Assembly: GCA_964459465.1 (NCBI GenBank)
Contig: CAYWLR010000001.1
Span: 35,866 to 99,865, forward strand
DNA: 64,000 nt
From: an uncultured Ignavibacteriaceae bacterium
GTDB taxonomy: Bacteria; Zixibacteria; MSB-5A5; GN15; PGXB01
Reading direction: 5' to 3'
In this document: one piece after another, positions 1-64,000 of the stretch
How positions within the stretch are numbered: the stretch's first letter is position 1
Layout: the number at the start of each line of letters is the position of its first letter
The notes under the pieces: generated by a model
What the model was told of the DNA's origin: nothing
What the model saw: only the letters and a program-made list of their open reading frames with translations
Database searches by the model: none
Translations under genes and position numbers: made by a program

Positions 1-1
1 T

Positions 2-1069
2 CTGATGGGCATCCTTTTGCTCTCACCGTTTACATACCGGCCATTGCGATACACTCTTTTTCTGTTTATACCGCTGTCGGCCATTGGCGCCAGCGCCGTT
101 GCGATGCTGTTTGGGAAATTGCGGGTTTCTCCGGAGAAAATCCTTCTCACGACGCCGGTTGTCTTTATAATCATCCTGTATCTTACCATGCAGATAAAAA
201 TGACTACCGTTCCCGGCGGTCAGGCACTTGCCGCGGCGGAACGCTTTTTATTCCCGGGCATCCTGATAGCCATGGGCGCGACCGCCGTCTTGTTGTTGGC
301 CCTGTACAAATTCCCCGATCGATACAAATCGATAATAATATCGGCTATTACCATTGTCTTGCTGGCGGCGACCATTATTTTTCAGGGACGGCTGATCTAT
401 CGCGGCCTGTCCGAACCGGGACCGTATCTTCGCGATATCGGCCGGGAAGTGGCGCAAATTACCGGACCCGAAGCCGTTCTGACGGGGCCTTATGCTCCGG
501 CCTTCACCATCGATAACAACCTGAAGGCGGTAATTTATGTTTTCGGTCTGCCCGACGTCGAACACGACCTGTTCGATAAATTCCCCATCACCCATCTGGC
601 CGCCGATTACAGCAACTGGCAGGCGGCACTCCGGACGCATCCCTTCCTTGCCGATGCCTTGCGGCTCAATCGCTTTCGCGTCCGCGATGGCACCGTCGAT
701 TTGTACCGCGTTCCTAAAGCGAATACGCCGTTGACCGACTTCGAGCGCTTTGTCCGGGATTTCGAGGCGAAAATTTATGATTCCGTTTTGCACTATAACA
801 CGGAATTTTGTGAAGCCCACCAGGATAATCTGGCAGGGCAGTTTAACTTAATCATTAACCACCTTACCTTCGGCAAAACGGAGCACGCCCTGAAAGGGCT
901 GGAAACACTGGCGGCTTTATATCCCGATAATTATCGTGCCACCGCCTTTGCGTCCCAATGCTATAAAGTCCTCGCCGGGCAGTTGAACAAACCGGAATAT
1001 GACACGTTAGGCGAATCCTTTTTCGAGCGATCCCAAAAAATTAATCCGAGCCTGAAACGGGTCCGGTAA
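2..1069 (+). CDS. Polytopic membrane protein with C-terminal soluble and TPR-like region; 5' end cut by the window edge (GT-C-like layout)
   Basis: The frame is open to the left edge. Several hydrophobic helices are followed by a soluble domain and a helical repeat (YPDNYRATAFASQCYKVL). The layout matches CDS 55651-57519. Confidence 0.6.
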   Translation: MMGILLLSPFTYRPLRYTLFLFIPLSAIGASAVAMLFGKLRVSPEKILLTTPVVFIIILYLTMQIKMTTVPGGQALAAAERFLFPGILIAMGATAVLLLALYKFPDRYKSIIISAITIVLLAATIIFQGRLIYRGLSEPGPYLRDIGREVAQITGPEAVLTGPYAPAFTIDNNLKAVIYVFGLPDVEHDLFDKFPITHLAADYSNWQAALRTHPFLADALRLNRFRVRDGTVDLYRVPKANTPLTDFERFVRDFEAKIYDSVLHYNTEFCEAHQDNLAGQFNLIINHLTFGKTEHALKGLETLAALYPDNYRATAFASQCYKVLAGQLNKPEYDTLGESFFERSQKINPSLKRVR

Positions 1070-1073
1070 TCGA

Positions 1074-1655
1074 CTATTCCACTCCTTTATAGTACCAGTG
1101 CCACGGCTCCCACCGAATCTGTCCGGCTGAATCAATCGGGAAGCTTTCAACGAAACCGAATTGTGCGGCGTTTGCTTTGAGCCAGCCATAGGCTTTGCTC
1201 TTCCCGAATTGACCTTTGTCCCCGACCAGGTCAAAGGCCCGGCCGGTGTGGTGCTCGCTGAATCCGGGAGGAGCGATTCGCTCGGCGACTCGTGTAAAAG
1301 CAGTACCGTCGGCCATGTATTTTTTATACAAGCCGGTCTGATAGGCAATCGAACGATAGCCGGACTTGACTTTGAAAAAGATTGAATCAACGGCTGCTTT
1401 TCGGGCCATTTTGACAAAGGCCTGTCCGGCCTCTTTTTTGACGTATATGCTAAAACCGTTGGAGCACAAATCCGCTGGCAGACGCATGAAATCACCGGAG
1501 CGCGGAATCAGGGCGGTATCGATGGCCCGGTCGCACCACCACGAAGGAACTTCATAAAAAACGGTATCGATTCGCACCTTATGCGGGCAGTCACCGGCGT
1601 ATGCTAAACCGACCGATAGAAACAATCCAAGTATTAAAATAGTACTTTTCATCAA
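1074..1655 (-). CDS. D-alanyl-D-alanine carboxypeptidase, peptidase M15B (VanY-like), secreted
   Basis: N-terminal signal peptide (MMKSTILILGLFLSVGLAYA). M15 zinc-peptidase motifs SGYRSIAYQ, SEHHTGRAFD and EPWHW are present. Confidence 0.85.
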   Translation of the reverse strand: MMKSTILILGLFLSVGLAYAGDCPHKVRIDTVFYEVPSWWCDRAIDTALIPRSGDFMRLPADLCSNGFSIYVKKEAGQAFVKMARKAAVDSIFFKVKSGYRSIAYQTGLYKKYMADGTAFTRVAERIAPPGFSEHHTGRAFDLVGDKGQFGKSKAYGWLKANAAQFGFVESFPIDSAGQIRWEPWHWYYKGVE

Positions 1656-2128
1656 CCGGCGTAATGTAAGCCACTGTTGGTCGAAGTCAAAATATTATTG
1701 TCGGAATTTATGGCGGCGGCCGACACTTCGGCGATAAACAGAATGTGATTACCGACCTCGAGCCTGTTTATGACTTTGCAGTCGAGATATCCGGCCGCGC
1801 CGTTTAGAATCGGGGAACCGGTTGCCGGAGCGTCCGTAAGAGTAATACCGTCGAGTTTTTTATAACCCGATTCGGCCGGGCCATAGAAAGTCTTGGCAAA
1901 TTCCTTCTGTCCTTCGGAAATCAGATTGACCGCGAAGACGCCCGCTTCGGTGATCAGTCGTGACGATTGATGTTTATTCTTGACCGCCAGCGCAATCAGC
2001 GGCGGTTCGGAACTCACCTGTGTTAGCCAGCTGGCAGTGAAGGCATTACCCGTCTGGCCCCGCCCCATGGTGACGATATAGACTCCGTACTCGAGTTTCT
2101 TCAAAACTTTTTCGATATCACGATTCAT
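1652..2128 (-). CDS. Flavin reductase-like FMN-binding split-barrel protein
   Basis: YIVT..G..NAFTASWLTQVSSEPPLIALAV..S..LI pattern typical of the flavin reductase domain. Its end overlaps the downstream VanY-like start by 4 nt. Confidence 0.8.
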   Translation of the reverse strand: MNRDIEKVLKKLEYGVYIVTMGRGQTGNAFTASWLTQVSSEPPLIALAVKNKHQSSRLITEAGVFAVNLISEGQKEFAKTFYGPAESGYKKLDGITLTDAPATGSPILNGAAGYLDCKVINRLEVGNHILFIAEVSAAAINSDNNILTSTNSGLHYAG

Positions 2129-2283
2129 GGCTTTCTCCTTAGTTTGCCTTATGCATCTTTTTCAATGACGATTTATATCCATAAACCGTGATGGGACTAT
2201 TATGTTCCTGTGACAAAAACGTCGCCGGTCGCCGGGAATTAACCGACTTCGGATTTCCTGGCGGACAACTCTCGAAAGCGGCA

Positions 2284-2745
2284 TCATTTACGAATATTCA
2301 TGCGATAAACAATTTCGTTGCTTTTCATTTCGCCTGTTGCGGCAAAGCCGAGGCCGGTGGCCATGTTGATAACCTTCTGATTATCGGGAAGACACGATAT
2401 GCCAAGAACCCGGCAATTAATCAGTTTATGCCGAACCAATTCGATGACGGCGATGATGGCCCCTTTGGCGTGGCCCAGGCCCTGATGCTTTTTATCTATG
2501 ATCGCGCCCGATAACCAGTAATCATCGGTGCTGCCCGGATCGTAGATAATCATGATAAAGCCGATCGGCTGGTTTTCGTAGTACACCGCCTTGGGCATAT
2601 ACGTGTACTGCGGGCCGTCGATGCGCAAAAAAGCCCGCGCCAGCGACTCGGCCGCGGATGGACCAAGGTCTTCCTGACCGGGACCGACCTCAAGCCCCAG
2701 CACGGCCTTGAAATTATCTTTGGTGATATCGCGTAACGTTATCAT
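2284..2745 (-). CDS. GNAT family N-acetyltransferase
   Basis: About 150 aa. Acetyl-CoA binding region ..IIDKKHQGLGHAKGAI.. (Q/RxxGxG/A type) and overall GNAT length and pattern. Confidence 0.8.
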   Translation of the reverse strand: MITLRDITKDNFKAVLGLEVGPGQEDLGPSAAESLARAFLRIDGPQYTYMPKAVYYENQPIGFIMIIYDPGSTDDYWLSGAIIDKKHQGLGHAKGAIIAVIELVRHKLINCRVLGISCLPDNQKVINMATGLGFAATGEMKSNEIVYRMNIRK

Positions 2746-2843
2746 GGCCCTTCCCCGAAAATATTATACCTTCAAATATAAATTAGGTTCGAGCGGCCAA
2801 AGTGTCAAAGAAAACGTCGTCCCCGGATGGGCAATTGCCGCCC

Positions 2844-2880
2844 AAAAAAATTCGGCGGGAGAACTTTAGTTCTCCCGCCG
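2844..2880 (-). terminator. Intrinsic terminator (minus strand)
   Basis: Perfect 12-bp stem CGGCGGGAGAAC/GTTCTCCCGCCG (2853-2864 / 2869-2880) with a 4-nt loop. On the minus strand it is followed by a U-run (plus-strand A-run 2844-2850). Confidence 0.75.
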
Positions 2881-3135
2881 GTTACTGCCGATATTCCGGT
2901 ATTTTGCCTGCGGACGGTGCGGTGTAATGTCGTCGTAAAGCGCAATACTGAAATCATAGAACATCAGGCAGCGAAAATTTTACGCGGCCGGACAGGCCAG
3001 TCGCACGCAAGCCACAACCATTTCCGGCGCCTGAAGGAATCGTGCTCCGATATAAAATTTGTTTTACATCTCTTATCTTTGCAGACGGGTATTGTCGAGC
3101 AGAACCAATGCAAGTATCCCGCAATCTGTTTATGC
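2845..3135 (-). ncRNA. Candidate non-coding transcript or cis-regulatory leader of unknown class
   Basis: Bounded by a consensus sigma70-type promoter (3142-3170) and the strong terminator at 2844-2880. There is no minus-strand ORF of 60 aa or more and no SD-preceded small ORF. I recognised no class-defining motif. Confidence 0.35.
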
Positions 3136-3141
3136 GTTTCT

Positions 3142-3170
3142 ATTATATATTATGCCCCCGGAATTGTCAA
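3142..3170 (-). promoter_or_regulatory. Sigma70-type promoter TTGACA-N17-TATAAT (minus strand)
   Basis: Plus-strand tgtcaa at 3165-3170 and attata at 3142-3147, giving exact consensus hexamers with a 17-nt spacer on the minus strand. Confidence 0.5.
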
Positions 3171-3209
3171 GTATTGTCAGTGCGGGATCTTTCGTATTCT
3201 TGACGGGGG

Positions 3210-4124
3210 TTACTCAAAGGCCCGGCGGTTCTTTTTCAGACCTTCCAGGCCGGCCCGCGACAGGGGGGTCCCCCCTAACAAGGTATTGAACCGGTCGGGA
3301 TCCAATTCGTCGATTTTATCCTCGTCAATCAGGGCGATATTTTTGTCCGGCGCCAGCGCGGGCAATTTCCCGGGCTTCTGAAACCGGTTGAAAGGGCAGG
3401 CGTCAAGACATATATCACACCCGAAAACCCAGCCGTCCATTCGACCGGCAATCTTTTCGGGAATTTCGGCAGCCTTTGATTCAATCGTCCAGTAGCTAAT
3501 GCAACGGGTGGCGTCGAGGCGATATGGCTCAAACAGCGCTCCGGTCGGGCAGGCTTCGATACATCGGCGGCAACGGCCGCAGTGATCTATGCCGGGCCGA
3601 TCATAAGCATCGACATCTTCGGTAATTATAAGACTGCCCAGCAAAAGCCAGCTCCCGAATGTGCGCGAGACAAGGTTGGTATGTTTACCCTGCCAGCCCA
3701 GCCCGGCTTTCTGCGCCCAGTATTTATCCATAAATGGGGCGGTATCGACACAGATTCGCCCCCCAAGTCCCGGCGCATGTCCTTTTAAAAATGAGCGCAG
3801 TCGCTTGAGCAATTTGCGAAGAATCTGATGATAATCATTCCGCTTTGCATAGCGAGCCACTTTTAAACGCCTCGCGGGTCGGCGCGGCTCATTCTGCCAG
3901 TAATTGACGCCGATGACAATTATCGATTTGGCGCCGGGCAGTAATTTGCAGGGGTCGAATCGTTGCGATTGATATTTATGCAAATAGTCCATTTCCCCGG
4001 CATAACCCGCGTCCAGCCAGGTCAGAAATTCATCGCGCCGCTCCACCGCAGCGGGTCGGACCAATCCGACCGCGTCGGCGCCCAGTTCGCTCGCAATTTT
4101 TTTTATCAGGTTCGCTGAAATCAT
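3210..4124 (-). CDS. queG: tRNA epoxyqueuosine(34) reductase
   Basis: Characteristic CGRCRRCIEACPTGAL and GCDICLDACPFN ferredoxin-type clusters, CISYWTIE, and a QueG-like N-terminus (IKKIASELGADAVG). Confidence 0.9.
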   Translation of the reverse strand: MISANLIKKIASELGADAVGLVRPAAVERRDEFLTWLDAGYAGEMDYLHKYQSQRFDPCKLLPGAKSIIVIGVNYWQNEPRRPARRLKVARYAKRNDYHQILRKLLKRLRSFLKGHAPGLGGRICVDTAPFMDKYWAQKAGLGWQGKHTNLVSRTFGSWLLLGSLIITEDVDAYDRPGIDHCGRCRRCIEACPTGALFEPYRLDATRCISYWTIESKAAEIPEKIAGRMDGWVFGCDICLDACPFNRFQKPGKLPALAPDKNIALIDEDKIDELDPDRFNTLLGGTPLSRAGLEGLKKNRRAFE

Positions 4125-4174
4125 AAAAACAGGCCCGGCTTGTTATTGGACACCATAATAACATATCCGGGCCT
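4125..4174 (-). terminator. Hairpin plus U-run downstream of CDS 4198-5619 (minus strand)
   Basis: AGGCCCGG...CCGGGCCT outer stem with inner TGTTATT/AATAACA pairing (4131-4174). On the minus strand it is followed by GTTTTT, which runs into the queG ATG. Confidence 0.5.
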
Positions 4175-4197
4175 GCTCGGCAATCGCCGGTTTGAAT

Positions 4198-5619
4198 TTA
4201 TTGGGGACAGTCAAGCGCCGGGCCATTATCATAGATAAACGATATCATGGCCAGAATATCGAGCAGGTTCAAATCACCGCTGTTATTAACGTCGGCCGCC
4301 TCCGGTATCGCCGGCGATGGCCCCTGACCATAAATATCATCGATTAAAAATAATATATCGAGCAGATTGACATTGCCATCGCTGTTGGCGTCACCGCATA
4401 AAAAACCGCAGACCGGGGCGACCCCGTCGGGGACAATTTTAAAAACTTCGCCGTCGAACAGGTCGCATATGTACAGTTCCCCATGGGCGTCTTCACCGAA
4501 GGAAACAATGCCGCCGACGTCCAGGCCGCCGCCGGGAGCAAGTTCGGCACTGCGTTCGGCATACTCCGTTACGGTTATTCCGTCATATAGAAAAGTCCAG
4601 ATATTACCCGAACAGTAATCGGCAAAGAAATAGGTCCCCTGAAGGTCGGGGATGGCGCACCCGCGATAAACATAGCCGCCGGTCACGGAGCATCCCAGGC
4701 TATGGCTGTATTCAGTGACCGGAAATTGATAGGCCGACGGCGCAGAACAATCGGTAGTATTGTATTCGTGGTTGCCTTCATAGCAGCGCCAGCCGTAATT
4801 TATACCGCCCGGACCAGAGGCCGGTTCATAGTCAATTTCTTCCCAATCCCCCTGACCGACGTCTCCGATATACATGTCGCCGGTGGCTCGGTCGAAACTG
4901 TAACGCCAGGGATTGCGCAAGCCTTTGGCCCAGATTTCACCCAGAACCGAGGGTGAACCACTAAACGGGTTATCGGGCGGTATGGTATAGGGATTGCCGC
5001 CGTCAACGTCGATCCTTAGAATTTTGCCCAGCAGGGTGTTGTCGGACTGGGCGCGGTCGCCGGGGTCGCCGCCGGAGCCGCCATCGCCCAGACTGATATA
5101 CAAATAGCCATCGTTGGGCCCGAACGCCAGCATGCCGCCGTTATGGTTGGAAAAGGGCTGATCGACGAAAAGGATATTGAATTCGCTGGAGACGTCGGCG
5201 CTGTCCGGGTCGGATGAGACACGGAAGCGCGATACGCGGGTATCGCCGTTATTGTCCGTGTAGTTAACATAGAAATAGCCGTTGGATGAATATTGCGGGT
5301 GAAAAGCCAGCCCCAGAAGACCCTGCTCGTTGCCGATGGAACGAACTATCGCCGAAACATCAAGAAATGGCCGGGATAACACCGTCCCGCCTTTGAGAAT
5401 TTTAATGCGGCCGTCCTGTTCGACGATAAAAAGCCGCTCGGTATCGCCGGGGGCGGCGCAGACGAAAACCGGGCGGGTCAGACCGTCGGCCACGCGAATT
5501 GTCGTAAGAGGCGTGGCGTTGGGTGCGGCCGAAAGACAGGTCGCCAAAAGGACGACAAATACAAACATGAGAAAACCCGCCTTTGCCGCAGTATGGGCCC
5601 GATGGAATTTTTCAGCCAT
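4198..5619 (-). CDS. PQQ-dependent sugar dehydrogenase-like (SGDH beta-propeller) secreted protein with C-terminal dockerin-like module
   Basis: LLGLAFHP, NHNGGMLAFGP.DGYLYISLGDGGSGGDP and GLRNPWR motifs of soluble glucose/sorbosone dehydrogenases. N-terminal signal peptide and a C-terminal twin dockerin-like repeat. Confidence 0.85.
   Translation of the reverse strand: MAEKFHRAHTAAKAGFLMFVFVVLLATCLSAAPNATPLTTIRVADGLTRPVFVCAAPGDTERLFIVEQDGRIKILKGGTVLSRPFLDVSAIVRSIGNEQGLLGLAFHPQYSSNGYFYVNYTDNNGDTRVSRFRVSSDPDSADVSSEFNILFVDQPFSNHNGGMLAFGPNDGYLYISLGDGGSGGDPGDRAQSDNTLLGKILRIDVDGGNPYTIPPDNPFSGSPSVLGEIWAKGLRNPWRYSFDRATGDMYIGDVGQGDWEEIDYEPASGPGGINYGWRCYEGNHEYNTTDCSAPSAYQFPVTEYSHSLGCSVTGGYVYRGCAIPDLQGTYFFADYCSGNIWTFLYDGITVTEYAERSAELAPGGGLDVGGIVSFGEDAHGELYICDLFDGEVFKIVPDGVAPVCGFLCGDANSDGNVNLLDILFLIDDIYGQGPSPAIPEAADVNNSGDLNLLDILAMISFIYDNGPALDCPQ
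4201..4398 (-). other. Dockerin-like twin EF-hand module (C-terminal)
   Basis: CGDANSDGNVNLLDILFLIDDIYGQGPSPAIPEAADVNNSGDLNLLDILAMISFIYDNGPALDCPQ. Confidence 0.8.
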
Positions 5620-5721
5620 GTCAAATTCCGCCTGTGTTTAAAGGTGCACGGTTTGATTATAATGTGGACGTTAAATGTCCATTATATTGGTAATACGGAA
5701 AAGACCCGGGATTTTGGAAAT

Positions 5722-5753
5722 AAAAAAACCCGGGGCCCTCCGGGCTCCGGGTT
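5722..5753 (-). terminator. Intrinsic terminator after CDS 5774-7372 (minus strand)
   Basis: GC-rich hairpin ACCCGG...CCGGGT (5728-5753) followed on the minus strand by a 7-nt U-run (plus-strand A-run 5722-5728). Confidence 0.6.
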
Positions 5754-5773
5754 TAATTCGAATTTCAATTCGA

Positions 5774-7372
5774 TTATTTCAAAACCACCATTTTCTTTTT
5801 GGCGACATTGTCACCGGCGGCCAATCGATAAAAATATACCCCACTGGCCACCGTGCGCCCGTCACCGTCATCACCGTTCCAGTCGACACTGTGATAACCC
5901 GGTTGCATGGGCTGATCGAGCAGAGTGGTCACCTTCTGCCCCAGGATATTGAAAACATCAAGTCGTACATGAGCTTCAATGGGCAAATCGAACCTGATGG
6001 TCGTGGTCGGATTGAAAGGATTAGGATAATTCTGGTGCAGGGCGAAGCTTTTTGGCAATAGCTCGCCCAGCTGGCCGGTAAGGTAGGCCTCGGTTCCGAT
6101 GACGATTTGAGCGCTTTTTATTTCGTTTTTCAGTATAATTTCGCCGCCGTTAACCGGTGAAATATGGTTTTCATCGTCGAAAATCAGCCACGCCTGCATA
6201 CCGTCGGGAATCTGATCCAGACCGGCAATTTTCAGGACCCGGTTTTCGCCGCCTGAAAATATCAGATTCCAGGTCGCACCGTCGATAAAAGGCGCCCGGT
6301 AATCGGCGGTGAAGGCCGGTTTTTCATCCTTAACCCGAAGCGCCAGCATGGGCATGCCCGGCGCCGCCGGTGGCTTGAGCATATCGGTTTGATCAAATCC
6401 CGGTTGCGCGGCATGGCGCACTCCGATATAACCGTTATCCACCCCGGAACCATCCGTCAACGTCAGACTTATCGTCCAGTCATATTCCGAAGATGCGGCC
6501 AATATATCATTCTGCCTTTGCGGCGGGGCCTTGGTTACCGGAATATAGGGGAAGACCGGCTTTACGCCCGCTGTGGTAACATAGACAAAGAAGCCTTCCC
6601 AGGCCGGGATAACAGCGCTATGGTCCCAGGTTCCGTTATTATAATAATAGTGGTTTCCGCCCTGCACGACACCGCTCAAAGCGCCCTGAATCGTGCCGCC
6701 GGACTGGTAGAGTATTTGGCTGAACAAAATGTTAAAATCAAAAGGATTGGCCAGTTGATTCCAGCCAAGAGCCAACGTCAATTCCGGCGAATCCGAAATA
6801 TAATAATCGTGTCCGGCATGATTCGTATTGGGCGTTACCGCAAAGCCAGTGGCATCGATAGTCTTCGAGCCGCGCGCAATCAGCCAGTAGCCGATACCGG
6901 GGACAAATTCAGGAATTGTGCCGGATCCTCCGTATTCATAAGTGGCGTCATCGCCATTATCATAACGCCCAAACCGCCACTGTTTGATATTGTAGGCTCC
7001 GAGGTCATCGACCAGAACGGTATTGGCGTCGTTGCCGCCTATTACATGCACGGGAACTCCGATAATTTTATATGCGGCATCCGGCAGGGCAGTCGGTTTT
7101 TGAAAACTGGTTGCTTCGAGCCTGAAGGCGCTGGCAATGACGCCGCCCTTGCCGATGTAGCTTGTCGATGCCGACAATCCCATCGGCCCGCCGCCGATCG
7201 TTCCGACCACTTTGGAAGCCGCCGCTGTGCTGATGCCGCCGCCGCCAACATAATGCAGAGGCCAGACTTTGTAATCGTCGCTTAGCGGCGGTTGAGTCTG
7301 TGCGGAAGCCGAGGCAGTCAGCAGGCAGGCGAGCGCGGCCAATAAATATACACCGTATTTTATTGGTCTCAT
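5774..7372 (-). CDS. Secreted protein of unknown function with a T9SS type-A C-terminal sorting domain
   Basis: Start chosen at MRPIKYGVYLLAALACLLTASASAQ (signal peptide), 1 nt after the upstream stop. The C-terminus LHQNYPNPFNPTTTIRFDLP...VFNILGQKV...GVYFYRL... is the classic Por secretion tail pattern. Confidence 0.8.
   Translation of the reverse strand: MRPIKYGVYLLAALACLLTASASAQTQPPLSDDYKVWPLHYVGGGGISTAAASKVVGTIGGGPMGLSASTSYIGKGGVIASAFRLEATSFQKPTALPDAAYKIIGVPVHVIGGNDANTVLVDDLGAYNIKQWRFGRYDNGDDATYEYGGSGTIPEFVPGIGYWLIARGSKTIDATGFAVTPNTNHAGHDYYISDSPELTLALGWNQLANPFDFNILFSQILYQSGGTIQGALSGVVQGGNHYYYNNGTWDHSAVIPAWEGFFVYVTTAGVKPVFPYIPVTKAPPQRQNDILAASSEYDWTISLTLTDGSGVDNGYIGVRHAAQPGFDQTDMLKPPAAPGMPMLALRVKDEKPAFTADYRAPFIDGATWNLIFSGGENRVLKIAGLDQIPDGMQAWLIFDDENHISPVNGGEIILKNEIKSAQIVIGTEAYLTGQLGELLPKSFALHQNYPNPFNPTTTIRFDLPIEAHVRLDVFNILGQKVTTLLDQPMQPGYHSVDWNGDDGDGRTVASGVYFYRLAAGDNVAKKKMVVLK
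5777..6046 (-). other. T9SS C-terminal sorting domain (type A)
   Basis: NYPNPFNP-TTI-F-LP ... V-I-D-LG--V ... G-Y-Y-L pattern read directly from the translation. Confidence 0.8.
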
Positions 7373-7373
7373 A

Positions 7374-8495
7374 CTATTCCTCCTGCATATTCTGCTTGGC
7401 TTCAAGAAGCTCTCTTTGCGCCTTTTCAGCTTCAAGCTGGGCCTTAATTGCTTTTAATTCCAATTCTCTTAAATCGACCTCATAAGCTGTGATTGGTTGC
7501 TGGTTTGGGTTAGCCGGATCAAAGGGTATCTCAACCACGCGCGCACTTTGAAAATCATCGGGATTTATGTCAGGTTCAATTGTTGAGATGGTACCATAGC
7601 TTGATGGCAAATAAATAAGAACTAATTTGGGATAATAAACATAAGCGTTTCCACCGGTCCAGCCGCGATTTGCATTCAAGTAATATGTTTGTGTTCCGGC
7701 CGATGCCACCGAGAATATTCGTTGTGCAACCATGGATCCCCATTGATAGACACCACTGGCCAGCGTTATATCCGCTCCGCCGAATGCCGTAAAATGTTGG
7801 CTTCCAGGTGTCGTCGTGGCCAATGCTTCTATACCTAGAATAATATTACCGAAGGCATTGCCGGTCGCCAAACCTCCGATTGCACCATACGCAAAGCCCA
7901 TGGCCAAAACATATCCGGCGGCTGGGGCATTAATGGAAGCAGACAAAATATTGGTAACACCCGTATTGGCGACCGTCACTCCTGATGTAACTCTCGTTTG
8001 AACAAGGCCCGATTCGTCAAGCATCTTCGCGGCGGTTATTGTGGCATCGGCAATATCGGCCGCAACAATAGTGCCGTTAACAATTTTGGCCGAGGTAATG
8101 CTATTATCAGGTACCGTTGTGGCCGTATTGGCGTATTCCGATGAGTAGGCATAAGGCGCGGATGTAATCAGTTGCCGCGGGGCAAGGGTTTGACCGCCGA
8201 CGACCATTTCCATATATAATTTCGGGCCGTCAAAATAGGTTCTGTTCATACTTGTCAGTTCCGTCGTAAAAATACCGTTGGCATCGGGAGATACGTTAAC
8301 TGTCCACGTTTGAACCGGTGAACCACCCGACAAAGCTTCATAAACTCGAAATGTGACACTGGTGGTATTCACTATCGGGTCCCCGCCCGCCGTGGTCAAG
8401 CGACCCTGATAGACAAATGAATTCGGCGCCTGGGCCATTGCCGTTACGGCCAGCACCAGCATCAAAATCGACGTAATAACAATTCCTTTTTTCAT
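7374..8495 (-). CDS. Secreted fibre-like protein with C-terminal coiled coil
   Basis: Start at MKKGIVITSILMLVLAVTAMAQA, preceded by AAGGA. The N-terminus FVYQGRLTTAGGDPI..TFRVY resembles tail-fibre-like surface proteins. It also has repeated ITSAKIV.GTIVAADIADATITAAKM segments and a heptad-like tail LELKAIKAQLEAEKAQRELLEAKQ. Confidence 0.7.
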   Translation of the reverse strand: MKKGIVITSILMLVLAVTAMAQAPNSFVYQGRLTTAGGDPIVNTTSVTFRVYEALSGGSPVQTWTVNVSPDANGIFTTELTSMNRTYFDGPKLYMEMVVGGQTLAPRQLITSAPYAYSSEYANTATTVPDNSITSAKIVNGTIVAADIADATITAAKMLDESGLVQTRVTSGVTVANTGVTNILSASINAPAAGYVLAMGFAYGAIGGLATGNAFGNIILGIEALATTTPGSQHFTAFGGADITLASGVYQWGSMVAQRIFSVASAGTQTYYLNANRGWTGGNAYVYYPKLVLIYLPSSYGTISTIEPDINPDDFQSARVVEIPFDPANPNQQPITAYEVDLRELELKAIKAQLEAEKAQRELLEAKQNMQEE

Positions 8496-8543
8496 CTTAC
8501 ATATCCTTTTAATCAGGTTAATCCTCAAGTTTATCAATTCAGT

Positions 8544-9251
8544 TTACTTGCCGCTGGGGGGATCGGGAATGCCGGGCAAATCGGCTGTTCCACCGCCGTC
8601 ATCGCCGCCACCGCCGCCGAGAGCCACCGCCGCGACCGCAATCAAACCGACCCCTCCGGCAATAGCCCACCAGTTGGAATACCAGGCTTTCTTCTTCTTT
8701 TCTTCAGTCTTTTTTGGCGGAATAGTAGCTACGGCCGGCTTTTTTTCTTCCGGTTTGGGCTGTTCAACCACGACCGGTATCGGCTCGGTTGGAGCGGGTT
8801 CTTCGACCGTCGCTTCCTCGGCCGCTTCGCTGTCGACCCGTTCCTTGGCGCTTTCCATCAAATCCAGAAACTCCCCGGACTTGATATCCAGCTCGCCGCG
8901 CCATTCGCGATAGGCTTTGAAGGCCTTGACGAATTCTTCAGTCACCCTGTCGCGCTTTTCGGTGTCGTTTTTGAGCATGGCATAATACACTGAAGCCATC
9001 AGGACGTGCGCGTTGGCCTTGTCTTCGATACTTACGTCTGCCCTGGCCAGATAGGCGTTCAGTTCTTCTTCGGCGCATTTGTAGTTGAGCATCTTGAAGC
9101 TGGTGCGGGCATGCTCAACCGAAGGTTTATTCGGGTCGAAATCGCAGCCTCCGGACTGGGCAAAAACTAATGACGGCAGCATTGTCCATTGCAAAAAAGC
9201 CGTCAGAACGGTCACCGCGACTACCCGAAAAAGAAGGTTTTTTTGTTTCAT
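8544..9251 (-). CDS. Exported helical (TPR-like) protein with Pro/Glu/Lys-rich linker and C-terminal membrane anchor
   Basis: Signal peptide, helical domain, linker EPAPTEPIPVVVEQPKPEEKKPAVATIPPKKTEEKKKK, then TM WWAIAGGVGLIAVAAVALGG and a Gly/Asp tail. GGGAGG SD upstream. Confidence 0.7.
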   Translation of the reverse strand: MKQKNLLFRVVAVTVLTAFLQWTMLPSLVFAQSGGCDFDPNKPSVEHARTSFKMLNYKCAEEELNAYLARADVSIEDKANAHVLMASVYYAMLKNDTEKRDRVTEEFVKAFKAYREWRGELDIKSGEFLDLMESAKERVDSEAAEEATVEEPAPTEPIPVVVEQPKPEEKKPAVATIPPKKTEEKKKKAWYSNWWAIAGGVGLIAVAAVALGGGGGDDGGGTADLPGIPDPPSGK

Positions 9252-9287
9252 GCAACCTCCCTGGGTTATGAAGTTAGTTTGAGAAGT

Positions 9288-10961
9288 TTACTTTTCGGAC
9301 CAGAATATAATCAGGGGAACCGAGGTTCCTCCCTCTTTGGCTATTCTGGCAAAATCCATTTTACCCGATGCGCCCTTGATTACCAGATGCGGGCCGCCGC
9401 CGTAGGGGAAAGTCACGCAGGAGTCGATCTTGTGGGCGTTCGCCTTCGCGCCGGTCGGATAAAGGCTGACGCCAACCTCCCATTCGCCGGCGGCTCGTTT
9501 TAGGCCGAAGGCCGGGAAGCTGGTGAAATTGCGCGAGCGCCCGTTCAGCGAAAATTCCAGAGTTTTGCCGTCGGCCGAGGGGAACAGGGCCAGTTGAAAA
9601 TCAAGCAGGGCGGTTTCGGCAAAGGCATCATCGAGGTTTAAAGTCACTATATTTGTATCTTCGGTCAGATTAACGCGTTTACGATATATCGGGTAATCCC
9701 GATGAGTTACTTCGAAATCATGCTGTCCCCGGCTCGTGATGACATACTCGTTCTGGGGCTTAATCAAGCCATCGACTCTCAAGACCGCGTTTTCGCCGGG
9801 CGCTATCAGCGCCTTAAAGACCGGGCGCGGGGGAGGGGTCGGTTCGACGCGCGGCTTGGGTTCTTCCACTTTGGCGGCGACATCGACCGGTTTGACAGCC
9901 GGTTTGGGCGGAGTCGCCTCCTTTTTTATTTCGGCGGCGATGACGCTCGTGTCTGGGGCGGTTATATCGGATTTGGCCGGAGCAACAGCTTCTTTGGTAG
10001 TCGAGATTTCAGCGGGTCGATTGAATAATTCGATAATCTTATCTTTGGCAAAAAAGCCGACTACGCCTAGGACCGCAACCGCTATTACCGGAACCAGCCA
10101 TTTGGCTTTGGTCGGTTTGGCATAGACGGTGCGTAACTCCATCAGATCCTGGTGCAGAGCCTTGACCGAGGCATAACGCATTTGGGGGTCAGGATGGGTC
10201 GCTCTTTTAAGGATTTTAATCAGGTCGTTGGACAATCCCTCGACACTCATGCCGCCCCATTCCCGGATGCTGGGATTGGCCGGGTTACGATACGGCATGC
10301 TGTTGGTGACAAAATTAAATAAAGTTACTCCGAGTTCATAAACGTCGCTTAAGAACGGGTCATATTTGGCGTCACCGGTCTGGCGTTCGGGGGCGGCGAA
10401 TTGCGGGGTAAGCGCCTGGTATGCGGTGCGGGTAGCGGCTTCGCCCACTTCCTTGGCGATACCGAAGTCAATCAGGTAGATATGGCCGTTTTTATCGATA
10501 AGAATATTGCCCGGTTTAATATCGCGATGGGCAACACGCTGGCTGTGGGCGAATTCCAGCGCTCCGGTCAAATCGCGGGCCAGGCGCAAAAAATCGGCTT
10601 CACCCAGCGGCCCGGATTCCCGAAGCACCTGCGCCCCGTCTTTGCCGTCGATAAACGGCACTACCAGAGCCCCTTCTTCGGGCAAAAAATCAATAACGCG
10701 GCAGATATGCGGGTGGTCCAGAAGGCACAGGATTTTGGCTTCCTTGGCGAATTTATCGCGGGATTGGACGCGCTTGAAAAATTTTATGACCAGCCTTTGT
10801 TCCGGCAGATTGATATTGAAACCTTCGTAAACCTCGCCGAATCCGCCGCCACCGATATGCTTGGTGACCTTGTACTTGCCACCGATTTGCCAGCCGATAA
10901 TCCCCAGCGGGTCACGGTTGTTGTCGTTTAAATCGGATTGCTCAAACGTATCGTCGTTCAA
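9288..10961 (-). CDS. Hanks-type Ser/Thr protein kinase with one TM helix and an extracytoplasmic PEGA-like domain
   Basis: GGGGFGEVY..VIK, HRDIKPGNILID, DFGIAKE and APE motifs. TM helix WLVPVIAVAVLGVVGFF, a Pro-rich spacer and APGENAVLRVDG (PEGA-like). TTG start with GGAAAGG SD. Confidence 0.9.
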   Translation of the reverse strand: MNDDTFEQSDLNDNNRDPLGIIGWQIGGKYKVTKHIGGGGFGEVYEGFNINLPEQRLVIKFFKRVQSRDKFAKEAKILCLLDHPHICRVIDFLPEEGALVVPFIDGKDGAQVLRESGPLGEADFLRLARDLTGALEFAHSQRVAHRDIKPGNILIDKNGHIYLIDFGIAKEVGEAATRTAYQALTPQFAAPERQTGDAKYDPFLSDVYELGVTLFNFVTNSMPYRNPANPSIREWGGMSVEGLSNDLIKILKRATHPDPQMRYASVKALHQDLMELRTVYAKPTKAKWLVPVIAVAVLGVVGFFAKDKIIELFNRPAEISTTKEAVAPAKSDITAPDTSVIAAEIKKEATPPKPAVKPVDVAAKVEEPKPRVEPTPPPRPVFKALIAPGENAVLRVDGLIKPQNEYVITSRGQHDFEVTHRDYPIYRKRVNLTEDTNIVTLNLDDAFAETALLDFQLALFPSADGKTLEFSLNGRSRNFTSFPAFGLKRAAGEWEVGVSLYPTGAKANAHKIDSCVTFPYGGGPHLVIKGASGKMDFARIAKEGGTSVPLIIFWSEK

Positions 10962-11152
10962 TGATCAACCTTTCCGGTCTATGCAATTATAAAGGGCATT
11001 GCAGTAATTCCGAATTTCGCGCTGTGTTCAATTGTCCTGTGATATTTGGTCCATCCCTTTTTTACCAAAACCGCCTTTGGATACCTCCCTTTAAAGTCGG
11101 TTGATTATTATATTCTGCGCGACAGGCTTTGTCAATGTTAAACAAAATCAAA

Positions 11153-11174
11153 AGGCGGGTCTTTCGACCCGCCT
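11153..11174 (-). terminator. Intrinsic terminator after CDS 11213-12484
   Basis: AGGCGGGTC-tttc-GACCCGCCT hairpin, followed by a T-rich tract on the minus strand. Confidence 0.6.
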
Positions 11175-11212
11175 TTAATGTGAATAAAAAATCGAGATTT
11201 TCAGGTTTTCAC

Positions 11213-12484
11213 CTAAAAAGTCATCTTCCGGCTGTCGAGCAATACCGTCGGTTCTTCGCCATACAATTCAAGAAAATATGTGCCCGGTGCTACGGCGGCC
11301 ACGACCGCCTGAATTTCAAAATAACACATGCAATAAACATACCGGTTGGAAACGTTGAATTCAAAAAAGCGCAGGGTGTCGTTGGATTGGCTGATAGCTA
11401 CCACCAGATCCGCCGCACAATTAAACCAGGCGTCATAGTGGGTCATGGTCAGAACACCGTTATCGTAAATATATTCGACATTCGCGGCAAGCTTGTCCGG
11501 GGTTTTCTCGAGACAGCCGCTGTCGTCAAAACTTTGCAACCAGCCTTCTCCTCCGACCGTAATCTCGCCGGAATAAATTTCCTCGCCATAGATATCGAGC
11601 ACCCGCAGTATATATGAGCCTTCCTCAAGACCATAAAGCGTCGACTTGAGATTGAAATAGCAAATACAATCGGCGGGCATACCGGTATCGGCTTCGGCGG
11701 CGATAATCAGACCATCCATTACCGTATAATCGACCACATAGGCCAGGCCGCAGTTGTAGAAGGCATTTATGTGATAAATGGTCAAATCATGACCGACCAC
11801 CTGAACAAAAACGGAATCATCGTCCGATGAATCTTTTGTCCAGGCGCAGTCCGATTGCTCTTCCGAATGTTGAGGAACCGTCCCGCCGACCACGATGGCC
11901 GTGTCAATCCCGACCGTCTGGCCCTGAAGCCCGATCAGAATAACGACATAAGTGCCCGGCATCATGTCATAGATGATCGACTCCAGGTTGAAATAACACA
12001 GGCAGTCGCATTCGGGAATAGTGTCAAGCTGCTTGACAATAATCGTGTCGTTGTTAATGCTGTTGGTGGTGGCATAACCCAGACAGCAGTCATAATAGGC
12101 GCTGTCGTGGTGAACGTGAATGTCGAAGCCGATCACTTCGACATACATGGTGTCGTCGGCGTAATCTTTTCCTTCAAGACACCCGCTGTGGTAGTTGTCG
12201 CACGGCAGGCCGCACCATAAATCGCCGCGCCCGTCATACAAATTCGCGATCAGCCTTAATATGTCGAGCAGGTTGATGTCGCCATCGTTGTTGACGTCGG
12301 CCATTTCCTCATTAATCAGCATGCCATTGGGAATATATATGTTTTCAATAATGGCCAGGATGTCCAGCAGGTTGACACCGCCGTCCCGGTTGGCATCGCC
12401 GCAAATGTAATTGGGTTGAGAGGAGTACGAGGTGAGGGGAAGGGCAATCAGAATTGCCGCCAAAAGAAAAAAGAACTTTTTCAT
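11213..12484 (-). CDS. Secreted protein: N-terminal dockerin-like module plus three tandem Cys-rich repeats (unknown family)
   Basis: Signal peptide, dockerin-like module at aa 28-91, then three repeats with an exact 111-aa period. Each repeat has H-x2-A-[YFW]-[YF]-[ND]-C and C-x-C-Y-F motifs. Confidence 0.8.
   Translation of the reverse strand: MKKFFFLLAAILIALPLTSYSSQPNYICGDANRDGGVNLLDILAIIENIYIPNGMLINEEMADVNNDGDINLLDILRLIANLYDGRGDLWCGLPCDNYHSGCLEGKDYADDTMYVEVIGFDIHVHHDSAYYDCCLGYATTNSINNDTIIVKQLDTIPECDCLCYFNLESIIYDMMPGTYVVILIGLQGQTVGIDTAIVVGGTVPQHSEEQSDCAWTKDSSDDDSVFVQVVGHDLTIYHINAFYNCGLAYVVDYTVMDGLIIAAEADTGMPADCICYFNLKSTLYGLEEGSYILRVLDIYGEEIYSGEITVGGEGWLQSFDDSGCLEKTPDKLAANVEYIYDNGVLTMTHYDAWFNCAADLVVAISQSNDTLRFFEFNVSNRYVYCMCYFEIQAVVAAVAPGTYFLELYGEEPTVLLDSRKMTF
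11216..12181 (-). repeat. Three in-frame tandem protein repeats (about 11849-12181, 11516-11848 and 11216-11515)
   Basis: The repeat-initial Cys residues C102, C213 and C324 are spaced exactly 111 aa apart. Conserved blocks: VEVIGFDIHVHHDSAYYDCC / VQVVGHDLTIYHINAFYNCG / NGVLTMTHYDAWFNCA, and CDCLCYFNL / CICYFNL / CMCYFEI. Confidence 0.75.
12212..12403 (-). other. Dockerin-like twin EF-hand module (N-terminal position)
   Basis: CGDANRDGGVNLLDILAIIENIYIPNGMLINEEMADVNNDGDINLLDILRLIANLYDGRGDLWC. Confidence 0.8.
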
Positions 12485-12679
12485 GATCCCTCCTTGGGAT
12501 ATCCATAAAATTATCGCGCCCGATAATTTGGCGGAGATAGATATAATGGGCGACCTTTTTATCTACTATAAATGTACCGGGTTAACGTGAATCTGTCAAG
12601 TTTTTAATCGCCCAATCAGGACAATACCAATCCCGAATCATTCAAAGGTGCAAAGAAACACCTTAGGTGCATAGCATAA

Positions 12680-12699
12680 AGGGAGGCAGAAACCTCCCT
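12680..12699 (-). terminator. Hairpin terminator after CDS 12722-14752
   Basis: AGGGAGG-cagaaa-CCTCCCT flanked by T/A runs on both sides. Confidence 0.5.
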
Positions 12700-12721
12700 T
12701 TATTTATCTTATTCTATCAAC

Positions 12722-14752
12722 TTATGGACAAACGGGGTCGGGGCCGGGCGGGACACCATAAATGTTGTCAATCAGGTATAAAATATCCAGAAGATTGATA
12801 TCGCCGTCATTATTCATATCGCCCGCCTGCATCACCGGATACGGCTGCGGCCCGTCGCTGTACAAAAAGGCAATCAGGTACAGAATATCGATAAGATTCT
12901 TAAACCCGTCGCCATTGGCGTCGCCGCACATGTACTCACAGGCATCGCCGATACCGTCACCATCGCCGTCTTCCTGCAATGGATTATAATTGAACGGGCA
13001 GTTATCGTCGATGTCGAGTATCCCGTCGTCATCGTCATCATCGTCACAAACGTCGCCCAGCAGGTCGCCATCGTTGTCGGCTTGGTTGGGGTTATAGTCG
13101 TTCGGGCAGTTATCGCAGGCGTCGCCGATCCCGTCGCCGTCAACATCAGCCTGTGACGGATTGGCCAGTCCGGGGCAATTGTCCACGTCGTTGCAGATAC
13201 CGTCGCCGTCGGGGTCGTTTTCGGGATCATTGGGGCACAGATCACAGACATTGCCGATGCCGTCACCGTCGCTGTCGAGCTGATCGACGTTGGCATCGTT
13301 CGGGCAATTATCACAGACGTTGCCGACACCGTCACCGTCGGCGTCAGCCTGATCGGCATTAGGCATATCGGGGCAGTTGTCACAGGCATCGGACAGCCCG
13401 TCTCCGTCACTGTCGGCCGGCTCCAGATATTCGAGCGCGATTTCGTTTTCGGTCGTCCCGTCGACCTGATAGGCCGCTTTTTGGCCGCCGTTGGCGATGG
13501 CAGAATTGCGGTACTCGGAAAGTACGGATTCATGGAATTGCGACACCTGGATTGCTTCCGACCAGGTAACACCGGCGTTGCAGGTATAGGCTGCATACAG
13601 GGCGTCGCCTTTCGTAAACGTGCAGACATATTCCGCTCCGCCGACATGGGCGAGCCGGGGGTGGCATTCGGCTTCAGATGTGGCGGCGACAATCGAGAAA
13701 CCCTCAAAATCGGTGAAGGCCGGATTAGTGGTGTACCAACAGATAATATCGGTGTCGGTCGGATCCGATGCATTATACGCCGAGCCAACCACCAATATGG
13801 TGCTGTCGTAGGCGGCGATATCCGGCTCGACTATGTTCATATCGGGGTCGGTGAAGGCCTTGACGAAATACACGCCGTCTTCGGTCCAGTCCCCGAAATT
13901 ATGATTTAAAGCAAACAGCTCCCATTGATCGGTGGCATCATTGTAGCGGTCATAGACCGAAAGCGCCCATCCGGCGACACGATCGATTGTGGCGGCGGTC
14001 GTGGCACAACCCTCATAGTCTTTATACCAGCTTATATAGGTATAGCCGGTGCTGTTGATTTGATAGAATATTATCGGAATATCATCATAAACCGACGGCG
14101 GCGCATTACGGCTGATGACCGCCGAAATAAAACCCCAGTTCCAGGATTGCTGGCCGTCATCGGAAGCGATGTCGGTCATTTTCATATTATAAAATCCGGA
14201 TTCCGTCCAGACGGCATAACTTCCACTCCACGTCGTGGGCGTGGTCGGGTCGGGGAAACGAAGCAGAACAAAGGTCCCGCCGCCGCCCCATGACAGCGGG
14301 GGCAGGAAAGTCCCGTTCATATAAGACCCATAGCCGCGCCAGTCAACGGACGGGTATTTGGCGCCGGCCAGATCGTGATAACAGCACGTTGACCAGTTGG
14401 CGCCGTTATCGGTCGAATAATGCCAGAATACATAGCCGGGATAAACCCCGTCAGTATATTCGTAGCCAAAAATAACAGTGTCGTTGAAGGCGTCGCCCAG
14501 GGCGGGATGGTATCTGCCGGGAGCAGATGGCTTTTTATTCTCCCATGACGGGAAAAATTCCTGTGGCATGTCGATCAGGGGAGAAGGCGATTGCAATCGC
14601 TCTTCAACCAGTGGCGGCTTGGAAGAATGGCTTTCAAAATTATAACTTTTGGCATCCGGGATTTCGCGATCAATTAAAGTTAAATCGTCGGCCATGATGT
14701 TAATCGATAAAAGCAACAGACCGGCAAGCAAAATAACGGTATGGCGGGTCAT
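12722..14752 (-). CDS. Secreted BNR/Asp-box-containing protein with thrombospondin type-3 repeats and C-terminal dockerin-like module
   Basis: Signal peptide, Asp-box STDNGANW, about seven D-x-D-G-D-G-x-x-D-x-C-D-N-C-P repeats and a C-terminal twin dockerin-like repeat. Confidence 0.85.
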   Translation of the reverse strand: MTRHTVILLAGLLLLSINIMADDLTLIDREIPDAKSYNFESHSSKPPLVEERLQSPSPLIDMPQEFFPSWENKKPSAPGRYHPALGDAFNDTVIFGYEYTDGVYPGYVFWHYSTDNGANWSTCCYHDLAGAKYPSVDWRGYGSYMNGTFLPPLSWGGGGTFVLLRFPDPTTPTTWSGSYAVWTESGFYNMKMTDIASDDGQQSWNWGFISAVISRNAPPSVYDDIPIIFYQINSTGYTYISWYKDYEGCATTAATIDRVAGWALSVYDRYNDATDQWELFALNHNFGDWTEDGVYFVKAFTDPDMNIVEPDIAAYDSTILVVGSAYNASDPTDTDIICWYTTNPAFTDFEGFSIVAATSEAECHPRLAHVGGAEYVCTFTKGDALYAAYTCNAGVTWSEAIQVSQFHESVLSEYRNSAIANGGQKAAYQVDGTTENEIALEYLEPADSDGDGLSDACDNCPDMPNADQADADGDGVGNVCDNCPNDANVDQLDSDGDGIGNVCDLCPNDPENDPDGDGICNDVDNCPGLANPSQADVDGDGIGDACDNCPNDYNPNQADNDGDLLGDVCDDDDDDDGILDIDDNCPFNYNPLQEDGDGDGIGDACEYMCGDANGDGFKNLIDILYLIAFLYSDGPQPYPVMQAGDMNNDGDINLLDILYLIDNIYGVPPGPDPVCP
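12725..12928 (-). other. Dockerin-like twin EF-hand module (C-terminal)
   Basis: CGDANGDGFKNLIDILYLIAFLYSDGPQPYPVMQAGDMNNDGDINLLDILYLIDNIYGVPPGPDPVCP. Confidence 0.8.
12945..13410 (-). repeat. Coding tandem repeats: about 7 thrombospondin type-3-like Ca-binding repeats
   Basis: DSDGDGLSDACDNCP / DADGDGVGNVCDNCP / DSDGDGIGNVCDLCP / DPDGDGICNDVDNCP / DVDGDGIGDACDNCP / DNDGDLLGDVCD..DNCP / DGDGDGIGDACE. Confidence 0.8.
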
Positions 14753-14932
14753 AAGGAAACCTCCGTGTATAAGGGCCTTGTCGCAAAACCATGATGACAG
14801 GCAATTATGCGATACATTTATAAGATAAGATTTGGAGCCGGGCTGTCAACGATAATGATTGAAGACTTTGCTGATCGAGTCAATCATAAAAAGCCCGAAG
14901 GCATATTGTGACAATGGATTATAAATTTTTTA

Positions 14933-14960
14933 TTGACAATGCCGAATATGAAGATATATT
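14933..14960 (+). promoter_or_regulatory. Possible sigma70-type promoter TTGACA-N16-TATATT
   Basis: ttgaca at 14933-14938 and tatatt at 14955-14960, about 75 nt upstream of the small ORF. Confidence 0.35.
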
Positions 14961-15033
14961 TGCAACATATTTAAGGCCAAACCGTATATTAGAAAAATGC
15001 TGATTTAACCCTTAACCGACGCGAGGAAGTTTA

Positions 15034-15120
15034 ATGCTGAAAAGCCAAACTAATTTTCTGCTGACTACGATCATCGTAGGCCTCGGTATCTGCGGCGGTG
15101 GAGGGAAATCTGCATTGTGA
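15034..15120 (+). CDS. Small ORF (28 codons), candidate leader peptide or micro-membrane protein
   Basis: ATG preceded by GAGGAAG. Encodes MLKSQTNFLLTTIIVGLGICGGGGKSAL. The stop codon sits inside a small hairpin and is followed by an intrinsic terminator. Confidence 0.4.
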   Translation: MLKSQTNFLLTTIIVGLGICGGGGKSAL

Positions 15121-15141
15121 AAATATTCACAAAGCTTTTGA

Positions 15142-15177
15142 GCCCGCCGCAACCGGAAAGTTCGGCGGGTTTTTTTA
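15142..15177 (+). terminator. Intrinsic terminator or attenuator between the small ORF and the ABC exporter genes
   Basis: GCCCGCCG (15142-15149) pairs with CGGCGGGT (15163-15170), with extra AAC/GTT pairing inside, followed by a 7-nt T-run (15171-15177). Confidence 0.75.
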
Positions 15178-15226
15178 TTCCCGTCGACGCGAACCGAAAA
15201 CGAAATTTGAATGAAAGTTGATTGCC

Positions 15227-17035
15227 ATGACGACGGAATTTTATGAAGATGAAAAAGCCCAGGCCGAGAAGGACATTAAATCCTCCCAGGCCTTCAAGCG
15301 GCTGTTGCCGTTTATTGCCCGCCACAAGCGGCGTCTGGCCGCCTGCCTGGCGCTTTTGACGGTCGGGACGCTGCTTTCGATATACTGGCCGATTCTGATA
15401 AAGCAGGCGCTTGACGTTGATATAAAAAACAATGACATCCGCGGACTATTAATGACGGTGTTGATGATTGCCGGCATTCAGGCCGCGACATTGGTTATAC
15501 AATTCATCCAAAGGGTCTGGCTGGAAACGGTCGGGCAGGACATCATGCTGGAGCTCAAGACGCGCCTGTTCGATCATGTCTTGTCACTCGACGTGTCGTT
15601 TTTTGACAAGAACCCGGTCGGCCGACTGCTGGCCCGGATTGAGTCGGACACCGAATCGCTCCGAATGCTTTTTACCAACACGGTTGTCCTGCTGGTCGGC
15701 GACGTTATCCTGATCACGGGCATATATGCCGTCATGTTTTATTACAGCTGGCGGCTGGCGGCGATTCTGGTGCTGATCGTCCCGATTATTTCCGCGATGG
15801 TTTTTGTTTTCGAGCGGAAAACCAGTCCACGGTTTCTGGAAGTCCGTAAGCGCATGGCCGAGGTGACGGCAACGTTGACCGAGTTTCTGCACGGTATGTC
15901 GATCGTCCAGATTTTCCACCGCGGTCAGTATGCCCGGGACCGGATCAATACGGCCAACGAAAGAAAATTCACCGAGGACGTTTTTGTCAATACGGCCGTG
16001 ATACTGTTTTTCAATACGGTGTTCTTTCTGCAGTATGTTATGATCGGGCTGGTACTGTTTTTCGGGGCCTTGTGGATCAGCCAGGGACTGCTTACGGTCG
16101 GGACGATCAGCATGTTTATCATTCTGATCTGGCGCTCGTTTGATCCGATCTGGCGGGCTTCGGAACAGTTGGCGAATATCCAGAAAGCCATCGCCGGGGC
16201 CAAGCGGATTTTTGCGCTCTTGAGCGAAAAATCCAGTCTGCCCGACCCGGTGCATCCGGTGGCCTGGCCGCGACTGGAAAGCTCGATTCGTTTCGAGAAC
16301 GTCTGGTTTTCGTACACCGGTGACGACAACTATGCTCTTAAAGCCGCTACTTTCGAAGTTCCCAGAGGGCAACGGCTGGCGCTGGTCGGCATGACCGGCG
16401 GCGGCAAGACGACCGTTATATCACTTTTACTGCGCATGTATGACCCGCAGAAAGGGCGGATACTGGTGGACGGCATCGATATACGCGATATATCCAAAAC
16501 CGAACTGCGGCGGCGGTTCGCGCTGGTATTGCAGGATATATTCCTCTTTCCCGGGGACATCCGGTCGAACATCTCACTTGACGCCGACGACGTCACCGAA
16601 GAGCAGATAGTCGGCGCCGCGCAGACGGTTGCGGCCGACCGGTTTATTGGCCGTCTGCCGCAGATGTATAAGACCGAAGTGTCCGAAAAGGGCGCCAATT
16701 TCAGTCGGGGGGAAAGACAGCTTTTGTCGTTCGCCCGGGCGCTCGTGGTCAACCCCGACGTGTTACTTTTGGACGAGGCCACCAGTTCGGTCGATCCCGA
16801 GACGGAACGGACCATCCAGGAATCGCTGAAACGTTTGATGGAGGGCCGCACGTCGATAATAATCGCGCATCGCCTGTCAACCATTCTGGATGTGGATCAG
16901 ATTCTGGTGATCAGGCGGGGCGAGATAATAGAACGAGGAACACATATAGAACTTATTTTGCAGAACGGCTATTATTCAAAGCTGTTTCATCTGCAGTTTA
17001 AGAATAGAAACGGGGTGGTAACCCATGCTGGATAA
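15227..17035 (+). CDS. ABC exporter, fused permease/ATPase (type I exporter half-transporter, subunit 1)
   Basis: Six-TM exporter domain, Walker A GMTGGGKTT, signature FSRGERQLL and Walker B LLLDEATS. ATG at 15227 preferred over TTG at 15218. Confidence 0.9.
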   Translation: MTTEFYEDEKAQAEKDIKSSQAFKRLLPFIARHKRRLAACLALLTVGTLLSIYWPILIKQALDVDIKNNDIRGLLMTVLMIAGIQAATLVIQFIQRVWLETVGQDIMLELKTRLFDHVLSLDVSFFDKNPVGRLLARIESDTESLRMLFTNTVVLLVGDVILITGIYAVMFYYSWRLAAILVLIVPIISAMVFVFERKTSPRFLEVRKRMAEVTATLTEFLHGMSIVQIFHRGQYARDRINTANERKFTEDVFVNTAVILFFNTVFFLQYVMIGLVLFFGALWISQGLLTVGTISMFIILIWRSFDPIWRASEQLANIQKAIAGAKRIFALLSEKSSLPDPVHPVAWPRLESSIRFENVWFSYTGDDNYALKAATFEVPRGQRLALVGMTGGGKTTVISLLLRMYDPQKGRILVDGIDIRDISKTELRRRFALVLQDIFLFPGDIRSNISLDADDVTEEQIVGAAQTVAADRFIGRLPQMYKTEVSEKGANFSRGERQLLSFARALVVNPDVLLLDEATSSVDPETERTIQESLKRLMEGRTSIIIAHRLSTILDVDQILVIRRGEIIERGTHIELILQNGYYSKLFHLQFKNRNGVVTHAG

Positions 17036-18818
17036 AATAAAATGGTTCTGGAGATATTACCGGCGCTATCGTTATGTGCTTGCCGTGCTGATATTGTTGA
17101 CCCCGCTTCAGGCGGCCTTCCAGGTTACCATACCGCGCCTGATTGAATTCATGATCGATTTTGTCAAAACCGGGGAACTGGCCAATAGTGTCGCTATCCG
17201 GTTGAATGAAATCGGCGCCGGGCTGGGTCTGACAACGGCGGCGACCTTCATGCTGGCGCTGATCATGATCGGCTTTATCGCCAGTTTCCTGTACGCCTTC
17301 GTCCAGGGACACCGGGCGTGGATGAACCTCCGGCTGGAATGGTTATTCCGTCAGGAGGCCTTCAACGATATTACAGGCAAGGGACCGGATTTCTTCAATC
17401 GCTTTCGAACCGGTGATTTGGTTACACGGTTGACCGATGACGTGGCCGAAAAGCTGTCGTGGTTTGCCTGTTCCGGGATATTCCGGGCCTATGAAGCCCT
17501 TATGATGGTTACCTTTTCGCTGGCCATGATGATGAGCATCGACCCCAAGCTGACGCTGTTTTCGGCCGGGCCGCTGCCGATACTGATAATCATCTTCTTT
17601 AAAAGCGCTTCGGTGCTGGAGAAACGTTATGACTATCTGCAGGGCCGCATCTCGCGCTTCAACGACGTCATGGAAGCCTGCTTTTCAGGGATACGCGTGG
17701 TCAAGGCCTATGCCCGCGAAGATAAACAAAAAGCGGAATTCGACACGGCCGCCAAAAACCGCCGCAAGGCCGAGATCTCATCGATCAAGGCCACGACTAT
17801 AGTCGAATCGATGTACATGTACATCTGGCAGTTCAGCATCATTATCGTGCTGCTGGCGGGCGGGTATATGGTCATCACCAGCGGGCTGTCGCTGGGCAAG
17901 CTGGTAGCTTTCATATATTACGTGGTTTACATGGTTTTCCCGATGTTCGACATCGGGCAATTCCTGGTGAAATCACGGCAATCGGCGGTTTCAATTGAAC
18001 GATTGAAGGCGCTGGCCGATGTCCCGCCGATGGTCGAGGATTCCGGGAATGTCACCCTCAACGGGGATCGTCCGGGTCATATCCGTTTCGAAAACGTTGA
18101 ATTCAAGTTCCCTGAATCCGAGCGCAAGATTATCGACCGGATTTCAATGGATATCACCCCCGGGCAGACGGTGGCACTGGTCGGCAAAGTCGGTTCCGGC
18201 AAAAGCTGGCTGACCAACATGATTCCGCGACTGGTCAACCCGACCGGAGGGAATATCCGCCTGGATGGCCGCGATTTGCGGGAGTTTTCGCTGGCTGATT
18301 TACGCCGGATAATCGGTTATGTCCCGCAGGAGCCGACACTGTTCAGCGATACGGTTAAAAACAACATCCTCTTCGGACGGACCGATATTTCCGAGGAGGT
18401 GCTCAATTGGGCCGTCGATGTGGCGCAGCTTAGAGATGAAATCGCGACTTTTCCCAAGGGATTGGACACGCCGATCGGGACACGAGGGATGTCCATTTCC
18501 GGCGGCCAGAAACAGCGGCTGTCGCTGGCCCGTGCCCTGGCCGGAAAACCGCGCATCCTGATTCTGGATGATTGCACCTCGGCGCTGGATTCGCGTACCG
18601 AGGATGCCTTATGGAATCGTCTGCACGAAGTGATGCCCGATATGTCGGCGATACTGATCACGCATCGCCCGGATACCCTGCGCATGGCTGACCGGATATT
18701 CGTTCTCGATGGCGGTCACCTGGTGGAATCGGGAACCCACGATGAGTTGATTCAATCGGGTGGGCAGTACGCCCGGATTTATCGACGTTACGAATTGACC
18801 GAGCAGGTCAGCGGATAA
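17025..18818 (+). CDS. ABC exporter, fused permease/ATPase (subunit 2 of a heterodimeric pair)
   Basis: Overlaps the upstream gene by 11 nt. Walker A GKVGSGKSW, signature ISGGQKQRLSLARAL and Walker B LILDDCTSALD. Confidence 0.9.
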   Translation: MLDKIKWFWRYYRRYRYVLAVLILLTPLQAAFQVTIPRLIEFMIDFVKTGELANSVAIRLNEIGAGLGLTTAATFMLALIMIGFIASFLYAFVQGHRAWMNLRLEWLFRQEAFNDITGKGPDFFNRFRTGDLVTRLTDDVAEKLSWFACSGIFRAYEALMMVTFSLAMMMSIDPKLTLFSAGPLPILIIIFFKSASVLEKRYDYLQGRISRFNDVMEACFSGIRVVKAYAREDKQKAEFDTAAKNRRKAEISSIKATTIVESMYMYIWQFSIIIVLLAGGYMVITSGLSLGKLVAFIYYVVYMVFPMFDIGQFLVKSRQSAVSIERLKALADVPPMVEDSGNVTLNGDRPGHIRFENVEFKFPESERKIIDRISMDITPGQTVALVGKVGSGKSWLTNMIPRLVNPTGGNIRLDGRDLREFSLADLRRIIGYVPQEPTLFSDTVKNNILFGRTDISEEVLNWAVDVAQLRDEIATFPKGLDTPIGTRGMSISGGQKQRLSLARALAGKPRILILDDCTSALDSRTEDALWNRLHEVMPDMSAILITHRPDTLRMADRIFVLDGGHLVESGTHDELIQSGGQYARIYRRYELTEQVSG

Positions 18819-18836
18819 AACGGCCCCAAAAGCCGT

Positions 18837-18869
18837 GGGGGACAAGCTTTCCAGCTTGTCCCCCTTTTT
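18837..18869 (+). terminator. Intrinsic terminator after the ABC exporter operon
   Basis: 11-bp stem GGGGGACAAGC/GCTTGTCCCCC with a 6-nt loop, followed by TTTTT. Confidence 0.85.
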
Positions 18870-18959
18870 GCGTTTAATGGGCTGGCATTTAAACGCAAAG
18901 GTTGATTTTTTATACCGCGGTCGGGCCAAAAGGCCTATGCGCGGTACATCCGGGAGTCG

Positions 18960-21209
18960 TCAACCGCACGCCGGCGGCGGTCCGGGTGGATCGCCATACA
19001 GATGGTCTATCATATTCAGGATATGCAGAAGGTTCAGGCTACCCTGGCTGAAATCAATTGCCTGTCCCTGCACCGGGTCCTGACCGGCAGAATTTACATA
19101 CAGCTGTTCAATCATGGCAAGAATATCAAGAAGATTAAGGCGGCCATCATAGTTGAAGTCACCGCACAGGAAACCATCGTTGGTGATATGCATTGTGACG
19201 GGGATAATCAGGTCCGGTATGGGATTTTCTTCAATGGGATTATGAATATATATATCAATCGTGTCTTGATAATCCCGACATTCCAGGTTGGCCGGGGAAA
19301 TAAAAAGAAGCAGCCATCCGGGGGCAATAAAGGCCGTGTCACTATAGACGATGGAAATCCAGTCGCTTCCTTCGAGGCCGGTCGGCCAAAATTCAAGAGT
19401 ATCGCCATGAACTTCTTCGATGCTAACGGCGATATAGAAACTCGAATCTGCCGGGGTCCGGTAGAAATCAATCGAAGACGGACTGGCGAATAGTTTGGGC
19501 GGTATTGTTTCGACGACGTTCAGACGAACCGGCACTTTAACCGTCTCCCAGCGGGCTTGTTCAAAAACGTCATCGATATATACCGTGTCGTTGTACTGCC
19601 CGACGTTCAGATTCGCGGCATTCAATCCGTATCGCACGAAATGAGGCGTAAGATATTCCGCATTGCCGGAGTCAATGACGGTCAGCCAGGCTTCAATATT
19701 GGAAAGTTGGAACTCGACTTGCCTGTTATAGGCGTCATATACGACGAAACCGGCCAGGTCTTCATGTCCGATAATTACGGTTTTGTCTATTTCTTCGGGA
19801 AAAACCCTGATGTCGATATTACCCGGCGATTCATTGATTGTCATAACGACCGGCAGTTTGACCGGTTCGAACGACGGCGGTTCGTCGGCGCTTGTTATTA
19901 TAAGCGTGTCCACATAGATTCCGGGGGATAAGGAAGCGATTACGGTGAACTCAACCGAATCGGGAGTCGTGTAAACCTGCGGTCCTCCGACAAGAGCCAG
20001 CCATGGACTGGCAAACATAAACGACGCCGTAAACAGATACGCATCATGCAATCGGTCATACACCAGCAATGCACAACTCCGGGATTCGTTTTCGTACAGG
20101 GAAATTCCGAAGTATGCCGGATGAACGCTGATAAAGGCTTGATCGGGAGCGAGATCAAGAGCTATCGGGACGAATACCGGCGCTTCCCAAACCGAATCAT
20201 ACGGACTATAAATCTCAATGGAGTCGGTATAAAAGCCGGGCTCGATATCGGCCGTATTGATTGTGAAATAAACAACGCCGGGGGTTTCAGGAATGACCGC
20301 GTAGGCGGGGTCAAACTCAATTATGCTTGCCTCATGCACGGTGCGATACATGAAAGGTTCGATCATACCATGACTTTCCATAACCACCAGCGAATCCGCG
20401 ATTATGTCACTCTGGCGGGCCACGAATCGGAAATAGCTTGGGGCAGTGTAAACATCCGGAAGATTATAACCGACCGATATCGTAACGGGCACTTTGACTT
20501 CAAAATACGGCGAACCATCGTCAAGCGGGTTATAAATGAGGATAGAGTCGATATAAAGTCCCGTATCAAGACCTTCAGTGTCGATCTTGAAAAGGATGGT
20601 ATCGGGCATGGTGCCGCTTTCGGAGTCGCCCTGGAATTGAAGCCATGAAGAATTATTGATTAATTCGGCCCGATAGGGTAATTCATAGCCTCTGTTTTCA
20701 TATACGAATAGCGAAATATTCTCAACCGACTCGCCCGGCGACAAATCAAGATTAAAAAAGCGGGGGATGGTACTGACATACGCCTGGGACGGATAACCCC
20801 CCTGGATCATGGTGACGATTACACGAGCCATGCCAACATCGCCATCGGCCTGTATCCGGATCGTGTCCTCATGCGTCCCCGGTTCCACCATGTCGAAAAA
20901 GACCAGATAGTTGACCGAATCGGGCGTTATCAGCGGAGAATTGAGGATGGTGTCCGGTTGAAGCCAATCGGTGGCGTTCCATACCCAAAAACTGACCGGA
21001 TCGCCAAGGCTGTCATTTACCCAAAAAGACAACGCGGCCGGACCGCCGTCCGGGTAATCATCGCTGTTGACCGTAATCGCATCCGGTATGGCGGTTAGTT
21101 GATTGGTGTAGGCATAAATACTGGCGGATAGAAGCGTGGATATCCCGATTGCAATAAAAAACAAATACGCCAAAGCATGGGATTTAGTACGGTTGACCAT
21201 AACAGTCAC
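18960..21209 (-). CDS. Secreted protein with six tandem ~105-aa beta-sandwich-like modules and a C-terminal dockerin-like module
   Basis: Signal anchor. The modules end in a recurring G-x-Y-x-D-[ST]-I-x-I....V-x-[VL]-P-V pattern (YIDSILIY..VKVPVTISV, YTDSIEIY..VFVPIALDL, YVDTLIIT..VKLPVVMTI, YNDTVYID..VKVPVRLNV, YQDTIDIY..LIIPVTMHI). Confidence 0.8.
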   Translation of the reverse strand: MTVMVNRTKSHALAYLFFIAIGISTLLSASIYAYTNQLTAIPDAITVNSDDYPDGGPAALSFWVNDSLGDPVSFWVWNATDWLQPDTILNSPLITPDSVNYLVFFDMVEPGTHEDTIRIQADGDVGMARVIVTMIQGGYPSQAYVSTIPRFFNLDLSPGESVENISLFVYENRGYELPYRAELINNSSWLQFQGDSESGTMPDTILFKIDTEGLDTGLYIDSILIYNPLDDGSPYFEVKVPVTISVGYNLPDVYTAPSYFRFVARQSDIIADSLVVMESHGMIEPFMYRTVHEASIIEFDPAYAVIPETPGVVYFTINTADIEPGFYTDSIEIYSPYDSVWEAPVFVPIALDLAPDQAFISVHPAYFGISLYENESRSCALLVYDRLHDAYLFTASFMFASPWLALVGGPQVYTTPDSVEFTVIASLSPGIYVDTLIITSADEPPSFEPVKLPVVMTINESPGNIDIRVFPEEIDKTVIIGHEDLAGFVVYDAYNRQVEFQLSNIEAWLTVIDSGNAEYLTPHFVRYGLNAANLNVGQYNDTVYIDDVFEQARWETVKVPVRLNVVETIPPKLFASPSSIDFYRTPADSSFYIAVSIEEVHGDTLEFWPTGLEGSDWISIVYSDTAFIAPGWLLLFISPANLECRDYQDTIDIYIHNPIEENPIPDLIIPVTMHITNDGFLCGDFNYDGRLNLLDILAMIEQLYVNSAGQDPVQGQAIDFSQGSLNLLHILNMIDHLYGDPPGPPPACG
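18963..19166 (-). other. Dockerin-like module (second loop degenerate)
   Basis: CGDFNYDGRLNLLDILAMIEQLYVNSAGQDPVQGQAIDFSQGSLNLLHILNMIDHLYGDPPGPPPACG. Confidence 0.7.
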
Positions 21210-21328
21210 CTCCGTTAAAGAATTAAAGCCTTTAAATCCCTTAGCTTTTGTGCGATATATAAAACCTGCTTTATATAGTCGGCCGATAGATTCACGAAGC
21301 GGAGCCGAATTAATTCACTGCAAAAACT

Positions 21329-21357
21329 AATATAGTCACAGTATGGATATTTGTCAA
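21329..21357 (-). promoter_or_regulatory. Sigma70-type promoter TTGACA-N17-TATATT (minus strand) for CDS 18960-21209
   Basis: Plus-strand tgtcaa at 21352-21357 and aatata at 21329-21334. Confidence 0.45.
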
Positions 21358-21402
21358 GCAAAAAATGTCGTTCTACAAGTTCTTACCTAATCACGAGGTC
21401 AT

Positions 21403-22032
21403 CTAAGTTCTGACAATTCCCATTATCTTGTCGATTAGCCCGAGCACGTCGAGAAGGTCAAAGCGATTATCATGGTTATAATCGCCACCCGGACGAATCG
21501 GAAGCGCCGAAGAATTAGTATTGTAAATATTTGTTATCAGGAATACGACGTCGAGCATATTGACCCGGCCGTCGCCGTTGGCATCGCCGGACCCTTCGCC
21601 CCGAAGATAAACCCAGCCGTTCACCCAGATTTCGCATTTACCGGGCAATACGCAATGGATATGGTAACGATGCTGGGTACTGTCGTACACGAGTCCGTAG
21701 CCTCTGATAAAGTCTCGCCGGTCGATTTCAAGCTTCATAACGGGGCCGATAAAACCTTCCATTTCGGCAATGATTTCATAAGACAGCGGTTCCATTATTG
21801 TATTGACCCGCATGCTGGCGGGTTCAATATCCTCGACACTATATGGGGCAATATTCCCGAAATATATGGTATTGGTCGGATCGCCGAACATCCAGGCATC
21901 CATGACAAATGTCGGGTCCGGCTGCATGATGGCCAGTGGCTGTCCGAATGTCGCCGGGACAACAAAAAGGAACACTAAAAAGAATGTGATTAGCAGCCTT
22001 TGAATATTATTGGTGTTTCCGGTCATAGCCAC
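21403..22032 (-). CDS. Small secreted protein with C-terminal dockerin-like module (no Cys bracket)
   Basis: Signal peptide (LLITFFLVFLFVVPATFGQ), a ~140-aa domain of unknown function, then GDANGDGRVNMLDVVFLITNIY...GDYNHDNRFDLLDVLGLIDKIMG. Confidence 0.75.
   Translation of the reverse strand: MAMTGNTNNIQRLLITFFLVFLFVVPATFGQPLAIMQPDPTFVMDAWMFGDPTNTIYFGNIAPYSVEDIEPASMRVNTIMEPLSYEIIAEMEGFIGPVMKLEIDRRDFIRGYGLVYDSTQHRYHIHCVLPGKCEIWVNGWVYLRGEGSGDANGDGRVNMLDVVFLITNIYNTNSSALPIRPGGDYNHDNRFDLLDVLGLIDKIMGIVRT
21406..21588 (-). other. Dockerin-like twin EF-hand module (variant, lacks flanking cysteines)
   Basis: GDANGDGRVNMLDVVFLITNIYNTNSSALPIRPGGDYNHDNRFDLLDVLGLIDKIMGIVRT. Confidence 0.65.
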
Positions 22033-22151
22033 CTCCCTTTAGAACACGTTTAAATTTCAATAATGACGCCGTTGCCCAATGGCAGTAATCAAAATCGACA
22101 TGTAATTCGGTCCCAAACTTCCGGCGGGTACATATATCAAAAAATAACGTC

Positions 22152-22184
22152 AAAAAAAAGCGCCGTCAAGATAAATGACGACGC
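22152..22184 (-). terminator. Intrinsic terminator after CDS 22199-25252 (minus strand)
   Basis: 9-bp stem with one mismatch (GCGCCGTCA/TGACGACGC), followed on the minus strand by an 8-nt U-run. Confidence 0.6.
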
Positions 22185-22198
22185 TTTATGCTCATTTT

Positions 22199-25100
22199 TT
22201 ATGGGCACTGCGGTTCGGGGCCGGGCGGCTGGTCATACAGGTATGATATAAGTGCCAGAACGTCAATTAAATTGATATTGCCATCGGCATTAACATCACC
22301 GGCTTCGGGCGGTTCCGGAGCCGGACCGGCCGGACTATCATACAGATGTGAAATTACATATAATATATCGAGCAAATTGACGGCTTCGTCATTATTGACA
22401 TCCCCGCAGATAAATTGAATCAATGGCATAACCGTCAGTTCCACCAAAATTGTTATTGGATTCTTGGCGGGGTCGGGATCATTGCTGGAGATGTCCACCT
22501 GTGCGTTATAGATGCCTTTATCCAAACCGGTCGTCAGGATTTTAATCTCAACCGTGTCGGCCGCGCCGGGCAGGATTTGTCCGTAAGATTTGATCGACGA
22601 CAGCCATTCGACCCCGGTATCCTTCAGGTCGGCCGGTTCAGAAAGGCAGCTCTTTCCCGGCACCGATGAAGCAGATAACTCGTAATAGAGACGGCCATCA
22701 CCCGCATTGGATATGACAAGTTGTTCGGAAGCCGAATCGCCCTGGAGCAGAACCTGATTGATGGCAATCGGCTGGACATTGATGGCGGGTGCGAAATCGA
22801 TGCCGATATCATCGACAAACCAGTCATCATAATTTCCGGCGGTAGCGGTATTGCGAATCCGTAAACGGAAGGCGGCATGATAGGCCTCGGGCGGCAGAAT
22901 CATATGACCATGAGAAAACTCGGTGGTGCCTGTCCCATCTCCCATATAAGTTTGCAGATTACTCCAGCCGCCTGACGAATTCTTGTATTCGAAATATAGA
23001 TTGTCTCCGATATCGGGCGGATCGGCGTTCCCGCCGGGCTGGTAGAAAAACGATACCTGGACGTCAGCAAGGCCCCGCAAATCCATAACCTGCGTTATGA
23101 CCGTGTCGGCCCCGCCGGGTATGCCATCAAAATTAAGGCTATACGGCGATGAGGGTTCGTTGAAACCACCATCATTAATGGCCGCCCCTGATGATCTATA
23201 GAGCCATTTGTCGAGGTCAAAAAACGTCGCTGGGAAAGTGTCATAGAACGGCAGAGCAATGGGCTGTCCTTCAGAAATTGCCTTCAGGTTGACGGCATCG
23301 GAAATCGAATTATCGGCCACCGACGTAGCCGTGATTTCCGCCAGGTCTAAATCACCATAGGCCGTACCCTGAACTTCAATCGCCGCCTTAAAATTAAACG
23401 TGTTGCCGTGCGGGATAAGTCCGGAAGTGCTTATCTGCATTGTCCCCGTTTGATCCCAGATCGAAACCGGCCATAATCCGGAAGTAACCTGTAAACTGTA
23501 TGAATCATCATAAGCGCCGTCGTTGGTGAGCGTCAGGTCAAACCAGGCCGTATCCAGCTTAATCGCGTAACCGGAATCAATAGCCGCGTTCAGGCTCACT
23601 CCGAAATTGAGGACATTGAATGAATATGTTACGGTCGTGTCGGCCGATCCGGCGGTATTAATGGCATAGAGGTAATAATTTATGCCGGTTCCGGGTGACT
23701 GGGCCGGAATATAACCACGATATTCATCGGGTTGCCCGGTCGCCAAAAGCGTATCCTTATACCAAATGGTCGCGATCCGGTAATACAACAACAGAGAATC
23801 GGCCACCAGCGGATGGCTGCTTGTGATAACGGCGTTAACGGCATAATCGTTGAGAGTATCGGCCGTATTGGCCAGTGGCGTATGCGCGATTGCGATGGTG
23901 CTGGAGGGATCAAAGCCGTCAAGAATTGTGGTAGAAGTGTTGTCCGGGTCGAGCCAGTCGCGCAGACGGTTTGAGGATGATCCGCCACCTGTCCAAGACA
24001 ATGAAAATTTGCCATACCAGTCGGCCGAAATATTGTCGCATGAGGCATAGCCCCCGTGAAGTTGACCGACAATTCGGTGATTCTGGTCGAAAAGGGGCGA
24101 CCCCGAAGAACCACCCTCGGTGGTGCCGTCTTCCCAATTGCCTACCCGCCAATGAGTCGTCCCGCTGGTGGACAGGTAGTTGGCCGACGTCACGGCGTTG
24201 TAATCGAACGAAATTTTCTTGATATCGCCGCTGGGATGATGGATGCCGGTCGAGGAGGTCGAGGCCACGTTGACGGCCGACCACCCGGCGTAATATACGT
24301 TGTATGAGGGAGGAGGAGTTTCATCCAGTTCCAGCAGGCAGAAGTCGGAGGTGGAATAGTTCGCGCGCAGAGTTGAACCCTGCACAGTCATATAGGTCGG
24401 ACCGTTGATATTAGCGCAGGTGGGACTTTCATAATTGAACATGAAAATCCAAGTGTCCGAACCGGGCAAACAATGATTGGCGGTCAAAAAGTATGGTGTC
24501 TGGTCCTGGCGAACATTGTTGACCAGGGCCCCGGAACATATACGTGAGCCCCCGGCCGTTAGAATCATGGCCACAGCCCGTTTTTCCAACTGCCACGGTT
24601 CGCCTTCGGGGCAGTTGACATTATTATTGCACGATCCGGAACTGCCGAAACCCATGGCTTCTTTTACGACGTCGCGATTAAACAGGTCGCGATAGGCATG
24701 GACGACCGATGATATGGCTATTATCCCCCGGCCGGCCACTTCTTTCGGCTCATAATATTCCAGTATGCTGATATCACCCTTGACCGGAGCGGTTGCAAAA
24801 CGTTCGTGCTCCTTGTTATTATCCGAAGTAAAGGCCCCGATCACATGAGAGCCATCGGCATTGTAAATAAACAGCCGGGCGCCTTCGGGAAGATAGTATC
24901 GTTCATAAATAAGGTTTAGCGAATATGCCCCCGGCGAAGAAATCTTGAGTCGCCATAAACGGTCGCCGTTGGACAGAATCTCCCAGGTCCCGGAGTTGTC
25001 GAGCGTGTAATCGACATCCATCGGGGCACCGAAACGATATGGAATATCTTTAAAGGAGTCGAGAGAATCCTGGGTTTTATAAGCGGCGACATCAACAGCC

Positions 25101-25252
25101 GGCATTCGCTTTTCCTCTATGGCCATTGCCGTGGTGGCAAGCACATTCTCAAAACTGTACGGTTGGCCGCCCTTGCTCACCTGGGCGATACCGCTGCCGG
25201 ATAGAATAAGCAGGCCGAGGCAGCACCATGCGATTGTCTTCAGCATCTTCAT
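22199..25252 (-). CDS. Secreted S1-family serine endopeptidase (lysyl-endopeptidase-like) with additional beta domains and a C-terminal dockerin-like module
   Basis: Signal peptide and pro-region. Catalytic motifs YFLTANHC (His), SDFCLLEL (Asp) and TEGGSSGSPLF (Ser), plus IVGQLHGGYASC. A jelly-roll/MAM-like region (..YDDWFVDDIGID) precedes the dockerin-like tail. Confidence 0.85.
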   Translation of the reverse strand: MKMLKTIAWCCLGLLILSGSGIAQVSKGGQPYSFENVLATTAMAIEEKRMPAVDVAAYKTQDSLDSFKDIPYRFGAPMDVDYTLDNSGTWEILSNGDRLWRLKISSPGAYSLNLIYERYYLPEGARLFIYNADGSHVIGAFTSDNNKEHERFATAPVKGDISILEYYEPKEVAGRGIIAISSVVHAYRDLFNRDVVKEAMGFGSSGSCNNNVNCPEGEPWQLEKRAVAMILTAGGSRICSGALVNNVRQDQTPYFLTANHCLPGSDTWIFMFNYESPTCANINGPTYMTVQGSTLRANYSTSDFCLLELDETPPPSYNVYYAGWSAVNVASTSSTGIHHPSGDIKKISFDYNAVTSANYLSTSGTTHWRVGNWEDGTTEGGSSGSPLFDQNHRIVGQLHGGYASCDNISADWYGKFSLSWTGGGSSSNRLRDWLDPDNTSTTILDGFDPSSTIAIAHTPLANTADTLNDYAVNAVITSSHPLVADSLLLYYRIATIWYKDTLLATGQPDEYRGYIPAQSPGTGINYYLYAINTAGSADTTVTYSFNVLNFGVSLNAAIDSGYAIKLDTAWFDLTLTNDGAYDDSYSLQVTSGLWPVSIWDQTGTMQISTSGLIPHGNTFNFKAAIEVQGTAYGDLDLAEITATSVADNSISDAVNLKAISEGQPIALPFYDTFPATFFDLDKWLYRSSGAAINDGGFNEPSSPYSLNFDGIPGGADTVITQVMDLRGLADVQVSFFYQPGGNADPPDIGDNLYFEYKNSSGGWSNLQTYMGDGTGTTEFSHGHMILPPEAYHAAFRLRIRNTATAGNYDDWFVDDIGIDFAPAINVQPIAINQVLLQGDSASEQLVISNAGDGRLYYELSASSVPGKSCLSEPADLKDTGVEWLSSIKSYGQILPGAADTVEIKILTTGLDKGIYNAQVDISSNDPDPAKNPITILVELTVMPLIQFICGDVNNDEAVNLLDILYVISHLYDSPAGPAPEPPEAGDVNADGNINLIDVLALISYLYDQPPGPEPQCP
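22202..22408 (-). other. Dockerin-like twin EF-hand module (C-terminal)
   Basis: CGDVNNDEAVNLLDILYVISHLYDSPAGPAPEPPEAGDVNADGNINLIDVLALISYLYDQPPGPEPQCP. Confidence 0.8.
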
Positions 25253-25380
25253 TTAATTTTCCCTGTTCCTATTTAATACGCCATTTTTCTCGTGCCATTT
25301 TCCAATTATCGGAAAATTTGCCCATCTCTTGCCTTATAAGGTTAACTCGACCGGAGTTTATGCCGATTCAAAACGTCCTG

Positions 25381-27564
25381 TCAGCCTTCGCAAATCGGCT
25401 CCGGCCCCGGCGGGCTGCCATAAATATAATCTATTAAATAAAGTATATCTATCAGGTTTACGTTTCCGTCACCGCTGGCGTCGCCCGAAACCATCGGCTC
25501 TGGCTGCGGTCCGGCCGGGATGCCATATAGGAAATCTATTATGTACAGGATATCAATCAAATTAACAGAACCGTCATCGGTAACATCACCGCAGGAATAT
25601 GCCGGCCCATCGACTACCGCAACCGGAACGATTGGACAATAATCGCTCCACTGATTTTGGACGTCGCGGGCACGCACACGATAGAAATAATCTCCGGGGG
25701 TTTTGCTCGAAAATGTATATGTCGTATCGGTCGCGGCAAAATCGGTTTTGGTCGCAAAACCCATGACCGGATATATATCATCGATATAGAAACCTTCTTC
25801 ATTCAGATAGGCATCCGTATAGTATGAAACGCGTATCCATATATCCTGGCCGACATAAGTGCCAAGACCGAAGCGTCCTTCCGCCCAGCCCGAGGAGAAC
25901 CCGGTGATGCCGTTGCCCCGGTTATTGCTGTGGGGATTATAATCGGTCGTGATATTACCCGGAAGGGGAGCAAAATTAATGCTGTCGGTGGAGACTTCCA
26001 CATAACCGTAATCCCAGTCTTCTTCGATGGCATACCAGATTCGCAGTTTGAGAGTATCATTAGGTTGAACCGTGTACGGATTATCGGTCTGAACATAGTA
26101 CTCACGGTTGTTGCCGGTGCCCGAAAAGAAGCTGGACGGTGCCGAATAACTGCGAGCGGCAGATATTTTGAAACCATAATCGGACCAGCCCTCAAAGCTT
26201 TCGGCCGGGTCAGTCAGGGGCTGGAAGTTCTGAAGTTCCTGCAGTTCAAAGGAAACGGCGGGATTGAGTGTATCGGTGTGTGTCCAGTGCAGATTAAAGC
26301 CGCTGGAATTGACGGTATTGGCGACATATAGTTCCGGCACAGCCGGAGGTTTCAGAGTGTATATTTTATCGGCAATGCGGGCCAGAAACAGATTGGGCCC
26401 GAGATTCTCGGATACCAATTGTGGGATGCGGGACGTGGCGGGCCAGAATCCATCGGCCTGGGAACCAACCTCCATAGTCATGGCAAATATCTTGTCTTTC
26501 AATGTCTGTTCACCATAAATCCAATCGTCACTGCTGCCGTTGACCACGTAAAGCTGCCATGACGGTCCGGGGATATAGCCGTTAAATGCATTTACCGTAT
26601 CTCCGATTTCGGTAAAAATATCATTATCCGGGGTAATCAGGCCGTCCAGATAGCCATAGGGCCACAGCAAAAGATTCGAATAGGAATGATAAAACATCGA
26701 AATGACAAAATTCCGGCTGGTAATGAAATCCCGAATTGCCTGCGTTTCCGGTTCGGAAAACGGCCCGGTGCCGCGGTAGGTGTCATCACTGGTGATGGGC
26801 GATGAACCCTCGTTGTCGTAGCCCCATTCATAACCGAAGTTACGATTCAAATCAATGCCGTAAGTTCCGTCACCGTTATTGCGGCGGTTTTTCCGCCACA
26901 TGCCGCCTCCATTAGGCTGAATAACCTGATTATGATAATACCCGTCCGGATTGACACATAAAATGAACCATAGTTCGCGATTATCGATAAGGGCAGTTAT
27001 TTCAGAATCAATGCCATAATTCGTCAGTAAATGGTCTATAAAATGAAACAACACCAGCGGCGTGATCACCTCGCGGGCATGAATTGCGGCAGTATAGAGG
27101 ACCTCCGGTTCGTTTTCATCGATATCAGGATTGTCGGAAATCTTAAAAGCCCATATGTTCCGACCCTGAATGGTCTGCCCGATACTGGCGGGTTCGGTGG
27201 TAATATCGGGATAATTAAGATGCATTAATGACATTTGTGATTCGATTTCCGATAGTGTCATATAACCACCCATGTCTTTATCCATCAGCCGCGACTGGTA
27301 AAAGGCCACAAGATCGTCATGAATAATGTCGATTTTAAGGTCGGAGGCCTGAAGTTTACGCATGGTTTCGTCATCGACAAAAACATCAACGTAATTTTCA
27401 AAGGGCTGGTAATCATCCAGCCGGAAAGATTCGAAAAGAATATAATCCGCCTTAGTTTGAAGATGGATTCTGGCTTGAATGACTTTTTCCTGTTCGGAAA
27501 AGACCTGCGGACATGAAATAATGAAAATCAGCGCTGCATAGGCAATAGTTCCAAAAATCCTCAT
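25381..27564 (-). CDS. Secreted M14-family zinc carboxypeptidase with jelly-roll/MAM-like domain and C-terminal dockerin-like module
   Basis: Start at MRIFGTIAYAALIF, preceded by GGAGG. Motifs: HAREVITP (HxxE), NPDGY, WRKNRR, GIDLNRNF, FYHSYSNLLLWPYGY and MTMEVG. Dockerin-like tail. Confidence 0.85.
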   Translation of the reverse strand: MRIFGTIAYAALIFIISCPQVFSEQEKVIQARIHLQTKADYILFESFRLDDYQPFENYVDVFVDDETMRKLQASDLKIDIIHDDLVAFYQSRLMDKDMGGYMTLSEIESQMSLMHLNYPDITTEPASIGQTIQGRNIWAFKISDNPDIDENEPEVLYTAAIHAREVITPLVLFHFIDHLLTNYGIDSEITALIDNRELWFILCVNPDGYYHNQVIQPNGGGMWRKNRRNNGDGTYGIDLNRNFGYEWGYDNEGSSPITSDDTYRGTGPFSEPETQAIRDFITSRNFVISMFYHSYSNLLLWPYGYLDGLITPDNDIFTEIGDTVNAFNGYIPGPSWQLYVVNGSSDDWIYGEQTLKDKIFAMTMEVGSQADGFWPATSRIPQLVSENLGPNLFLARIADKIYTLKPPAVPELYVANTVNSSGFNLHWTHTDTLNPAVSFELQELQNFQPLTDPAESFEGWSDYGFKISAARSYSAPSSFFSGTGNNREYYVQTDNPYTVQPNDTLKLRIWYAIEEDWDYGYVEVSTDSINFAPLPGNITTDYNPHSNNRGNGITGFSSGWAEGRFGLGTYVGQDIWIRVSYYTDAYLNEEGFYIDDIYPVMGFATKTDFAATDTTYTFSSKTPGDYFYRVRARDVQNQWSDYCPIVPVAVVDGPAYSCGDVTDDGSVNLIDILYIIDFLYGIPAGPQPEPMVSGDASGDGNVNLIDILYLIDYIYGSPPGPEPICEG
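25384..25593 (-). other. Dockerin-like twin EF-hand module (C-terminal)
   Basis: CGDVTDDGSVNLIDILYIIDFLYGIPAGPQPEPMVSGDASGDGNVNLIDILYLIDYIYGSPPGPEPICEG. Confidence 0.8.
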
Positions 27565-27787
27565 TTTGCCTCCCGGGCGGGTAAATTGTAACTCCTGCGA
27601 TGTAATTGGATACAATATAACAGGTTATCGGATATTTCAAAGACCTTTTTAACGATTTGGTGATACATCAGCAATTTTTTCGCAAAATCTGCCTCTAACA
27701 TGCGGTTATTTAATGATACGCCATAGTATTGCGGCTTCTTTGCGAACTTGAGGGAATTAAAATCGCGTTTGATGGGCAAATGAATCC

Positions 27788-27830
27788 AAAAAATCGCCCC
27801 GGCGATGCGAGCACGGACATCAGCCGGGGC
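27788..27830 (-). terminator. Intrinsic terminator (minus strand) about 270 nt downstream of the response-regulator gene
   Basis: GCCCCGGC(g)ATG ... CAT(ca)GCCGGGGC stem (27796-27830), followed on the minus strand by GATTTTTT. Confidence 0.6.
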
Positions 27831-28096
27831 TTGCTACTCAATCGAGCTCAACGGCCGAATTGAGTCCCCCCTCAAGGGATGAACCCTTTGGAGCAGGGTT
27901 CCCTGCTACCGGGAATCTTAAGTTTAAAGTTTTGGTAATCCTTACAGAAATAAATACAATCGAATGCCATGCCATTTTTCAAAGGTTTCTAAAGAATTTT
28001 TTACGTTGGCCATCAATGACTTAGGGCCATCAAAAAACAACCCTGCATGGAATCGTGTGAATTTTACAAAATTGGTGGCTAATTTGTCGGGTAAAA

Positions 28097-29443
28097 TTAA
28101 CCTTTGATGATATTAAGCTCGTTAATCATCTTGTGAAGATTGGCCGGGTCTACCAGCAATTCCCGCGCGGTGGCGCTGACATTATAGTCATTGCGGGCCA
28201 GGGCCTGAATGATCACCGTCTTTTTATAATTTTTTATTTTATCGGAAAGTGATTGGCCGTTTGGCTCCATAGTCGGATGTCTTTTTAAATATTTCATTAC
28301 GTCTTCGCAGGTTATATAAGATGACGGTGTCAGGTCATATAAAGACTGGACAGTGTCAAGTAGCTGGCGGACATTGCCGGGCCAGTCAAAGGCAATCATA
28401 TAGTCCAGCGCATCGGATTCGAATATTTTGGGAACGCATCCGTTGCGGTTGAAATAATTTTCAGAGAAATAATCAATTAAAAGCGGGATATCCTCGCGTC
28501 TGTCTTTTAACGGAGGCAAAGTGATGGTGATGCCGTTTATACGATAAAACAGGTCTTCGCGAAAGATCTCATCGGCCACCATCTGCTGTAAGTCACGATG
28601 GGTGGCGCAAATCAGGCGGATATCGGTTTTCTGGATTTCGGGTGATCCCACTTTGTGGAACTCACCGTATTCGATAATTCGCAAAATTTTGGCCTGGGTG
28701 GTGATATCAAGGTCGCCGATTTCATCAAGAAAAACGGTTCCGCCGTTGGCATATTCGAAAAGTCCGATGGTATCCGCAATCGCCCCGGTGAAAGAGCCTT
28801 TCAAATGTCCGAACAGCTGCGATTCAATCAAATCCGGAGCCTTATGATTGCAATTTAATATGCCCAGATGCGCCGAGCCTCGTCGGCTCGTTTTGTGAAT
28901 TGCCTTGGCCACCAGCTCTTTGCCACTGCCGGTAGGACCAAGAATAAGAATTTTGCTGTCACTTTGGGCCACCTGTTTAATTAGTCTGTAAACCTTCAGC
29001 ATGCCTTCCGATTTGCCAACCAATCCGTAGTCCTCAAGGGCGATTTGCCTTATAGTTCCAACATCGGTATGGAGTTTATGATGGATTACGGCGTTTTTGG
29101 CAGCGCGACGCAAACGGGCCGGACGTTCGTTTTTGATGATATAGTCAAAGGGTTGGTATTCCTTTTCGATTTCGCCTTCGCTATAGTCTCCGGGATAACC
29201 GGTATGAAAAATTATCGGCAATTCGCCGTCCCGTTCGTGAATTTTCCGGGCCGTTTCGAGTCCGTCCATTTTGGCCATGCGGATGTCGAGCACGACGGCA
29301 TGTATGTCCTTATTTACGTCAAGGATTTCCAGCGCCTGAAAACCCGAAGGGGCGGCCAAAACATCGTAGTCATCGGCGAAAACTTGAGTCAGGGCTTCCA
29401 TGACCAGAGGATCATCATCAACTATAAGTATACAATCAGACAA
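28097..29443 (-). CDS. Sigma54-dependent response regulator (receiver + AAA+ + Fis-type HTH; NtrC family)
   Basis: Receiver ILIVDDDP..VVLDIRMAKMDG, Walker A GPTGSGKE, sigma54-contact loop GSFTGA (GAFTGA variant), Walker B VFLDEIGD and C-terminal HTH NVSATARELLVDPANLHKMI. Confidence 0.9.
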   Translation of the reverse strand: MSDCILIVDDDPLVMEALTQVFADDYDVLAAPSGFQALEILDVNKDIHAVVLDIRMAKMDGLETARKIHERDGELPIIFHTGYPGDYSEGEIEKEYQPFDYIIKNERPARLRRAAKNAVIHHKLHTDVGTIRQIALEDYGLVGKSEGMLKVYRLIKQVAQSDSKILILGPTGSGKELVAKAIHKTSRRGSAHLGILNCNHKAPDLIESQLFGHLKGSFTGAIADTIGLFEYANGGTVFLDEIGDLDITTQAKILRIIEYGEFHKVGSPEIQKTDIRLICATHRDLQQMVADEIFREDLFYRINGITITLPPLKDRREDIPLLIDYFSENYFNRNGCVPKIFESDALDYMIAFDWPGNVRQLLDTVQSLYDLTPSSYITCEDVMKYLKRHPTMEPNGQSLSDKIKNYKKTVIIQALARNDYNVSATARELLVDPANLHKMINELNIIKG

Positions 29444-29489
29444 ATCATTATCCTGCTATATGATTACTGGCTAACAACCAACAGATGAA

Positions 29490-31772
29490 TCACTCATGCC
29501 CGGATACTAATATAATGAATTTTGTCCCGCTGTCCAGTTTTGATTCTAAAAAAATGCGGCCGTCATATAACGCCACAATGCGCTTGACGATACTCAATCC
29601 GAGGCCGGTCCCGGCGCTGGGGCGAGTGGTGAAGAAAGTATCGAAAACCCGCGCCTTATTTTCTTCCGGTATCCCCGGTCCCGTATCGGCCAGTTCGATA
29701 CGCACCTGATCGGCATCGACGGCGGCTGTTATATGAACTTCCTTGCGCGGGGAAGATTCCATTGCCTGCAAGCTGTTTAAAAAGAGATTGTTTAGCAGGC
29801 TGTAGGCATGGGGCCGATAAATGTTTATGCCGATTTCTTCCGGGACATCGACCCTTATGGTTGCGCCGATACCCTCGACCATGTCTCTGTTGCTGTCGAT
29901 GATTTCTGCAACGATTTCGGCCAGTGAATTTCTGTCCGTCTTTTTTTCGGCATCGAGCCGCGAATAGATTTTGACCAATTCCACCATGGTCATCGCCCGG
30001 TCAATGGCCCTTTCGGCAAGGTCCATCAGCTTCTGCTGCCGGTTTATTGAATCAGACGAATGATCATCCAGACGATTCTTCAACGTATCCAGGGCCGTCC
30101 GTGCTGGGTAAAGGGCGTTTAATATTTCATGCGCAACGCCGCCGGCGATGTCCTTGGCCTGCTTGTACTTTTCCGCAGCAATTAATTCTTCCTGGGCCTC
30201 TTTTAATTCCGTCAGGGCTTTGTCCAGCCGGTTTCTCTGGTCTTCGATGATTCTATTTTTCCGCCGAAAAGCCGTAAGAATAGCCCAAATTATGGCGGCT
30301 ATTATGCCCAGAGGAACCGCTCCGGCCAGAAAAGCCAAAAGCGGTTTTCGTGAAAAAATAGTATGCCAGGGAGCCTTAACCAGTTCATAAACATAACTGT
30401 CGCTGTTAATGCCCAAAGATACGGTGATTGTAATCTTTTTGCTCGGACGGGATATATGAGTTGCTCGATAACTATATAAATTGAATGGACCCGGTGCCTC
30501 TATTTCGGCCAGAGGTCCAAAACGGCCATCGGTCAGGAGGAGTTTGGTTGCCTCAATGGCAATCAATATTTGATTATCTCCACGACCGAGAAAATCCCGG
30601 CAATCAAAAACAGAGAACGAGGCCGACCCCAAAATATCTTCTAACATATCCAGATTATGGTCATAAGTGACCATCCGTCTTTGGGATGCGGTGATAAATA
30701 TCTCCGGAATTCCGTTTGAGTTGTAATCGTAAAGCTGAATCTCGCGAACCATGGACATCCCCGGGATCTCTCTGTTCGCAATCAGTGTTCCTTCAAGATT
30801 GTAAAGTTCGAGAAACATCCCATAGGAAACCGATGAGTCAGATGTATCCGTTTGTTTCGGCAATGACCGGGCAACCAAAATATCCAGAGCGTTATCGTGA
30901 TTAAAGTCATAAACGACCGGGGCAGCCGTGGTAAAAGAGGTTCCGGTTTCCACTTTCCACAATTCATGACCATCCCCGTCCAAAACGATCAGGTAGGAAT
31001 GGCTGTCATCCATATCTCCGGCGACGGCGGCGTTGCCTTTTGAGGCCACCCCGAATGCCACCAACAAACGACCGTCAGATGGGTTTTCAACGAGGTGAAC
31101 ATTCCGGCAGTTGATAATTCCCGCCATGTCATATCGCCACAAAATATTATCATTTTTCCAATCGAGGCAAACTATGCAACGGGGGTACAAATCATAGCCG
31201 GTATCCACAGAAAACAATATATCCTTAAAACCGTCTCCATTGAAATCATGGGCTTTGAGCATTAGTGCATAAGCATCCCAAACTCCCGATTTATCCCGAT
31301 CGACCCCGCTGATAATGAATTTCTTGAGCAGAACTTTCTTTTCGACGTCAACTATTTCCAGCCAGAGGCTGTCGCCCCTGACATAACAGACCGCGGCTTC
31401 TTCAAGATTATCATTATCGAAGTCGGCGATTAATGGCAGAGAAATGTTGTCGGTCGGTATATGATAATGCCAGATGGCGTTGTGGCGTTCAATGTCGGAA
31501 TAAAATAGGATACTCGACGCGGTTTCATCAAAGGCGCGCCCGCCGATGATTAACATTCCATAATTGCCGTCTTTATTTATCATTATAGGAAACGCGTTGT
31601 CGAAACTTTTCGATATCAGCTTATCCCTGATTTCGAACCGATAAGGCAAAATGAGCGGGTCATCGACAGGTTTTAATTCCCGCACTAAAGGGGTGGCCGC
31701 ATTAAGCGCGCCCGCCAGCGCCAGAAATATTATACCCGATTGGATGAGTGTTTTCATAATCCAAAATGCCAT
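29490..31772 (-). CDS. Sensor histidine kinase with a large periplasmic FG-GAP/VCBS-like propeller domain
   Basis: Signal/TM, repeated DFDNDNLEEA, DFNGDGFKDILF, YDFNHDNALDILVA and YDYNSNGIPEIF motifs, a second TM, coiled coil, H-box GVAHEILNAL, and N/G boxes DTGPGIPEE and GTGLGLSIV. Confidence 0.9.
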   Translation of the reverse strand: MAFWIMKTLIQSGIIFLALAGALNAATPLVRELKPVDDPLILPYRFEIRDKLISKSFDNAFPIMINKDGNYGMLIIGGRAFDETASSILFYSDIERHNAIWHYHIPTDNISLPLIADFDNDNLEEAAVCYVRGDSLWLEIVDVEKKVLLKKFIISGVDRDKSGVWDAYALMLKAHDFNGDGFKDILFSVDTGYDLYPRCIVCLDWKNDNILWRYDMAGIINCRNVHLVENPSDGRLLVAFGVASKGNAAVAGDMDDSHSYLIVLDGDGHELWKVETGTSFTTAAPVVYDFNHDNALDILVARSLPKQTDTSDSSVSYGMFLELYNLEGTLIANREIPGMSMVREIQLYDYNSNGIPEIFITASQRRMVTYDHNLDMLEDILGSASFSVFDCRDFLGRGDNQILIAIEATKLLLTDGRFGPLAEIEAPGPFNLYSYRATHISRPSKKITITVSLGINSDSYVYELVKAPWHTIFSRKPLLAFLAGAVPLGIIAAIIWAILTAFRRKNRIIEDQRNRLDKALTELKEAQEELIAAEKYKQAKDIAGGVAHEILNALYPARTALDTLKNRLDDHSSDSINRQQKLMDLAERAIDRAMTMVELVKIYSRLDAEKKTDRNSLAEIVAEIIDSNRDMVEGIGATIRVDVPEEIGINIYRPHAYSLLNNLFLNSLQAMESSPRKEVHITAAVDADQVRIELADTGPGIPEENKARVFDTFFTTRPSAGTGLGLSIVKRIVALYDGRIFLESKLDSGTKFIILVSGHE

Positions 31773-31784
31773 ATGATTTTATGC

Positions 31785-31813
31785 CAATATAAAGGGAATA
31801 AGTGAAAAGTCAA
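31785..31813 (-). promoter_or_regulatory. Possible sigma70-type promoter TTGACT-N17-TATATT (minus strand) for the two-component operon
   Basis: Plus-strand agtcaa at 31808-31813 and aatata at 31785-31790. Confidence 0.35.
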
Positions 31814-31879
31814 GAATACCTGTATGGATGACAAGGCGGAGAATAAGCAATTTGATTCTCCGCCCGAATGACCGATAAT

Positions 31880-34800
31880 TTATTGAACCAACTCTTTCAG
31901 TAATTCCTCGACCGCCCGAACCAGTTGTGGATCGCGGCCATTGATAAAATCATCGGGCAGGTTTTCGACATAAATATCCGGCTGGCGGGGATAGAGATCG
32001 GTGTCCTCCATGTCGGTCGTGTACGAGCCCGTTGAGGGTCGGCGGATACGGGTACCGTCAATTAGAGCATATGACGATGTTCCGATGACACCTCCGGAAG
32101 TAGCCGTCCCGATTATTTTGCCCAGCCCGAGCTTGCGGAAGCCCTCTGCGAATATTTCTGAATTAGAACCGGAATACTCGTTAATCAGAAGCACCATCGG
32201 TTTTTCCACGGCCTTGGAGCGCATTTTGTTCTCTGACGTCGCCGGCGTGTTTCGGAAAGAGCGCATGATATACGGCGATTTTATCAACATTCCCAGTAAG
32301 TGGACGGCGATATGTCCGCCGCCGTTATCTCTGACGTCGATAATCAGCCCTTCTTTCGCCTCCGCTATCGAGACCAGTTCTACGGTAAAGTCCTCGAGCG
32401 AGCCTTCCGACATTTCCGGAATATGAATATAAGCCAGTCGTCCGCCGGAAAATTCGTCAACCATGGCGCGGCGCTCGGCCACCCAATCTTTATACCAGAG
32501 TTCACGTTCAGCCATTATGGTTATCGGTTTGACCGGAACCTCCAGTATTTTTCCATGCGGCGTATCGGAAATACCAAGAACAACCCGACGCCCTACGGTT
32601 CCGGCCGTCAGGCGGTGCATACTTATTTGCTTTGATAACGCGGTACCATTTATGGTTCGCAGGTACTGACCCGGCTTGATTCCGGCTCGGTTGGCCGGGG
32701 AGCCGGAAAAGACACGATCGATTGCGAAATGGCCCTCCCGATCCAACGTGCGATAGTCGATCCAAATGCCGGTGGCCCCGGTTTGAATCAGTTCCGAAGG
32801 AGTCGCGCTTTTTCCATAAATCCAGAGGTGTGACGCCCGCAGTTCCCCGAATAATTCGAACATGATATTTTCGAATTCGGTATCGGTTCGGACGTGGTCG
32901 AGCAGCGGCCGATATTTTTCGCGGGCGGCTTTCCAGTCGGCACCGTGGAAACTTGCGTCGTAAAAATACTCGTTTAGCATCTGCCATGATTCCAGAAACT
33001 TCTGCCGATTGTTGGCCATCAGGTCGATTTCCAGGGGCGCCTTGAAAGTCAGTGCCGTCGTTTTGCCGCCGTCGATGACGCAACTTTTTATGACACCGCC
33101 CTCAAGATAGTACAATTTCTTTCCGTCGGAAGATATTGTAAGGTTGCTTTCGGCGGCGTCGGTTTTGGTCAGTTGCTTGAGGTCAGGGTCGTCTTTAACG
33201 TTGACCGACCAGATATCCGCTTTACCCAGCAGCGATGAAACGAAGTAAAACTTTTTTCCGTCGGGGCTTAAAACGGGGTGGTTGTCTGAAGCCGACAGCT
33301 GAAAGGCCCTTGCCCGGCGGTCCGTGATACGCCCGAAATCGATCTTGACCGGTTCGATTTTGGTAGAATCGCCATCCTTTTTCTCATCGACTTTTTTTCC
33401 TTTGTCTTTTCCTTTCTCATCGCTTTTGAACAGACTGTCCAGCGCCGCTTCGAAAAATTCCATCGGTTTGTGCTGCAAATCTATTTTGTATGTGTGCGAG
33501 TCATAACGCGACGCCGATGTGAAATACAGAATTTTGCCGTCCGATGAAAACCGCGGGTTGGAGTTCCAGTTACAAAACAACGACAAATTATACGTCTGCC
33601 CGTCAAGATTGACGGCGTATATGTCCGATTCCAGCGTCGGCCCGAAGACGGCATAGGCCAGCCATCGGGAATCCGGCGACCAGCCATAGTCAACTGAATT
33701 TTCAATGCCGAAATCGCCGAAATTACCCTTTACCCAGGCCGTCTCCGTGTTTTTCTCAAGGTCATAGCGGATGATATCATTGAGTCCCCGATAAAAGGCC
33801 AGATATTTCCCATCGGGAGAAACAATTGGCTTTAAGTCATTTTCGGGGGATCGGGTTATCTGCCTTTGTTCGCCGGTGACGGCATTGACCGAAAATATAT
33901 CGTGATTACCATTGACATCAGAGGCATAATATATCGTCCGCGAATCCTGGCCCCAGGCCGGATATGATTCGCGGGCCGAAGTGAGCGTCAGCGCCCGGCC
34001 CTCTTTGGGCTCTTCGGACGGTATGACATAAAGCTCGCCGTGAATAACTGCGGCGATTTTCTTGCCGTCGGGGGACAAGGCGAAATACTCGACGTTATCT
34101 TTGAATATTTTTTTCTCGATGACGTTTTTTATATCGTCGCTTTTTATATCAATGGGAATCTCCCGCAGGGATCCACTCCCGGGATTTAAAAGCCAGATTT
34201 TAAAATTCTGTTCAAAGACCAGCATGTCGCCCGCCGGGTTGGAATTGAGCCACTGGGCACCATCGTTGTCGAACGACGTTAGTGCGACCGCCTCGCTGCC
34301 GTCGCGTGGAATCTTCCATACCTGGGCGAAATTCCCATCACGGTTGGAAACAAAATATATTTCGTTTTTTGCTTCGTTCAGTACCGGCCAGAGGTCATGT
34401 CCCGCAAAATCGGTAATCCGTTGCGAGGTGAATGCGGCGCTGTTGCGGTCCAAAATAAAAATGTCGGAATTACGACTACCCCTCAAATCCCGCCGCCACC
34501 AGTTCGAATCTCCCGAACCGGTGCAGTACACGAGATAGCGGCCGTCGGATGATATTCTCCCGAAGTGTTCCTTTTCATTCATATATCCGGTAAGCTTGAT
34601 TGGGGTGCCGCCGTCGGCGGACATTTTATAAATGTCGGCCCAACCCTCGAGGCGTGAGGTGAAAAGAACCGAATCGCCCCCGGCAAACCAGGACGATCCA
34701 AGTTCGGTGGCGGATGTGAATGTCAATTGTTCCGGCTGTCCCCCGTCAGTCGGTATGACAAAAACGTCATAGTTGTCGAAGCGGTCGGATGAAAACATGA

Positions 34801-35083
34801 TTTTAGACCCGTCCGGTGAGAAATGCGGCATGATGTCTTCGGCCGGGTGAACCGTCAGGCGAACCGCCGTTCCGCCGCTTGACGGCACCGTCCAGATGTC
34901 GCCCATATAAGTGAAGGCGAGGGTTAGTCCGTCGGGTGACAGAGCCGGATACCGAGCGTAACTCACTGTGAAGGCCGGAGATGATTCAATCGTCCCGAGG
35001 GATACGATAATTACCAATGCGATGCAAATAACTTTCAAGGGACTCTCCTGGGATATATGATACATTGTTTTTTTCAAAAGCAT
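31880..35083 (-). CDS. Tricorn-type protease homologue (beta-propellers + PDZ + S41 peptidase domain), exported
   Basis: About 1070 aa. N-terminal signal anchor, PALSPDG..AF...GDIW and repeated SPDG/TolB-like propeller motifs, a PDZ-like segment (GIKPGQYLRTINGT) and an S41 core (IIDVRDNGGG, NEYSGSNSEIFA). Confidence 0.85.
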   Translation of the reverse strand: MLLKKTMYHISQESPLKVICIALVIIVSLGTIESSPAFTVSYARYPALSPDGLTLAFTYMGDIWTVPSSGGTAVRLTVHPAEDIMPHFSPDGSKIMFSSDRFDNYDVFVIPTDGGQPEQLTFTSATELGSSWFAGGDSVLFTSRLEGWADIYKMSADGGTPIKLTGYMNEKEHFGRISSDGRYLVYCTGSGDSNWWRRDLRGSRNSDIFILDRNSAAFTSQRITDFAGHDLWPVLNEAKNEIYFVSNRDGNFAQVWKIPRDGSEAVALTSFDNDGAQWLNSNPAGDMLVFEQNFKIWLLNPGSGSLREIPIDIKSDDIKNVIEKKIFKDNVEYFALSPDGKKIAAVIHGELYVIPSEEPKEGRALTLTSARESYPAWGQDSRTIYYASDVNGNHDIFSVNAVTGEQRQITRSPENDLKPIVSPDGKYLAFYRGLNDIIRYDLEKNTETAWVKGNFGDFGIENSVDYGWSPDSRWLAYAVFGPTLESDIYAVNLDGQTYNLSLFCNWNSNPRFSSDGKILYFTSASRYDSHTYKIDLQHKPMEFFEAALDSLFKSDEKGKDKGKKVDEKKDGDSTKIEPVKIDFGRITDRRARAFQLSASDNHPVLSPDGKKFYFVSSLLGKADIWSVNVKDDPDLKQLTKTDAAESNLTISSDGKKLYYLEGGVIKSCVIDGGKTTALTFKAPLEIDLMANNRQKFLESWQMLNEYFYDASFHGADWKAAREKYRPLLDHVRTDTEFENIMFELFGELRASHLWIYGKSATPSELIQTGATGIWIDYRTLDREGHFAIDRVFSGSPANRAGIKPGQYLRTINGTALSKQISMHRLTAGTVGRRVVLGISDTPHGKILEVPVKPITIMAERELWYKDWVAERRAMVDEFSGGRLAYIHIPEMSEGSLEDFTVELVSIAEAKEGLIIDVRDNGGGHIAVHLLGMLIKSPYIMRSFRNTPATSENKMRSKAVEKPMVLLINEYSGSNSEIFAEGFRKLGLGKIIGTATSGGVIGTSSYALIDGTRIRRPSTGSYTTDMEDTDLYPRQPDIYVENLPDDFINGRDPQLVRAVEELLKELVQ

Positions 35084-35979
35084 CAGGTCAGGACTATAAT
35101 CAGGGCGCCGCTGACGCCGAGGATTATGCCTATTGTTTTACGGTAATTTATGGCCTCTTTGAGAATCAATGCCGCGAAAATGAATAAAAATATGTTACTG
35201 GTCTGATTGAGTGCCGCGGCGACCGAAACCGTTGTGTATTTCATCCCGGCCAGCCAGAGGGTATAGGCGACATAAGTCCCGAAAAACGAACCGGCCAGAC
35301 TATAGAGCCAGCCGTTGCCGGTCAACAGAGTTTTCATGACTCGGATGCGCCCCGGAATTACCGCCAAAACGACGGCCAGAACCATCATCCCGCCGACCAG
35401 ACGCATTTCGGTCACCCACAGTAGCGGTGAGCTGTCCAAAATGGGCTTGATGATAATAATACCATAGGCCATAACCATATTGGCCAGGGCCGCCAGCAAA
35501 ACCCCCTGCAATAAAACTCCGCGCGGGATGTCACCGGAGCCCTTGCGGGAGGCGGCCGTGAGAATGGCCGAAATGATCAAAAGGACTCCGAATATTTGAA
35601 GAAAAGTCATTTTTTCATGAAGGAAAATCATCGACATACCAATCATAAACGGGCTGTAAAGGCAGGATAAAATAGCCGACAGCCCGGCCCCGACCCGGTT
35701 TAAACTCATGAAGAAAAGGGTGTCGGCGATGCCTATTCCCAGCGCGCCGGAAATGAAGATGAGAATATAATTGCGGGCAGAGTTGTCACGAAAAACCTCA
35801 CCGCCGGAAATCCAGATGGTCGGAGCGATGAGAATAAACGCCAGAAGGTTTTTAAAGACGTTAAGCGCCACAGGGTGGACGGTTTCGCCGCTTTTTTTGA
35901 ACAGAACCACCGCAAAGGCCCAGATGACAGCCGTAGCCAGAGCAAATAAACGGCCCAGATGATCCATCGATAGTTCCAT
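35083..35979 (-). CDS. DMT superfamily (EamA-like) permease
   Basis: Ten predicted TM helices in two EamA-like halves. Start uncertain (MELSMDH at 35979 or MDH at 35967 preferred over 36078). The stop overlaps the tricorn ATG (TGATG). Confidence 0.8.
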   Translation of the reverse strand: MELSMDHLGRLFALATAVIWAFAVVLFKKSGETVHPVALNVFKNLLAFILIAPTIWISGGEVFRDNSARNYILIFISGALGIGIADTLFFMSLNRVGAGLSAILSCLYSPFMIGMSMIFLHEKMTFLQIFGVLLIISAILTAASRKGSGDIPRGVLLQGVLLAALANMVMAYGIIIIKPILDSSPLLWVTEMRLVGGMMVLAVVLAVIPGRIRVMKTLLTGNGWLYSLAGSFFGTYVAYTLWLAGMKYTTVSVAAALNQTSNIFLFIFAALILKEAINYRKTIGIILGVSGALIIVLT

Positions 35980-36104
35980 TGTTGCCCAAGATACTCCCAA
36001 AACGGCCATACGGCAAGTGCCCTTTGAATTAACGACGGCAATCAGATAAAATAGTTTTTGTTGAATCCAACCGCTCAAAATGGATTTATTGACGCAGAAT
36101 CGTT

Positions 36105-36857
36105 ATGAAAAAAGTATGGAAAATAGTACTGGTGATTTCCCTGCTGTGTAATCTGGGGATTATCTATGTGGCTCAAAAGGCGCTGGAATACCGCGGCCAC
36201 ATAAACGAATGGCTGGATAAGTATGTCAACGTGGTCGAGGAATTTTCCGGACGGCAATACTATCGAATTGACAATGAACGCCTTAAAAGCGATACCACCG
36301 TGCCGAACCGGGTAGTATTGTTCGGGACTCAATTGATTAGAAACTATGATTTTCAATCGTCTTTTCCTGAATATGAAGTCGTTAACCGGGGCATTCCGGG
36401 ACAGCGCGCGGCCGGCATGCTTTTGCGGTTTCGCCCGGACGTCATAGACTTAGGCCCGTCGGCCGTAGTTCTGGAAATCAGCTCCTATAATTTACGCGTT
36501 CCCCAGTCGCTTGAAGAAATACAGGATTATTTTGTCAGCATGGTTGATCTGGCACGGGAAAATAATATAACCCCGATAGCTTTAACCATGATGCCGATTA
36601 TGGCCGACAGCGCCTTCGTTTTCGAAAATGATGCTTATAAAATCGCCGACAGCATCGGAGCTTATAATGCCTGGCTGACCGATTATTGCACCCGAAACAA
36701 AGTACTTCTGGTCGATGTATATACACCCTTGGTCGATTCCCGGAGTTTTTTCGATTTGCGTTATGCTCGCGACGCCATAAACCCCAACCAGGTGGGTTAT
36801 GATATTATTGCCAACCAGCTTCGATCAAATCTTGAACAGATATATAGGGCCCGCTGA
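36105..36857 (+). CDS. SGNH/GDSL-fold protein with non-canonical catalytic positions
   Basis: N-terminal TM/signal. Block I reads VVLFGTQLI instead of GDS. Block II is VVNRGIPGQ, block III is VVLEISSYNL, and block V reads DAINPNQVGY instead of DxxH. Confidence 0.65.
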   Translation: MKKVWKIVLVISLLCNLGIIYVAQKALEYRGHINEWLDKYVNVVEEFSGRQYYRIDNERLKSDTTVPNRVVLFGTQLIRNYDFQSSFPEYEVVNRGIPGQRAAGMLLRFRPDVIDLGPSAVVLEISSYNLRVPQSLEEIQDYFVSMVDLARENNITPIALTMMPIMADSAFVFENDAYKIADSIGAYNAWLTDYCTRNKVLLVDVYTPLVDSRSFFDLRYARDAINPNQVGYDIIANQLRSNLEQIYRAR

Positions 36858-36970
36858 AATCGAATAATTTTATTCTTGATTCAAGCGCGTACGAAACGTA
36901 TTTTTTTAAAAATTCATAACAGTCGGACTTATATTTTTTGCATTGCTTGTGAATCCGGGGAGGTCCTTGA

Positions 36971-39900
36971 ATGAAAACAGAGCGCTTTATTATTTTAATA
37001 ACCGTATTGCTGGTTGTATTTGCCTGGTTAATCGATAGCCTTCTGGATTTTAAGTTCTATAATGACTGCAGTTTCGTGGCCATTGCCTTTACCGATATTC
37101 CCGGTCATGAAATTGTCGAGCGGGTTGCGGTAATTTTGGTTATCATCATATTGGGTCTGATAATATCCCGGCAGGTCTATCTTAAAAATAAGGCGCTGGC
37201 TCGTCTTGCCCATGTCAATAACGTTTTGGCATCCATCAGGAATATTAATCAGCTAATAACAAGAATAACCGACGATGAAGATGAATTAATCCGTCAGGCC
37301 TGTGCCGAATTGACCAGAACCAGGGGTTTTTACACCAGTCTTATATGTCTGACATACGAAGACGGCGCTCTTCTCGATTTCGCCGAATCCGGTTATGGCG
37401 ATGGGTTTAACGAAGTCAAGAGTTCTCTGGAACAGAATCAACTGCCCGGTTGTATTCAAACGGCCCTGAGAAATGACGGCGTGAATATCATTATGCCCGG
37501 TGAAAAGTCGTGCCGGGAATGTCTCGGTCCCGGTCGGTTTGGCGACCGCGCGGCCCTTGCGGTCAGACTGAAACATGGGGACAGGATTTTTGGGGCATTG
37601 GTCGTGTCCGGTCCGCCTGAATACATTATGGACCAGAAAGAACGTGGTTTACTATCCGAAATTGCTGCCGATATTTCGCTGGCCTTGAACAGTATCGAGC
37701 AACAAAAAGAACATCAACGATACGTCAGGAATCTTGACGTCAGCCGGCAATGGCTTTCAACGACTCTTAAAAGCATCGGTGATGCTGTAATCTGCACCGA
37801 TGAAAACAGCCTCGTGACCTTTATCAATGCGGTCGCCGAAAAGCTGACCGGTTGGACGGCCGACGAAGCAATGGGGCGACGGCTGCCGGAAGTATTCAAA
37901 ATTGTCAATCAATTTTCTCGTCAACCGGCCGAAAACCCAGTTGACCGGGTTTTCCGCGAGGGAACTATTGTCGGGTTGGCCAACCATACGGTGTTGATTG
38001 CTAAAGACGGCGCCGAGTACCCTATCGAAGACAGTGGTGCCCCGATAAAGAGTGATGAAGGCAAAATTGCGGGAGCGGTGCTGGTTTTCCACGACGTTAC
38101 CGAACGCCGCAACGCGGAGCTGGAAATACGCCGCCAGCGGGATCTCGCCCGCCAGTATCTCGATCTGGCCGGGACGATTTTTGTAGCGATAGACCGGAAT
38201 ATGCTGGTGACTCTCATAAACAGGAAAGGATGTGAGATTCTTGGCTATAGGGAGGACGAAGTCATCGGTCGCAACTGGTTTGATTTGACCATTCCCTTGG
38301 AAATAAGGGAAACCGTTAAAGACGTTTTTAGGCAATTGGTTCGTGGCGAGATAGAACCGGCCGAATATTTTGAAAATGTTGTATTGAGAAAAGATGGCCA
38401 GAAAAGAATTATCGCCTGGCATAATTCCGTCATAAGAGATAACGATGGCAATATAACTCATTCTTTGAGTTCCGGCGAAGATATAACCGAGCGCAAGGTG
38501 GCTCTGGAAGCCCTGAAAAAATCAGAGAATCAATTCCGGACATTGGTGGAAATAATCCCTCACGGCATAAAAACCGTCGATTTGGATGGCAAAATCACGT
38601 TTGCCAACGAGTCTTATCATCGCATTTTCGGATATGAAAACGGCGAACTTCTGGGAACCTCTTTTCTTGAAGTTTCATCCGACCCGAAACAACTGGAGAA
38701 AGATAAGGAGTACTTCCGAACCATTCTGCGCACGCAACCGCGGCCGCAATCGATGGTCCGTACCTGCAAAACCAAAAATGGCGACGAAATAACCATTCAG
38801 CTTGATTGGACATATCTGTATGACGGAGAGCAGCGGCTTTTGGGATTCGTGGATGTCGTAACCGATATTACCGAACGCATGCGTGCCCGTAATGCTCTTG
38901 AGGAGGAAAAGGAAAGACTGGCCGTGACTTTGAGCTCCATCGGCGACGGTGTGATTGCGACGGATATTACCGGCCGAATCGTATTGTGTAACCATGTCGC
39001 CGAGGACTTGACCGGATGGAAGTCCGAGGAGGCTGTCGGGCATAAACTCAATGAAGTATTTCATATCATCAATGAGAAAACCCGCGAACGTTGTGAAAAT
39101 CCGGTCGATAAAGTAATTAAGTACAATACCGCCATTGGACTGGCCAATCATACGGTGCTGATAGCCCGTGATGGAACACAACGGGCCATCGCCGACAGTG
39201 GCGCCCCCATTCGCACCAAAACCGGGGCCATTCTGGGAGTCGTGCTGGTTTTCCGCGACGTCACCGAGACCAACCGCCTGCGCGATCTGGCCGAACGGGC
39301 CCAGCGTCTGGAAACGGCCGGGAGAATCGCCGGCCAGGTGGCGCATGACTTCAACAACCTGCTGGCCCCGTTAATGGCATATCCTGAATTGATCCGCGAT
39401 GCCGTTCCGCCGGACAGCCATATTATCGGTTACCTCAACAGCATGGAACGGGCGGCAACCCAGATCGCCGAGATCAACCAGCAACTGCTGACGTTGGGCC
39501 GCCGTGGCCATTATAATCAGGAACCTCTCAATATGAACACTATTGTGAGGGATGTGATCAAACAGCACGTGTCCTCGCATGTGGGGATCAAGGTTAGTAC
39601 TAATCTTGAAGAGGATTTGTTTTTATTTAAAGGCGGGGCGTCTCAGATTTTCCGGGTTGTCTCCAACCTGGTCATAAATGCTCTTGATGCCATGAAAGAT
39701 ACGGGGGGGCTGTTTTTCAGGACAGAAAACTTCTATGTCGATCGTCCCCTGGGCAAAAACAACAATATTCCGACCGGGGAATATGTTAAAATGACGATTG
39801 CCGATACCGGGTGCGGCATCCCTCCGGAAGCAGTCCCCAGAATTTTCGACCCATTTTTTACTACCAAATCCAGCGACCGCCGCCGCGGTTCGGGATTGGG

Positions 39901-40453
39901 TTTGAGCGTGGTGCATGCCGTGGTCGAAGATCATAACGGATATATAGATTTCGAAAGCGAGCCGGGCCAGGGAACGGCTTTTTACCTGTATTTTCCGGTG
40001 ACCCGCGAAACGATTGAAGAGCCGGAGAAGGAAACCGTCGTCGGCGGGCAGGAGCGGATACTGGTCGTCGATGACGATGAACTTCAGCGCACGGTTTGTC
40101 TGACGCTTTTGCGTAATCTCGGTTATGATGCGCAGGCCGTTAAGAGCGGGGAAGCCGCAGTGGAATTTTTCCGGGAAGAACGAGCCGACTTGGTGATTCT
40201 CGATATGATAATGACGCCGGGCATCGACGGGACCGAAACCCTGAATCGTATTTTAAAACTGGTCCCGGATCAAAAGGCACTCATAGTTTCCGGTTTTGCC
40301 CACAGTGAAAGGATTGAAGAGGCCTTACAGATGGGGGCCGGGGCGTTTGTTCGCAAACCTTTGACCCTGAAATCACTGGCCCATGCGGTTAGGAAGGAAC
40401 TGGACCGCAAGCAGGAAGTCCGCGTGCAGGTGAAGGATGAGGACTTCGAATAA
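36971..40453 (+). CDS. Multi-sensor hybrid histidine kinase (TM, GAF-like, about 4 PAS, HisKA, HATPase, receiver)
   Basis: Repeated PAS cores (..GLANHTVLIAKDG..IEDSGAPI..VLVFHDVTE..), H-box GQVAHDFNNLLAP, DTGCGIPPE, GSGLGLSVV and C-terminal receiver ILVVDDDE..LVILDMIMTPGIDG. Confidence 0.9.
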   Translation: MKTERFIILITVLLVVFAWLIDSLLDFKFYNDCSFVAIAFTDIPGHEIVERVAVILVIIILGLIISRQVYLKNKALARLAHVNNVLASIRNINQLITRITDDEDELIRQACAELTRTRGFYTSLICLTYEDGALLDFAESGYGDGFNEVKSSLEQNQLPGCIQTALRNDGVNIIMPGEKSCRECLGPGRFGDRAALAVRLKHGDRIFGALVVSGPPEYIMDQKERGLLSEIAADISLALNSIEQQKEHQRYVRNLDVSRQWLSTTLKSIGDAVICTDENSLVTFINAVAEKLTGWTADEAMGRRLPEVFKIVNQFSRQPAENPVDRVFREGTIVGLANHTVLIAKDGAEYPIEDSGAPIKSDEGKIAGAVLVFHDVTERRNAELEIRRQRDLARQYLDLAGTIFVAIDRNMLVTLINRKGCEILGYREDEVIGRNWFDLTIPLEIRETVKDVFRQLVRGEIEPAEYFENVVLRKDGQKRIIAWHNSVIRDNDGNITHSLSSGEDITERKVALEALKKSENQFRTLVEIIPHGIKTVDLDGKITFANESYHRIFGYENGELLGTSFLEVSSDPKQLEKDKEYFRTILRTQPRPQSMVRTCKTKNGDEITIQLDWTYLYDGEQRLLGFVDVVTDITERMRARNALEEEKERLAVTLSSIGDGVIATDITGRIVLCNHVAEDLTGWKSEEAVGHKLNEVFHIINEKTRERCENPVDKVIKYNTAIGLANHTVLIARDGTQRAIADSGAPIRTKTGAILGVVLVFRDVTETNRLRDLAERAQRLETAGRIAGQVAHDFNNLLAPLMAYPELIRDAVPPDSHIIGYLNSMERAATQIAEINQQLLTLGRRGHYNQEPLNMNTIVRDVIKQHVSSHVGIKVSTNLEEDLFLFKGGASQIFRVVSNLVINALDAMKDTGGLFFRTENFYVDRPLGKNNNIPTGEYVKMTIADTGCGIPPEAVPRIFDPFFTTKSSDRRRGSGLGLSVVHAVVEDHNGYIDFESEPGQGTAFYLYFPVTRETIEEPEKETVVGGQERILVVDDDELQRTVCLTLLRNLGYDAQAVKSGEAAVEFFREERADLVILDMIMTPGIDGTETLNRILKLVPDQKALIVSGFAHSERIEEALQMGAGAFVRKPLTLKSLAHAVRKELDRKQEVRVQVKDEDFE

Positions 40454-40644
40454 TTGCCTGCCATGATAAGCTCATGAGTAATATAGGCATTGCATAAAAC
40501 CATTTTCCCCGAAACCTATCTCTTGAGTTTATGTTACAGTTTGTTGAAGCTCGGGTTTCGGGCAGTGATGATTGTTTATATTGCCGTTGACCAGTTATCG
40601 ATATTGACGTCGGGAATAAACCGACCCTGCCGGGAGAATAAGGC

Positions 40645-43323
40645 ATGACCGATGAAAACAAATCACATATGAACAATAGTGAGACCGAAGAGGATCGCGA
40701 ATGGTTTGAATCCCTGGATGAACTTTATAGATCCGGAGGTCCACAGCGGGTGCGTGATATTCTGGCCAAGCTCGAAAACCGGGCCGGAAATTATGGAATT
40801 TACCCGGTATGCTCCGATACCACTCCCTATATAAATTCCATTCCCGCCGACAAACAGCCGGCCTACCCGGGCAATCGTGAAATCGAGCGGCGGATAAAAA
40901 GCATAATACGCTGGAATGCCATGGCCATGGTGGTCAGGGCCAATCGGGCCGACAGCTCCATCGGCGGGCACATTTCAACCTATGCCTCCAGCGCCACATT
41001 GTATGAAGTTGCTTTTAATCATTTCTTTCGTGGAAGAACCGATAAACATGACGGCGATATCGTCTATTTTCAGGGTCACGCCGCACCCGGTATCTATGCC
41101 CGGGCCTTTGTCGAGGGACGACTGGATGAAGAAAACTTGAAAAATTTCCGACGCGAGATTGTTTCGCAGCACGGCCTGTCGTCTTATCCACATCCCTGGC
41201 TGATGCCGGAATTCTGGCAGTTTCCGACCGTGTCGATGGGACTGGGCCCGATCATGTCGATTTACCAGGCCCGCTTCAATAAGTACTTGGTTGATCGCGG
41301 CCTGAAATTGCCGTCGGATTCGAAAGTCTGGGCTTTTCTGGGCGACGGTGAACTCGATGAACCCGAATCACTGGGCGCGATCACTCTGGCCTCCCGTGAA
41401 AAACTTGACAATCTTATCTTCGTCGTCAACTGCAACCTGCAGAGACTCGACGGCCCGGTCCGCGGCAACGGAAAAATAATTCAGGAACTGGAATCGATTT
41501 TCCGGGGCGCCGGGTGGAATGTCATCAAAGTTATCTGGGGTTCGGATTGGGATACCCTTCTGGCCAAAGATACTGACGGCCTTCTGGTGAAGCGCATGGG
41601 TGACTGCGTTGACGGGCAGTATCAAAAGTACACGGTCACCGGCGGCGATTATATCCGCAAAAACTTCTTCGGGACCGATCCACGCCTTCTGGATATGGTG
41701 AAAAATTATTCTGACGAAAAACTTCAGAAACTCCGTCGCGGCGGTCACGACCCCGAAAAAGTCTATGCGGCATACAAGGCCGCGGTCGAACATAAAGGTG
41801 CACCAACCGTTATTCTGGCCAAAACTATCAAAGGCTACGGTCTGGGCGAAGCCGGCGAGGGCAAGAATATTACCCATCAGCAGAAAAAACTCAACGAACA
41901 GGAAATGCGCGAATTTCGCAGTCGCTTTGGCATTCCCATTTCTGACAAAGACGTCGCCGACACCCCGTTTTACCGTCCGCCGGAAGACAGTTCCGAACAT
42001 AAATATATCCGCGAGCGGCGTAACGCCCTGGGCGGGTTTGTCCCGGAGCGCAAAGTCACGGTCGGACCGCTGAAAGTAAAAGCGGGGGATCTTTTTGATG
42101 AATACTATGAAGGCACCGGGGAACGTGAGGTTACCACGACTATGGTTCTCGTGCATATCATGTCAAAATTGCTCGATGATGAAAACGTGGGGAAATTTAT
42201 CGTCCCCATTGTCCCCGATGAAGCGCGCACCTTCGGAATGGAATCGCTTTTCCGCAAGATCGGCATTTATGCCAGTCAGGGACAGAAATACGAACCGGTG
42301 GACCGGGAAAGCCTTCTTTATTACAGGGAAGCCAGAGACGGCGTCATACTTGAAGAAGGTATTACCGAGGCCGGGTCGATGTCATCGTTTATAGCCGCTG
42401 GAACGGCTTACGCCACGCACGGCATTAACATTATCCCCTTTTTCATTTATTATTCCATGTTCGGGTTTCAGCGCATTGGCGATCTGATCTGGGCGGCGGG
42501 GGATATGCAGGCCAAAGGCTTTCTTGTCGGCGGCACCAGTGGACGAACCACTTTGGCCGGAGAAGGTTTGCAGCATCAGGATGGGCAAAGTCACCTGTTT
42601 ACTCTGGCATTGCCAAATCTCAAGGCCTATGACCCGGCATTCGCTTACGAACTGGCCGTGATTGTGAAAAACGGCCTGCACCGGATGTATGAAAATCAGG
42701 AAAACCTGTTTTATTATATCACCGTCATGAATGAATTTTATCGTATGCCGGTTATGCCAGAGGGAGTCGAAAACGGTATTTTGCGGGGGATGTATCGTTA
42801 TCGGACAACAAACGGTGATTCAAAAGGCTTTATGGCCCACCTGATGGGTAGCGGCGCCATTATGAACGAGGTTATCAAAGCCGCCGATATCCTTGAAAAA
42901 GACTACCATATCCCCGCCGAAATCTATTCGGTTACCAGTTATAAAGAACTTTACAGCGATGCTATCGACGCCGAGCGCTGGAATATGCGCCATCCCGGGG
43001 AAACGCCCCGGTCGGCATATGTCAGCGAATGCTTGAAAAACGCCAAAGGGGTCTGCGTGGCCGCGACCGATTATGTTAAAGCAATTCCCAATTCTGTCGG
43101 CAAGTGGATCCCCGGCCGATTCATCGCTCTGGGCACGGATGGTTATGGACGTTCCGATGGGCGGGCGGCACTTCGGAGTCATTTTGAAGTCGATGCCGCT
43201 CATATCGTCATGGCCGCGCTGTATGGTTTGGCTCTTGACGGATTCATCGATAAAGATGTTGCGGGTAAGGCCGCGATCGATTTGAAAATGGACCCGGATA
43301 AAATCAACCCTCTTTTTGCATAG
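40645..43323 (+). CDS. aceE: Pyruvate dehydrogenase E1 component, homodimeric type
   Basis: About 890 aa with the AceE-type pattern (GGHISTYASSATLYEV, GDGELDEPES ThDP motif region, NCNLQRLDGPVRGNGKIIQELE, DGQSHL). Confidence 0.9.
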   Translation: MTDENKSHMNNSETEEDREWFESLDELYRSGGPQRVRDILAKLENRAGNYGIYPVCSDTTPYINSIPADKQPAYPGNREIERRIKSIIRWNAMAMVVRANRADSSIGGHISTYASSATLYEVAFNHFFRGRTDKHDGDIVYFQGHAAPGIYARAFVEGRLDEENLKNFRREIVSQHGLSSYPHPWLMPEFWQFPTVSMGLGPIMSIYQARFNKYLVDRGLKLPSDSKVWAFLGDGELDEPESLGAITLASREKLDNLIFVVNCNLQRLDGPVRGNGKIIQELESIFRGAGWNVIKVIWGSDWDTLLAKDTDGLLVKRMGDCVDGQYQKYTVTGGDYIRKNFFGTDPRLLDMVKNYSDEKLQKLRRGGHDPEKVYAAYKAAVEHKGAPTVILAKTIKGYGLGEAGEGKNITHQQKKLNEQEMREFRSRFGIPISDKDVADTPFYRPPEDSSEHKYIRERRNALGGFVPERKVTVGPLKVKAGDLFDEYYEGTGEREVTTTMVLVHIMSKLLDDENVGKFIVPIVPDEARTFGMESLFRKIGIYASQGQKYEPVDRESLLYYREARDGVILEEGITEAGSMSSFIAAGTAYATHGINIIPFFIYYSMFGFQRIGDLIWAAGDMQAKGFLVGGTSGRTTLAGEGLQHQDGQSHLFTLALPNLKAYDPAFAYELAVIVKNGLHRMYENQENLFYYITVMNEFYRMPVMPEGVENGILRGMYRYRTTNGDSKGFMAHLMGSGAIMNEVIKAADILEKDYHIPAEIYSVTSYKELYSDAIDAERWNMRHPGETPRSAYVSECLKNAKGVCVAATDYVKAIPNSVGKWIPGRFIALGTDGYGRSDGRAALRSHFEVDAAHIVMAALYGLALDGFIDKDVAGKAAIDLKMDPDKINPLFA

Positions 43324-43338
43324 GTATATACGTTAATT

Positions 43339-43797
43339 ATGAAACCATACCATATGCACCGCGAACAATTCGTGGAACGCCCGCTTGAAGAAGTCTTTGC
43401 CTTTTTTGAAAATCCTCAAAATCTGGCCCGGATAACGCCCGATTCGGTCGGCTTCGAAATCCTGACACCACCACCGATTATCATGAAAGCGGGATTGATT
43501 CTCGATTATACCATCAAGGTTTTCGGGATGAGGGTGCACTGGACGACTATGATCACCGATTATGAACCGCCGCACCGCTTCGCCGATGTTCAGCTCAAAG
43601 GGCCGTACGAATTCTGGCACCATACGCATTCGTTTGAATCTGCTCCCGGGGGGACACTCATGACCGATGATATTCTTTATTTGATTCCCTACGGACCGCT
43701 GGGCAAATTCGCTAACCTCCTGAAAGTGAATCGGCAACTTAAAAATATTTTCGATTACAGGGCCGCCGTGATTAAAGGCATCTTCGATCCCGCCTGA
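43339..43797 (+). CDS. SRPBCC-fold (START/Bet v1-like) protein
   Basis: About 150 aa. The pattern F.FF.NP.NL..ITP....F.I......M..G..I.Y.I...G....W...I....PP..F.D.Q..GPY..W.H.H.F is typical of an uncharacterised SRPBCC subfamily. Confidence 0.65.
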   Translation: MKPYHMHREQFVERPLEEVFAFFENPQNLARITPDSVGFEILTPPPIIMKAGLILDYTIKVFGMRVHWTTMITDYEPPHRFADVQLKGPYEFWHHTHSFESAPGGTLMTDDILYLIPYGPLGKFANLLKVNRQLKNIFDYRAAVIKGIFDPA

Positions 43798-43899
43798 AGT
43801 CATTAATTCGTCCGCACCGTTATTAATTCTTTATTTTTGGTCTTATTTTTATTTTCTTGATTAGTAAATGTATGATTGATAAAGACCGGGGAGAATAAT

Positions 43900-45258
43900 A
43901 TGCAAGCTGTCAACCCCGCTACCGGGGAAATCATTAAGGAGTATCCCGAACATACCGGGGCGCAGGTCGCCGGAATAATCGAAGAAGTGCATCGCGAGTA
44001 TTTATCCTGGCGACGAACCGATTTTGAACGCCGCCGAACCCTGATGCACAACGCGGCGCACGTCCTCCGTGAAGGTAAAGAAGATTACGCCCGCATGATT
44101 TCAACCGAAATGGGTAAAATCATTTCGGAGTCACGGGCCGAAGTCGAAAAATGCGCCTGGGTATGCGAGTATTACGCCGATAATGCCGAAAAATTCCTGG
44201 CCGATGAAATAATCCCGACCGATGCCTCGCGCAGTTTTGTGGCGTTTCAGCCACTGGGGGTGATACTGGCGGTCATGCCCTGGAACTTTCCCTTCTGGCA
44301 GGTTTTCCGATTTGCCGCCCCCGCCCTGATGGCCGGGAATGCCGGGGTCCTCAAGCACGCCTCCAATGTTCCGGGCTCGGCGCTGGTCATCGAAGAGATT
44401 TTCCGCAAAGCCGGTTTCCCGCCCAACCTGTTTCGAACGTTGATGATTTCATCAAGCCTGGTCGATGACGTCATAAAAAACGACCGCATCAAGGCGGTGT
44501 CACTCACCGGGAGTGAACCGGCCGGAATGGCCGTGGCCGCAGCGGCTGGCCGTGAAATCAAAAAGACCCTGCTTGAACTCGGCGGCTCGGATCCTTACAT
44601 CGTTCTCGAAGACGCCGACCTTGCGGCCTGTGTGAAAACCTCGGTGACCGCGCGCATGATCAACGCCGGGCAGAGTTGCATCGCCGCCAAACGTTTTATT
44701 GTGGTCGAAAGTATTGTCCGTAAATTCGAGCGAATGCAAAAAGAAATAATGGAATCCCTGAAGGTCGGCGACCCACTGGATGAAAAAAACCAGGTGGGGC
44801 CGCTGGCCCGCCCCGATTTGCGCGATGAACTCGAGATTCAGGTGCAAAAATCAATCAAAATGGGGGCGCGGCTATTGTGTGGCGGCAAGAAGATTGCCGG
44901 GCCGGGAGCCTTCTATGAACCGACGGTCCTGACCGATGTCAAAAAAGGGATGCCGGTTTACCATGAAGAAACATTCGGGCCGGTGGCGGCCATTATCCCG
45001 GTCCGTGATATGGAAGAAGCCATTGAGGTGGCCAATGATTCCGCGTTTGGACTGGGTGGTTCCGTCTGGTCACAGGATCTCGCCAGAGCCGAAGAAGTGG
45101 CCCGCCGGGTTGAAACCGGAGCCATGTTTGTGAATGGTTTAACCAAATCCGACCCGCGACTCCCGTTCGGGGGGATAAAGAAATCCGGTTACGGACGGGA
45201 GTTGTCGCAATTTGGTATCAGGGAATTTGTCAACATCAAGACTATCTGGATCGCATGA
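43900..45258 (+). CDS. NAD(P)+-dependent aldehyde dehydrogenase, succinate-semialdehyde dehydrogenase-like
   Basis: Start at MQAVNPATGE, preceded by GGGGAG. ALDH catalytic Glu (LELGGSDP), Cys (NAGQSCIAAKRF), cofactor motif GSEPAG and C-terminal GIKKSGYGRE. Confidence 0.85.
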   Translation: MQAVNPATGEIIKEYPEHTGAQVAGIIEEVHREYLSWRRTDFERRRTLMHNAAHVLREGKEDYARMISTEMGKIISESRAEVEKCAWVCEYYADNAEKFLADEIIPTDASRSFVAFQPLGVILAVMPWNFPFWQVFRFAAPALMAGNAGVLKHASNVPGSALVIEEIFRKAGFPPNLFRTLMISSSLVDDVIKNDRIKAVSLTGSEPAGMAVAAAAGREIKKTLLELGGSDPYIVLEDADLAACVKTSVTARMINAGQSCIAAKRFIVVESIVRKFERMQKEIMESLKVGDPLDEKNQVGPLARPDLRDELEIQVQKSIKMGARLLCGGKKIAGPGAFYEPTVLTDVKKGMPVYHEETFGPVAAIIPVRDMEEAIEVANDSAFGLGGSVWSQDLARAEEVARRVETGAMFVNGLTKSDPRLPFGGIKKSGYGRELSQFGIREFVNIKTIWIA

Positions 45259-45267
45259 AGGTGAAAT

Positions 45268-45303
45268 AAAAAAGCCCCGTCGAATGGCGGGGCCTTTTTT
45301 TTA
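45268..45303. terminator. Bidirectional intrinsic terminator between convergent genes
   Basis: GCCCCG-tcgaatgg-CGGGGC hairpin flanked by an A-run (45268-45273) and a T-run (45295-45303). Confidence 0.8.
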
Positions 45304-45316
45304 TTCAAAATCGGTT

Positions 45317-47956
45317 CTATCGCAGTGTCCCACAGGAGCCCTGCCAGCTCGTGCATTCGCACAGTGACGGACCGTCTTCGTATAAATCGGCAATAAGATA
45401 AAGAATATCCAACAGGTTGACCGTACAATCACAATTGGCGTCGCCGGAACAAACGGGGTACGGTTTGGGATCCGGACCACTCTCATAAATATCCGCGATT
45501 AAGTAAAGAATATCCAGCAGGTTAATTGGGGAATTGCCGTTGGCATTGCCCGGAATACAATCACATACGGGAGGATTATCTTCATCGAAAAAGTCCAAAA
45601 TGCGCGCCATAATCGAATCGCGCTTGTCGTAGCCACCAAAATCATTGGAAATATCCTCGTACCCCCAGGCAAAAAAGACGACCTTGTAATCGCCCGCGTA
45701 TGAAACCGCCGAAGTCGGGCCGCCTTCATACTTGAACATAGCCTGCCCGCCATTAAACGGATTAATGGAACTGCCCTTCATGTAATCCTGATGGGCATAA
45801 CTGGTATAGCGCACACTCAAACCCTCGGCGATTGACCCCGGCAGACCCTCATGCACCAGTCCGAAATAATAGCCTCCGTAGGTGGCGTGCAAGTAATCAT
45901 TGAGGAAAGAGGGGTCTTCGACGTTGAGTTCCGAAGCAATCATTTGGCCCGTAAGAAACAACTTGCCGCCGCCGTCTAGATATGCCTTCATGGCGGCAAT
46001 ATCGCCCGCCTGCAAAAGATTCGACGAAGTATCGCCGGTAAACCAGATGACAACTTCATAGGCGCTCAACTCACCTGCCGTAGGCGCACCCTGCGACAAC
46101 TGGGTCCAGGTTCTTGACGGAACACCTGCATTATAGAGGTCGGCATAGAAGATTTCTTCGAAGTTATCGCCACGATCATCATCGACGATTAAAAATCGGG
46201 GCATGCCGACTATATGCTCGAATGAATACGTCTGCTCAAATATGCCGCCGTTGGCGGTTATCTCAACAAAAAAGGTGTCAAAGCGGGCATCGGCCGGGTT
46301 GGGAATGGTGAATGTAATAGGTTCGCCAAGGTTATTGGTTTTAGCCCCGTTACCAGGAATGCTTGCTTTATATACCGATTGATTTCCGAAAGTAATTTCC
46401 GGGTTGGTTGTAGTCATGTTTATTGTGGCGTTAGTGGCGGCCAGCCAGGCGTTTTCAAGGAAGAAATAGAATTCAACGGTCTCACCCGGGTCGAAATTAC
46501 CATCGGCGTTGGCGTCGTTGAAAACAGACGAATCCAAGACCAGATTGGGTCGCGACCAGGTTACATCCAGATTGGCCGTCATCAGGGAGTCCGAATTGGA
46601 AATATTCCAGACGGATACCTGGGTTATAGCTCCGGAATAGCTGCGGCTGTTGGGAACCGTGAGATCGTCAAAAGAGCGAACATTGCTGCTGCCGGGATAA
46701 GGGTCGCCGGCGTCACTTGAGCCCGCACCCCATTCCAGGTCGAAATCGCCGTCGGCTTGCTCCAATGCGACATGATAATGGTTGGGGTCATAATTGCCCC
46801 ATAGGGATTCATCTACGTGGTAAATCAATAGCCCTTCGCCATACAAGGCCAGATCGAAACCGACTTTCTGACGATTTTCCACAAGGAAATACTGATACCC
46901 GGAATAAGAACCTCCGGCCCAGAGTTTGTATATAACCGGTTCCGATTGAACCTGCGGGAATTCGACGCCCGTCATATTGCCTAATACCGGAGTGGCCGAT
47001 GCGAATCCCAGAAATACCCGGCTCCATGCGTCCAAATGCGAAGGTCTCCGCGACCCTCCGTTATAACTGCCGCCAGCCATCAAAGACCAGCGACCCAGGC
47101 CGTCGGAAGTCGACGGCGAGCCGTCTATATCATAAAGGTCGGGAAGACCCAATACATGGCCGTATTCATGGCAAAAAACCCCGATGGGCGAAATTGTGGC
47201 CGAGGATGCGGATTCTTCCGGTTCCATGGAATAAGCATTCACCCGAACGCCATCGACCCATACGTCGCTGGGCAGGTTCCATTGATGCGAATGTATTTCA
47301 TTGACGTTGCCGGATTCTTCATAACCGCTTCCGGCATGGACAACAAACAAACCGTCAACATAGCCATCGGATCCGCCAATATTATCGAAAATGGAAAAAT
47401 CCACGGTGGCGTCGGCGGCCAGGACGGCATCCCGGGTCAGCCCTTGGGCGTTTTGCGGATATGAACCAAAACCCTTCTGGCCGTTGACATAATAGGCATA
47501 AGTTTGGGGCATGCGAAACCAGCCATAAACCACACCGCTAATGAAGAAGTTGCCGTAAGAATTTTCCAGATAAAATTCGGTCATGGAACCGGTGGGGTTA
47601 AGCCCCTGGGAAAACAAGACCGAATCGAACTGCGACGGAGTGGCTGCTACCGCGCCGCCGGTATATGGATTATCAGAGAAATCCACCAGTAATACCAGAA
47701 CATGGACCGTATCGACAACGCCATTATCACCCAAAGCCCGGATTTGATTGGCGCGCGTCTGCGCCGGGTTGCTTATGCCCCGGGCACGGTCAAGTATATC
47801 CCGGGCGACGTACTCGTCCCATTTGCCCTCGGCAATGAGAGTGGCCTTGACGTCCGGATGCAGACTATGACCAAAAATCGGAGCGCTTGATAAAAGAATT
47901 AATAACATGCAAAAGATTGAAAACTTACTGATCACTTTTGAATTCATGGATGCCAT
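45317..47956 (-). CDS. Secreted M6-family (immune inhibitor A-like) metalloprotease with Cys-rich dockerin-like C-terminus
   Basis: Signal peptide, zinc motif FCHEYGHVLGLPDLYD, large downstream beta domains and a Cys-rich twin NLLDILYLIAD repeat tail. Confidence 0.85.
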   Translation of the reverse strand: MASMNSKVISKFSIFCMLLILLSSAPIFGHSLHPDVKATLIAEGKWDEYVARDILDRARGISNPAQTRANQIRALGDNGVVDTVHVLVLLVDFSDNPYTGGAVAATPSQFDSVLFSQGLNPTGSMTEFYLENSYGNFFISGVVYGWFRMPQTYAYYVNGQKGFGSYPQNAQGLTRDAVLAADATVDFSIFDNIGGSDGYVDGLFVVHAGSGYEESGNVNEIHSHQWNLPSDVWVDGVRVNAYSMEPEESASSATISPIGVFCHEYGHVLGLPDLYDIDGSPSTSDGLGRWSLMAGGSYNGGSRRPSHLDAWSRVFLGFASATPVLGNMTGVEFPQVQSEPVIYKLWAGGSYSGYQYFLVENRQKVGFDLALYGEGLLIYHVDESLWGNYDPNHYHVALEQADGDFDLEWGAGSSDAGDPYPGSSNVRSFDDLTVPNSRSYSGAITQVSVWNISNSDSLMTANLDVTWSRPNLVLDSSVFNDANADGNFDPGETVEFYFFLENAWLAATNATINMTTTNPEITFGNQSVYKASIPGNGAKTNNLGEPITFTIPNPADARFDTFFVEITANGGIFEQTYSFEHIVGMPRFLIVDDDRGDNFEEIFYADLYNAGVPSRTWTQLSQGAPTAGELSAYEVVIWFTGDTSSNLLQAGDIAAMKAYLDGGGKLFLTGQMIASELNVEDPSFLNDYLHATYGGYYFGLVHEGLPGSIAEGLSVRYTSYAHQDYMKGSSINPFNGGQAMFKYEGGPTSAVSYAGDYKVVFFAWGYEDISNDFGGYDKRDSIMARILDFFDEDNPPVCDCIPGNANGNSPINLLDILYLIADIYESGPDPKPYPVCSGDANCDCTVNLLDILYLIADLYEDGPSLCECTSWQGSCGTLR
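45320..45565 (-). other. Dockerin-like module, cysteine-rich variant
   Basis: CDCIPGNANGNSPINLLDILYLIADIYESGPDPKPYPVCSGDANCDCTVNLLDILYLIADLYEDGPSLCECTSWQGSCGTLR. Confidence 0.7.
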
Positions 47957-48074
47957 TCCTTTAAATTGTTATTCGCCTCTCGGCGCAGTATTATTCAATC
48001 TGTAAAACCGGTAAAGGGCTGTGAAGGTTCTAATCAAACAACCTTTCGGTGTGGAAATCTTGGCGGTATACATT

Positions 48075-48102
48075 ATTATATTCGCTTTTTGAAAAATGTC
48101 AA
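48075..48102 (-). promoter_or_regulatory. Sigma70-type promoter TTGACA-N16-TATAAT (minus strand) for the M6 protease gene
   Basis: Plus-strand tgtcaa at 48097-48102 and attata at 48075-48080. Confidence 0.5.
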
Positions 48103-48150
48103 TTAATCATTGTTGGTCAACATCGTCCAAAACCGTGTCTATTTGCAGTA

Positions 48151-48178
48151 TTGACATTCCGGTCATAAGGTATATATT
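48151..48178 (+). promoter_or_regulatory. Possible sigma70-type promoter TTGACA-N16-TATATT for the FG-GAP gene
   Basis: ttgaca at 48151-48156 and tatatt at 48173-48178. It is divergent from the M6 promoter. Confidence 0.35.
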
Positions 48179-48235
48179 GACTATACCGGTTTACTTGCCG
48201 CCGCTATAATTCGTTTGGCAATAACGGGATATATA

Positions 48236-49543
48236 ATGAAACCTGCGCTATTTACATTATTTATCGGTTTATGGGTGACTTTTTCCACTTCTCTCGCCCA
48301 GGATAGCATTTTTTCTGAGCCCAATTTCCATGGCGCCGGATCCTTCCCACGCGATATTGTATCAAAAGATTTCAACAACGATGGACTTCCGGATATCGCC
48401 GTTGTCAATTCCGGAGATAATGAAATTATGGTGTTATTGAATACCGGGAATGGCTCGTTCCTTGTTTCAGATATCTGTTCTGCCGGCACATACCCGGTTT
48501 CGATCTACGCCGGATTACTCAACGATGATACCTATATCGATCTGGCCTGCGCCAATAATAATAGCAATGACGTTTCAGTATTCTGGGGTTATGGCGATGG
48601 GCAATTTGGTAATGCTGTTAGTTATGGTGCGGGGGGAATGCCACGATCTCTCTGTGCGGCCGATTTCGACCGCGATGGCCATATCGACTTGGCCTCGGCC
48701 AATACCCAGTCTAATGACGTTTCGATTTTCCATAACCAGGGAGGCGGCGTCTTTTATCCAGCCATAGCTCATTCCGTCGGCGGCAGTCCCACCTCCGTGG
48801 TGGCGGCCAATCTTGACCGGACAAGAGGCGAAGACCTTATCCTGGCCAATTATAACCCCGGCATGATTTCGGTGATGTTTAATCACGGCGACGCTTTTTT
48901 TGATCCGCCATTGAATCACGCCGCGGGGACGGGGCCATATGCCCTCGCAGCGGGATATATAGACGGTAATAATACCATCGACTTGGCTATTGCCAACTAT
49001 GACGGTAATTCGGTTTCGATAATACTCAATAACGGCGACAGCACATTTGCTGCGGCTGTCGACTATGAAGTGGGGCAGTGGCCGGCCGATATCTGTCTTC
49101 TGGATATCGACTTCGACGGCAATATCGATGTCGTGACAGCCAACAGCCTTTCGGACGATATTACCGTGCTTTTAAATCAGGGCGACGGGACATTTATCTT
49201 TGCTGCTACTTATCCCGCCGGAGATTGCCCGGTTGCGATATGTACCGGCGATTTCGACGGTAATCGCGATATTGACCTGGTAGTGGCCAATTTCTGGGAT
49301 AATAACTTCGCGATTTTCTTTAATCTTACCAATGGCAATTTTATTTGCGGTGACTGCAATGACGACGAGAATGTGAATCTTCTCGATATCCTGTATCTGA
49401 TCGATAATATCTATGGCGATGGTCCGGAACCGACACCGCCGGAAGCAGGAGATGTCAACTCTGACTATAACTTAAACCTTTTGGATATATTATATCTTAT
49501 AACCTCGATCTATGGCGATGGGGCAGATCCCGTGTGCCCATAA
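48236..49543 (+). CDS. Secreted seven-repeat FG-GAP/VCBS beta-propeller protein with C-terminal dockerin-like module
   Basis: Start at MKPALFTLFIGLWVTFSTSLAQ. Seven repeats of the D-[FI]-[DN]-x-D-G-x-x-D-[IL]-x-x-A-N...[VI]-x-[VI]-[LF]-x-N-x-G-[DN]-G-x-F type, then a dockerin-like tail. Confidence 0.85.
   Translation: MKPALFTLFIGLWVTFSTSLAQDSIFSEPNFHGAGSFPRDIVSKDFNNDGLPDIAVVNSGDNEIMVLLNTGNGSFLVSDICSAGTYPVSIYAGLLNDDTYIDLACANNNSNDVSVFWGYGDGQFGNAVSYGAGGMPRSLCAADFDRDGHIDLASANTQSNDVSIFHNQGGGVFYPAIAHSVGGSPTSVVAANLDRTRGEDLILANYNPGMISVMFNHGDAFFDPPLNHAAGTGPYALAAGYIDGNNTIDLAIANYDGNSVSIILNNGDSTFAAAVDYEVGQWPADICLLDIDFDGNIDVVTANSLSDDITVLLNQGDGTFIFAATYPAGDCPVAICTGDFDGNRDIDLVVANFWDNNFAIFFNLTNGNFICGDCNDDENVNLLDILYLIDNIYGDGPEPTPPEAGDVNSDYNLNLLDILYLITSIYGDGADPVCP
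49346..49540 (+). other. Dockerin-like twin EF-hand module (C-terminal)
   Basis: CGDCNDDENVNLLDILYLIDNIYGDGPEPTPPEAGDVNSDYNLNLLDILYLITSIYGDGADPVCP. Confidence 0.8.
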
Positions 49544-49661
49544 GCCGGTATTAAAAAATTTTGTCGGCATTATTATGCTTAGCCCAATTTGGGAATTAAT
49601 ATGATATTATTGTACAATAAGTTATGTGTATATAAAATTTGGCAAACGTGAAATAATTCAC

Positions 49662-49690
49662 TTGACAAATTTTGTTATAAATCTTATCAT
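49662..49690 (+). promoter_or_regulatory. Possible sigma70-type promoter TTGACA-N17-TATCAT upstream of the Rrf2 gene
   Basis: ttgaca at 49662-49667 and tatcat at 49685-49690, in an AT-rich region. Confidence 0.35.
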
Positions 49691-49730
49691 TTTACTAATA
49701 ATAAGCGTTCATTATATTGAGAATATAAAT

Positions 49731-50237
49731 ATGAAGTTTTCAACCAGAGCCCGATATGGACTGCGCATGATGGTCGAATTGGCCCGCGCCAACAGCGGTG
49801 ACCAGTTGACACATTTAGGCAAGATTGCCCGGATCACGGCTCTTTCCGAAAACTATTTGGCCCAGCTGGCCATGTCGTTGAAGGGGGCCGGATTGTTAAT
49901 AGGCGTCTCCGGCAAAAATGGCGGTTACCGGTTGGCCCAGCCGGCCGACCGGATTAAAGTATCCGACGTGGTAACCGCTCTGATCGGGCCTATTGGATTG
50001 ACCGAATGCATTACTCATCCGGACATATGTCTGGCCAGTTGTTTTTGTGAAACCAGGCTGGTTTGGGCGCTGGTCAATCATCGCGTCATGCAGACGCTCG
50101 AAGAGTTTACGCTGGCCGATTTGATTGACAAAGGCTGGGCAAGCCGGGTGCGTGCCGAATATCAGGCCGTGCCATATATGAACCCTGACGATGTCATGCG
50201 GGACAAAGACGACATATCCGTCCAGGGATGCCCTTAA
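49731..50237 (+). CDS. Rrf2 family transcriptional regulator with a Cys cluster (probable Fe-S sensor)
   Basis: Start at MKFSTRARYGLRMMVELA (canonical Rrf2 N-terminus), winged helix ISENYLAQL, and Cys cluster ECITHPDICLASCFCE. Confidence 0.85.
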   Translation: MKFSTRARYGLRMMVELARANSGDQLTHLGKIARITALSENYLAQLAMSLKGAGLLIGVSGKNGGYRLAQPADRIKVSDVVTALIGPIGLTECITHPDICLASCFCETRLVWALVNHRVMQTLEEFTLADLIDKGWASRVRAEYQAVPYMNPDDVMRDKDDISVQGCP

Positions 50238-50278
50238 TAAAATTGATGGAAAGTTGATTAAAATATAAAGGAGTTGCA

Positions 50279-51199
50279 GTGATGCCGGCAGTACAGATTA
50301 TCACGTACATCTCGCTTATCGTGTCATTTGTCGCCATGCTGTATAAGGCTTACCGTTATGCCACCGCACCCCAGTCGATGCGCTGGGAATTGTACCCGGT
50401 TCCGCACGAAAAGGGGCGGGCGGCCTATGGCGGGTCATATCTGGAAGAACTGGACTGGTGGACCAAACCCCGCCACACCGACACCCTCAATGAACTCAAA
50501 GAGATGGGCTCGGAAATAATTTTTTTAAAGGGCGTTTTTCATAATAAAAAGACCCTGTGGTACTTCACCTTCCCGTTTCATTTCGGGTTGTATGTAACCA
50601 TCGGCTGGCTTTTGTTACTGCTCCTGGGAGCCATTCTTCAACTGGTCGGGGTGGAGGTGTCGTCGCCGGCGCGCGGAATAGGCGCGATTGTACACATTGT
50701 CACGATTCCGGTTGGTTATATCGGGTTGTTCCTTGCCGGGCTGGGCGCTCTGGGACTCCTCTTCTGGCGGCTGGGCGACAAAGAACAGCGACGGTTCAAT
50801 GCTCCCATCGATTATTTTAATCTTGTTTTTTTTGTGGTTGTCGTCAGTGTAACGCTTGTCAGCCAGCTTGGATCTGACCCCTCGTTTCAATATACCCGTT
50901 CCTATGTGGCTTCCCTGGTTTCGTTCTCGCACGCAACGATACCGAGTGCCCTGTTCGCAGCGGAACTGGTCTTGATATCGTTAATAATTCTTTATATCCC
51001 GTTGACCCGGATGTCCCATTTTGTCGCCAAATACTTTTTATACCATGCCGTTCGCTGGAACGATGAGCCTAATCCTAAAGGTAGCAAAATAGAAAAACGC
51101 ATTATGGAACTTTTGGGGCGACCGGTCGGCTGGTCCGCCGGACATATCCAGACCGGAAAAAGCTGGGGCGAAGTCGTAAAGGAGCCGAAAAATGACTGA
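50279..51199 (+). CDS. NarI-like/DsrM-like integral membrane protein (putative b-type cytochrome quinol-interacting subunit)
   Basis: Polytopic membrane protein with an RWELYPVPHE segment and conserved His in the TM helices. AGGAG SD. Overlaps the downstream Fe-S/CCG gene by 8 nt. Confidence 0.65.
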   Translation: MMPAVQIITYISLIVSFVAMLYKAYRYATAPQSMRWELYPVPHEKGRAAYGGSYLEELDWWTKPRHTDTLNELKEMGSEIIFLKGVFHNKKTLWYFTFPFHFGLYVTIGWLLLLLLGAILQLVGVEVSSPARGIGAIVHIVTIPVGYIGLFLAGLGALGLLFWRLGDKEQRRFNAPIDYFNLVFFVVVVSVTLVSQLGSDPSFQYTRSYVASLVSFSHATIPSALFAAELVLISLIILYIPLTRMSHFVAKYFLYHAVRWNDEPNPKGSKIEKRIMELLGRPVGWSAGHIQTGKSWGEVVKEPKND

Positions 51200-52805
51200 T
51201 AAAGCCATTCGCATCAAGGACCTCGGCAAAAATGTCGATCAACTCTTTGAATTCAAATTCAATGAATTACCCAAACTGCCCTATCCCTACGAGGACTGGG
51301 TCGATCCGGACCTGCCAGAAGTTCCCGAAAAAAAACGCATCGGGCTGGATACCTCGCTTGACGGCGTCATGAATGTCAAAGTTCCGATTCCCGAGACGGA
51401 AGAAGGCAAGCAGGAAATGGTCGCCAAATTCCTGAATGGCCTCCAGAAGCTCTTGAGCAAGGACAGCAACTGGACCTTTTTAAAACCGTTTATGCTGTCG
51501 CTGGATAACTGCGTCAAGTGTAACACCTGTAGCGCGGCCTGTCCGGTGTTCAATGAGAGCGGCCGCGTGGAAATATATCGCCCCCTTTTCCGCTCCGATA
51601 CCTTACGGCGTATAATTCGAAAATATATCAAACCGGGCGGCAAACTCACTGCCAAATTTACCGGCGCCGATATCGACCTCAACTGGGAGACGGTGGCTCG
51701 TCTGGCCCAGATGTCTTATCGCTGCACGCTCTGCCGCCGTTGTGCCCAAACCTGCCCGATGGGGGTCGACAACGGTCTGATTGCCCGCGAAATCCGCAAA
51801 CTGTTCAGTCAGGAACTGGGCATCGCCCCGCAGGAACTTCATGGCGACGGAACCGTCAAACAACTGGCCACCGGATCTTCTACCGGCATTTCCCCGGTTG
51901 CCCTGATGGATATGATGGAATTCGCGGAAGAAGACTTGACCGACCGAACCGGTCTTTCGATTAAGTTCCCGTTCGATAAATCCGGCGCCGACATACTGCT
52001 CATCCACAACGCGGGCGAATTTCTCTCCTGGCCGGAAAATGTCGAAGCTTTCGCGGTCATATTCGAAGCGGCCGGTTTAAGCTGGACCATGTCCAGCGAC
52101 CTGGTCGGTTATGATTCAGTCAACTACGGACTTTTTTATGATGACGCCCAATACGCCCGGGTAACTTTGAAACACGCCGAGATAGCCAAAAAACTCGGTG
52201 TCAAAAAGGTCGTCATGGGTGAATGCGGCCACGCCCACAAGGCTGCCATGGCCATCGGCGACCGTATTTGGGTGCAGGAGGTCAATGTCCCGCGCGAGTC
52301 CTGTTTTGTCACGCTTGAAGACATCGTCGTCAATAATAGAATCAAATATGACCCGCAGCGCAACAATTTCCCGGTCACGCTTCACGATCCCTGCAACGTT
52401 ACCCGTTCGATGGGCATTATTATGCCGCAGCGCAATGTCATCAAACGAATCTGCCCTCAGTTTCGGGAAATGACCCCGCACGGCGTTAATAACTATTGCT
52501 GTGGCGGCGGCAGCGGGTTTGCCATCATGCAGTCCAATAATTTTCCCAACTGGCGTTCGGCGGTTTCGGGACGGCGCAAATTCCGACAGATTCTGGAAGC
52601 CTTCACCCGTGAGGAACTTGACCCGGCGAAAAACAAATATGTCTGCGCCCCCTGCTCCAATTGCAAGGGCCAGATCCGGGATTTGATTACCTATTTCGAC
52701 GCCTGGGAAAGGATTCATCTGCAGTACGGCGGTCTGGTGGAATTGATCGTCAATTGTATGACCGACGTCAAGGAGGGCTTCATCGAATGGGATGAATTCC
52801 ATTGA
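51192..52805 (+). CDS. HdrD/DsrK-like iron-sulfur protein with CCG domain
   Basis: Two ferredoxin motifs (CVKCNTCSAACP and CTLCRRCAQTCP), CCG-domain cysteines (HDPCNVTR ... NNYCCGGGSGF) and CAPCSNCKGQ. Confidence 0.8.
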   Translation: MTDKAIRIKDLGKNVDQLFEFKFNELPKLPYPYEDWVDPDLPEVPEKKRIGLDTSLDGVMNVKVPIPETEEGKQEMVAKFLNGLQKLLSKDSNWTFLKPFMLSLDNCVKCNTCSAACPVFNESGRVEIYRPLFRSDTLRRIIRKYIKPGGKLTAKFTGADIDLNWETVARLAQMSYRCTLCRRCAQTCPMGVDNGLIAREIRKLFSQELGIAPQELHGDGTVKQLATGSSTGISPVALMDMMEFAEEDLTDRTGLSIKFPFDKSGADILLIHNAGEFLSWPENVEAFAVIFEAAGLSWTMSSDLVGYDSVNYGLFYDDAQYARVTLKHAEIAKKLGVKKVVMGECGHAHKAAMAIGDRIWVQEVNVPRESCFVTLEDIVVNNRIKYDPQRNNFPVTLHDPCNVTRSMGIIMPQRNVIKRICPQFREMTPHGVNNYCCGGGSGFAIMQSNNFPNWRSAVSGRRKFRQILEAFTREELDPAKNKYVCAPCSNCKGQIRDLITYFDAWERIHLQYGGLVELIVNCMTDVKEGFIEWDEFH

Positions 52806-52823
52806 TGGAGTCCGAAATTGGGC

Positions 52824-52856
52824 GAAGGGTCGGTGGACGTGGCATCGACCCTTTTT
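52824..52856 (+). terminator. Intrinsic terminator after the DsrMK-like pair
   Basis: AAGGGTCG ... CGACCCTT stem running directly into TTTTTT. Confidence 0.75.
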
Positions 52857-52905
52857 TATTGTATTTATCGCTGGCAAAATAGCCTTATAAGCCTTAATAT
52901 ATGCC

Positions 52906-53742
52906 ATGCTCTGCTACTTTGTTTCTGACATACACGGTTCGACGGCCCGGTATAACAAGCTGTTTGCCGAAATCGAAAGAGAAAGGCCGCAGGCCGTTTT
53001 CTTCGGGGGCGACTTATTGCCCCACCGATATATATCACGAAATGTCGGCCAGGATTTCCTTAAAGATTTTCTCTTGGGCGAGTTCCGGAAATCAAAGGCG
53101 AACATGGGCGACAAATACCCCCGCGTCTTTCTCATCATGGGCAATGACGACGTCCGTCAGGCCGAAGCGGTATTCATTGACGCCCAAGAAGAGGGACTCT
53201 GGGAATATCTTCATCTCAGGAAATCGGCCCTCGATAAGCACGCCGTTTACGGGTATACCAATGTCACGCCGACCCCGTTTCGGCTTAAGGATTGGGAGCG
53301 TTATGACATTGATTTTACGCTTCGGGATGGCTCACTGGCCCCGGAAACGGGAGTTCATACCACTCTGGTGAACATCGATGAAATAAAAACACGAACCATA
53401 GCCGATGATTTGCATGATTTGACCGACGATGATGATTTGAGTCAGGCCATTCTGATGATTCACACCCCGCCTTATAAGACTAATCTTGACCGTCTCGGCT
53501 GGCCGGGTATTCCGGAAGAAAACAGGCACGTCGGAAGTGTCGCCTTACGACGGCTCATTGAAAAACGTCAGCCGCTGATTGTGCTATGCGGACATATTCA
53601 TGAATCGCCGGCGGTAACGGGGTCTTGGAAAGATAAAATAGGCGGCACATTGTGCCTTTCCGCCGCCCATGATGGCCCCGAGCTGGCACTGGTTAGATTT
53701 GACCCGACCGACCCGGACTCGGCTGTCCGCAAATTACTATAA
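52906..53742 (+). CDS. Calcineurin-like metallophosphoesterase
   Basis: Motifs SDIHG, GGDLLP, MGNDD, HTPP and CGHIHE. Confidence 0.85.
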   Translation: MLCYFVSDIHGSTARYNKLFAEIERERPQAVFFGGDLLPHRYISRNVGQDFLKDFLLGEFRKSKANMGDKYPRVFLIMGNDDVRQAEAVFIDAQEEGLWEYLHLRKSALDKHAVYGYTNVTPTPFRLKDWERYDIDFTLRDGSLAPETGVHTTLVNIDEIKTRTIADDLHDLTDDDDLSQAILMIHTPPYKTNLDRLGWPGIPEENRHVGSVALRRLIEKRQPLIVLCGHIHESPAVTGSWKDKIGGTLCLSAAHDGPELALVRFDPTDPDSAVRKLL

Positions 53743-53923
53743 TATTGTCATTGATATTCGGATTTTCTGATAATTTCTATATTCTGCGGTTCGATGGGGT
53801 CTTTTCTTCTTTTTCCCCGAACTTTTTGCTTTTTAAACGATTTTATGATATGTTAAAATTGAGTATGTATGCGAAATTCATAGTTTGGGAAAATAACCGC
53901 CATTTATAAATACCGGGTTTTTT

Positions 53924-55600
53924 ATGAAAAATAAACTGCGCTTTGATATAGCCGAAAAGCCCATAACCTATGCCGGCTTATACGAAGAATTCGTCTTCGA
54001 TGACGACCGTCTGATCGAGTTCAATCACCGCCATCGCGACGCTCTGGCCAATTATAACCTGACCCTTGATGCCTGTACGATTATAACCATGAGCCGCGAT
54101 ATCAATAAAAAATCCAACTTAGGTGCCTTAAGGAATAGGAAGTTGCGCCAATCGGTCATTTTGGCGGCGGGATTGTCGGCCATCGCCGTGGGGCTTAACG
54201 GTCGTGGCAGTCTTAATAAAATCCCCAAAGATAAACAGACCAAAGACCTGATTAATCAACTTAAGCGGGTTAACGACCGAAACGCCGCCCAGGTTATGTC
54301 GGAAGTTTTGCAGTCGACAACGGAAAAGCTCCCGGTCGGAGAAGAAGCGCTGATTGAATCAACCATAACCGAGGGGGCTCGTCCCAAACCGGGCAAGGAA
54401 CCGGGTGGTAATCCGACCATCGCCGTCGGGGCGGTATTCGGTAAGGAAGACCACCAGGCCCAGTATGGCCTGACCATGCCAACCAATGTTTCATTGTTGT
54501 CGATGGGTAGCGATGTTGTCGAAGGGACGACTAAATCGGTTATGGGAATACACTCGTCCATGACGGCCCTTTTTGTCACCGAATCTGGTGTCAAGCGGCA
54601 TTTGCCGGATATATATGTCCAGCGCTGGGCCAGCGGCGCCTGGTTCGGCGATTTTAATCCCCGCGAAGTTGATGTTCTGGAGGCGGCGAATATTATCGCG
54701 AAATCCTACGGACTGAACAATCCCAAAAAACTAAGCGCCTTTTTCCTCGACCGTAACCGGCATTATCCGGCGATGGATCGTCTGAATAAGGCCGGGATTT
54801 CGACGCCGTATGACCAGGACGGCGATCTGTTGCCGCTATTTTTATGCGGTCTGTGCGGCATCGTCTTTCCGGATGGACGCAATTTGAATTCCATGATTGG
54901 TGAAATAGGCGGCTCGGCCGAATGGGCCATCGGAGTTCTGCCGCTCGTATGGCGCGGCGGACAGGCCATCGGGATGCTCACCAGCCAGTCCAGTTTGACC
55001 AACAAAAACCTCACAGCCGAAGAAAAATGGAAGGAGCGCTTTCATTTCACCGAGGAAGAATTCATCATGATTCAGGACGCCCGTTTCGAACGCAAGCCGT
55101 ACTTCACCATATCCGATATTGTTGAAAACCCGTTTGCCGGCGGCATCAGCGCCTTCGGAGCCATCACCGACAATTGCTTCATTCCGTTTATCAAAGGCGT
55201 CGAAGGTGATTTCGAAAATAACCGGGTAATCGTCAATGTTCTGGTCATCAATTCGCTGGGGATGGTGGAATGCTGGCGGCTGGTTTTCAAAGCCAATCAG
55301 GGCCTTATCCATTCTATTAGCCTGATGACTTCGCCCAAAGAACGACTTCGGGGTAAGACGGGCAAGGAACTGGAAAAAACCATTGCCAAAATGCTGGCGG
55401 ACCCGCATGAGCGGCAACGCTTCCGTATATTTTTCAACAACGAATATTATCCGGCTATCATTCCTGTCCGCGACAAAATGGTCCTGCTGCATAAGGCCGT
55501 GCACGGTTTGATTAAACGCAAGGCTCTTATGGAATACAATCAGGGTATAATTGACGCCACCGAAAAACTCGCCCATGAATGGTTTATAAATTCGGATTGA
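53924..55600 (+). CDS. Divergent, enlarged GlpX-like (class II fructose-1,6-bisphosphatase fold) protein; function uncertain
   Basis: GSDVVEGTTKSVMG..SSMTALFV resembles the GlpX motif DPIEGT..TAMG. RNRHYPAMDRLNKAGIS....DGDL resembles KPRH....I...G......DGDV. IGEIGGSAEWAIG resembles GIGGAPEG. The protein is about 1.7 times the usual GlpX length. Confidence 0.45.
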   Translation: MKNKLRFDIAEKPITYAGLYEEFVFDDDRLIEFNHRHRDALANYNLTLDACTIITMSRDINKKSNLGALRNRKLRQSVILAAGLSAIAVGLNGRGSLNKIPKDKQTKDLINQLKRVNDRNAAQVMSEVLQSTTEKLPVGEEALIESTITEGARPKPGKEPGGNPTIAVGAVFGKEDHQAQYGLTMPTNVSLLSMGSDVVEGTTKSVMGIHSSMTALFVTESGVKRHLPDIYVQRWASGAWFGDFNPREVDVLEAANIIAKSYGLNNPKKLSAFFLDRNRHYPAMDRLNKAGISTPYDQDGDLLPLFLCGLCGIVFPDGRNLNSMIGEIGGSAEWAIGVLPLVWRGGQAIGMLTSQSSLTNKNLTAEEKWKERFHFTEEEFIMIQDARFERKPYFTISDIVENPFAGGISAFGAITDNCFIPFIKGVEGDFENNRVIVNVLVINSLGMVECWRLVFKANQGLIHSISLMTSPKERLRGKTGKELEKTIAKMLADPHERQRFRIFFNNEYYPAIIPVRDKMVLLHKAVHGLIKRKALMEYNQGIIDATEKLAHEWFINSD

Positions 55601-55650
55601 CCCGGCATTTATCTTGAGAGCGGACTGCAACCGTATTATATTACCTCATC

Positions 55651-57519
55651 ATGGGTAATATTTTGGCCAGAACAAACGATGCAAATCGCAAGCCGATTCT
55701 CGCGGCCCTGCTGGCCTTGGCAATTGTATTATTCGGACTACTGTCTTATCATTTTCAATTCGTTCAGGATGACGCCTATATCTCGTTTCGTTACGCAGAA
55801 AATTTAATAAATGGCCACGGGCTGGTTTTCAATGTGGGCGAACGGGTGGAGGGATATACCAATTTTCTCTGGATTATCGGACTGGTTGTATTTAAGAAAT
55901 TAGTCAATTCTAACTATATCCTGACCGCCCGCATTTTCGGATTTGTTTCCGGGGCAGCACTTTTCCTCATCACCATGTTTCTGATTTATCGGCATGACAA
56001 TGACAAAGCCGTCGTTCATACGATTTATGCCTTTATACTGCTGTTGGCCTGCGCCGCTATACCTTACTGGTCGGTATCGGGACTGGAGACGGCCGCCTTT
56101 GCGTTCATGGCACTGGCGGCCATGACGGCCGAGCTGTTTAAGCCGAGATTGACGGCGGTCATGATTGTTGTGGCAACCCTGCTTCGCCCCGATGGGATTG
56201 TTATCTTTGTGGTAATTCTCTTGCACCGCCTGCTATCCGACCGGCAAAATGCCCTGAATCTGATAATGGTTTATGTCATTCTATTATTGCCCTTTGCCAT
56301 ATTCAAAGTGCTGTATTACGGGTCACTTCTGCCAAATACATTTTATGCCAAAAGTGGTCTCGGTTGGCCTTATGTCGAAGCAGGCTGGAATTATGCCATG
56401 TACTTTTTTAAAACCGTCGGGGTCTATGGTTCAATATTGATTCCAGTAGCTCTGGCCATACCCGCCTTGTGGCGCATATATCGTCCGTTGTATCTGTTCA
56501 TAATTATTTACAGCCTGTATATCGTGTTGGTCGGCGGCGACGTTCTTAAAGTGTATCGTTTCTTTGTTCCGGTCATCCCGGTTTTGTTTTTACTCTTTAT
56601 CATTTCGCTGGATTTTGCCCTTGAGAAAGTTATTGACAGATTTGATATGAAAATACGAAGGAAAAGTCTTATCCTGACGCCTTTGGTTTTGATTTTTGCT
56701 ACGGCTTCGTATCTGCTGGCCGGGAATCACGTCAATACTTTTCTGGCCAATGAACGCGCTTTCACATCCAAGATGCACTTCGCGGCCGATATGATAAAGC
56801 GCTATATGGGTCCGTCATTTTCGATCGCCGCCAGTACTATCGGTGTCCTCGGATATGAACTGCCGGGTCACCGGCTGATCGATATGGTGGGCTTAACCGA
56901 TTCATATATCGCCCGCCACGGAGAGTATATCCCCGGACTGGAATCGACGTGGAAAGAGAGGCGTTATAATTCGCGTTATGTTCTGGAGCAGCAACCCGAT
57001 GTCATTATATTCTCGACCAACGATAAACCGTCGGCCCCGGCCGAGAGGGCGTTATTTTTGCATTCCGAATTCCGAAAAAATTATGTAGTCAGCGGTTTTC
57101 ACCGTAACCAGGGCCAGCGCTGGACCAATTTTTTTATGAAGAATGATGACTATGATGCCGATCGGGATAATCTGCTTTCCGAGGCCGGATTCGTGAATAT
57201 ATTACATGATGCATTGACGAAGCTATCTGAAGGGAACCACGAAACGGCCCTGGAACTCTTCGCCGAGGCCGCCGCGAAACTCCCGCCCGATGAATACGCG
57301 TTCCTGCATTATTACCGGGGCGAATGTTTATACCGTATGGAGCAATCCGGCCCGGCCCGACAGTTTTTCGAAAGCGCCTTGGCGGCATATCCTGATGATT
57401 GCCGCCCCCGCTGGCGGTTGGGACAGCTGGCCGCCCGCGAAGGTGATACCGCCACGGTCAATCGCCTTACCGGTGAAATTAAAAAACTTCAACCCTGGCT
57501 GCTTGATTTCAGCCGATAA
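55651..57519 (+). CDS. GT-C-fold integral membrane glycosyltransferase-like protein with C-terminal TPR region
   Basis: N-terminal QDDAYISFRYAENL..G.G.VFN.GERVEGYTNFLW motif, about 12 TM helices, a soluble domain and a TPR-like tail (YYRGECLYRMEQSGPARQFFESALAAYPDD). Confidence 0.7.
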   Translation: MGNILARTNDANRKPILAALLALAIVLFGLLSYHFQFVQDDAYISFRYAENLINGHGLVFNVGERVEGYTNFLWIIGLVVFKKLVNSNYILTARIFGFVSGAALFLITMFLIYRHDNDKAVVHTIYAFILLLACAAIPYWSVSGLETAAFAFMALAAMTAELFKPRLTAVMIVVATLLRPDGIVIFVVILLHRLLSDRQNALNLIMVYVILLLPFAIFKVLYYGSLLPNTFYAKSGLGWPYVEAGWNYAMYFFKTVGVYGSILIPVALAIPALWRIYRPLYLFIIIYSLYIVLVGGDVLKVYRFFVPVIPVLFLLFIISLDFALEKVIDRFDMKIRRKSLILTPLVLIFATASYLLAGNHVNTFLANERAFTSKMHFAADMIKRYMGPSFSIAASTIGVLGYELPGHRLIDMVGLTDSYIARHGEYIPGLESTWKERRYNSRYVLEQQPDVIIFSTNDKPSAPAERALFLHSEFRKNYVVSGFHRNQGQRWTNFFMKNDDYDADRDNLLSEAGFVNILHDALTKLSEGNHETALELFAEAAAKLPPDEYAFLHYYRGECLYRMEQSGPARQFFESALAAYPDDCRPRWRLGQLAAREGDTATVNRLTGEIKKLQPWLLDFSR

Positions 57520-57534
57520 GCACAGGCAAGTCTG

Positions 57535-58077
57535 ATGGCCTACGGCAAAGAAAATATATTCCAATACCGCCTTAAAACGATTATAGCCGTCATGACAGCC
57601 GTGATCATCGCCGGGATTGCCATGGGCATTGTCTGGAGAAATATCGATGTCGGTCGCATGAAAAATCTCGATTATCGTATTTACTCCCAATACATACTGC
57701 ACCGAACCGAATCTGACCCGGCCGTTTTACTAACCGCAGTGACGGAGCAATTGAAAAAGAATGAGATATTTGTAATCGATCGATGTCAGACCTCCCAAAC
57801 ACAGTGGGAGATACTCGGACACCCCGGACGAATATGGCTGACCTCGGAATTTATCAGCAAAGTAACCGTGGTCGATACCGTGGCCATCGTTGAGGGCAGC
57901 GGACAGGGCCCGCAACGGATTCTCGTGGCTTATCTGGGATCGATAGAAACGGGGTCGAAAGAATATATGTTTTTATTCTTCCTGGCCGTTGCGGCCACAC
58001 TGGCGGTGCTTGTCCGCAAAGAAGCCATCCCTCATATTTATGGCGGCAATCCAAAGCATGAGGATAATCGTCGATGA
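57535..58077 (+). CDS. Small membrane protein of unknown function
   Basis: N-terminal TM (IIAVMTAVIIAGIAMGIVW) and C-terminal TM (MFLFFLAVAATLAVLV). Its stop overlaps the next start (ATGA). Confidence 0.55.
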   Translation: MAYGKENIFQYRLKTIIAVMTAVIIAGIAMGIVWRNIDVGRMKNLDYRIYSQYILHRTESDPAVLLTAVTEQLKKNEIFVIDRCQTSQTQWEILGHPGRIWLTSEFISKVTVVDTVAIVEGSGQGPQRILVAYLGSIETGSKEYMFLFFLAVAATLAVLVRKEAIPHIYGGNPKHEDNRR

Positions 58078-59426
58078 CCAGCCGTTTAAAGCGGATATTC
58101 GCCCTTGGGCGTTATGAATCATTTATTTTTATTCTGGCGGTAGCCCTTCGGTTGGCCTTTATGCTGATTATGATTGGCGATATCGGAAGCGACCACCTGA
58201 TAGATAAGTACCCCGATCCGATCAAATACGTCCGGGCCGGAGATTATATCTTCGGCGGCGATGACGCCGGCAAAATTGATTTGTATCTCGTCGGTCCGGG
58301 CTATCCGATATTGCTGGGATTATGCAAAAACCTGATTGGCCCAATCTACTGGCCGGTGATTTTATTTCAAATAATTTTAAGCGGCCTGACCTGCGTTCTT
58401 ATATTTCGGCTGTCCAAATTGCTGCTCGAAAATGAATACATCTCCGTTGGCGCGGGACTTTTATCGGCGCTGTCATTAACATCCATAACGCTGGCCAATG
58501 CCGTGACCTCCGAAACATTATTCGTATTTCTTGCGACTATAACTCTTTATCTATATTTCAAAAGCCTGATGTCTGTGCGGTGGGCGCTGGCTGTTGGGGC
58601 CGGCATAGCCGGTGGCCTGGCCGTTCTCACCCGATCCGTGTTCATGTTCTACCCGCTTATGCTTTTTGTCTTTGCCCTGCTATTTCCAGTTATTAACGGG
58701 ATAGTTACGAGAAAAAGAATGATTCTCAACACCGTTGTCTGTTGTCTGATAATCGTCCTGATTTCCATCGGTTGGGGGTTGAGAAATTACCGGGCGCACG
58801 AGACTTTTACAATTTCCGCCACCGGCCTTCTGGCCGCCAAGACATACCTCACGGCCAAAGTTTTGATCGAGGGCGAACAACAGAAACCGGAACGAATGGT
58901 GGTGATAAGAGACTCGGTATTCCAGTCGGCTTTGCATGATTTCGAAGCCGGCCATTACCGGGATAACCGGGATGAAAGCATTGATTTTATATATTCAACC
59001 TTTAAACGGTTTCCGGATTTGTTCATAAAGCAATACTTGCGAATCGTGATGTACAATGTTACGGCGGTCTCCAGTCTGCAAAACGTGTTACTTCCATCAT
59101 GGAAAGGCCTTTTCGAAACCCTCGATAATTATTTGCACCGGGGTTATGATAATCCCGCCTATTTTATGCTGTCGTTGGTTGGTTTTGCGATTTTATGGCG
59201 CAAAAGCCGCAGGATTGCCGTTATTTTATTATTAAACGTCCTTTATTATGCCTTTTTGTCGGGTGTTACTTTCGGTCAGGGCTCAAGAATTTTCTATCCT
59301 GCCACAGTGACTCAAAGCATACTGATAGTTGCGGGAATTATTTTTCTGTTTGACCTGCTGCGTGCTTTAAAAACGCAATTCTTTATCGTCCCAAGAGTAA
59401 TCCCTAAATCACGCTCAAAGTCTTAA
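58074..59426 (+). CDS. GT-C-fold membrane glycosyltransferase-like protein (ArnT/PMT-like)
   Basis: Polytopic membrane protein with the typical GT39/83-like N-terminal loop (..DPIKYVRAGDYIFGG..LYLVGPGYPILLG). Confidence 0.65.
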   Translation: MTSRLKRIFALGRYESFIFILAVALRLAFMLIMIGDIGSDHLIDKYPDPIKYVRAGDYIFGGDDAGKIDLYLVGPGYPILLGLCKNLIGPIYWPVILFQIILSGLTCVLIFRLSKLLLENEYISVGAGLLSALSLTSITLANAVTSETLFVFLATITLYLYFKSLMSVRWALAVGAGIAGGLAVLTRSVFMFYPLMLFVFALLFPVINGIVTRKRMILNTVVCCLIIVLISIGWGLRNYRAHETFTISATGLLAAKTYLTAKVLIEGEQQKPERMVVIRDSVFQSALHDFEAGHYRDNRDESIDFIYSTFKRFPDLFIKQYLRIVMYNVTAVSSLQNVLLPSWKGLFETLDNYLHRGYDNPAYFMLSLVGFAILWRKSRRIAVILLLNVLYYAFLSGVTFGQGSRIFYPATVTQSILIVAGIIFLFDLLRALKTQFFIVPRVIPKSRSKS

Positions 59427-59555
59427 CGTGAAGATAAACAAATTTTGCAACTTAGCATTTTAAATTAAGTAATATATTATAATTAGGGTTCCGACAGAAT
59501 TGTATTTGGATGGAGAACTGCAATCGGCGTCTATATAAATGAAAGAAAAATCGTT

Positions 59556-60818
59556 ATGAAAAAAATCATCATAATTGGTGCGATTATTATTGTCATTTTT
59601 GGTGGATATTTCGGGGTCAATGCCTTTTTCACCGTTTCGCAGACAATTCCGACCGCCCTTGTCAGCAAGGGCCGGTTTGTCATTCCTTTGGTTGCCAACG
59701 GCAGCGTTGATGCCAAACGAGCCTTCACCATAACTGCGCCGCGCATGCGCGGTCTGCAGATAACTTGGCTGGCCCCCGAAGGTTCCATGGTCTCGCAGGG
59801 CGATACCGTCATCCGGTTCGACGCCACCCAGCAGCTGTCGGATTTGGCCGAACATGAATCTTCCCTGAAAATAGCCCAGCAGACCCTGGAACGGGCGAAG
59901 AAGGAATATGATATACAGGAAAAACAGCTCAATCTTGATTTGAAAAGAGCCCAGCGCAATTATGATGAGAAAAAGCATGAGGCCCCCAAGCTGGCCGAAG
60001 AAGCCCGCATCGAACTGGAACTGGCCGAGCTTAACATCAAGGCCAAACTGGAGCAATATCAGGCCGACGTTTCCAAGTCTGAGCTGGAAGTCCAGAGAGC
60101 CAAAGACAAGGTCGAGATGGCCCGCAAAGAATATGAACAGACAATTGTCAAAGCGCCACTGCCCGGGATGATCGTTTACCTGGAAATATGGAAAGGCAGT
60201 TCGATGGACAAGGTCCAGGAAGGCGACTCGCCCTGGCCCGGACAGGGACTGATAAAAATACCCGACCTGTCCGATATGGTTGTGGATGCAACCGTGTCCG
60301 AAGTTGATGCCAGCAAGGTCGATTCGGGGCAGGCTGTCATCGTTACTCTTGACGCGCATCCCGAAAAAGAATACCGCGGGACCGTCACCAGTAAAAGCAC
60401 TCTGGCCCGACGTAAGGAATCCGGATCCAAAATCAACGTCTTCGACGTTGTCGTGGCGATCAATAACCATGACGAAAATGTCAAGCCCGGCATGTCGGCG
60501 TCGTGCAAAATAATAATCGATGAAATCCCCGATGTCGTCTATGCGCCATTGGAATCGGTTTTTGAAAAGGACGGCGAAGTGGTTGTTTTTCTGGAAAGCA
60601 AAAAGAAAGTCCCGGTCGAAGTCGGCCGTCGCAATGATATGTCCATTGAAATAGTCTCCGGACTGGAAGGCGGAGAAAAGGTCTGCCTGGTTGACCCGAC
60701 TCTGGATGAGACAACTCTGCCCGGAGACAAAGCCTCAGAACCGGAATTGAATAAAGGCCGTCAATTGCCGCCATCCAACGGAGCTTCTTCCGGAGGCCGC
60801 CGAGGGGCTACTCGCTGA
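59556..60818 (+). CDS. Efflux periplasmic adaptor (HlyD/MacA-like membrane fusion protein)
   Basis: N-terminal TM, lipoyl-like halves, a long coiled-coil hairpin (LKIAQQTLERAKKEYDIQEKQLNLDLKRAQ...) and a beta-barrel domain. Confidence 0.85.
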   Translation: MKKIIIIGAIIIVIFGGYFGVNAFFTVSQTIPTALVSKGRFVIPLVANGSVDAKRAFTITAPRMRGLQITWLAPEGSMVSQGDTVIRFDATQQLSDLAEHESSLKIAQQTLERAKKEYDIQEKQLNLDLKRAQRNYDEKKHEAPKLAEEARIELELAELNIKAKLEQYQADVSKSELEVQRAKDKVEMARKEYEQTIVKAPLPGMIVYLEIWKGSSMDKVQEGDSPWPGQGLIKIPDLSDMVVDATVSEVDASKVDSGQAVIVTLDAHPEKEYRGTVTSKSTLARRKESGSKINVFDVVVAINNHDENVKPGMSASCKIIIDEIPDVVYAPLESVFEKDGEVVVFLESKKKVPVEVGRRNDMSIEIVSGLEGGEKVCLVDPTLDETTLPGDKASEPELNKGRQLPPSNGASSGGRRGATR

Positions 60819-62122
60819 TGAACGAATCCTTTTTATTCCGGGTATCTTTCGAAGCTTTGGGAGCTCATAAGCTGCGTACCCTTCTAACCATGCTGGGTGT
60901 CATCATCGGCGTGGCGGCGGTGGTGTCCATGCTGTCCATCGGCGAGGGGGCCAAACAGGAAGCTCTCGAGCAGATTTCGATTCTGGGTATCAATAATATT
61001 ATCGTCAATGCCAAAACGCCGGCGACCAGTGAAAATTCCAACATCTCTCTGCAGCGATCCCAAGGGCTAAGCCTGGCCGATGCCGAAAATATCGCTCGGT
61101 TTTCCGAATTGGTTGCGAACGTCGTCCCGCAAAGATATGAACCGATCTCGGCCGTGTCCTATTTCGGTCAAAGCGCCCCGGTCAGGGTCGTCGCCACAAC
61201 GCCCAATTTCATGCTCTCGTCATCGATTGACGTCGAAAACGGGCGTTTTATCAGCGATCGGGACATAGCTGATTTTTCACAGGTGTGCGTTCTCGGGGCC
61301 AAAGCCAAACGCGGCTTGTTTGCCTTCGACAATCCCATCGGCAAAAGCATCCGCATCGGCGAACTCGATTTTACCGTTATCGGAGTTATGACCGACAAGT
61401 ATATCGGCCGGGGCAAAGTCGAAGGACTGGAACTGAAAAATCTCAACGAGGACGTTTATATCCCGCTGACGACGGCGCAAAAAAAACTGCCCCGCGAAGT
61501 CCAGCAAAGTTTCGGCGGCACGGTCATTATAATCGGCGGCTCGTTTTCCGGAGAAGAAAAGGAATACAATACTCCGGAACTGGACCAGTTGACCATATCG
61601 GTATCGGACCTGGAACTCGTGCCGGCTGTTTCCCGGCTGGTGGAGCGTATTCTTCAAAGGCGTCACAACAACGTCGCTGATTTCGAAATTGTCGTTCCGG
61701 AGTCACTTTTGCGGCAGTCGCAAAAAACCCAGCAGATATTTAACATTGTCATGGGGGCCATCGCCGGCTTATCGCTTTTGGTAGGAGGTATCGGTATCAT
61801 GAATATCATGCTCGCCTCGGTTCTGGAACGAACCCGCGAAATCGGCGTCCGCCGCGCGGTCGGCGCCAAAAGGCTGGACATCATGCGTCAGTTCTTAATC
61901 GAAGCGGTGACTATTTGCATGATCGGCTGTACCATCGGTATTCTGCTGGGGCTGGTGATATCGAAGGGCATAAGTTTTTACGCCGGCTGGCCGACCATCG
62001 TCTCGATGTTTTCGATTTTCCTTGCCGTGACCGTCTCGACCGCAGTCGGGATCGTTTTCGGTATGCTACCGGCGCGCAAAGCCGCCCAGCTCGACGTGAT
62101 CGAATCGCTGCGTTATGAATAA
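60818..62122 (+). CDS. MacB-type ABC transporter permease (MacB periplasmic core + FtsX domain), no fused ATPase
   Basis: N-terminal ..LGAHKLRTLLTMLGVIIGVAAVVSM, a large periplasmic domain and a C-terminal FtsX-type 3-TM bundle (ERTREIGVRRAVGAKR). Confidence 0.85.
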   Translation: MNESFLFRVSFEALGAHKLRTLLTMLGVIIGVAAVVSMLSIGEGAKQEALEQISILGINNIIVNAKTPATSENSNISLQRSQGLSLADAENIARFSELVANVVPQRYEPISAVSYFGQSAPVRVVATTPNFMLSSSIDVENGRFISDRDIADFSQVCVLGAKAKRGLFAFDNPIGKSIRIGELDFTVIGVMTDKYIGRGKVEGLELKNLNEDVYIPLTTAQKKLPREVQQSFGGTVIIIGGSFSGEEKEYNTPELDQLTISVSDLELVPAVSRLVERILQRRHNNVADFEIVVPESLLRQSQKTQQIFNIVMGAIAGLSLLVGGIGIMNIMLASVLERTREIGVRRAVGAKRLDIMRQFLIEAVTICMIGCTIGILLGLVISKGISFYAGWPTIVSMFSIFLAVTVSTAVGIVFGMLPARKAAQLDVIESLRYE

Positions 62123-62150
62123 AACCGTAAATTGGATTATAGAGGTATTT

Positions 62151-63620
62151 ATGAATAATTCGCGTGATATACGAAGCGCCATGAGCCCGGCGGCTTTTTT
62201 GATGATCTTGTTCGCCATTTTGGTTTCGTCAGCGTCGTCATTGACACTCGAAGAAGCTATCGACCTGGGACTTAACCATACCGCCCGTGGCAGTATGATT
62301 GAGGGTAACCTGGAAGTAGCCGAGCAGAATTATTTCGCCCGACGCATCAATTTCTATCTGCCAGAAATTTCCATCAAAGGTTCGGTGCCGTCGTATTCGG
62401 TCGATGAGTCATATCGCTTTTTTGGCGGCTCACCCGTCAAGAAACTATTCGAAACCCGGGATCTGGGGTTCAACTCATTTGTCGAATTGAATCAGAGCCT
62501 GCTGACAGGCGGCGACGTCCGCGTCACGGCCAACCTGTTATCCCAGAAAGACCGCTATCCCAACACCCGTCTCGACGACGGCTCGTTTATCGACGAAAGA
62601 ACGCGCCAGGGATATTTCACCTTTAGCTACACCCAGCCGCTGCTGAAACCATCGGATGCCCGGCACCAGTTGAAAAACACCCGTGACGATTTCGAAATCG
62701 CCCGGCTCTCAAGAATCGAAGAGGAAACAACTTTAAAAAAGGAAATCATCGAATCTTATCTGGGCGTGCTGCAGTTGTCGATCAAAAAGGATATGTCGGA
62801 AGCGGGATACGAAGCCGCCCGCCTGCAGACCGAAATCGATTCGCTCAAGCTGGCCGATCAAATTCTGTCAGAGGAGGACTATCTTGGTTCGGTATCCGGA
62901 AGCCTCGACGCCGAACTGGATAAATTCGAGGTCGAGACGCAACTGGAGGAAAAGGAACGCCAGCTGGCCATATTACTGGATAAGGATGTCTTCGCCGACC
63001 AGACCCTGGTCGAGCCGGTCGTGCAAAGCCATATCGAGCCGGATAAAAAAACCGCATTGATGAATGGCTGGGAATTATCGGTGCCCGCCCGAAAAGCCGA
63101 ATTGCAGTACAAAAAGGCCCGGCGCGAGGCCGATTATAAAGCCTCCGGTCATGGTCTGACCGGGGACCTTACAGCCAACTATTCCACCGGCAACGGTTAT
63201 ATCAAGACCGATGATATCCGTGAGGATATCGATACCAAGGGTTGGGGCATCTCGCTGAACTTTTCATTTCCGCTCTGGGACGGCGGTTCATCGGGGGCTT
63301 CGGTTAAGGCCGCCAATCTTCAGGCCGAACAGGCGCGTCTGGAATTCGAACGTACCCGCCAGAATGCCAAAGCCGAAATCGTCAATCTGGTCAATGCCCT
63401 GGACGTCAGCTATCGCCGTCTGGACATTATGAAAAAACAAATCGATTTGGCCCGCAACCGACTTAACATTGCCCAGGGCCGCTATAGCGACGGGCGCATA
63501 TCGAGAATCGAGTATCTTGAGACTCAAAAAATATATCTGGAAACAAAATATGAATACCTCGAGGAATTGAAAGCTTATTTGATTAACCGGGCTGAATTGG
63601 ACGGTAAGTACATGGAGTAA
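62151..63620 (+). CDS. TolC-family outer membrane efflux protein
   Basis: Start at MNNSRD (AGAGG upstream; 62115 is an alternative). Signal peptide followed by LTLEEAIDLGLNHT, and two repeat halves with long helical segments. Confidence 0.8.
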   Translation: MNNSRDIRSAMSPAAFLMILFAILVSSASSLTLEEAIDLGLNHTARGSMIEGNLEVAEQNYFARRINFYLPEISIKGSVPSYSVDESYRFFGGSPVKKLFETRDLGFNSFVELNQSLLTGGDVRVTANLLSQKDRYPNTRLDDGSFIDERTRQGYFTFSYTQPLLKPSDARHQLKNTRDDFEIARLSRIEEETTLKKEIIESYLGVLQLSIKKDMSEAGYEAARLQTEIDSLKLADQILSEEDYLGSVSGSLDAELDKFEVETQLEEKERQLAILLDKDVFADQTLVEPVVQSHIEPDKKTALMNGWELSVPARKAELQYKKARREADYKASGHGLTGDLTANYSTGNGYIKTDDIREDIDTKGWGISLNFSFPLWDGGSSGASVKAANLQAEQARLEFERTRQNAKAEIVNLVNALDVSYRRLDIMKKQIDLARNRLNIAQGRYSDGRISRIEYLETQKIYLETKYEYLEELKAYLINRAELDGKYME

Positions 63621-63748
63621 TTGCTGTTAAAAATAGGCTTCGATTCTCGTTATGGCCTCGGATAAATTATCTGTTTTGTCCCGTATATTAGGCATTTTTC
63701 TCTTGACCCGCCGAAAAATAATATACATAATACGACGGTGATTCCGTT

Positions 63749-64000
63749 ATGTGTACGAATAAACCTATGGGGCCGAAGATGATAAATTCGTTGAAGGCAT
63801 CTTGTTGTTCAAAGGCCGTGCTGACGGCATCATTTATATATAGTTTTGTCTTGACCGTGTCGCTCGGTCTTTTGTCCTCAGCAGCCCAGGCGGTATCAAG
63901 CGCCGACTGCCTCGATTGTCATGAAAAAGCTATCCGGGACACCTCCCGAACCTATCATGAGCTGCTCGAGGTGTCATCGCACGAGGCCATGGATTGCACC
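63749..64000 (+). CDS. Secreted c-type (probably multihaem) cytochrome, 3' end beyond the window
   Basis: Frame stays open to the window end. Signal peptide (FIYSFVLTVSLGLLSSAAQA) and haem-binding motif CLDCH at 63908-63922. A possible TTGACC-N17-CATAAT promoter lies upstream. Confidence 0.6.
   Translation, partial: MCTNKPMGPKMINSLKASCCSKAVLTASFIYSFVLTVSLGLLSSAAQAVSSADCLDCHEKAIRDTSRTYHELLEVSSHEAMDCT

Follow-up and report, generated by a model that had tools for sequence, protein, structure and literature searches.

Cysteine-bracketed dockerins on exported peptidases and adhesin-like proteins of Zixibacteria: a probable protease-rich relative of the cellulosome

In clostridial type I dockerins (PF00404; PDB accession numbers 1OHZ, 2VN6, and 4FL4), a duplicated 12-residue calcium loop plus helix is combined with a three-helix fold, a two-fold sequence symmetry, and a usually C-terminal site, and an intramolecular clasp joins the residues just before a conserved glycine (positions -1 to -3) to the C-terminal tail (PMC3821032, PMC4728124). 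Outside the clostridia, the uncultured diderm “Candidatus Stygibacter” (Cloacimonadota, FCB group) carries C-terminal dockerins on S8 and C25 peptidases with signal peptides, as well as on GH18 and GH57 proteins, and encodes a single scaffoldin of 3,755 aa, in which many tandem cohesins are combined with CBMs and, to attach it to the surface, with a type IX secretion (T9SS) C-terminal domain (PMC8542988). Archaea (ANME and Archaeoglobus) encode many cohesin and dockerin proteins, some with both modules, without cellulose degradation and without a large scaffoldin, their anchoring being to the S-layer or membrane (PMC9012536, which cites Peer et al. 2009 for non-cellulosomal cohesin and dockerin domains). 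Within cellulosomes, peptidases such as the S8 double-dockerin protein of C. thermocellum (Clo1313_0689) and a cysteine peptidase of R. flavefaciens dock to cell-bound cohesins as minor accessories of a carbohydrate-degrading complex (PMC12484212). The literature already covers dockerins outside cellulosomes, peptidases tagged with dockerins, and a scaffoldin anchored by T9SS, and the system described here adds a modest variation; an earlier note on the same DNA, which had called cargo other than glycoside hydrolases unusual, overstated the matter given these precedents (PMC8542988, PMC9012536, PMC12484212).

The DNA under study is a 64-kb stretch (the window) of an uncultured Zixibacteria MAG, in which nine secreted proteins, here D1 to D9, each carry a module of about 65 aa. 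Translation of the nine intervals recovered every copy, and a profile built from them retrieved those nine and no others from a six-frame translation of the window, at 81 to 106 bits (domain E values of 1e-24 to 1e-32), scores that are high by construction because the model consists of these same modules. All nine proteins have Sec signals (signal peptides were assigned by eye) and no T9SS tail, and all but D9 are encoded on the minus strand.

Three of the proteins are peptidases with a dockerin at the C terminus: D6 (22199 to 25252; module at 22202 to 22408, ending ..QCP) joins a trypsin-like S1 peptidase (Trypsin_2, 36.7 bits) to a long beta-rich region and the dockerin (Dockerin_1, 48.2 bits); D7 (25381 to 27615; module at 25384 to 25593, ending ..ICEG) has an M14 carboxypeptidase (Peptidase_M14, 230 bits), an InhA-like MAM domain (77 bits), and a dockerin of 35.4 bits; and D8 (45317 to 47956; module at 45320 to 45565) is an M6, immune inhibitor A-like metallopeptidase (Peptidase_M6, 95 bits; TIGR03296, 190 bits) with a Cys-rich dockerin variant (CDC..CSGDANCDC..CEC..C; own profile, 92 bits). 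C-terminal dockerins also follow the glucose/sorbosone dehydrogenase-like propeller of D1 (4198 to 5619; Cys-bracketed module at 4201 to 4398, ending ..DCPQ; GSDH, 147 bits; Dockerin_1, 39.8 bits; own profile, 98.5 bits) and the FG-GAP beta-propeller of D9 (plus strand, 48215 to 49543; module at 49346 to 49540, ending ..VCP; FG-GAP_3, 119 bits; Dockerin_1, 33.8 bits), whose true start is probably the ATG at 48236, seven codons downstream of 48215. In D3 (12722 to 14752; module at 12725 to 12928, ending ..VCP), six thrombospondin type 3 repeats (TSP_3, 87 bits in 6 stretches) lie between a BNR-like region and the C-terminal dockerin (31.7 bits).

The small protein D5 (21403 to 22032; module at 21406 to 21588) consists of a signal peptide, a domain of about 110 aa, and a dockerin without the Cys bracket (Dockerin_1, 25.2 bits; own profile, 81 bits). 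D2 (11213 to 12484; module at 12212 to 12403, residues 28 to 91) has its Cys-bracketed dockerin at the N terminus (Dockerin_1, 43.9 bits at residues 29 to 82; PDB matches to solved dockerins only), ahead of three Cys-rich repeats of about 100 aa whose family was not recognized. D4 (18960 to 21209; module at 18963 to 19166, ending ..ACG) had no Pfam match at all; its dockerin scores 91.8 bits with our profile, and its AlphaFold model (pLDDT of 69) places about five tandem Ig-like/ASH-type beta-sandwich modules at residues ~145 to 675, with chains of hydin-like, cadherin, and titin type among its Foldseek matches, none of the top 50 being a cohesin. By Pfam and NCBIfam, three of the nine tagged proteins lack an enzymatic domain, and by Pfam none carries a glycoside hydrolase or carbohydrate-active enzyme. 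The cargo listed in the earlier note is thus borne out, apart from the BNR assignment, which falls below threshold (17.7 bits).

By profile and predicted fold, the modules are genuine type-I-like dockerins, with two putatively calcium-binding loop-helix segments and a three-helix fold. Seven of the nine pass Pfam Dockerin_1 (25.2 to 48.2 bits against a cut-off of 22.9), and the two that miss it, those of D8 (17.2 bits, below the cut-off) and D4 (no match), exceed 90 bits with our own profile and have homologues with typical modules. A PDB search with the module profile matched 15 sequences, every one a dockerin-bearing chain. The AlphaFold model of the D6 module (pLDDT of 94.9; helices at residues 22 to 33, 44 to 47, and 57 to 68) found dockerins as its top 27 Foldseek matches in the PDB (TM scores up to 0.81), with calmodulin at a probability of 0.01. 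The 12-residue pattern D-x-N-x-D-G-x-x-N-x-x-D (also given as D/N-x-N/D-x-D/N-x-x-x-N/D-x-x-D) fits 17 of the 18 calcium loops, the degenerate one being loop 2 of D4. Within each module, the two segments are identical at 10 to 16 of 22 positions, and an N-L-L-D-I-L surface is strongly conserved and internally symmetric on both helices. Profile and fold agree with the dockerin identity and the duplicated loop-helix proposed in the earlier note. The copies share 44 to 66% DNA identity and no exact word longer than 15 nt and, so, are not recent duplicates, again in line with that note. Compared with the clostridial type I dockerins, the modules here have a Pro-rich linker and tail, Leu-Leu or Leu-Ile at the putative recognition positions, a diderm host of the FCB group, and a cargo of peptidases and adhesin-like repeats instead of glycoside hydrolases.

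A further difference lies at the clasp, where a conserved Cys pair is added to the aromatic residue at -3 and the terminal Pro. The motif CGD precedes loop 1 in seven of the nine proteins, as previously noted, but the second Cys lies 1 or 2 residues from the C terminus in six of these; the module of the seventh, D2, is located right behind the signal peptide and keeps both Cys residues. The D8 module is Cys-rich, with 9 Cys residues, and that of D5 has none (class 0,0,0 in the cysteine covariation table). Cys occupies position -1 in 118 of 136 modules and an aromatic residue occupies position -3 in 105 of 136, and the tail Cys is followed by Pro in 79 of 117. Among 214 modules, 186 have as many tail Cys residues as N-terminal and loop 2 Cys residues combined (Fisher P values of 2e-11 and 1e-17, statistics that ignore shared ancestry). 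Whole-module parity is not clean (147 even and 67 odd among the 214), probably because Cys residues of neighboring domains are counted in. The location of the bracket at known clasp positions, together with this covariation, supports a disulfide clasp: the module ends appear to be tied by a putative disulfide between the Cys at -1, which precedes the conserved Gly, and the Cys beside the C-terminal Pro, and the pair would appear to be a covalent form of the known intramolecular clasp. We found no description of a disulfide-clasped dockerin in the literature. The pattern [FY]-[VIL]-C-G-D ... C-P at the C terminus supplies a sequence rule for recognizing the subfamily in metagenomes, and a natural disulfide clasp, if present, would provide a docking module whose small size and high stability are of practical interest for building designer enzyme complexes.

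A genome scan returned 254 relatives, and the best 80 of these 254 come from seven genomes, of which, judged by orthologue identity, six belong to Zixibacteria or are Zixibacteria-like (two being labeled Ignavibacteriaceae) and one is a planctomycete (Planctomycetota). Orthologues of eight of the nine window proteins retain the tag at 44 to 97% identity, including those of D1 in CALAMC01 (97%) and in OY969724 and CAZMWI01 (72%), of D9 in CALAMC01 (93%), and of D8 in six genomes; the N-terminal arrangement of D2 is kept in four other genomes, hence five with the window. The tag subfamily is phylum-wide in Zixibacteria. A protein of a Thorarchaeota MAG (P0092) contains a Cys-bracketed module whose tail reads ..PCCP, so that the subfamily is not restricted to bacteria, and the Cys-rich variant of D8 recurs in four metagenome proteins (P0036, P0045, P0049, and P0096). 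A protein identical to D6 is present on 15 to 16 public contigs. The sampled DNA holds 159 unique modules, 93% of them at the extreme C terminus and most commonly ending in x-C-P followed by the stop codon.

Domains in 75 tagged relatives comprise Dockerin_1 (in 71) along with C10, S8, C1, M14, M4, FG-GAP, TSP3, PKD, GSDH, and peptidylarginine deiminase, such that the cargo is mainly peptidases and adhesin-like repeats; no glycoside hydrolase family is among the 25 commonest. Peptidases account for 17 of these 75 proteins and form a large part of the cargo with enzymatic function, in contrast to their accessory role in cellulosomes.

No cohesin occurs in the window, whether by Pfam (30 other ORFs, E of ≤0.01) or by our own cohesin profile (all ORFs of ≥60 aa), in agreement with the earlier note. 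Neither D4 nor D2, which it had put forward as receptors, matches that profile, and D4 is modeled as tandem Ig-like modules. Candidates are encoded elsewhere. At a conserved locus, a Cys-bracketed dockerin protein adjoins two proteins in which Pfam recognizes Cohesin (at 30.6 and 33.4 bits, against a cut-off of 24.1) and Por_Secre_tail domains, and a further T9SS-tailed protein there has a cohesin-like domain recognized by our own profile only; Por_Secre_tail scores 27.4 to 38.4 bits on the three, the anchor type not being one of SLH or sortase signals. The cohesin profile (A7) matched 19 PDB sequences, all 19 of them cohesins (best E value, 4e-5). This locus was found in JGI 3300038673, JGI 3300023207, and SRR299004xx runs, samples that also contain the window's contigs, and its tetranucleotide composition correlates with that of the window at 0.92 (0.76 for another organism). 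Among the contigs listed, none carries both window and locus, so that assigning the two to one genome relies on their co-occurrence and composition. The near-conspecific MAG CALAMC01 (93 to 97% protein identity) encodes a cohesin-like domain on a T9SS-tailed protein (own profile only, with no Pfam cohesin match) and a protein with both cohesin-like and dockerin modules (Pfam Cohesin, 16.3 bits, below threshold). Given the cohesin-T9SS proteins in the same metagenomes and the cohesin-like T9SS protein of CALAMC01, the receptor of the window's tags is most likely an ordinary cohesin, not the unknown surface partner of the earlier note. A multi-cohesin scaffoldin was not seen in the Zixibacteria DNA sampled (~1.5 Mb) or among the cohesin search matches, a partial sampling in which the maximum is two cohesins per protein.

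We consider it fairly probable that Cys-clasped dockerins on Sec-exported peptidases and adhesin-like proteins dock to proteins with a cohesin and a T9SS tail, yielding a cell-associated, protease-rich complex. The tagged proteins would be exported by Sec and undergo oxidative, calcium-dependent folding, after which the folded dockerins would engage cohesins whose genes lie at other sites of the genome. The cohesin carriers would be T9SS-sorting-domain proteins, expected at the cell surface from the sorting domain at their ends, as well as some dockerin-bearing proteins, and the outcome would be a “proteolysome” built on cellulosome logic. With genuine dockerins and candidate cohesin receptors on T9SS-tailed proteins, the tag system is best regarded, by analogy, as a protease-rich relative of the cellulosome rather than a new kind of system; without a multi-cohesin scaffoldin in the DNA sampled or carbohydrate-active enzymes as its main cargo, it may work like a cellulosome yet would not itself be one. 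“Candidatus Stygibacter” differs from it in its large scaffoldin, the present proteins having one or two cohesins, no CBM, Cys-bracketed dockerins, and no glycoside hydrolase in the top cargo families; the archaeal systems differ in cargo and in anchoring, which here would be by the T9SS tail.

Alternatively, the dockerins may be orphans that bind none of the cohesins found and serve as small calcium- and disulfide-stabilized end-caps, or bind some other ligand (such as a surface glycan, an S-layer, or a partner organism), the tagged proteins being free exoenzymes or attached otherwise. Dockerins without obvious partners reportedly recur in non-cellulosomal genomes, and both the cohesin-free window and the excess of 159 modules over about 9 confident cohesins in the sampled DNA fit this reading, which we nevertheless regard as unlikely: the same samples contain true cohesins, CALAMC01 encodes cohesin-like domains, one locus sets a Cys-bracketed dockerin protein beside two cohesin proteins, and the conserved, symmetric N-L-L-D-I-L surface suits a maintained protein-binding face more than a mere stabilizer. 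A network without a dedicated scaffold, in which peptidase-PKD-cohesin-like-dockerin proteins bind head to tail and the window's proteins join chains instead of a surface anchor, is improbable in our view. It would draw on a conserved domain of ~130 aa that directly precedes the dockerin in at least 20 proteins of six genomes and that in the partial protein L064 reaches 20.1 bits with Pfam Cohesin (E value of 8e-4, below threshold); aligned with the true cohesins by hhalign, the domain gives 60% probability (E value of 8e-5). Against solved cohesins, however, this domain has no significant similarity (best E value, 0.14), most proteins carrying it have no Pfam cohesin, and all nine window proteins lack it.

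The earlier note had left open whether the module docks or sorts, and docking and display are the better supported. C10, M6, and S8 peptidases and the Porphyromonas-type peptidylarginine deiminase carry T9SS tails in Bacteroidota and are surface displayed; this functional analogue shares its cargo families and FCB-group diderm setting with the Zixibacteria, and together with the prevailing C-terminal position and x-C-P ending of the modules, it might suggest a tag read by an export or attachment machine, like a T9SS C-terminal domain, and not by a cohesin. We give very little credence to such a sorting or quality-control tag, since N-terminal copies (D2 orthologues, five genomes) and internal ones (L084, L079, and L087) retain the Cys pair and all motifs. 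Moreover, none of the nine modules matches Por_Secre_tail or the T9SS sorting domain (PF18962/TIGR04183), and the modeled fold is helical, not a beta-sandwich; a canonical T9SS tail in the window is on a separate protein (5774 to 7435), and some relatives (P0216 and P0223) carry dockerin and T9SS tail within one protein. Where Bacteroidota attach cargo covalently through a beta-sandwich tail read by the secretion machine, the proposed arrangement here is a noncovalent, helical calcium module on a T9SS-delivered receptor. A more elaborate version, in which Cys-clasped dockerins mark the cargo of an export-and-display route with two parts, the tagged proteins binding cohesin-T9SS carriers in the periplasm and passing with them as folded complexes through the type IX translocon to the cell surface, strikes us as doubtful; if true, a secretion signal borne by only a few carriers would be enough for dozens of proteases and adhesins.

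Anoxic sediments are a widespread habitat of Zixibacteria, a group credited with genes for exported peptidases (PMC6365825). A surface complex concentrating S1, M14, M6, C10, C1, and S8 peptidases, if it exists as proposed, would explain in concrete terms how proteins are turned over in such sediments and would extend the logic of the cellulosome to proteins, in a diderm with type IX secretion.

Translation of all nine intervals reported in the earlier note confirmed a twin-loop dockerin module of ~65 amino acids in each of nine window proteins, and a dockerin profile made from these modules, applied to a six-frame translation of the window, returned exactly these nine matches and no other (domain scores of 81 to 106 bits, which follow from construction of the profile from the same nine sequences). 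The 12-residue calcium-loop pattern is fitted by 17 of the 18 loops, the degenerate one being the second loop of the 18960-21209 protein, and within each module, the two loop-helix segments agree at 10 to 16 of 22 positions. The copies are indeed not identical at the DNA level, with 44 to 66% identity and a longest common word of 15 nt. Seven of the nine modules pass Pfam Dockerin_1 (25 to 48 bits; cutoff, 22.9), and a PDB search with the module profile matched 15 sequences, all of them dockerin-bearing chains. When the AlphaFold model of the 22199-25252 module (mean pLDDT of 94.9; 51 homologues used) was compared with PDB structures, dockerins took all of the first 27 places, most of them solved together with cohesins, at a TM score of up to 0.81 and an rmsd of about 2 to 2.6 Å, with a probability of 0.01 for calmodulin. 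Since the modules match dockerin profiles and the predicted paired-loop fold is that of a dockerin, the proposed dockerin identity stands.

The cargo assignments were borne out as GSDH, TSP3, Trypsin_2, M14 with InhA-MAM, M6, and FG-GAP domains, together with three proteins that have no enzymatic domain; the BNR call for the TSP3 protein is present at subthreshold level only. All nine proteins start with a basic residue and then a hydrophobic stretch, which we judged by eye to be a Sec-type signal peptide. An exact-sequence look-up succeeded for the 22199-25252 protein and gave no match for the 48215-49543 protein, whose true start is probably a downstream ATG, which would explain the null result.

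The claimed Cys bracket stood in part: C-G-D is present in seven proteins, but a second Cys lies 1 to 2 residues from the end in only six, the seventh C-G-D protein (11213-12484) carrying its entire module at the N terminus with both Cys retained. The remaining two modules are one Cys-rich variant and one without any Cys. Slutzki et al. described an "intramolecular clasp" of positions -1 to -3 (counted back from the conserved Gly preceding loop 1) against the C-terminal tail, usually an aromatic-proline stack whose mutation reduces stability and cohesin binding (PMC3821032); in a Clostridium thermocellum dockerin, the Tyr5-Pro66 stack was confirmed by NMR (PMC4728124). The consensus of 136 Zixibacteria modules, [Y/F]-[V/I/L]-C-G-D ... 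C-P, has Cys at -1 in 118 and an aromatic residue at -3 in 105, and the tail Cys is followed by Pro in 79 of 117 modules; the two Cys are 63 to 68 residues apart along the chain, and 113 modules have no further Cys. Of 214 modules, 186 have as many tail Cys as partner Cys, the latter being those at position -1 and in loop 2 taken together, and the classes, given as Cys at -1, loop 2, and tail, include (1,0,1) in 139, (1,1,2) in 20, (0,1,1) in 14, and (0,0,0) in 13. Fisher tests of this covariation, which ignore the relatedness of the modules, give p values of 2e-11 and 1e-17; the result of a cysteine parity test over the whole module was not clean. In the AlphaFold model, an isolated beta-bridge joins loop-2 position 3 to the residue before the tail Cys, an arrangement consistent with packing of the tail against loop 2, the site of a putative second, variant disulfide. 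The clasp paper (PMC3821032) mentions neither cysteine nor disulfide, and a natural disulfide clasp is apparently not described in the only three open-access papers combining dockerin, clasp, and disulfide (one of them means a reducing gel). The conserved putative disulfide clasp with its C-P terminus appears to be undescribed.

Two other dockerin subtypes were encountered. The module at 45320-45565 (-) has nine Cys (CDCxPGxANxx ... xCSGDANCDCxVN ... CxC...W...CG), as do those of the metagenome proteins P0036, P0045, P0049, and P0096; this form scores under the Pfam dockerin cutoff, occurs in six genomes, always on an orthologue of the M6 peptidase, and might accommodate as many as four disulfides or a metal cluster. 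The third subtype (P0052, P0056, P0059, P0071, P0092, and others) has a Cys at loop-2 position 4 (DANCDG) and ends in ..PCCP, implying a second disulfide from loop 2 to the tail; in a related form, the N-terminal Cys is absent and the end has a single Cys. Because one third-subtype example comes from a Thorarchaeota MAG, the subfamily crosses domains.

The protein at 22199-25252 is unchanged on 15 to 16 public contigs, including GCA_030153525.1 (a 1.92-Mb contig) and JGI contigs of 406 and 551 kb. Named homologues appear as [quoted passage not shown] so automatic annotation already sees the domain. A genome scan with one genome per species, for which a four-module alignment was used (all nine together had no sufficiently conserved stretch), yielded 254 relatives. 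Seven genomes supply the best 80 of these; one is a Planctomycetota MAG, and the other six are Zixibacteria or Zixibacteria-like. The MAG CALAMC01 has 93 to 97% identity to the window in most proteins compared (85% in one short protein) and is on this basis conspecific or nearly so. Two of the six are public MAGs labeled "uncultured Ignavibacteriaceae," CAZMWI01 and CAZVNK01 (loci L012, L014, L016, and others), which have the same dockerin tags on orthologues 46 to 86% identical to the window's proteins; they resemble Zixibacteria or include contigs from that phylum, and their labels may be mistaken. For eight of the nine proteins, orthologues retain the dockerin in genomes down to 44 to 60% identity, which confirms the view that the tag is old and maintained.

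Across the window and 79 sampled loci, we counted 159 distinct modules, about 85% with both Cys and 93% at the extreme C terminus, where LCP, VCP, ICP, QCP, and NCP are the commonest endings. A database-wide module search gave only short proteins and fragments, and cargo was therefore taken from the genome loci. Dockerin_1 was matched in 71 of 75 tagged proteins scanned, whose cargo comprises PKD (12), FG-GAP (10), TSP3 (9), peptidase C10 (8), and G8 (5) domains, S8, C1, GSDH, and InhA-MAM (3 each), and, more rarely, M14 (2), Porphyromonas-type peptidylarginine deiminase (2), and M4 (1). No glycoside hydrolase is among the 25 commonest of the 49 families in these proteins. The C10 (streptopain-like) and C1 (papain-like, with a lectin-like domain) peptidases, numerous in relatives, are ordered as peptidase, PKD, a conserved 130-aa domain, and dockerin (e.g., L082:2947-5154, L078:8057-10195, L056:6395-8605, L034:7964-10207, and about 16 more).

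As the earlier note had held, the 64 kb contain no cohesin: Pfam found none in 30 other ORFs (E of ≤0.01), nor did an iterated cohesin profile in all window ORFs of at least 60 aa. The two proteins put forward as candidate receptors, 18960-21209 and 11213-12484, do not match the cohesin profile, and neither shows internal repeats by self-BLAST. The former was rejected as a scaffoldin, with no cohesin by Pfam, cohesin profile, or predicted fold; its model consists of about five Ig-like/ASH-type sandwiches, best matched by hydin-like ciliary proteins, cadherins, and titin. Nor is a receptor provided by 5774-7435, a window protein whose tail is a T9SS sorting domain, which adjoins the GSDH-like propeller protein (4198-5619, -) and has no cohesin by Pfam or by the cohesin profile. 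The ~130-aa domain preceding the dockerin of the C10/C1 peptidases entered the iterated cohesin profile; the independent checks being weak (PDB E of 0.14; hhalign, 60%), we treat this as possible profile drift.

Cohesin proteins were found through the relatives of the 5774-7435 protein that share its tail, which include proteins with Pfam Cohesin and Por_Secre_tail, one cluster having a member named Zixibacteria. Their genes sit in a conserved cluster that encodes an 853-aa protein with Cohesin (33.4 bits; cutoff, 24.1), Big_9, and a T9SS tail; a 659-aa protein with Big_9, Cohesin (30.6 bits), and a T9SS tail; an 882-aa protein with a T9SS tail and a cohesin-like domain recognized by the cohesin profile only; a protein of 406 aa that bears a Cys-bracketed dockerin (dockerin profile, 78.6 bits); and a 3,596-aa Big_9/cadherin-like protein. 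When the cohesins of this locus were pooled with those found at the N terminus of dockerin proteins in three genomes, the resulting profile matched 19 sequences in the PDB, every one a cohesin (best E of 4e-5). At L007:4835-12562, each T9SS-tailed cohesin protein of the locus has a further dockerin-like segment between cohesin and tail that lacks the Cys bracket (e.g., GDINLNGIAYEIGDAIYLTNFLI...SDVNRDGLTGTVADLVYLILKIV) and in one of these proteins reaches no more than 13.6 bits for Pfam Dockerin_1; these segments hint at a two-tier assembly in the style of type I/type II pairs.

The exact 853-aa protein is present in JGI 3300038673, JGI 3300023207, and Logan SRR29900436/37/42, and the 22199-25252 protein in JGI 3300038673, JGI 3300023207, and SRR29900439/40/44/45. 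Tetranucleotide correlation between cohesin locus and window is 0.92, compared with 0.94 to 0.97 when the window is split in thirds; a different organism gives 0.76. In CALAMC01, one T9SS-tailed protein has a cohesin-like domain (cohesin profile only; no Pfam cohesin match), and another protein combines cohesin-like and dockerin domains (Pfam Cohesin, 16.3 bits, subthreshold). Because the overlap is by sample and no single contig was found to carry both, we infer, with good but incomplete confidence, that locus and window belong to the same genome.

The best-supported reading is a cell-associated, protease-rich complex assembled by dockerin-cohesin docking, in which binding, calcium dependence, the disulfide, and location are each predicted. 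Tagged proteins would be exported by Sec, after which the dockerin would undergo calcium-dependent oxidative folding and dock onto cohesins of T9SS-sorted, presumably surface-attached proteins, and perhaps also onto cohesin-bearing dockerin proteins, leaving a protease-rich complex attached to the cell. The weakest point of this mechanism is the outer membrane, which tagged proteins lacking a T9SS tail would have to pass. The alternative that the module serves as a sorting tag is disfavored: N-terminal and internal copies retain the Cys pair, the fold is helical, and some proteins bear a dockerin and a T9SS tail together. That these are orphan dockerins, with no binding to the cohesins found, seems to us less likely.

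A docked, protease-rich complex of this kind would work as a cellulosome does without being one: its common cargo includes no carbohydrate-active enzymes, and the DNA sampled holds no multicohesin scaffoldin. Features that the earlier note considered unusual are mostly precedented: cohesins and dockerins outside cellulosomes are familiar (Peer et al. 2009, cited by PMC9012536 and PMC8542988), true cellulosomes too contain dockerin-tagged proteases (PMC12484212), and for "Candidatus Stygibacter" (Cloacimonadota, a related phylum), a cellulosome-like system was inferred in which S8/C25 peptidases bear dockerins and the cohesin scaffoldin is anchored through T9SS (PMC8542988). The prominence of peptidases with an apparent lack of glycoside hydrolases among common cargo appears to be undescribed, and as no open-access paper mentions Zixibacteria and dockerin together, the Zixibacteria-wide extent seems unreported. 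The dockerin observation is solid and ecologically meaningful, if no great surprise for a specialist.

Some tagged proteins and neighboring genes have features of their own. The body of the N-terminal-dockerin protein (11213-12211, -) consists of three Cys-rich repeats of ~100 aa each (..C..D.MYV.V.G.D..V.H..A.Y.C.), for which Pfam, NCBIfam, and PDB gave no match; by eye, a look-alike segment follows the internal dockerins of other Zixibacteria proteins (L084:9902-10648 and L079:13687-17172). Residues 571 to 664 of the 12722-14752 (-) protein match the NF045500 "Omp28-related selenoprotein" model (128 bits; cutoff, 200) over TSP3 repeats and dockerin, an ending that this family, going by the match, apparently shares. 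Two fused ABC exporter genes (15218-18818, +; each ABC_membrane plus ABC_tran) split the dockerin gene cluster, which is read from the other strand, an arrangement unchanged on the other public contigs of the same organism. Adjoining the six-gene dockerin cluster, 28097-35083 (-) encodes a response regulator of the sigma-54-dependent type, a histidine kinase whose sensor domain is FG-GAP, and a tricorn-like protease of family S41 (1,067 aa) that has a signal-like N terminus; these may form a regulatory unit for the proteolytic genes. The same-strand gene string at 5774-10961 (-) comprises the genes for the T9SS-tailed protein (553 aa), kept in Zixibacteria at 40 to 63% identity, a Ser/Thr protein kinase, and two secreted or membrane proteins without a Pfam match, one with a terminal coiled coil and the other with a Lys/Glu/Pro-rich spacer and a membrane anchor. 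Finally, 53924-55600 (+) encodes a 558-aa protein, far longer than the usual GlpX, with a weak partial match to GlpX-type fructose-1,6-bisphosphatase (36.8 bits) at residues 197 to 401.

Follow-up and report, generated by a model that had tools for sequence, protein, structure and literature searches.

Four tightly packed open reading frames occupy the minus strand between positions 5774 and 10961 of the window, the 64,000-nucleotide stretch of DNA that we analysed. They encode, in this order, a predicted membrane kinase, a protein here called PEK, a tail-fibre-like protein (the fibre) and a predicted cargo of the type IX secretion system (T9SS), here called T9N. The genes and the signals around them are:

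9288..10961, minus strand: kinase gene, TTG start, 557 aa
8544..9251, minus strand: PEK gene, 235 aa
7374..8495, minus strand: fibre gene, 373 aa, counted from the ATG giving MKKGIV...
5774..7372, minus strand: T9N gene, 532 aa, counted from the ATG giving MRPIKY...
11107..11135, minus strand: sigma-70-type promoter-like site, exact TTGACA-17-TATAAT
5725..5748, minus strand: intrinsic terminator-like hairpin closing the operon just 3' of the T9N gene, 9 pairs (5 G-C), then seven T
11151..11176, minus strand: terminator-like hairpin ending the gene upstream of the operon (hairpin scan)

A first-pass annotation of this DNA had described a four-gene minus-strand operon with a terminator after its last gene and none within it, and we recovered the same ORF coordinates and the same intergenic gaps of 36, 48 and 1 nt. 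The promoter-like site lies ~146 nt 5' of the kinase start, directly past the terminator of the upstream gene. The hairpins at 5748..5725 and 11176..11151 are the strongest terminator-like ones on the minus strand; matches inside genes are weak, and the total of 17 is no clear excess over the 10.2 +/- 4.0 found in shuffles. The four genes are probably co-transcribed. At the fibre-to-T9N junction, AGGAGGAAtagtATG, a Shine-Dalgarno sequence lies within the final fibre codons and the fibre stop is followed after 1 nt by the T9N start, which makes translational coupling of this pair plausible. The immediate flanks of the operon are genes for dockerin-tagged secreted proteins and QueG.

The kinase and PEK

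The first gene product is a predicted membrane Hanks-type Ser/Thr kinase, with the motifs GxGxxG (IGGGGFGEV), VIK (VIKFF), HRD (HRDIKPGN), DFG and APE visible in its translation. Its parts are:

residues 30-272 (10146-10874), minus strand: catalytic domain, PF00069 (Pkinase), 135.5 bits
~residues 288-305 (10047-10100), minus strand: single transmembrane (TM) helix
~residues 306-384, minus strand: Pro/Glu/Lys-rich spacer
residues 385-557 (9291-9809), minus strand: extracytoplasmic domain, a putative diverged PEGA-like module and a conserved ~110-aa domain

The kinase, its one TM helix and its Pro-rich spacer had been read correctly in the first-pass annotation; the PEGA ectodomain proposed with them is less secure. 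The PEGA HMM (PF08308) gave no match to this kinase even at E<=10, but it gave sub-threshold matches in 9 of 17 orthologous ectodomains (best E 0.0052), one orthologue scoring 14.2 bits, below the cut-off of 20.8. The ectodomain profile also aligned with the PEGA-bearing region of the distant homologous kinase at locus L049 (hhalign 93.8%, E 1.7e-7). Together these matches weakly support a PEGA-like module, and the ~110-aa conserved part of the ectodomain matches no family. None of the four operon genes encodes an FHA protein, phosphatase, transcription factor or kinase substrate. FHA genes, which had been raised as possible partners elsewhere in the genome, are indeed present on contigs C20 and C9, but they adjoin other kinases; about nine further Hanks kinases are encoded in this genome.

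In PEK a signal peptide precedes a helical domain of ~100 aa in which two Cys are invariant. A variable spacer of Pro, Glu and Lys leads from there to a TM helix (KKKK-WY..WWAI), beyond which come a stretch rich in Gly and, at the C-terminus, the conserved motif LPxFPxPP. These parts agree with the exported helical protein with a C-terminal TM anchor that had been described. It matches nothing in Pfam, NCBIfam or PDB, and its alignment likewise found nothing when used as a sequence-profile search of PDB. Homologues form 64 clusters among 5.8 billion proteins, every named one being from Zixibacteria, and across this phylum PEK is present in 52 of 201 genomes, all in four families. The Lys cluster lies on the predicted periplasmic side of the TM helix, which is unusual for such a topology and counts against the mechanism proposed below.

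The fibre and T9N

The fibre gene is single-copy in this genome and its product carries a Sec signal peptide as its only export signal. The regions that follow are:

residues 23-118 (8142-8429), minus strand: conserved beta-rich N-domain, after the signal peptide
residues 119-160 (8016-8141), minus strand: tail-fibre-type repeats, 10-11-residue units of the I-x-S/T-A-K-I type
residues 161-305 (7581-8015), minus strand: TNF/C1q-like jelly-roll head (Foldseek)
residues 342-372 (7380-7472), minus strand: C-terminal helix

PHROG tail-fibre families match residues 123-188, and the AF2 monomer model (mean pLDDT 81) has a confident beta domain at residues 26-110. In Foldseek searches the head resembled trimeric TNF-like folds, namely the BC2L-C lectin (TMt 0.68) and Chlamydia Pgp3, with further matches to the receptor-binding protein of phage 1358 and to C1q-type heads of viral fibres; the fibre may form an intertwined trimer displayed on the cell surface. 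The NCBIfam profile NF053851 (Bdello_MAT_N) aligned with residues 12-53 over positions 3-44 of 162, at 27.1 bits and E 3e-6 against a cut-off of 60, and was matched by 33 of the 34 fibre family members (best E 3.8e-10). A sequence-profile search of PDB with the fibre alignment found nothing. By these sequence matches the fibre appears to be a short relative of the mosaic adhesive trimer (MAT) fibres of Bdellovibrio. The description of a tail-fibre-like secreted protein thus stands for its N-terminus, repeats and C-terminal helix (342-372), and the protein is probably no orphan.

T9N has three regions:

residues 20-85, minus strand: low-confidence Gly-rich stretch, after the signal peptide
residues 88-445, minus strand: beta-sandwich domains, no family matched
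residues 449-530 (5777-6028), minus strand: T9SS type-A C-terminal sorting domain (CTD), TIGR04183/PF18962

The canonical sorting domain claimed for this protein scored above cut-off with both models (TIGR04183, Por_Secre_tail, 35.4 bits against 23; PF18962, 28.3 against 27), which classes T9N as a predicted T9SS type-A cargo. The genome encodes PorU (711 bits) and SprA (688 bits), both above cut-off, and a PorV-like gene that adjoins PorU and scores below its cut-off. A surface-fibre module with mixed export routes, as had been proposed, agrees with the Sec-only fibre, the CTD of T9N and these T9SS genes. Against PDB, a sequence-profile search with the T9N alignment matched only a FlgD-like CTD, and in Foldseek the T9N model matched only PorZ, S-layer proteins and the Fn domains of C5a peptidase, all of them generic beta-sandwich arrays that assign no fold. 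Profile and structure searches therefore placed neither the fibre nor T9N in a well-characterised unrelated family, in line with the earlier reading. Our literature search found no papers on T9SS or type IX secretion in Zixibacteria.

Conservation and shared history of the module

The order kinase-PEK-fibre-T9N recurs in ~25 loci of four Zixibacteria families and on one distant metagenome contig, so that the genes grouped in the first-pass annotation are kept together in many relatives. Sixteen loci with this order lie in families f1 and f4, and six more come from f3, f4 and f7 (G122, G075, G072, G117, G148 and G132); on the distant contig (L049) the order is kept though T9N is just 29% identical. 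A distant T9N neighbour, L048, was left out of this judgement, its upstream gene being cut by the contig end, and G009 has a masked region 3' of its fibre. When 40 relatives were compared, 22-23 of the 24 in f1 and 4 of the 5 in f4 had the kinase ectodomain, PEK and T9N, and the five f2 and six f3 genomes had none of them except for one weak T9N match. This pattern shows that, as detected by sequence, the three are present or absent as a set. Between the distance matrices of PEK, T9N and the kinase domain, correlations of r = 0.66-0.84 were obtained. Mirror-tree correlations of the fibre N-domain were weak with T9N (r 0.30; partial 0.21 controlling for the kinase domain) and 0.22 with the kinase, so that the N-domain follows none of its partners well. 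These comparisons indicate one common history for the kinase domain, PEK and T9N, which the fibre does not share.

Variants of the module point to T9N as its conserved hub, because T9N pairs with fibres where the kinase is missing and with kinase and PEK where the fibre is missing. Fibre and T9N occur without kinase or PEK at L045 and L046, one of the fibres being S74-type, and fibre-less sets of kinase, PEK and a long T9N also exist. Two long T9N proteins have Pfam matches in their extensions to FG-GAP, Big_5 or InlB-repeat passenger domains, and a rearranged second module has the order T9N-kinase-PEK. Operons bearing T9N have fibres whose C-termini, of 196-507 aa, are unrelated. T9N is not a universal dock, since fibres with a like N-domain are abundant in genomes without T9N, for example as tandem arrays in f2.

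Replacement of the fibre head

Comparison with the closest relative (G003) delimited a replaced cassette:

7345..8032, minus strand: fibre residues ~155-373 and the first 9 codons of the T9N gene

The cassette has no nucleotide similarity to its counterpart and is nearly equal to it in length (688 nt here, 689 nt in G003), and the flanking DNA on both sides is 93-94% identical. Identities are discordant between domains; as proteins, the heads of G000 and G003 are ~30% identical and T9N is 94% identical despite the exchanged head. This contrast shows, at the level of sequence, an exchange of the fibre head by recombination between relatives. The constancy of T9N through the swap fits contact with the constant N-domain, not with the tip. 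Such clean head replacement in near-identical genomes suggests that ligand specificity turns over fast in nature. A diversity-generating retroelement was considered as the source of head variation and rejected because the head DNA is wholly replaced, with zero residual nucleotide similarity.

A proposed mechanism and its alternatives

The best explanation of these data is a chromosomally inherited, conserved surface-fibre module of Zixibacteria. For its working we propose a pedestal, displayed by the T9SS, that bears an adhesin fibre with a swappable tip, and a trans-envelope pair of kinase and PEK that monitors or controls this fibre, a reading whose chances of being right or wrong we hold to be about equal. 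T9N would be exported by the T9SS and fixed to the outer face of the outer membrane as the pedestal, where it would grip the trimeric fibre, encoded by a separate gene, at its constant N-domain; in variants that lack a fibre, T9N would bear fused adhesin-type domains instead. The ligand of the variable head would lie outside the cell and is probably a glycan, carried by a particle or by another cell. Kinase and PEK would each be anchored in the inner membrane, with a Pro/Glu/Lys spacer of 60-80 residues. Spacers of this kind let TonB span the periplasm, and here they would place the conserved periplasmic domains of both proteins near the outer membrane. There these domains may sense the state of the assembly of T9N and fibre, or control it, and the kinase may relay this state by Ser/Thr phosphorylation of cytoplasmic targets, a candidate being the short conserved cytoplasmic tail of PEK. 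Both the docking of the fibre on T9N and the control by the kinase are inferred. The fibre's crossing of the outer membrane, given its Sec-only signal, is a point against this scheme.

The four genes could instead form two functionally separate units on a common transcript, with kinase and PEK acting as a general envelope sensor and fibre and T9N as ordinary surface proteins. In such an account the sensor is likened to wall-monitoring PASTA or PEGA kinases. The fibre-T9N pair without kinase or PEK, the operon's want of a kinase substrate, the differing histories of fibre N-domain and kinase and the other Hanks kinases of the genome all favour this account. We consider it unlikely nonetheless, because kinase ectodomain, PEK and T9N are co-present or co-absent over the 40 relatives, have correlated distance matrices and remain neighbours also where the fibre is missing and in the rearranged module; a general wall sensor is not expected to follow one T9SS cargo family over four families of bacteria. 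Less probable again is that the same anatomy serves cell-cell recognition in predation or epibiosis, with the kinase triggering an attack or attachment programme. MAT fibres recognise glycans on the prey surface (PMC10769870), and a lectin-like TNF-type head under rapid exchange would fit an arms race. We saw no sign of a predatory lifestyle, however, this genome has a single fibre gene against 21 in Bdellovibrio (PMC10769870), and the neighbouring dockerin-tagged secreted proteins suggest attachment to polymers or particles.

T9N is encoded directly 3' of a tail-fibre-like gene and is plausibly coupled to it in translation, an arrangement like that of phage fibres and their chaperones, and T9N might be a Tfa/gp38-type assembly chaperone or tip adhesin that aids folding of the fibre tip and possibly stays on it. 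Phage chaperones change with the tip, whereas here the head was replaced beside a T9N that remained 94% identical, with the exchange boundary just 9 codons inside its gene. T9N also accompanies fibres with unrelated C-termini, occurs without any fibre and bears a T9SS export tag, which together make a chaperone very improbable. We give still less credence to the fibre being a prophage or tailocin remnant that lies beside cellular genes by chance. Its repeats and head do resemble phage tail fibres, but no other phage-like gene adjoins it in the window, where the flanks encode dockerin-tagged proteins and QueG, and no phage structural family is represented among the called genes around fibre and T9N at L045, L046 and L049. 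Moreover, the fibre's Sec signal peptide is followed by an N-domain that appears to be MAT-type, its position in the operon is constant across the ~25 loci, and a single N-domain group takes in all 19 operon fibres (SH-aLRT 88).

Returning to the pedestal reading, the fixed partnership of a MAT-type fibre with one T9SS cargo family, together with the fused adhesin domains on T9N where the fibre gene is missing, makes T9N a specific, testable dock candidate. A bolder form, in which T9N is the cell-surface dock for MAT-type N-domains and, with kinase and PEK, tip engagement is reported inward by Ser/Thr phosphorylation, is speculative and has a minor but appreciable chance of being correct. If it is true, diderm bacteria would use outside-in adhesion signalling of a novel type. 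The strict linkage to kinase and PEK would, if functional, be one of few cases in which eukaryote-like kinase signalling is coupled to a surface adhesin, and would give a first functional handle on the surface biology of a phylum from which no cultured members are known.

Comparison with known systems

No published description of the four-gene module was found in our literature search, and parts of it resemble several known systems. The MAT fibres of Bdellovibrio bacteriovorus, of which there are 21, were described by Caulton et al. in 2024 (PMC10769870); the nearest to the fibre, Bd2439 and Bd2734 among them, belong to the non-S74 subgroup and have TNF-like tips (PMC10769870). What the MAT N-domain binds on the surface of the producing cell was stated to be unknown, and the words 'operon', 'kinase' and 'secretion' are absent from the main text of that paper (PMC10769870). 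The MAT superfamily is marked by a beta-rich N-domain of about 130 aa and by a tip that folds independently and may be an S74, TNF-like, C-type lectin or new sandwich domain. Both kinds of fibre have a phage tail-fibre-like shaft and an exchangeable C-terminal tip, TNF/C1q-like here, that swaps between relatives, and in both a Sec signal peptide leads directly into a conserved beta-rich N-domain, which in the present fibre is a probable counterpart of the MAT one. The fibre described here differs in having 373 aa instead of ~1000, in being the sole copy instead of one of 21, and in an N-domain match that is below cut-off and covers the first quarter of the profile only. It also has a fixed place beside PEK, a Hanks kinase and a T9SS cargo in one operon, and its organism is not a known predator.

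In the Porphyromonas and Flavobacterium paradigm, T9SS cargo with a type-A CTD is attached to the cell surface by PorU. T9N conforms to this in its above-cut-off CTD and in the PorU, SprA and PorV-like genes of the genome. It differs in that its passenger is an undescribed beta-sandwich module of ~350 aa without an enzyme or known adhesin domain, and in being genetically tied to a fibre and a kinase; the proposed pedestal role, in which it carries another protein, is to our knowledge not among the established functions of the T9SS.

The threonine phosphorylation pathway of the Pseudomonas aeruginosa H1-T6SS (PpkA, PppA and Fha1 with TagQRST) controls its apparatus post-translationally. As in our operon, a membrane Hanks kinase whose sensor domain is periplasmic is encoded with envelope accessories and a surface apparatus. 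The operon differs in having no FHA substrate, PP2C phosphatase or T6SS, and in an apparently PEGA-like ectodomain with a new domain instead of vWA. Phage fibre-chaperone loci (lambda Stf-Tfa, T4 gp37-gp38) place the chaperone gene directly downstream of the fibre gene, and the present locus likewise has a tail-fibre-like gene followed at once by a plausibly coupled partner, with mosaic fibre tips. Here, however, the partner does not co-vary with the tip and is a predicted 532-aa T9SS cargo that is also found in fibre-less sets.

Operon organization and conservation

The operon occupies window positions 5774-10961 and encodes, in order, a membrane Hanks kinase, a small anchored helical protein (PEK), a fibre and a T9SS type-A cargo protein (T9N), with intergenic gaps of 36, 48 and 1 nt.

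Features of the operon (window positions)
11135..11107, minus strand: promoter-like site, exact TTGACA-17-TATAAT, directly past the terminator of the upstream gene (11176..11151)
10961..9288, minus strand: kinase, TTG start, 557 aa
9251..8544, minus strand: PEK, 235 aa
8495..7374, minus strand: fibre, 373 aa from the ATG giving MKKGIV...
7372..5774, minus strand: T9N, 532 aa from the ATG giving MRPIKY...
5748..5725, minus strand: terminator-like hairpin, 9 pairs and a run of seven T, 3' of T9N, the last gene

The four-gene anatomy described in the first-pass annotation was borne out by these ORF coordinates, by the gaps and by the terminator-like hairpin after T9N; intragenic terminator-like matches were weak and their total count was not clearly above that in shuffles. 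The fibre-to-T9N junction reads AGGAGGAAtagtATG, and the T9N ribosome-binding site therefore lies within the last fibre codons. The products of all three genes flanking the operon (4198-5619, 11213-12484 and 12722-14752) are secreted and carry dockerin type I modules; they are a GSDH-type dehydrogenase, a Cys-rich repeat protein and a BNR/TSP3 protein. Thus, dockerin-like and T9SS CTD tags, two distinct means of surface tagging, alternate in this region.

The organism belongs to Zixibacteria, judged from the source names of the homologues. Analysis of 40 relatives demonstrated that PEK, the kinase ectodomain and T9N are co-present in two Zixibacteria families (f1, 22-23/24; f4, 4/5) and, apart from one weak T9N match, jointly absent from the sampled genomes of two others (f2, 0/5; f3, 0/6). 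In a phylum-wide sample, PEK was detected in 52 of 201 genomes (f1, 19/20; f4, 11/12; f3, 17/73; f7, 4/12) and in none from the other families sampled. The order kinase-PEK-fibre-T9N was found wherever contigs allow, at 16 loci and at six more from f3, f4 and f7. On a distant JGI metagenome contig (L049), the complete operon is present in deeply diverged form, with a 29% identical T9N, a PEK-like protein (hhalign 98.7%), a fibre (99.8%) and a kinase with Pfam PEGA matches. An absence of synteny from every relative, which would have counted against the proposed module, is thus clearly not what is seen.

The kinase and PEK

The kinase has a Pkinase match of 135 bits, with catalytic motifs all readable in the translation, followed by one TM helix (~288-305), a Pro/Glu/Lys-rich spacer of ~80 residues and a 173-residue ectodomain. 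The first-pass annotation had called this ectodomain PEGA-like, a claim that is weakly supported: the window protein itself is missed by the PEGA model, permissive thresholds included, but sub-threshold PEGA matches occur in 9 of 17 orthologous ectodomains, and in a distant homologous kinase the ectodomain profile aligns to the region that bears PEGA (93.8%, E 1.7e-7). Because of these orthologue matches and this alignment, we tentatively regard the first ~75 ectodomain residues as a PEGA-like module that has diverged. No family matches the other ~110 residues, which have the consensus SFNGR..W..IDS.VTFPYGGGP...VPLLIFWSE.

PEK has no relative in Pfam, NCBIfam or the PDB, and its family amounts to only 64 clusters in a collection of 5.8 billion proteins, the named members all being Zixibacteria. 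An alignment of 18 orthologues reveals a signal peptide, a helical domain of ~100 aa with two invariant cysteines, a Pro/Glu/Lys-rich spacer of variable length, a conserved TM helix, then a Gly-rich stretch and, at the C-terminus, a conserved motif, (D/N)T(L/I)PxFPxPP. The cysteines fit a periplasmic location of the helical domain. The tail motif may be where the kinase docks or phosphorylates. In this motif, part of the PEK C-terminus (window 8544-8620; PEK alignment A3), most genera have Thr, which is shifted or lost in the window's genus.

T9N and module variants

The type-A CTD of T9N scores above cut-off (TIGR04183, 35.4 bits vs 23). The window genome has genes for PorU (711 bits), SprA (688 bits) and, next to PorU, a PorV-like protein; ~40 other ORFs in the genome match the PorU profile in its CTD portion. 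Outside the CTD, T9N is modelled as a chain of beta-sandwiches (mean pLDDT 78) with no informative relative by structure or sequence. The T9N N-terminus is ~95 residues shorter in the window's genus than in most other genera (532 aa vs ~625; T9N alignment A2). In the window T9N, the residues ahead of position 88 form a Gly/Ser-rich stretch with a low-confidence model.

Two types of variant retain T9N. In two lineages with T9N homologues of 28-31% identity, T9N directly follows a fibre gene, and kinase and PEK are absent; the N-domains of these fibres give hhalign alignments at 99%, one fibre being of S74 type. Conversely, kinase, PEK and T9N occur without a fibre gene in three genomes (G043, G129 and G088) and in a second rearranged module of G036 and G039, where T9N is 969-1504 aa long. 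Among four of these long T9N proteins scanned, one has N-terminal FG-GAP repeats and Big_5, one has an InlB-type repeat and the extensions of the other two match no Pfam family. Judged from such gene content, T9N is the hub of the module. The two types of variant also lead us to infer that a T9N module of ~350 aa plus the CTD behaves as a C-terminal pedestal, the distal end of which would be either a fused adhesin-type passenger or, in the window operon, the separately encoded fibre.

The second, diverged module (L033, G039:C48, 2470-9695; L034, G036:C83, 2914-10125) shares its genomes with the main operon and runs in another order: a 1500-aa T9SS protein (Big_5, 11 FG-GAP repeats, T9N module and CTD), a kinase with the same ectodomain and a PEK-like protein with a duplicated helical domain, the fibre gene being absent. 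At L036 (G008:C1, 5910-10204), there is a 4-nt overlap between the fibre and T9N genes, the kinase is absent, PEK is recognizable only in a 138-aa ORF that ends ...LPPFPPNPER, and the divergent upstream gene begins like a PAAR-domain protein (MGKPAARIGDQTAHGG...). Upstream of the distant S74-fibre and T9N pair of L046 (1-4618 of a GCA_964464595.1 contig) are a TIR-domain gene and a 1044-aa STAND/AAA_16-WD40 gene, a pair that looks defence-type and is probably unrelated to the fibre.

The fibre and replacement of its head

The sole match of the fibre in curated libraries is the Bdellovibrio mosaic adhesive trimer (MAT) N-domain model, NCBIfam Bdello_MAT_N, at 27 bits (below the cut-off of 60); 33 of 34 fibre-family members match this model (best E 3.8e-10), and in 19 of the 34 the repeat region matches phage tail-fibre PHROGs. 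In the AF2 model (mean pLDDT 81), a beta-rich N-domain (26-110) is followed by a repeat linker of low confidence, by a head that forms a beta-sandwich (163-300) and by a C-terminal helix (342-372). Foldseek searches with this predicted model indicate that the head resembles trimeric TNF/C1q-like folds, namely the BC2L-C N-terminal lectin (TMt 0.68), the C-domain of Chlamydia Pgp3, the receptor-binding protein of lactococcal phage 1358 and numerous fibre heads from phages and giant viruses.

Members of the fibre family are present in all 40 relatives, often as multiple copies and tandem arrays, with only one copy in the window genome. In a same-genus relative (L029, G002:C39, 7097-8259), the operon fibre is broken into two ORFs (163-aa N-domain and 209-aa head), representing either a frameshifted pseudogene or an assembly error. 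Family f2 genomes (L026, G025:C15, 5601-13762; L030, G031:C46, 5141-17726) have tandem arrays of 5-9 fibre paralogues and no kinase, PEK or T9N. These arrays are interleaved with secreted proteins of ~225-250 aa with a dockerin-like tail, ...IARIFSGGPAPICG, which may be an alternative fibre partner in those lineages.

Identity of window genes to those of the closest relative (G003)
Kinase: 97%
PEK: 97%
T9N: 94%
Flanking genes: 94-96%
Fibre: 56%

At the DNA level, window 8033-15000 aligns to G003 at ~94% and 5940-7344 at ~93%, while the 688 nt in between have no similarity to the 689 nt occupying the same place in G003. Fibre residues ~155-373 and the nine codons that open T9N lie in the replaced stretch. 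Domain identities are discordant, at 99% for the N-domain and 29% for the head of the G003 fibre, against 56% (N-domain), 49% (head) and 63% (tail) for a more distant protein. From operon to operon, ~80 to 390 residues follow the fibre N-domain, and this part often bears no relation to its counterpart in the window fibre. A role for T9N as a tip chaperone of the phage Tfa/gp38 type is argued against by the finding that T9N is unchanged while the fibre head is replaced; the same finding favours contact, if there is any, with the constant fibre N-domain.

In an N-domain tree, all 19 operon-linked fibres fall within one 22-row group (SH-aLRT 88, not strong), the 35 remaining non-operon fragments and f2 array copies lying on the other side. 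Distance matrices of the kinase domain, PEK and T9N correlate at r = 0.66-0.84, which on these distances shows one shared history. The fibre N-domain tracks no partner well (r = 0.08-0.30, highest with T9N), and by these comparisons the fibre is the mobile part of the operon.

Proposed mechanism and relation to known fibres

Building on the operon structure, conservation, domain identities, tip replacement and T9SS presence established here, we propose that the T9SS exports T9N and attaches it to the cell surface, that T9N holds the fibre via the fibre N-domain and that the TNF-like head binds a ligand outside the cell, probably a glycan. Kinase and PEK would span the periplasm via the TonB-like Pro/Glu/Lys spacer adjoining each membrane anchor and would sense or control the T9N/fibre assembly. 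The kinase may then phosphorylate cytoplasmic targets, a candidate being the short conserved cytoplasmic tail of PEK. Weak points are that there is no FHA protein in the operon and that many fibres occur in genomes without T9N.

We found no paper coupling a MAT-type fibre to a Hanks kinase, a PEK-type protein and a T9SS pedestal, and none combining Zixibacteria with T9SS; the words 'operon', 'kinase' and 'secretion' are absent from the main text of the MAT paper (PMC10769870). All 21 Bdellovibrio MATs have in common a beta-rich N-domain after the signal peptide, their tips include TNF-like domains and have been swapped in evolution, and what the N-domain binds on the cell surface is reported as not known (PMC10769870). 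Because of its architecture and tip behaviour, and with an N-domain model match below cut-off, the window fibre is supported as a short new member of the MAT-type fibres. The operon would unusually tie a eukaryote-like kinase to a surface adhesin, and offers in T9N a concrete candidate for the MAT dock, the cell-surface partner of the N-domain.
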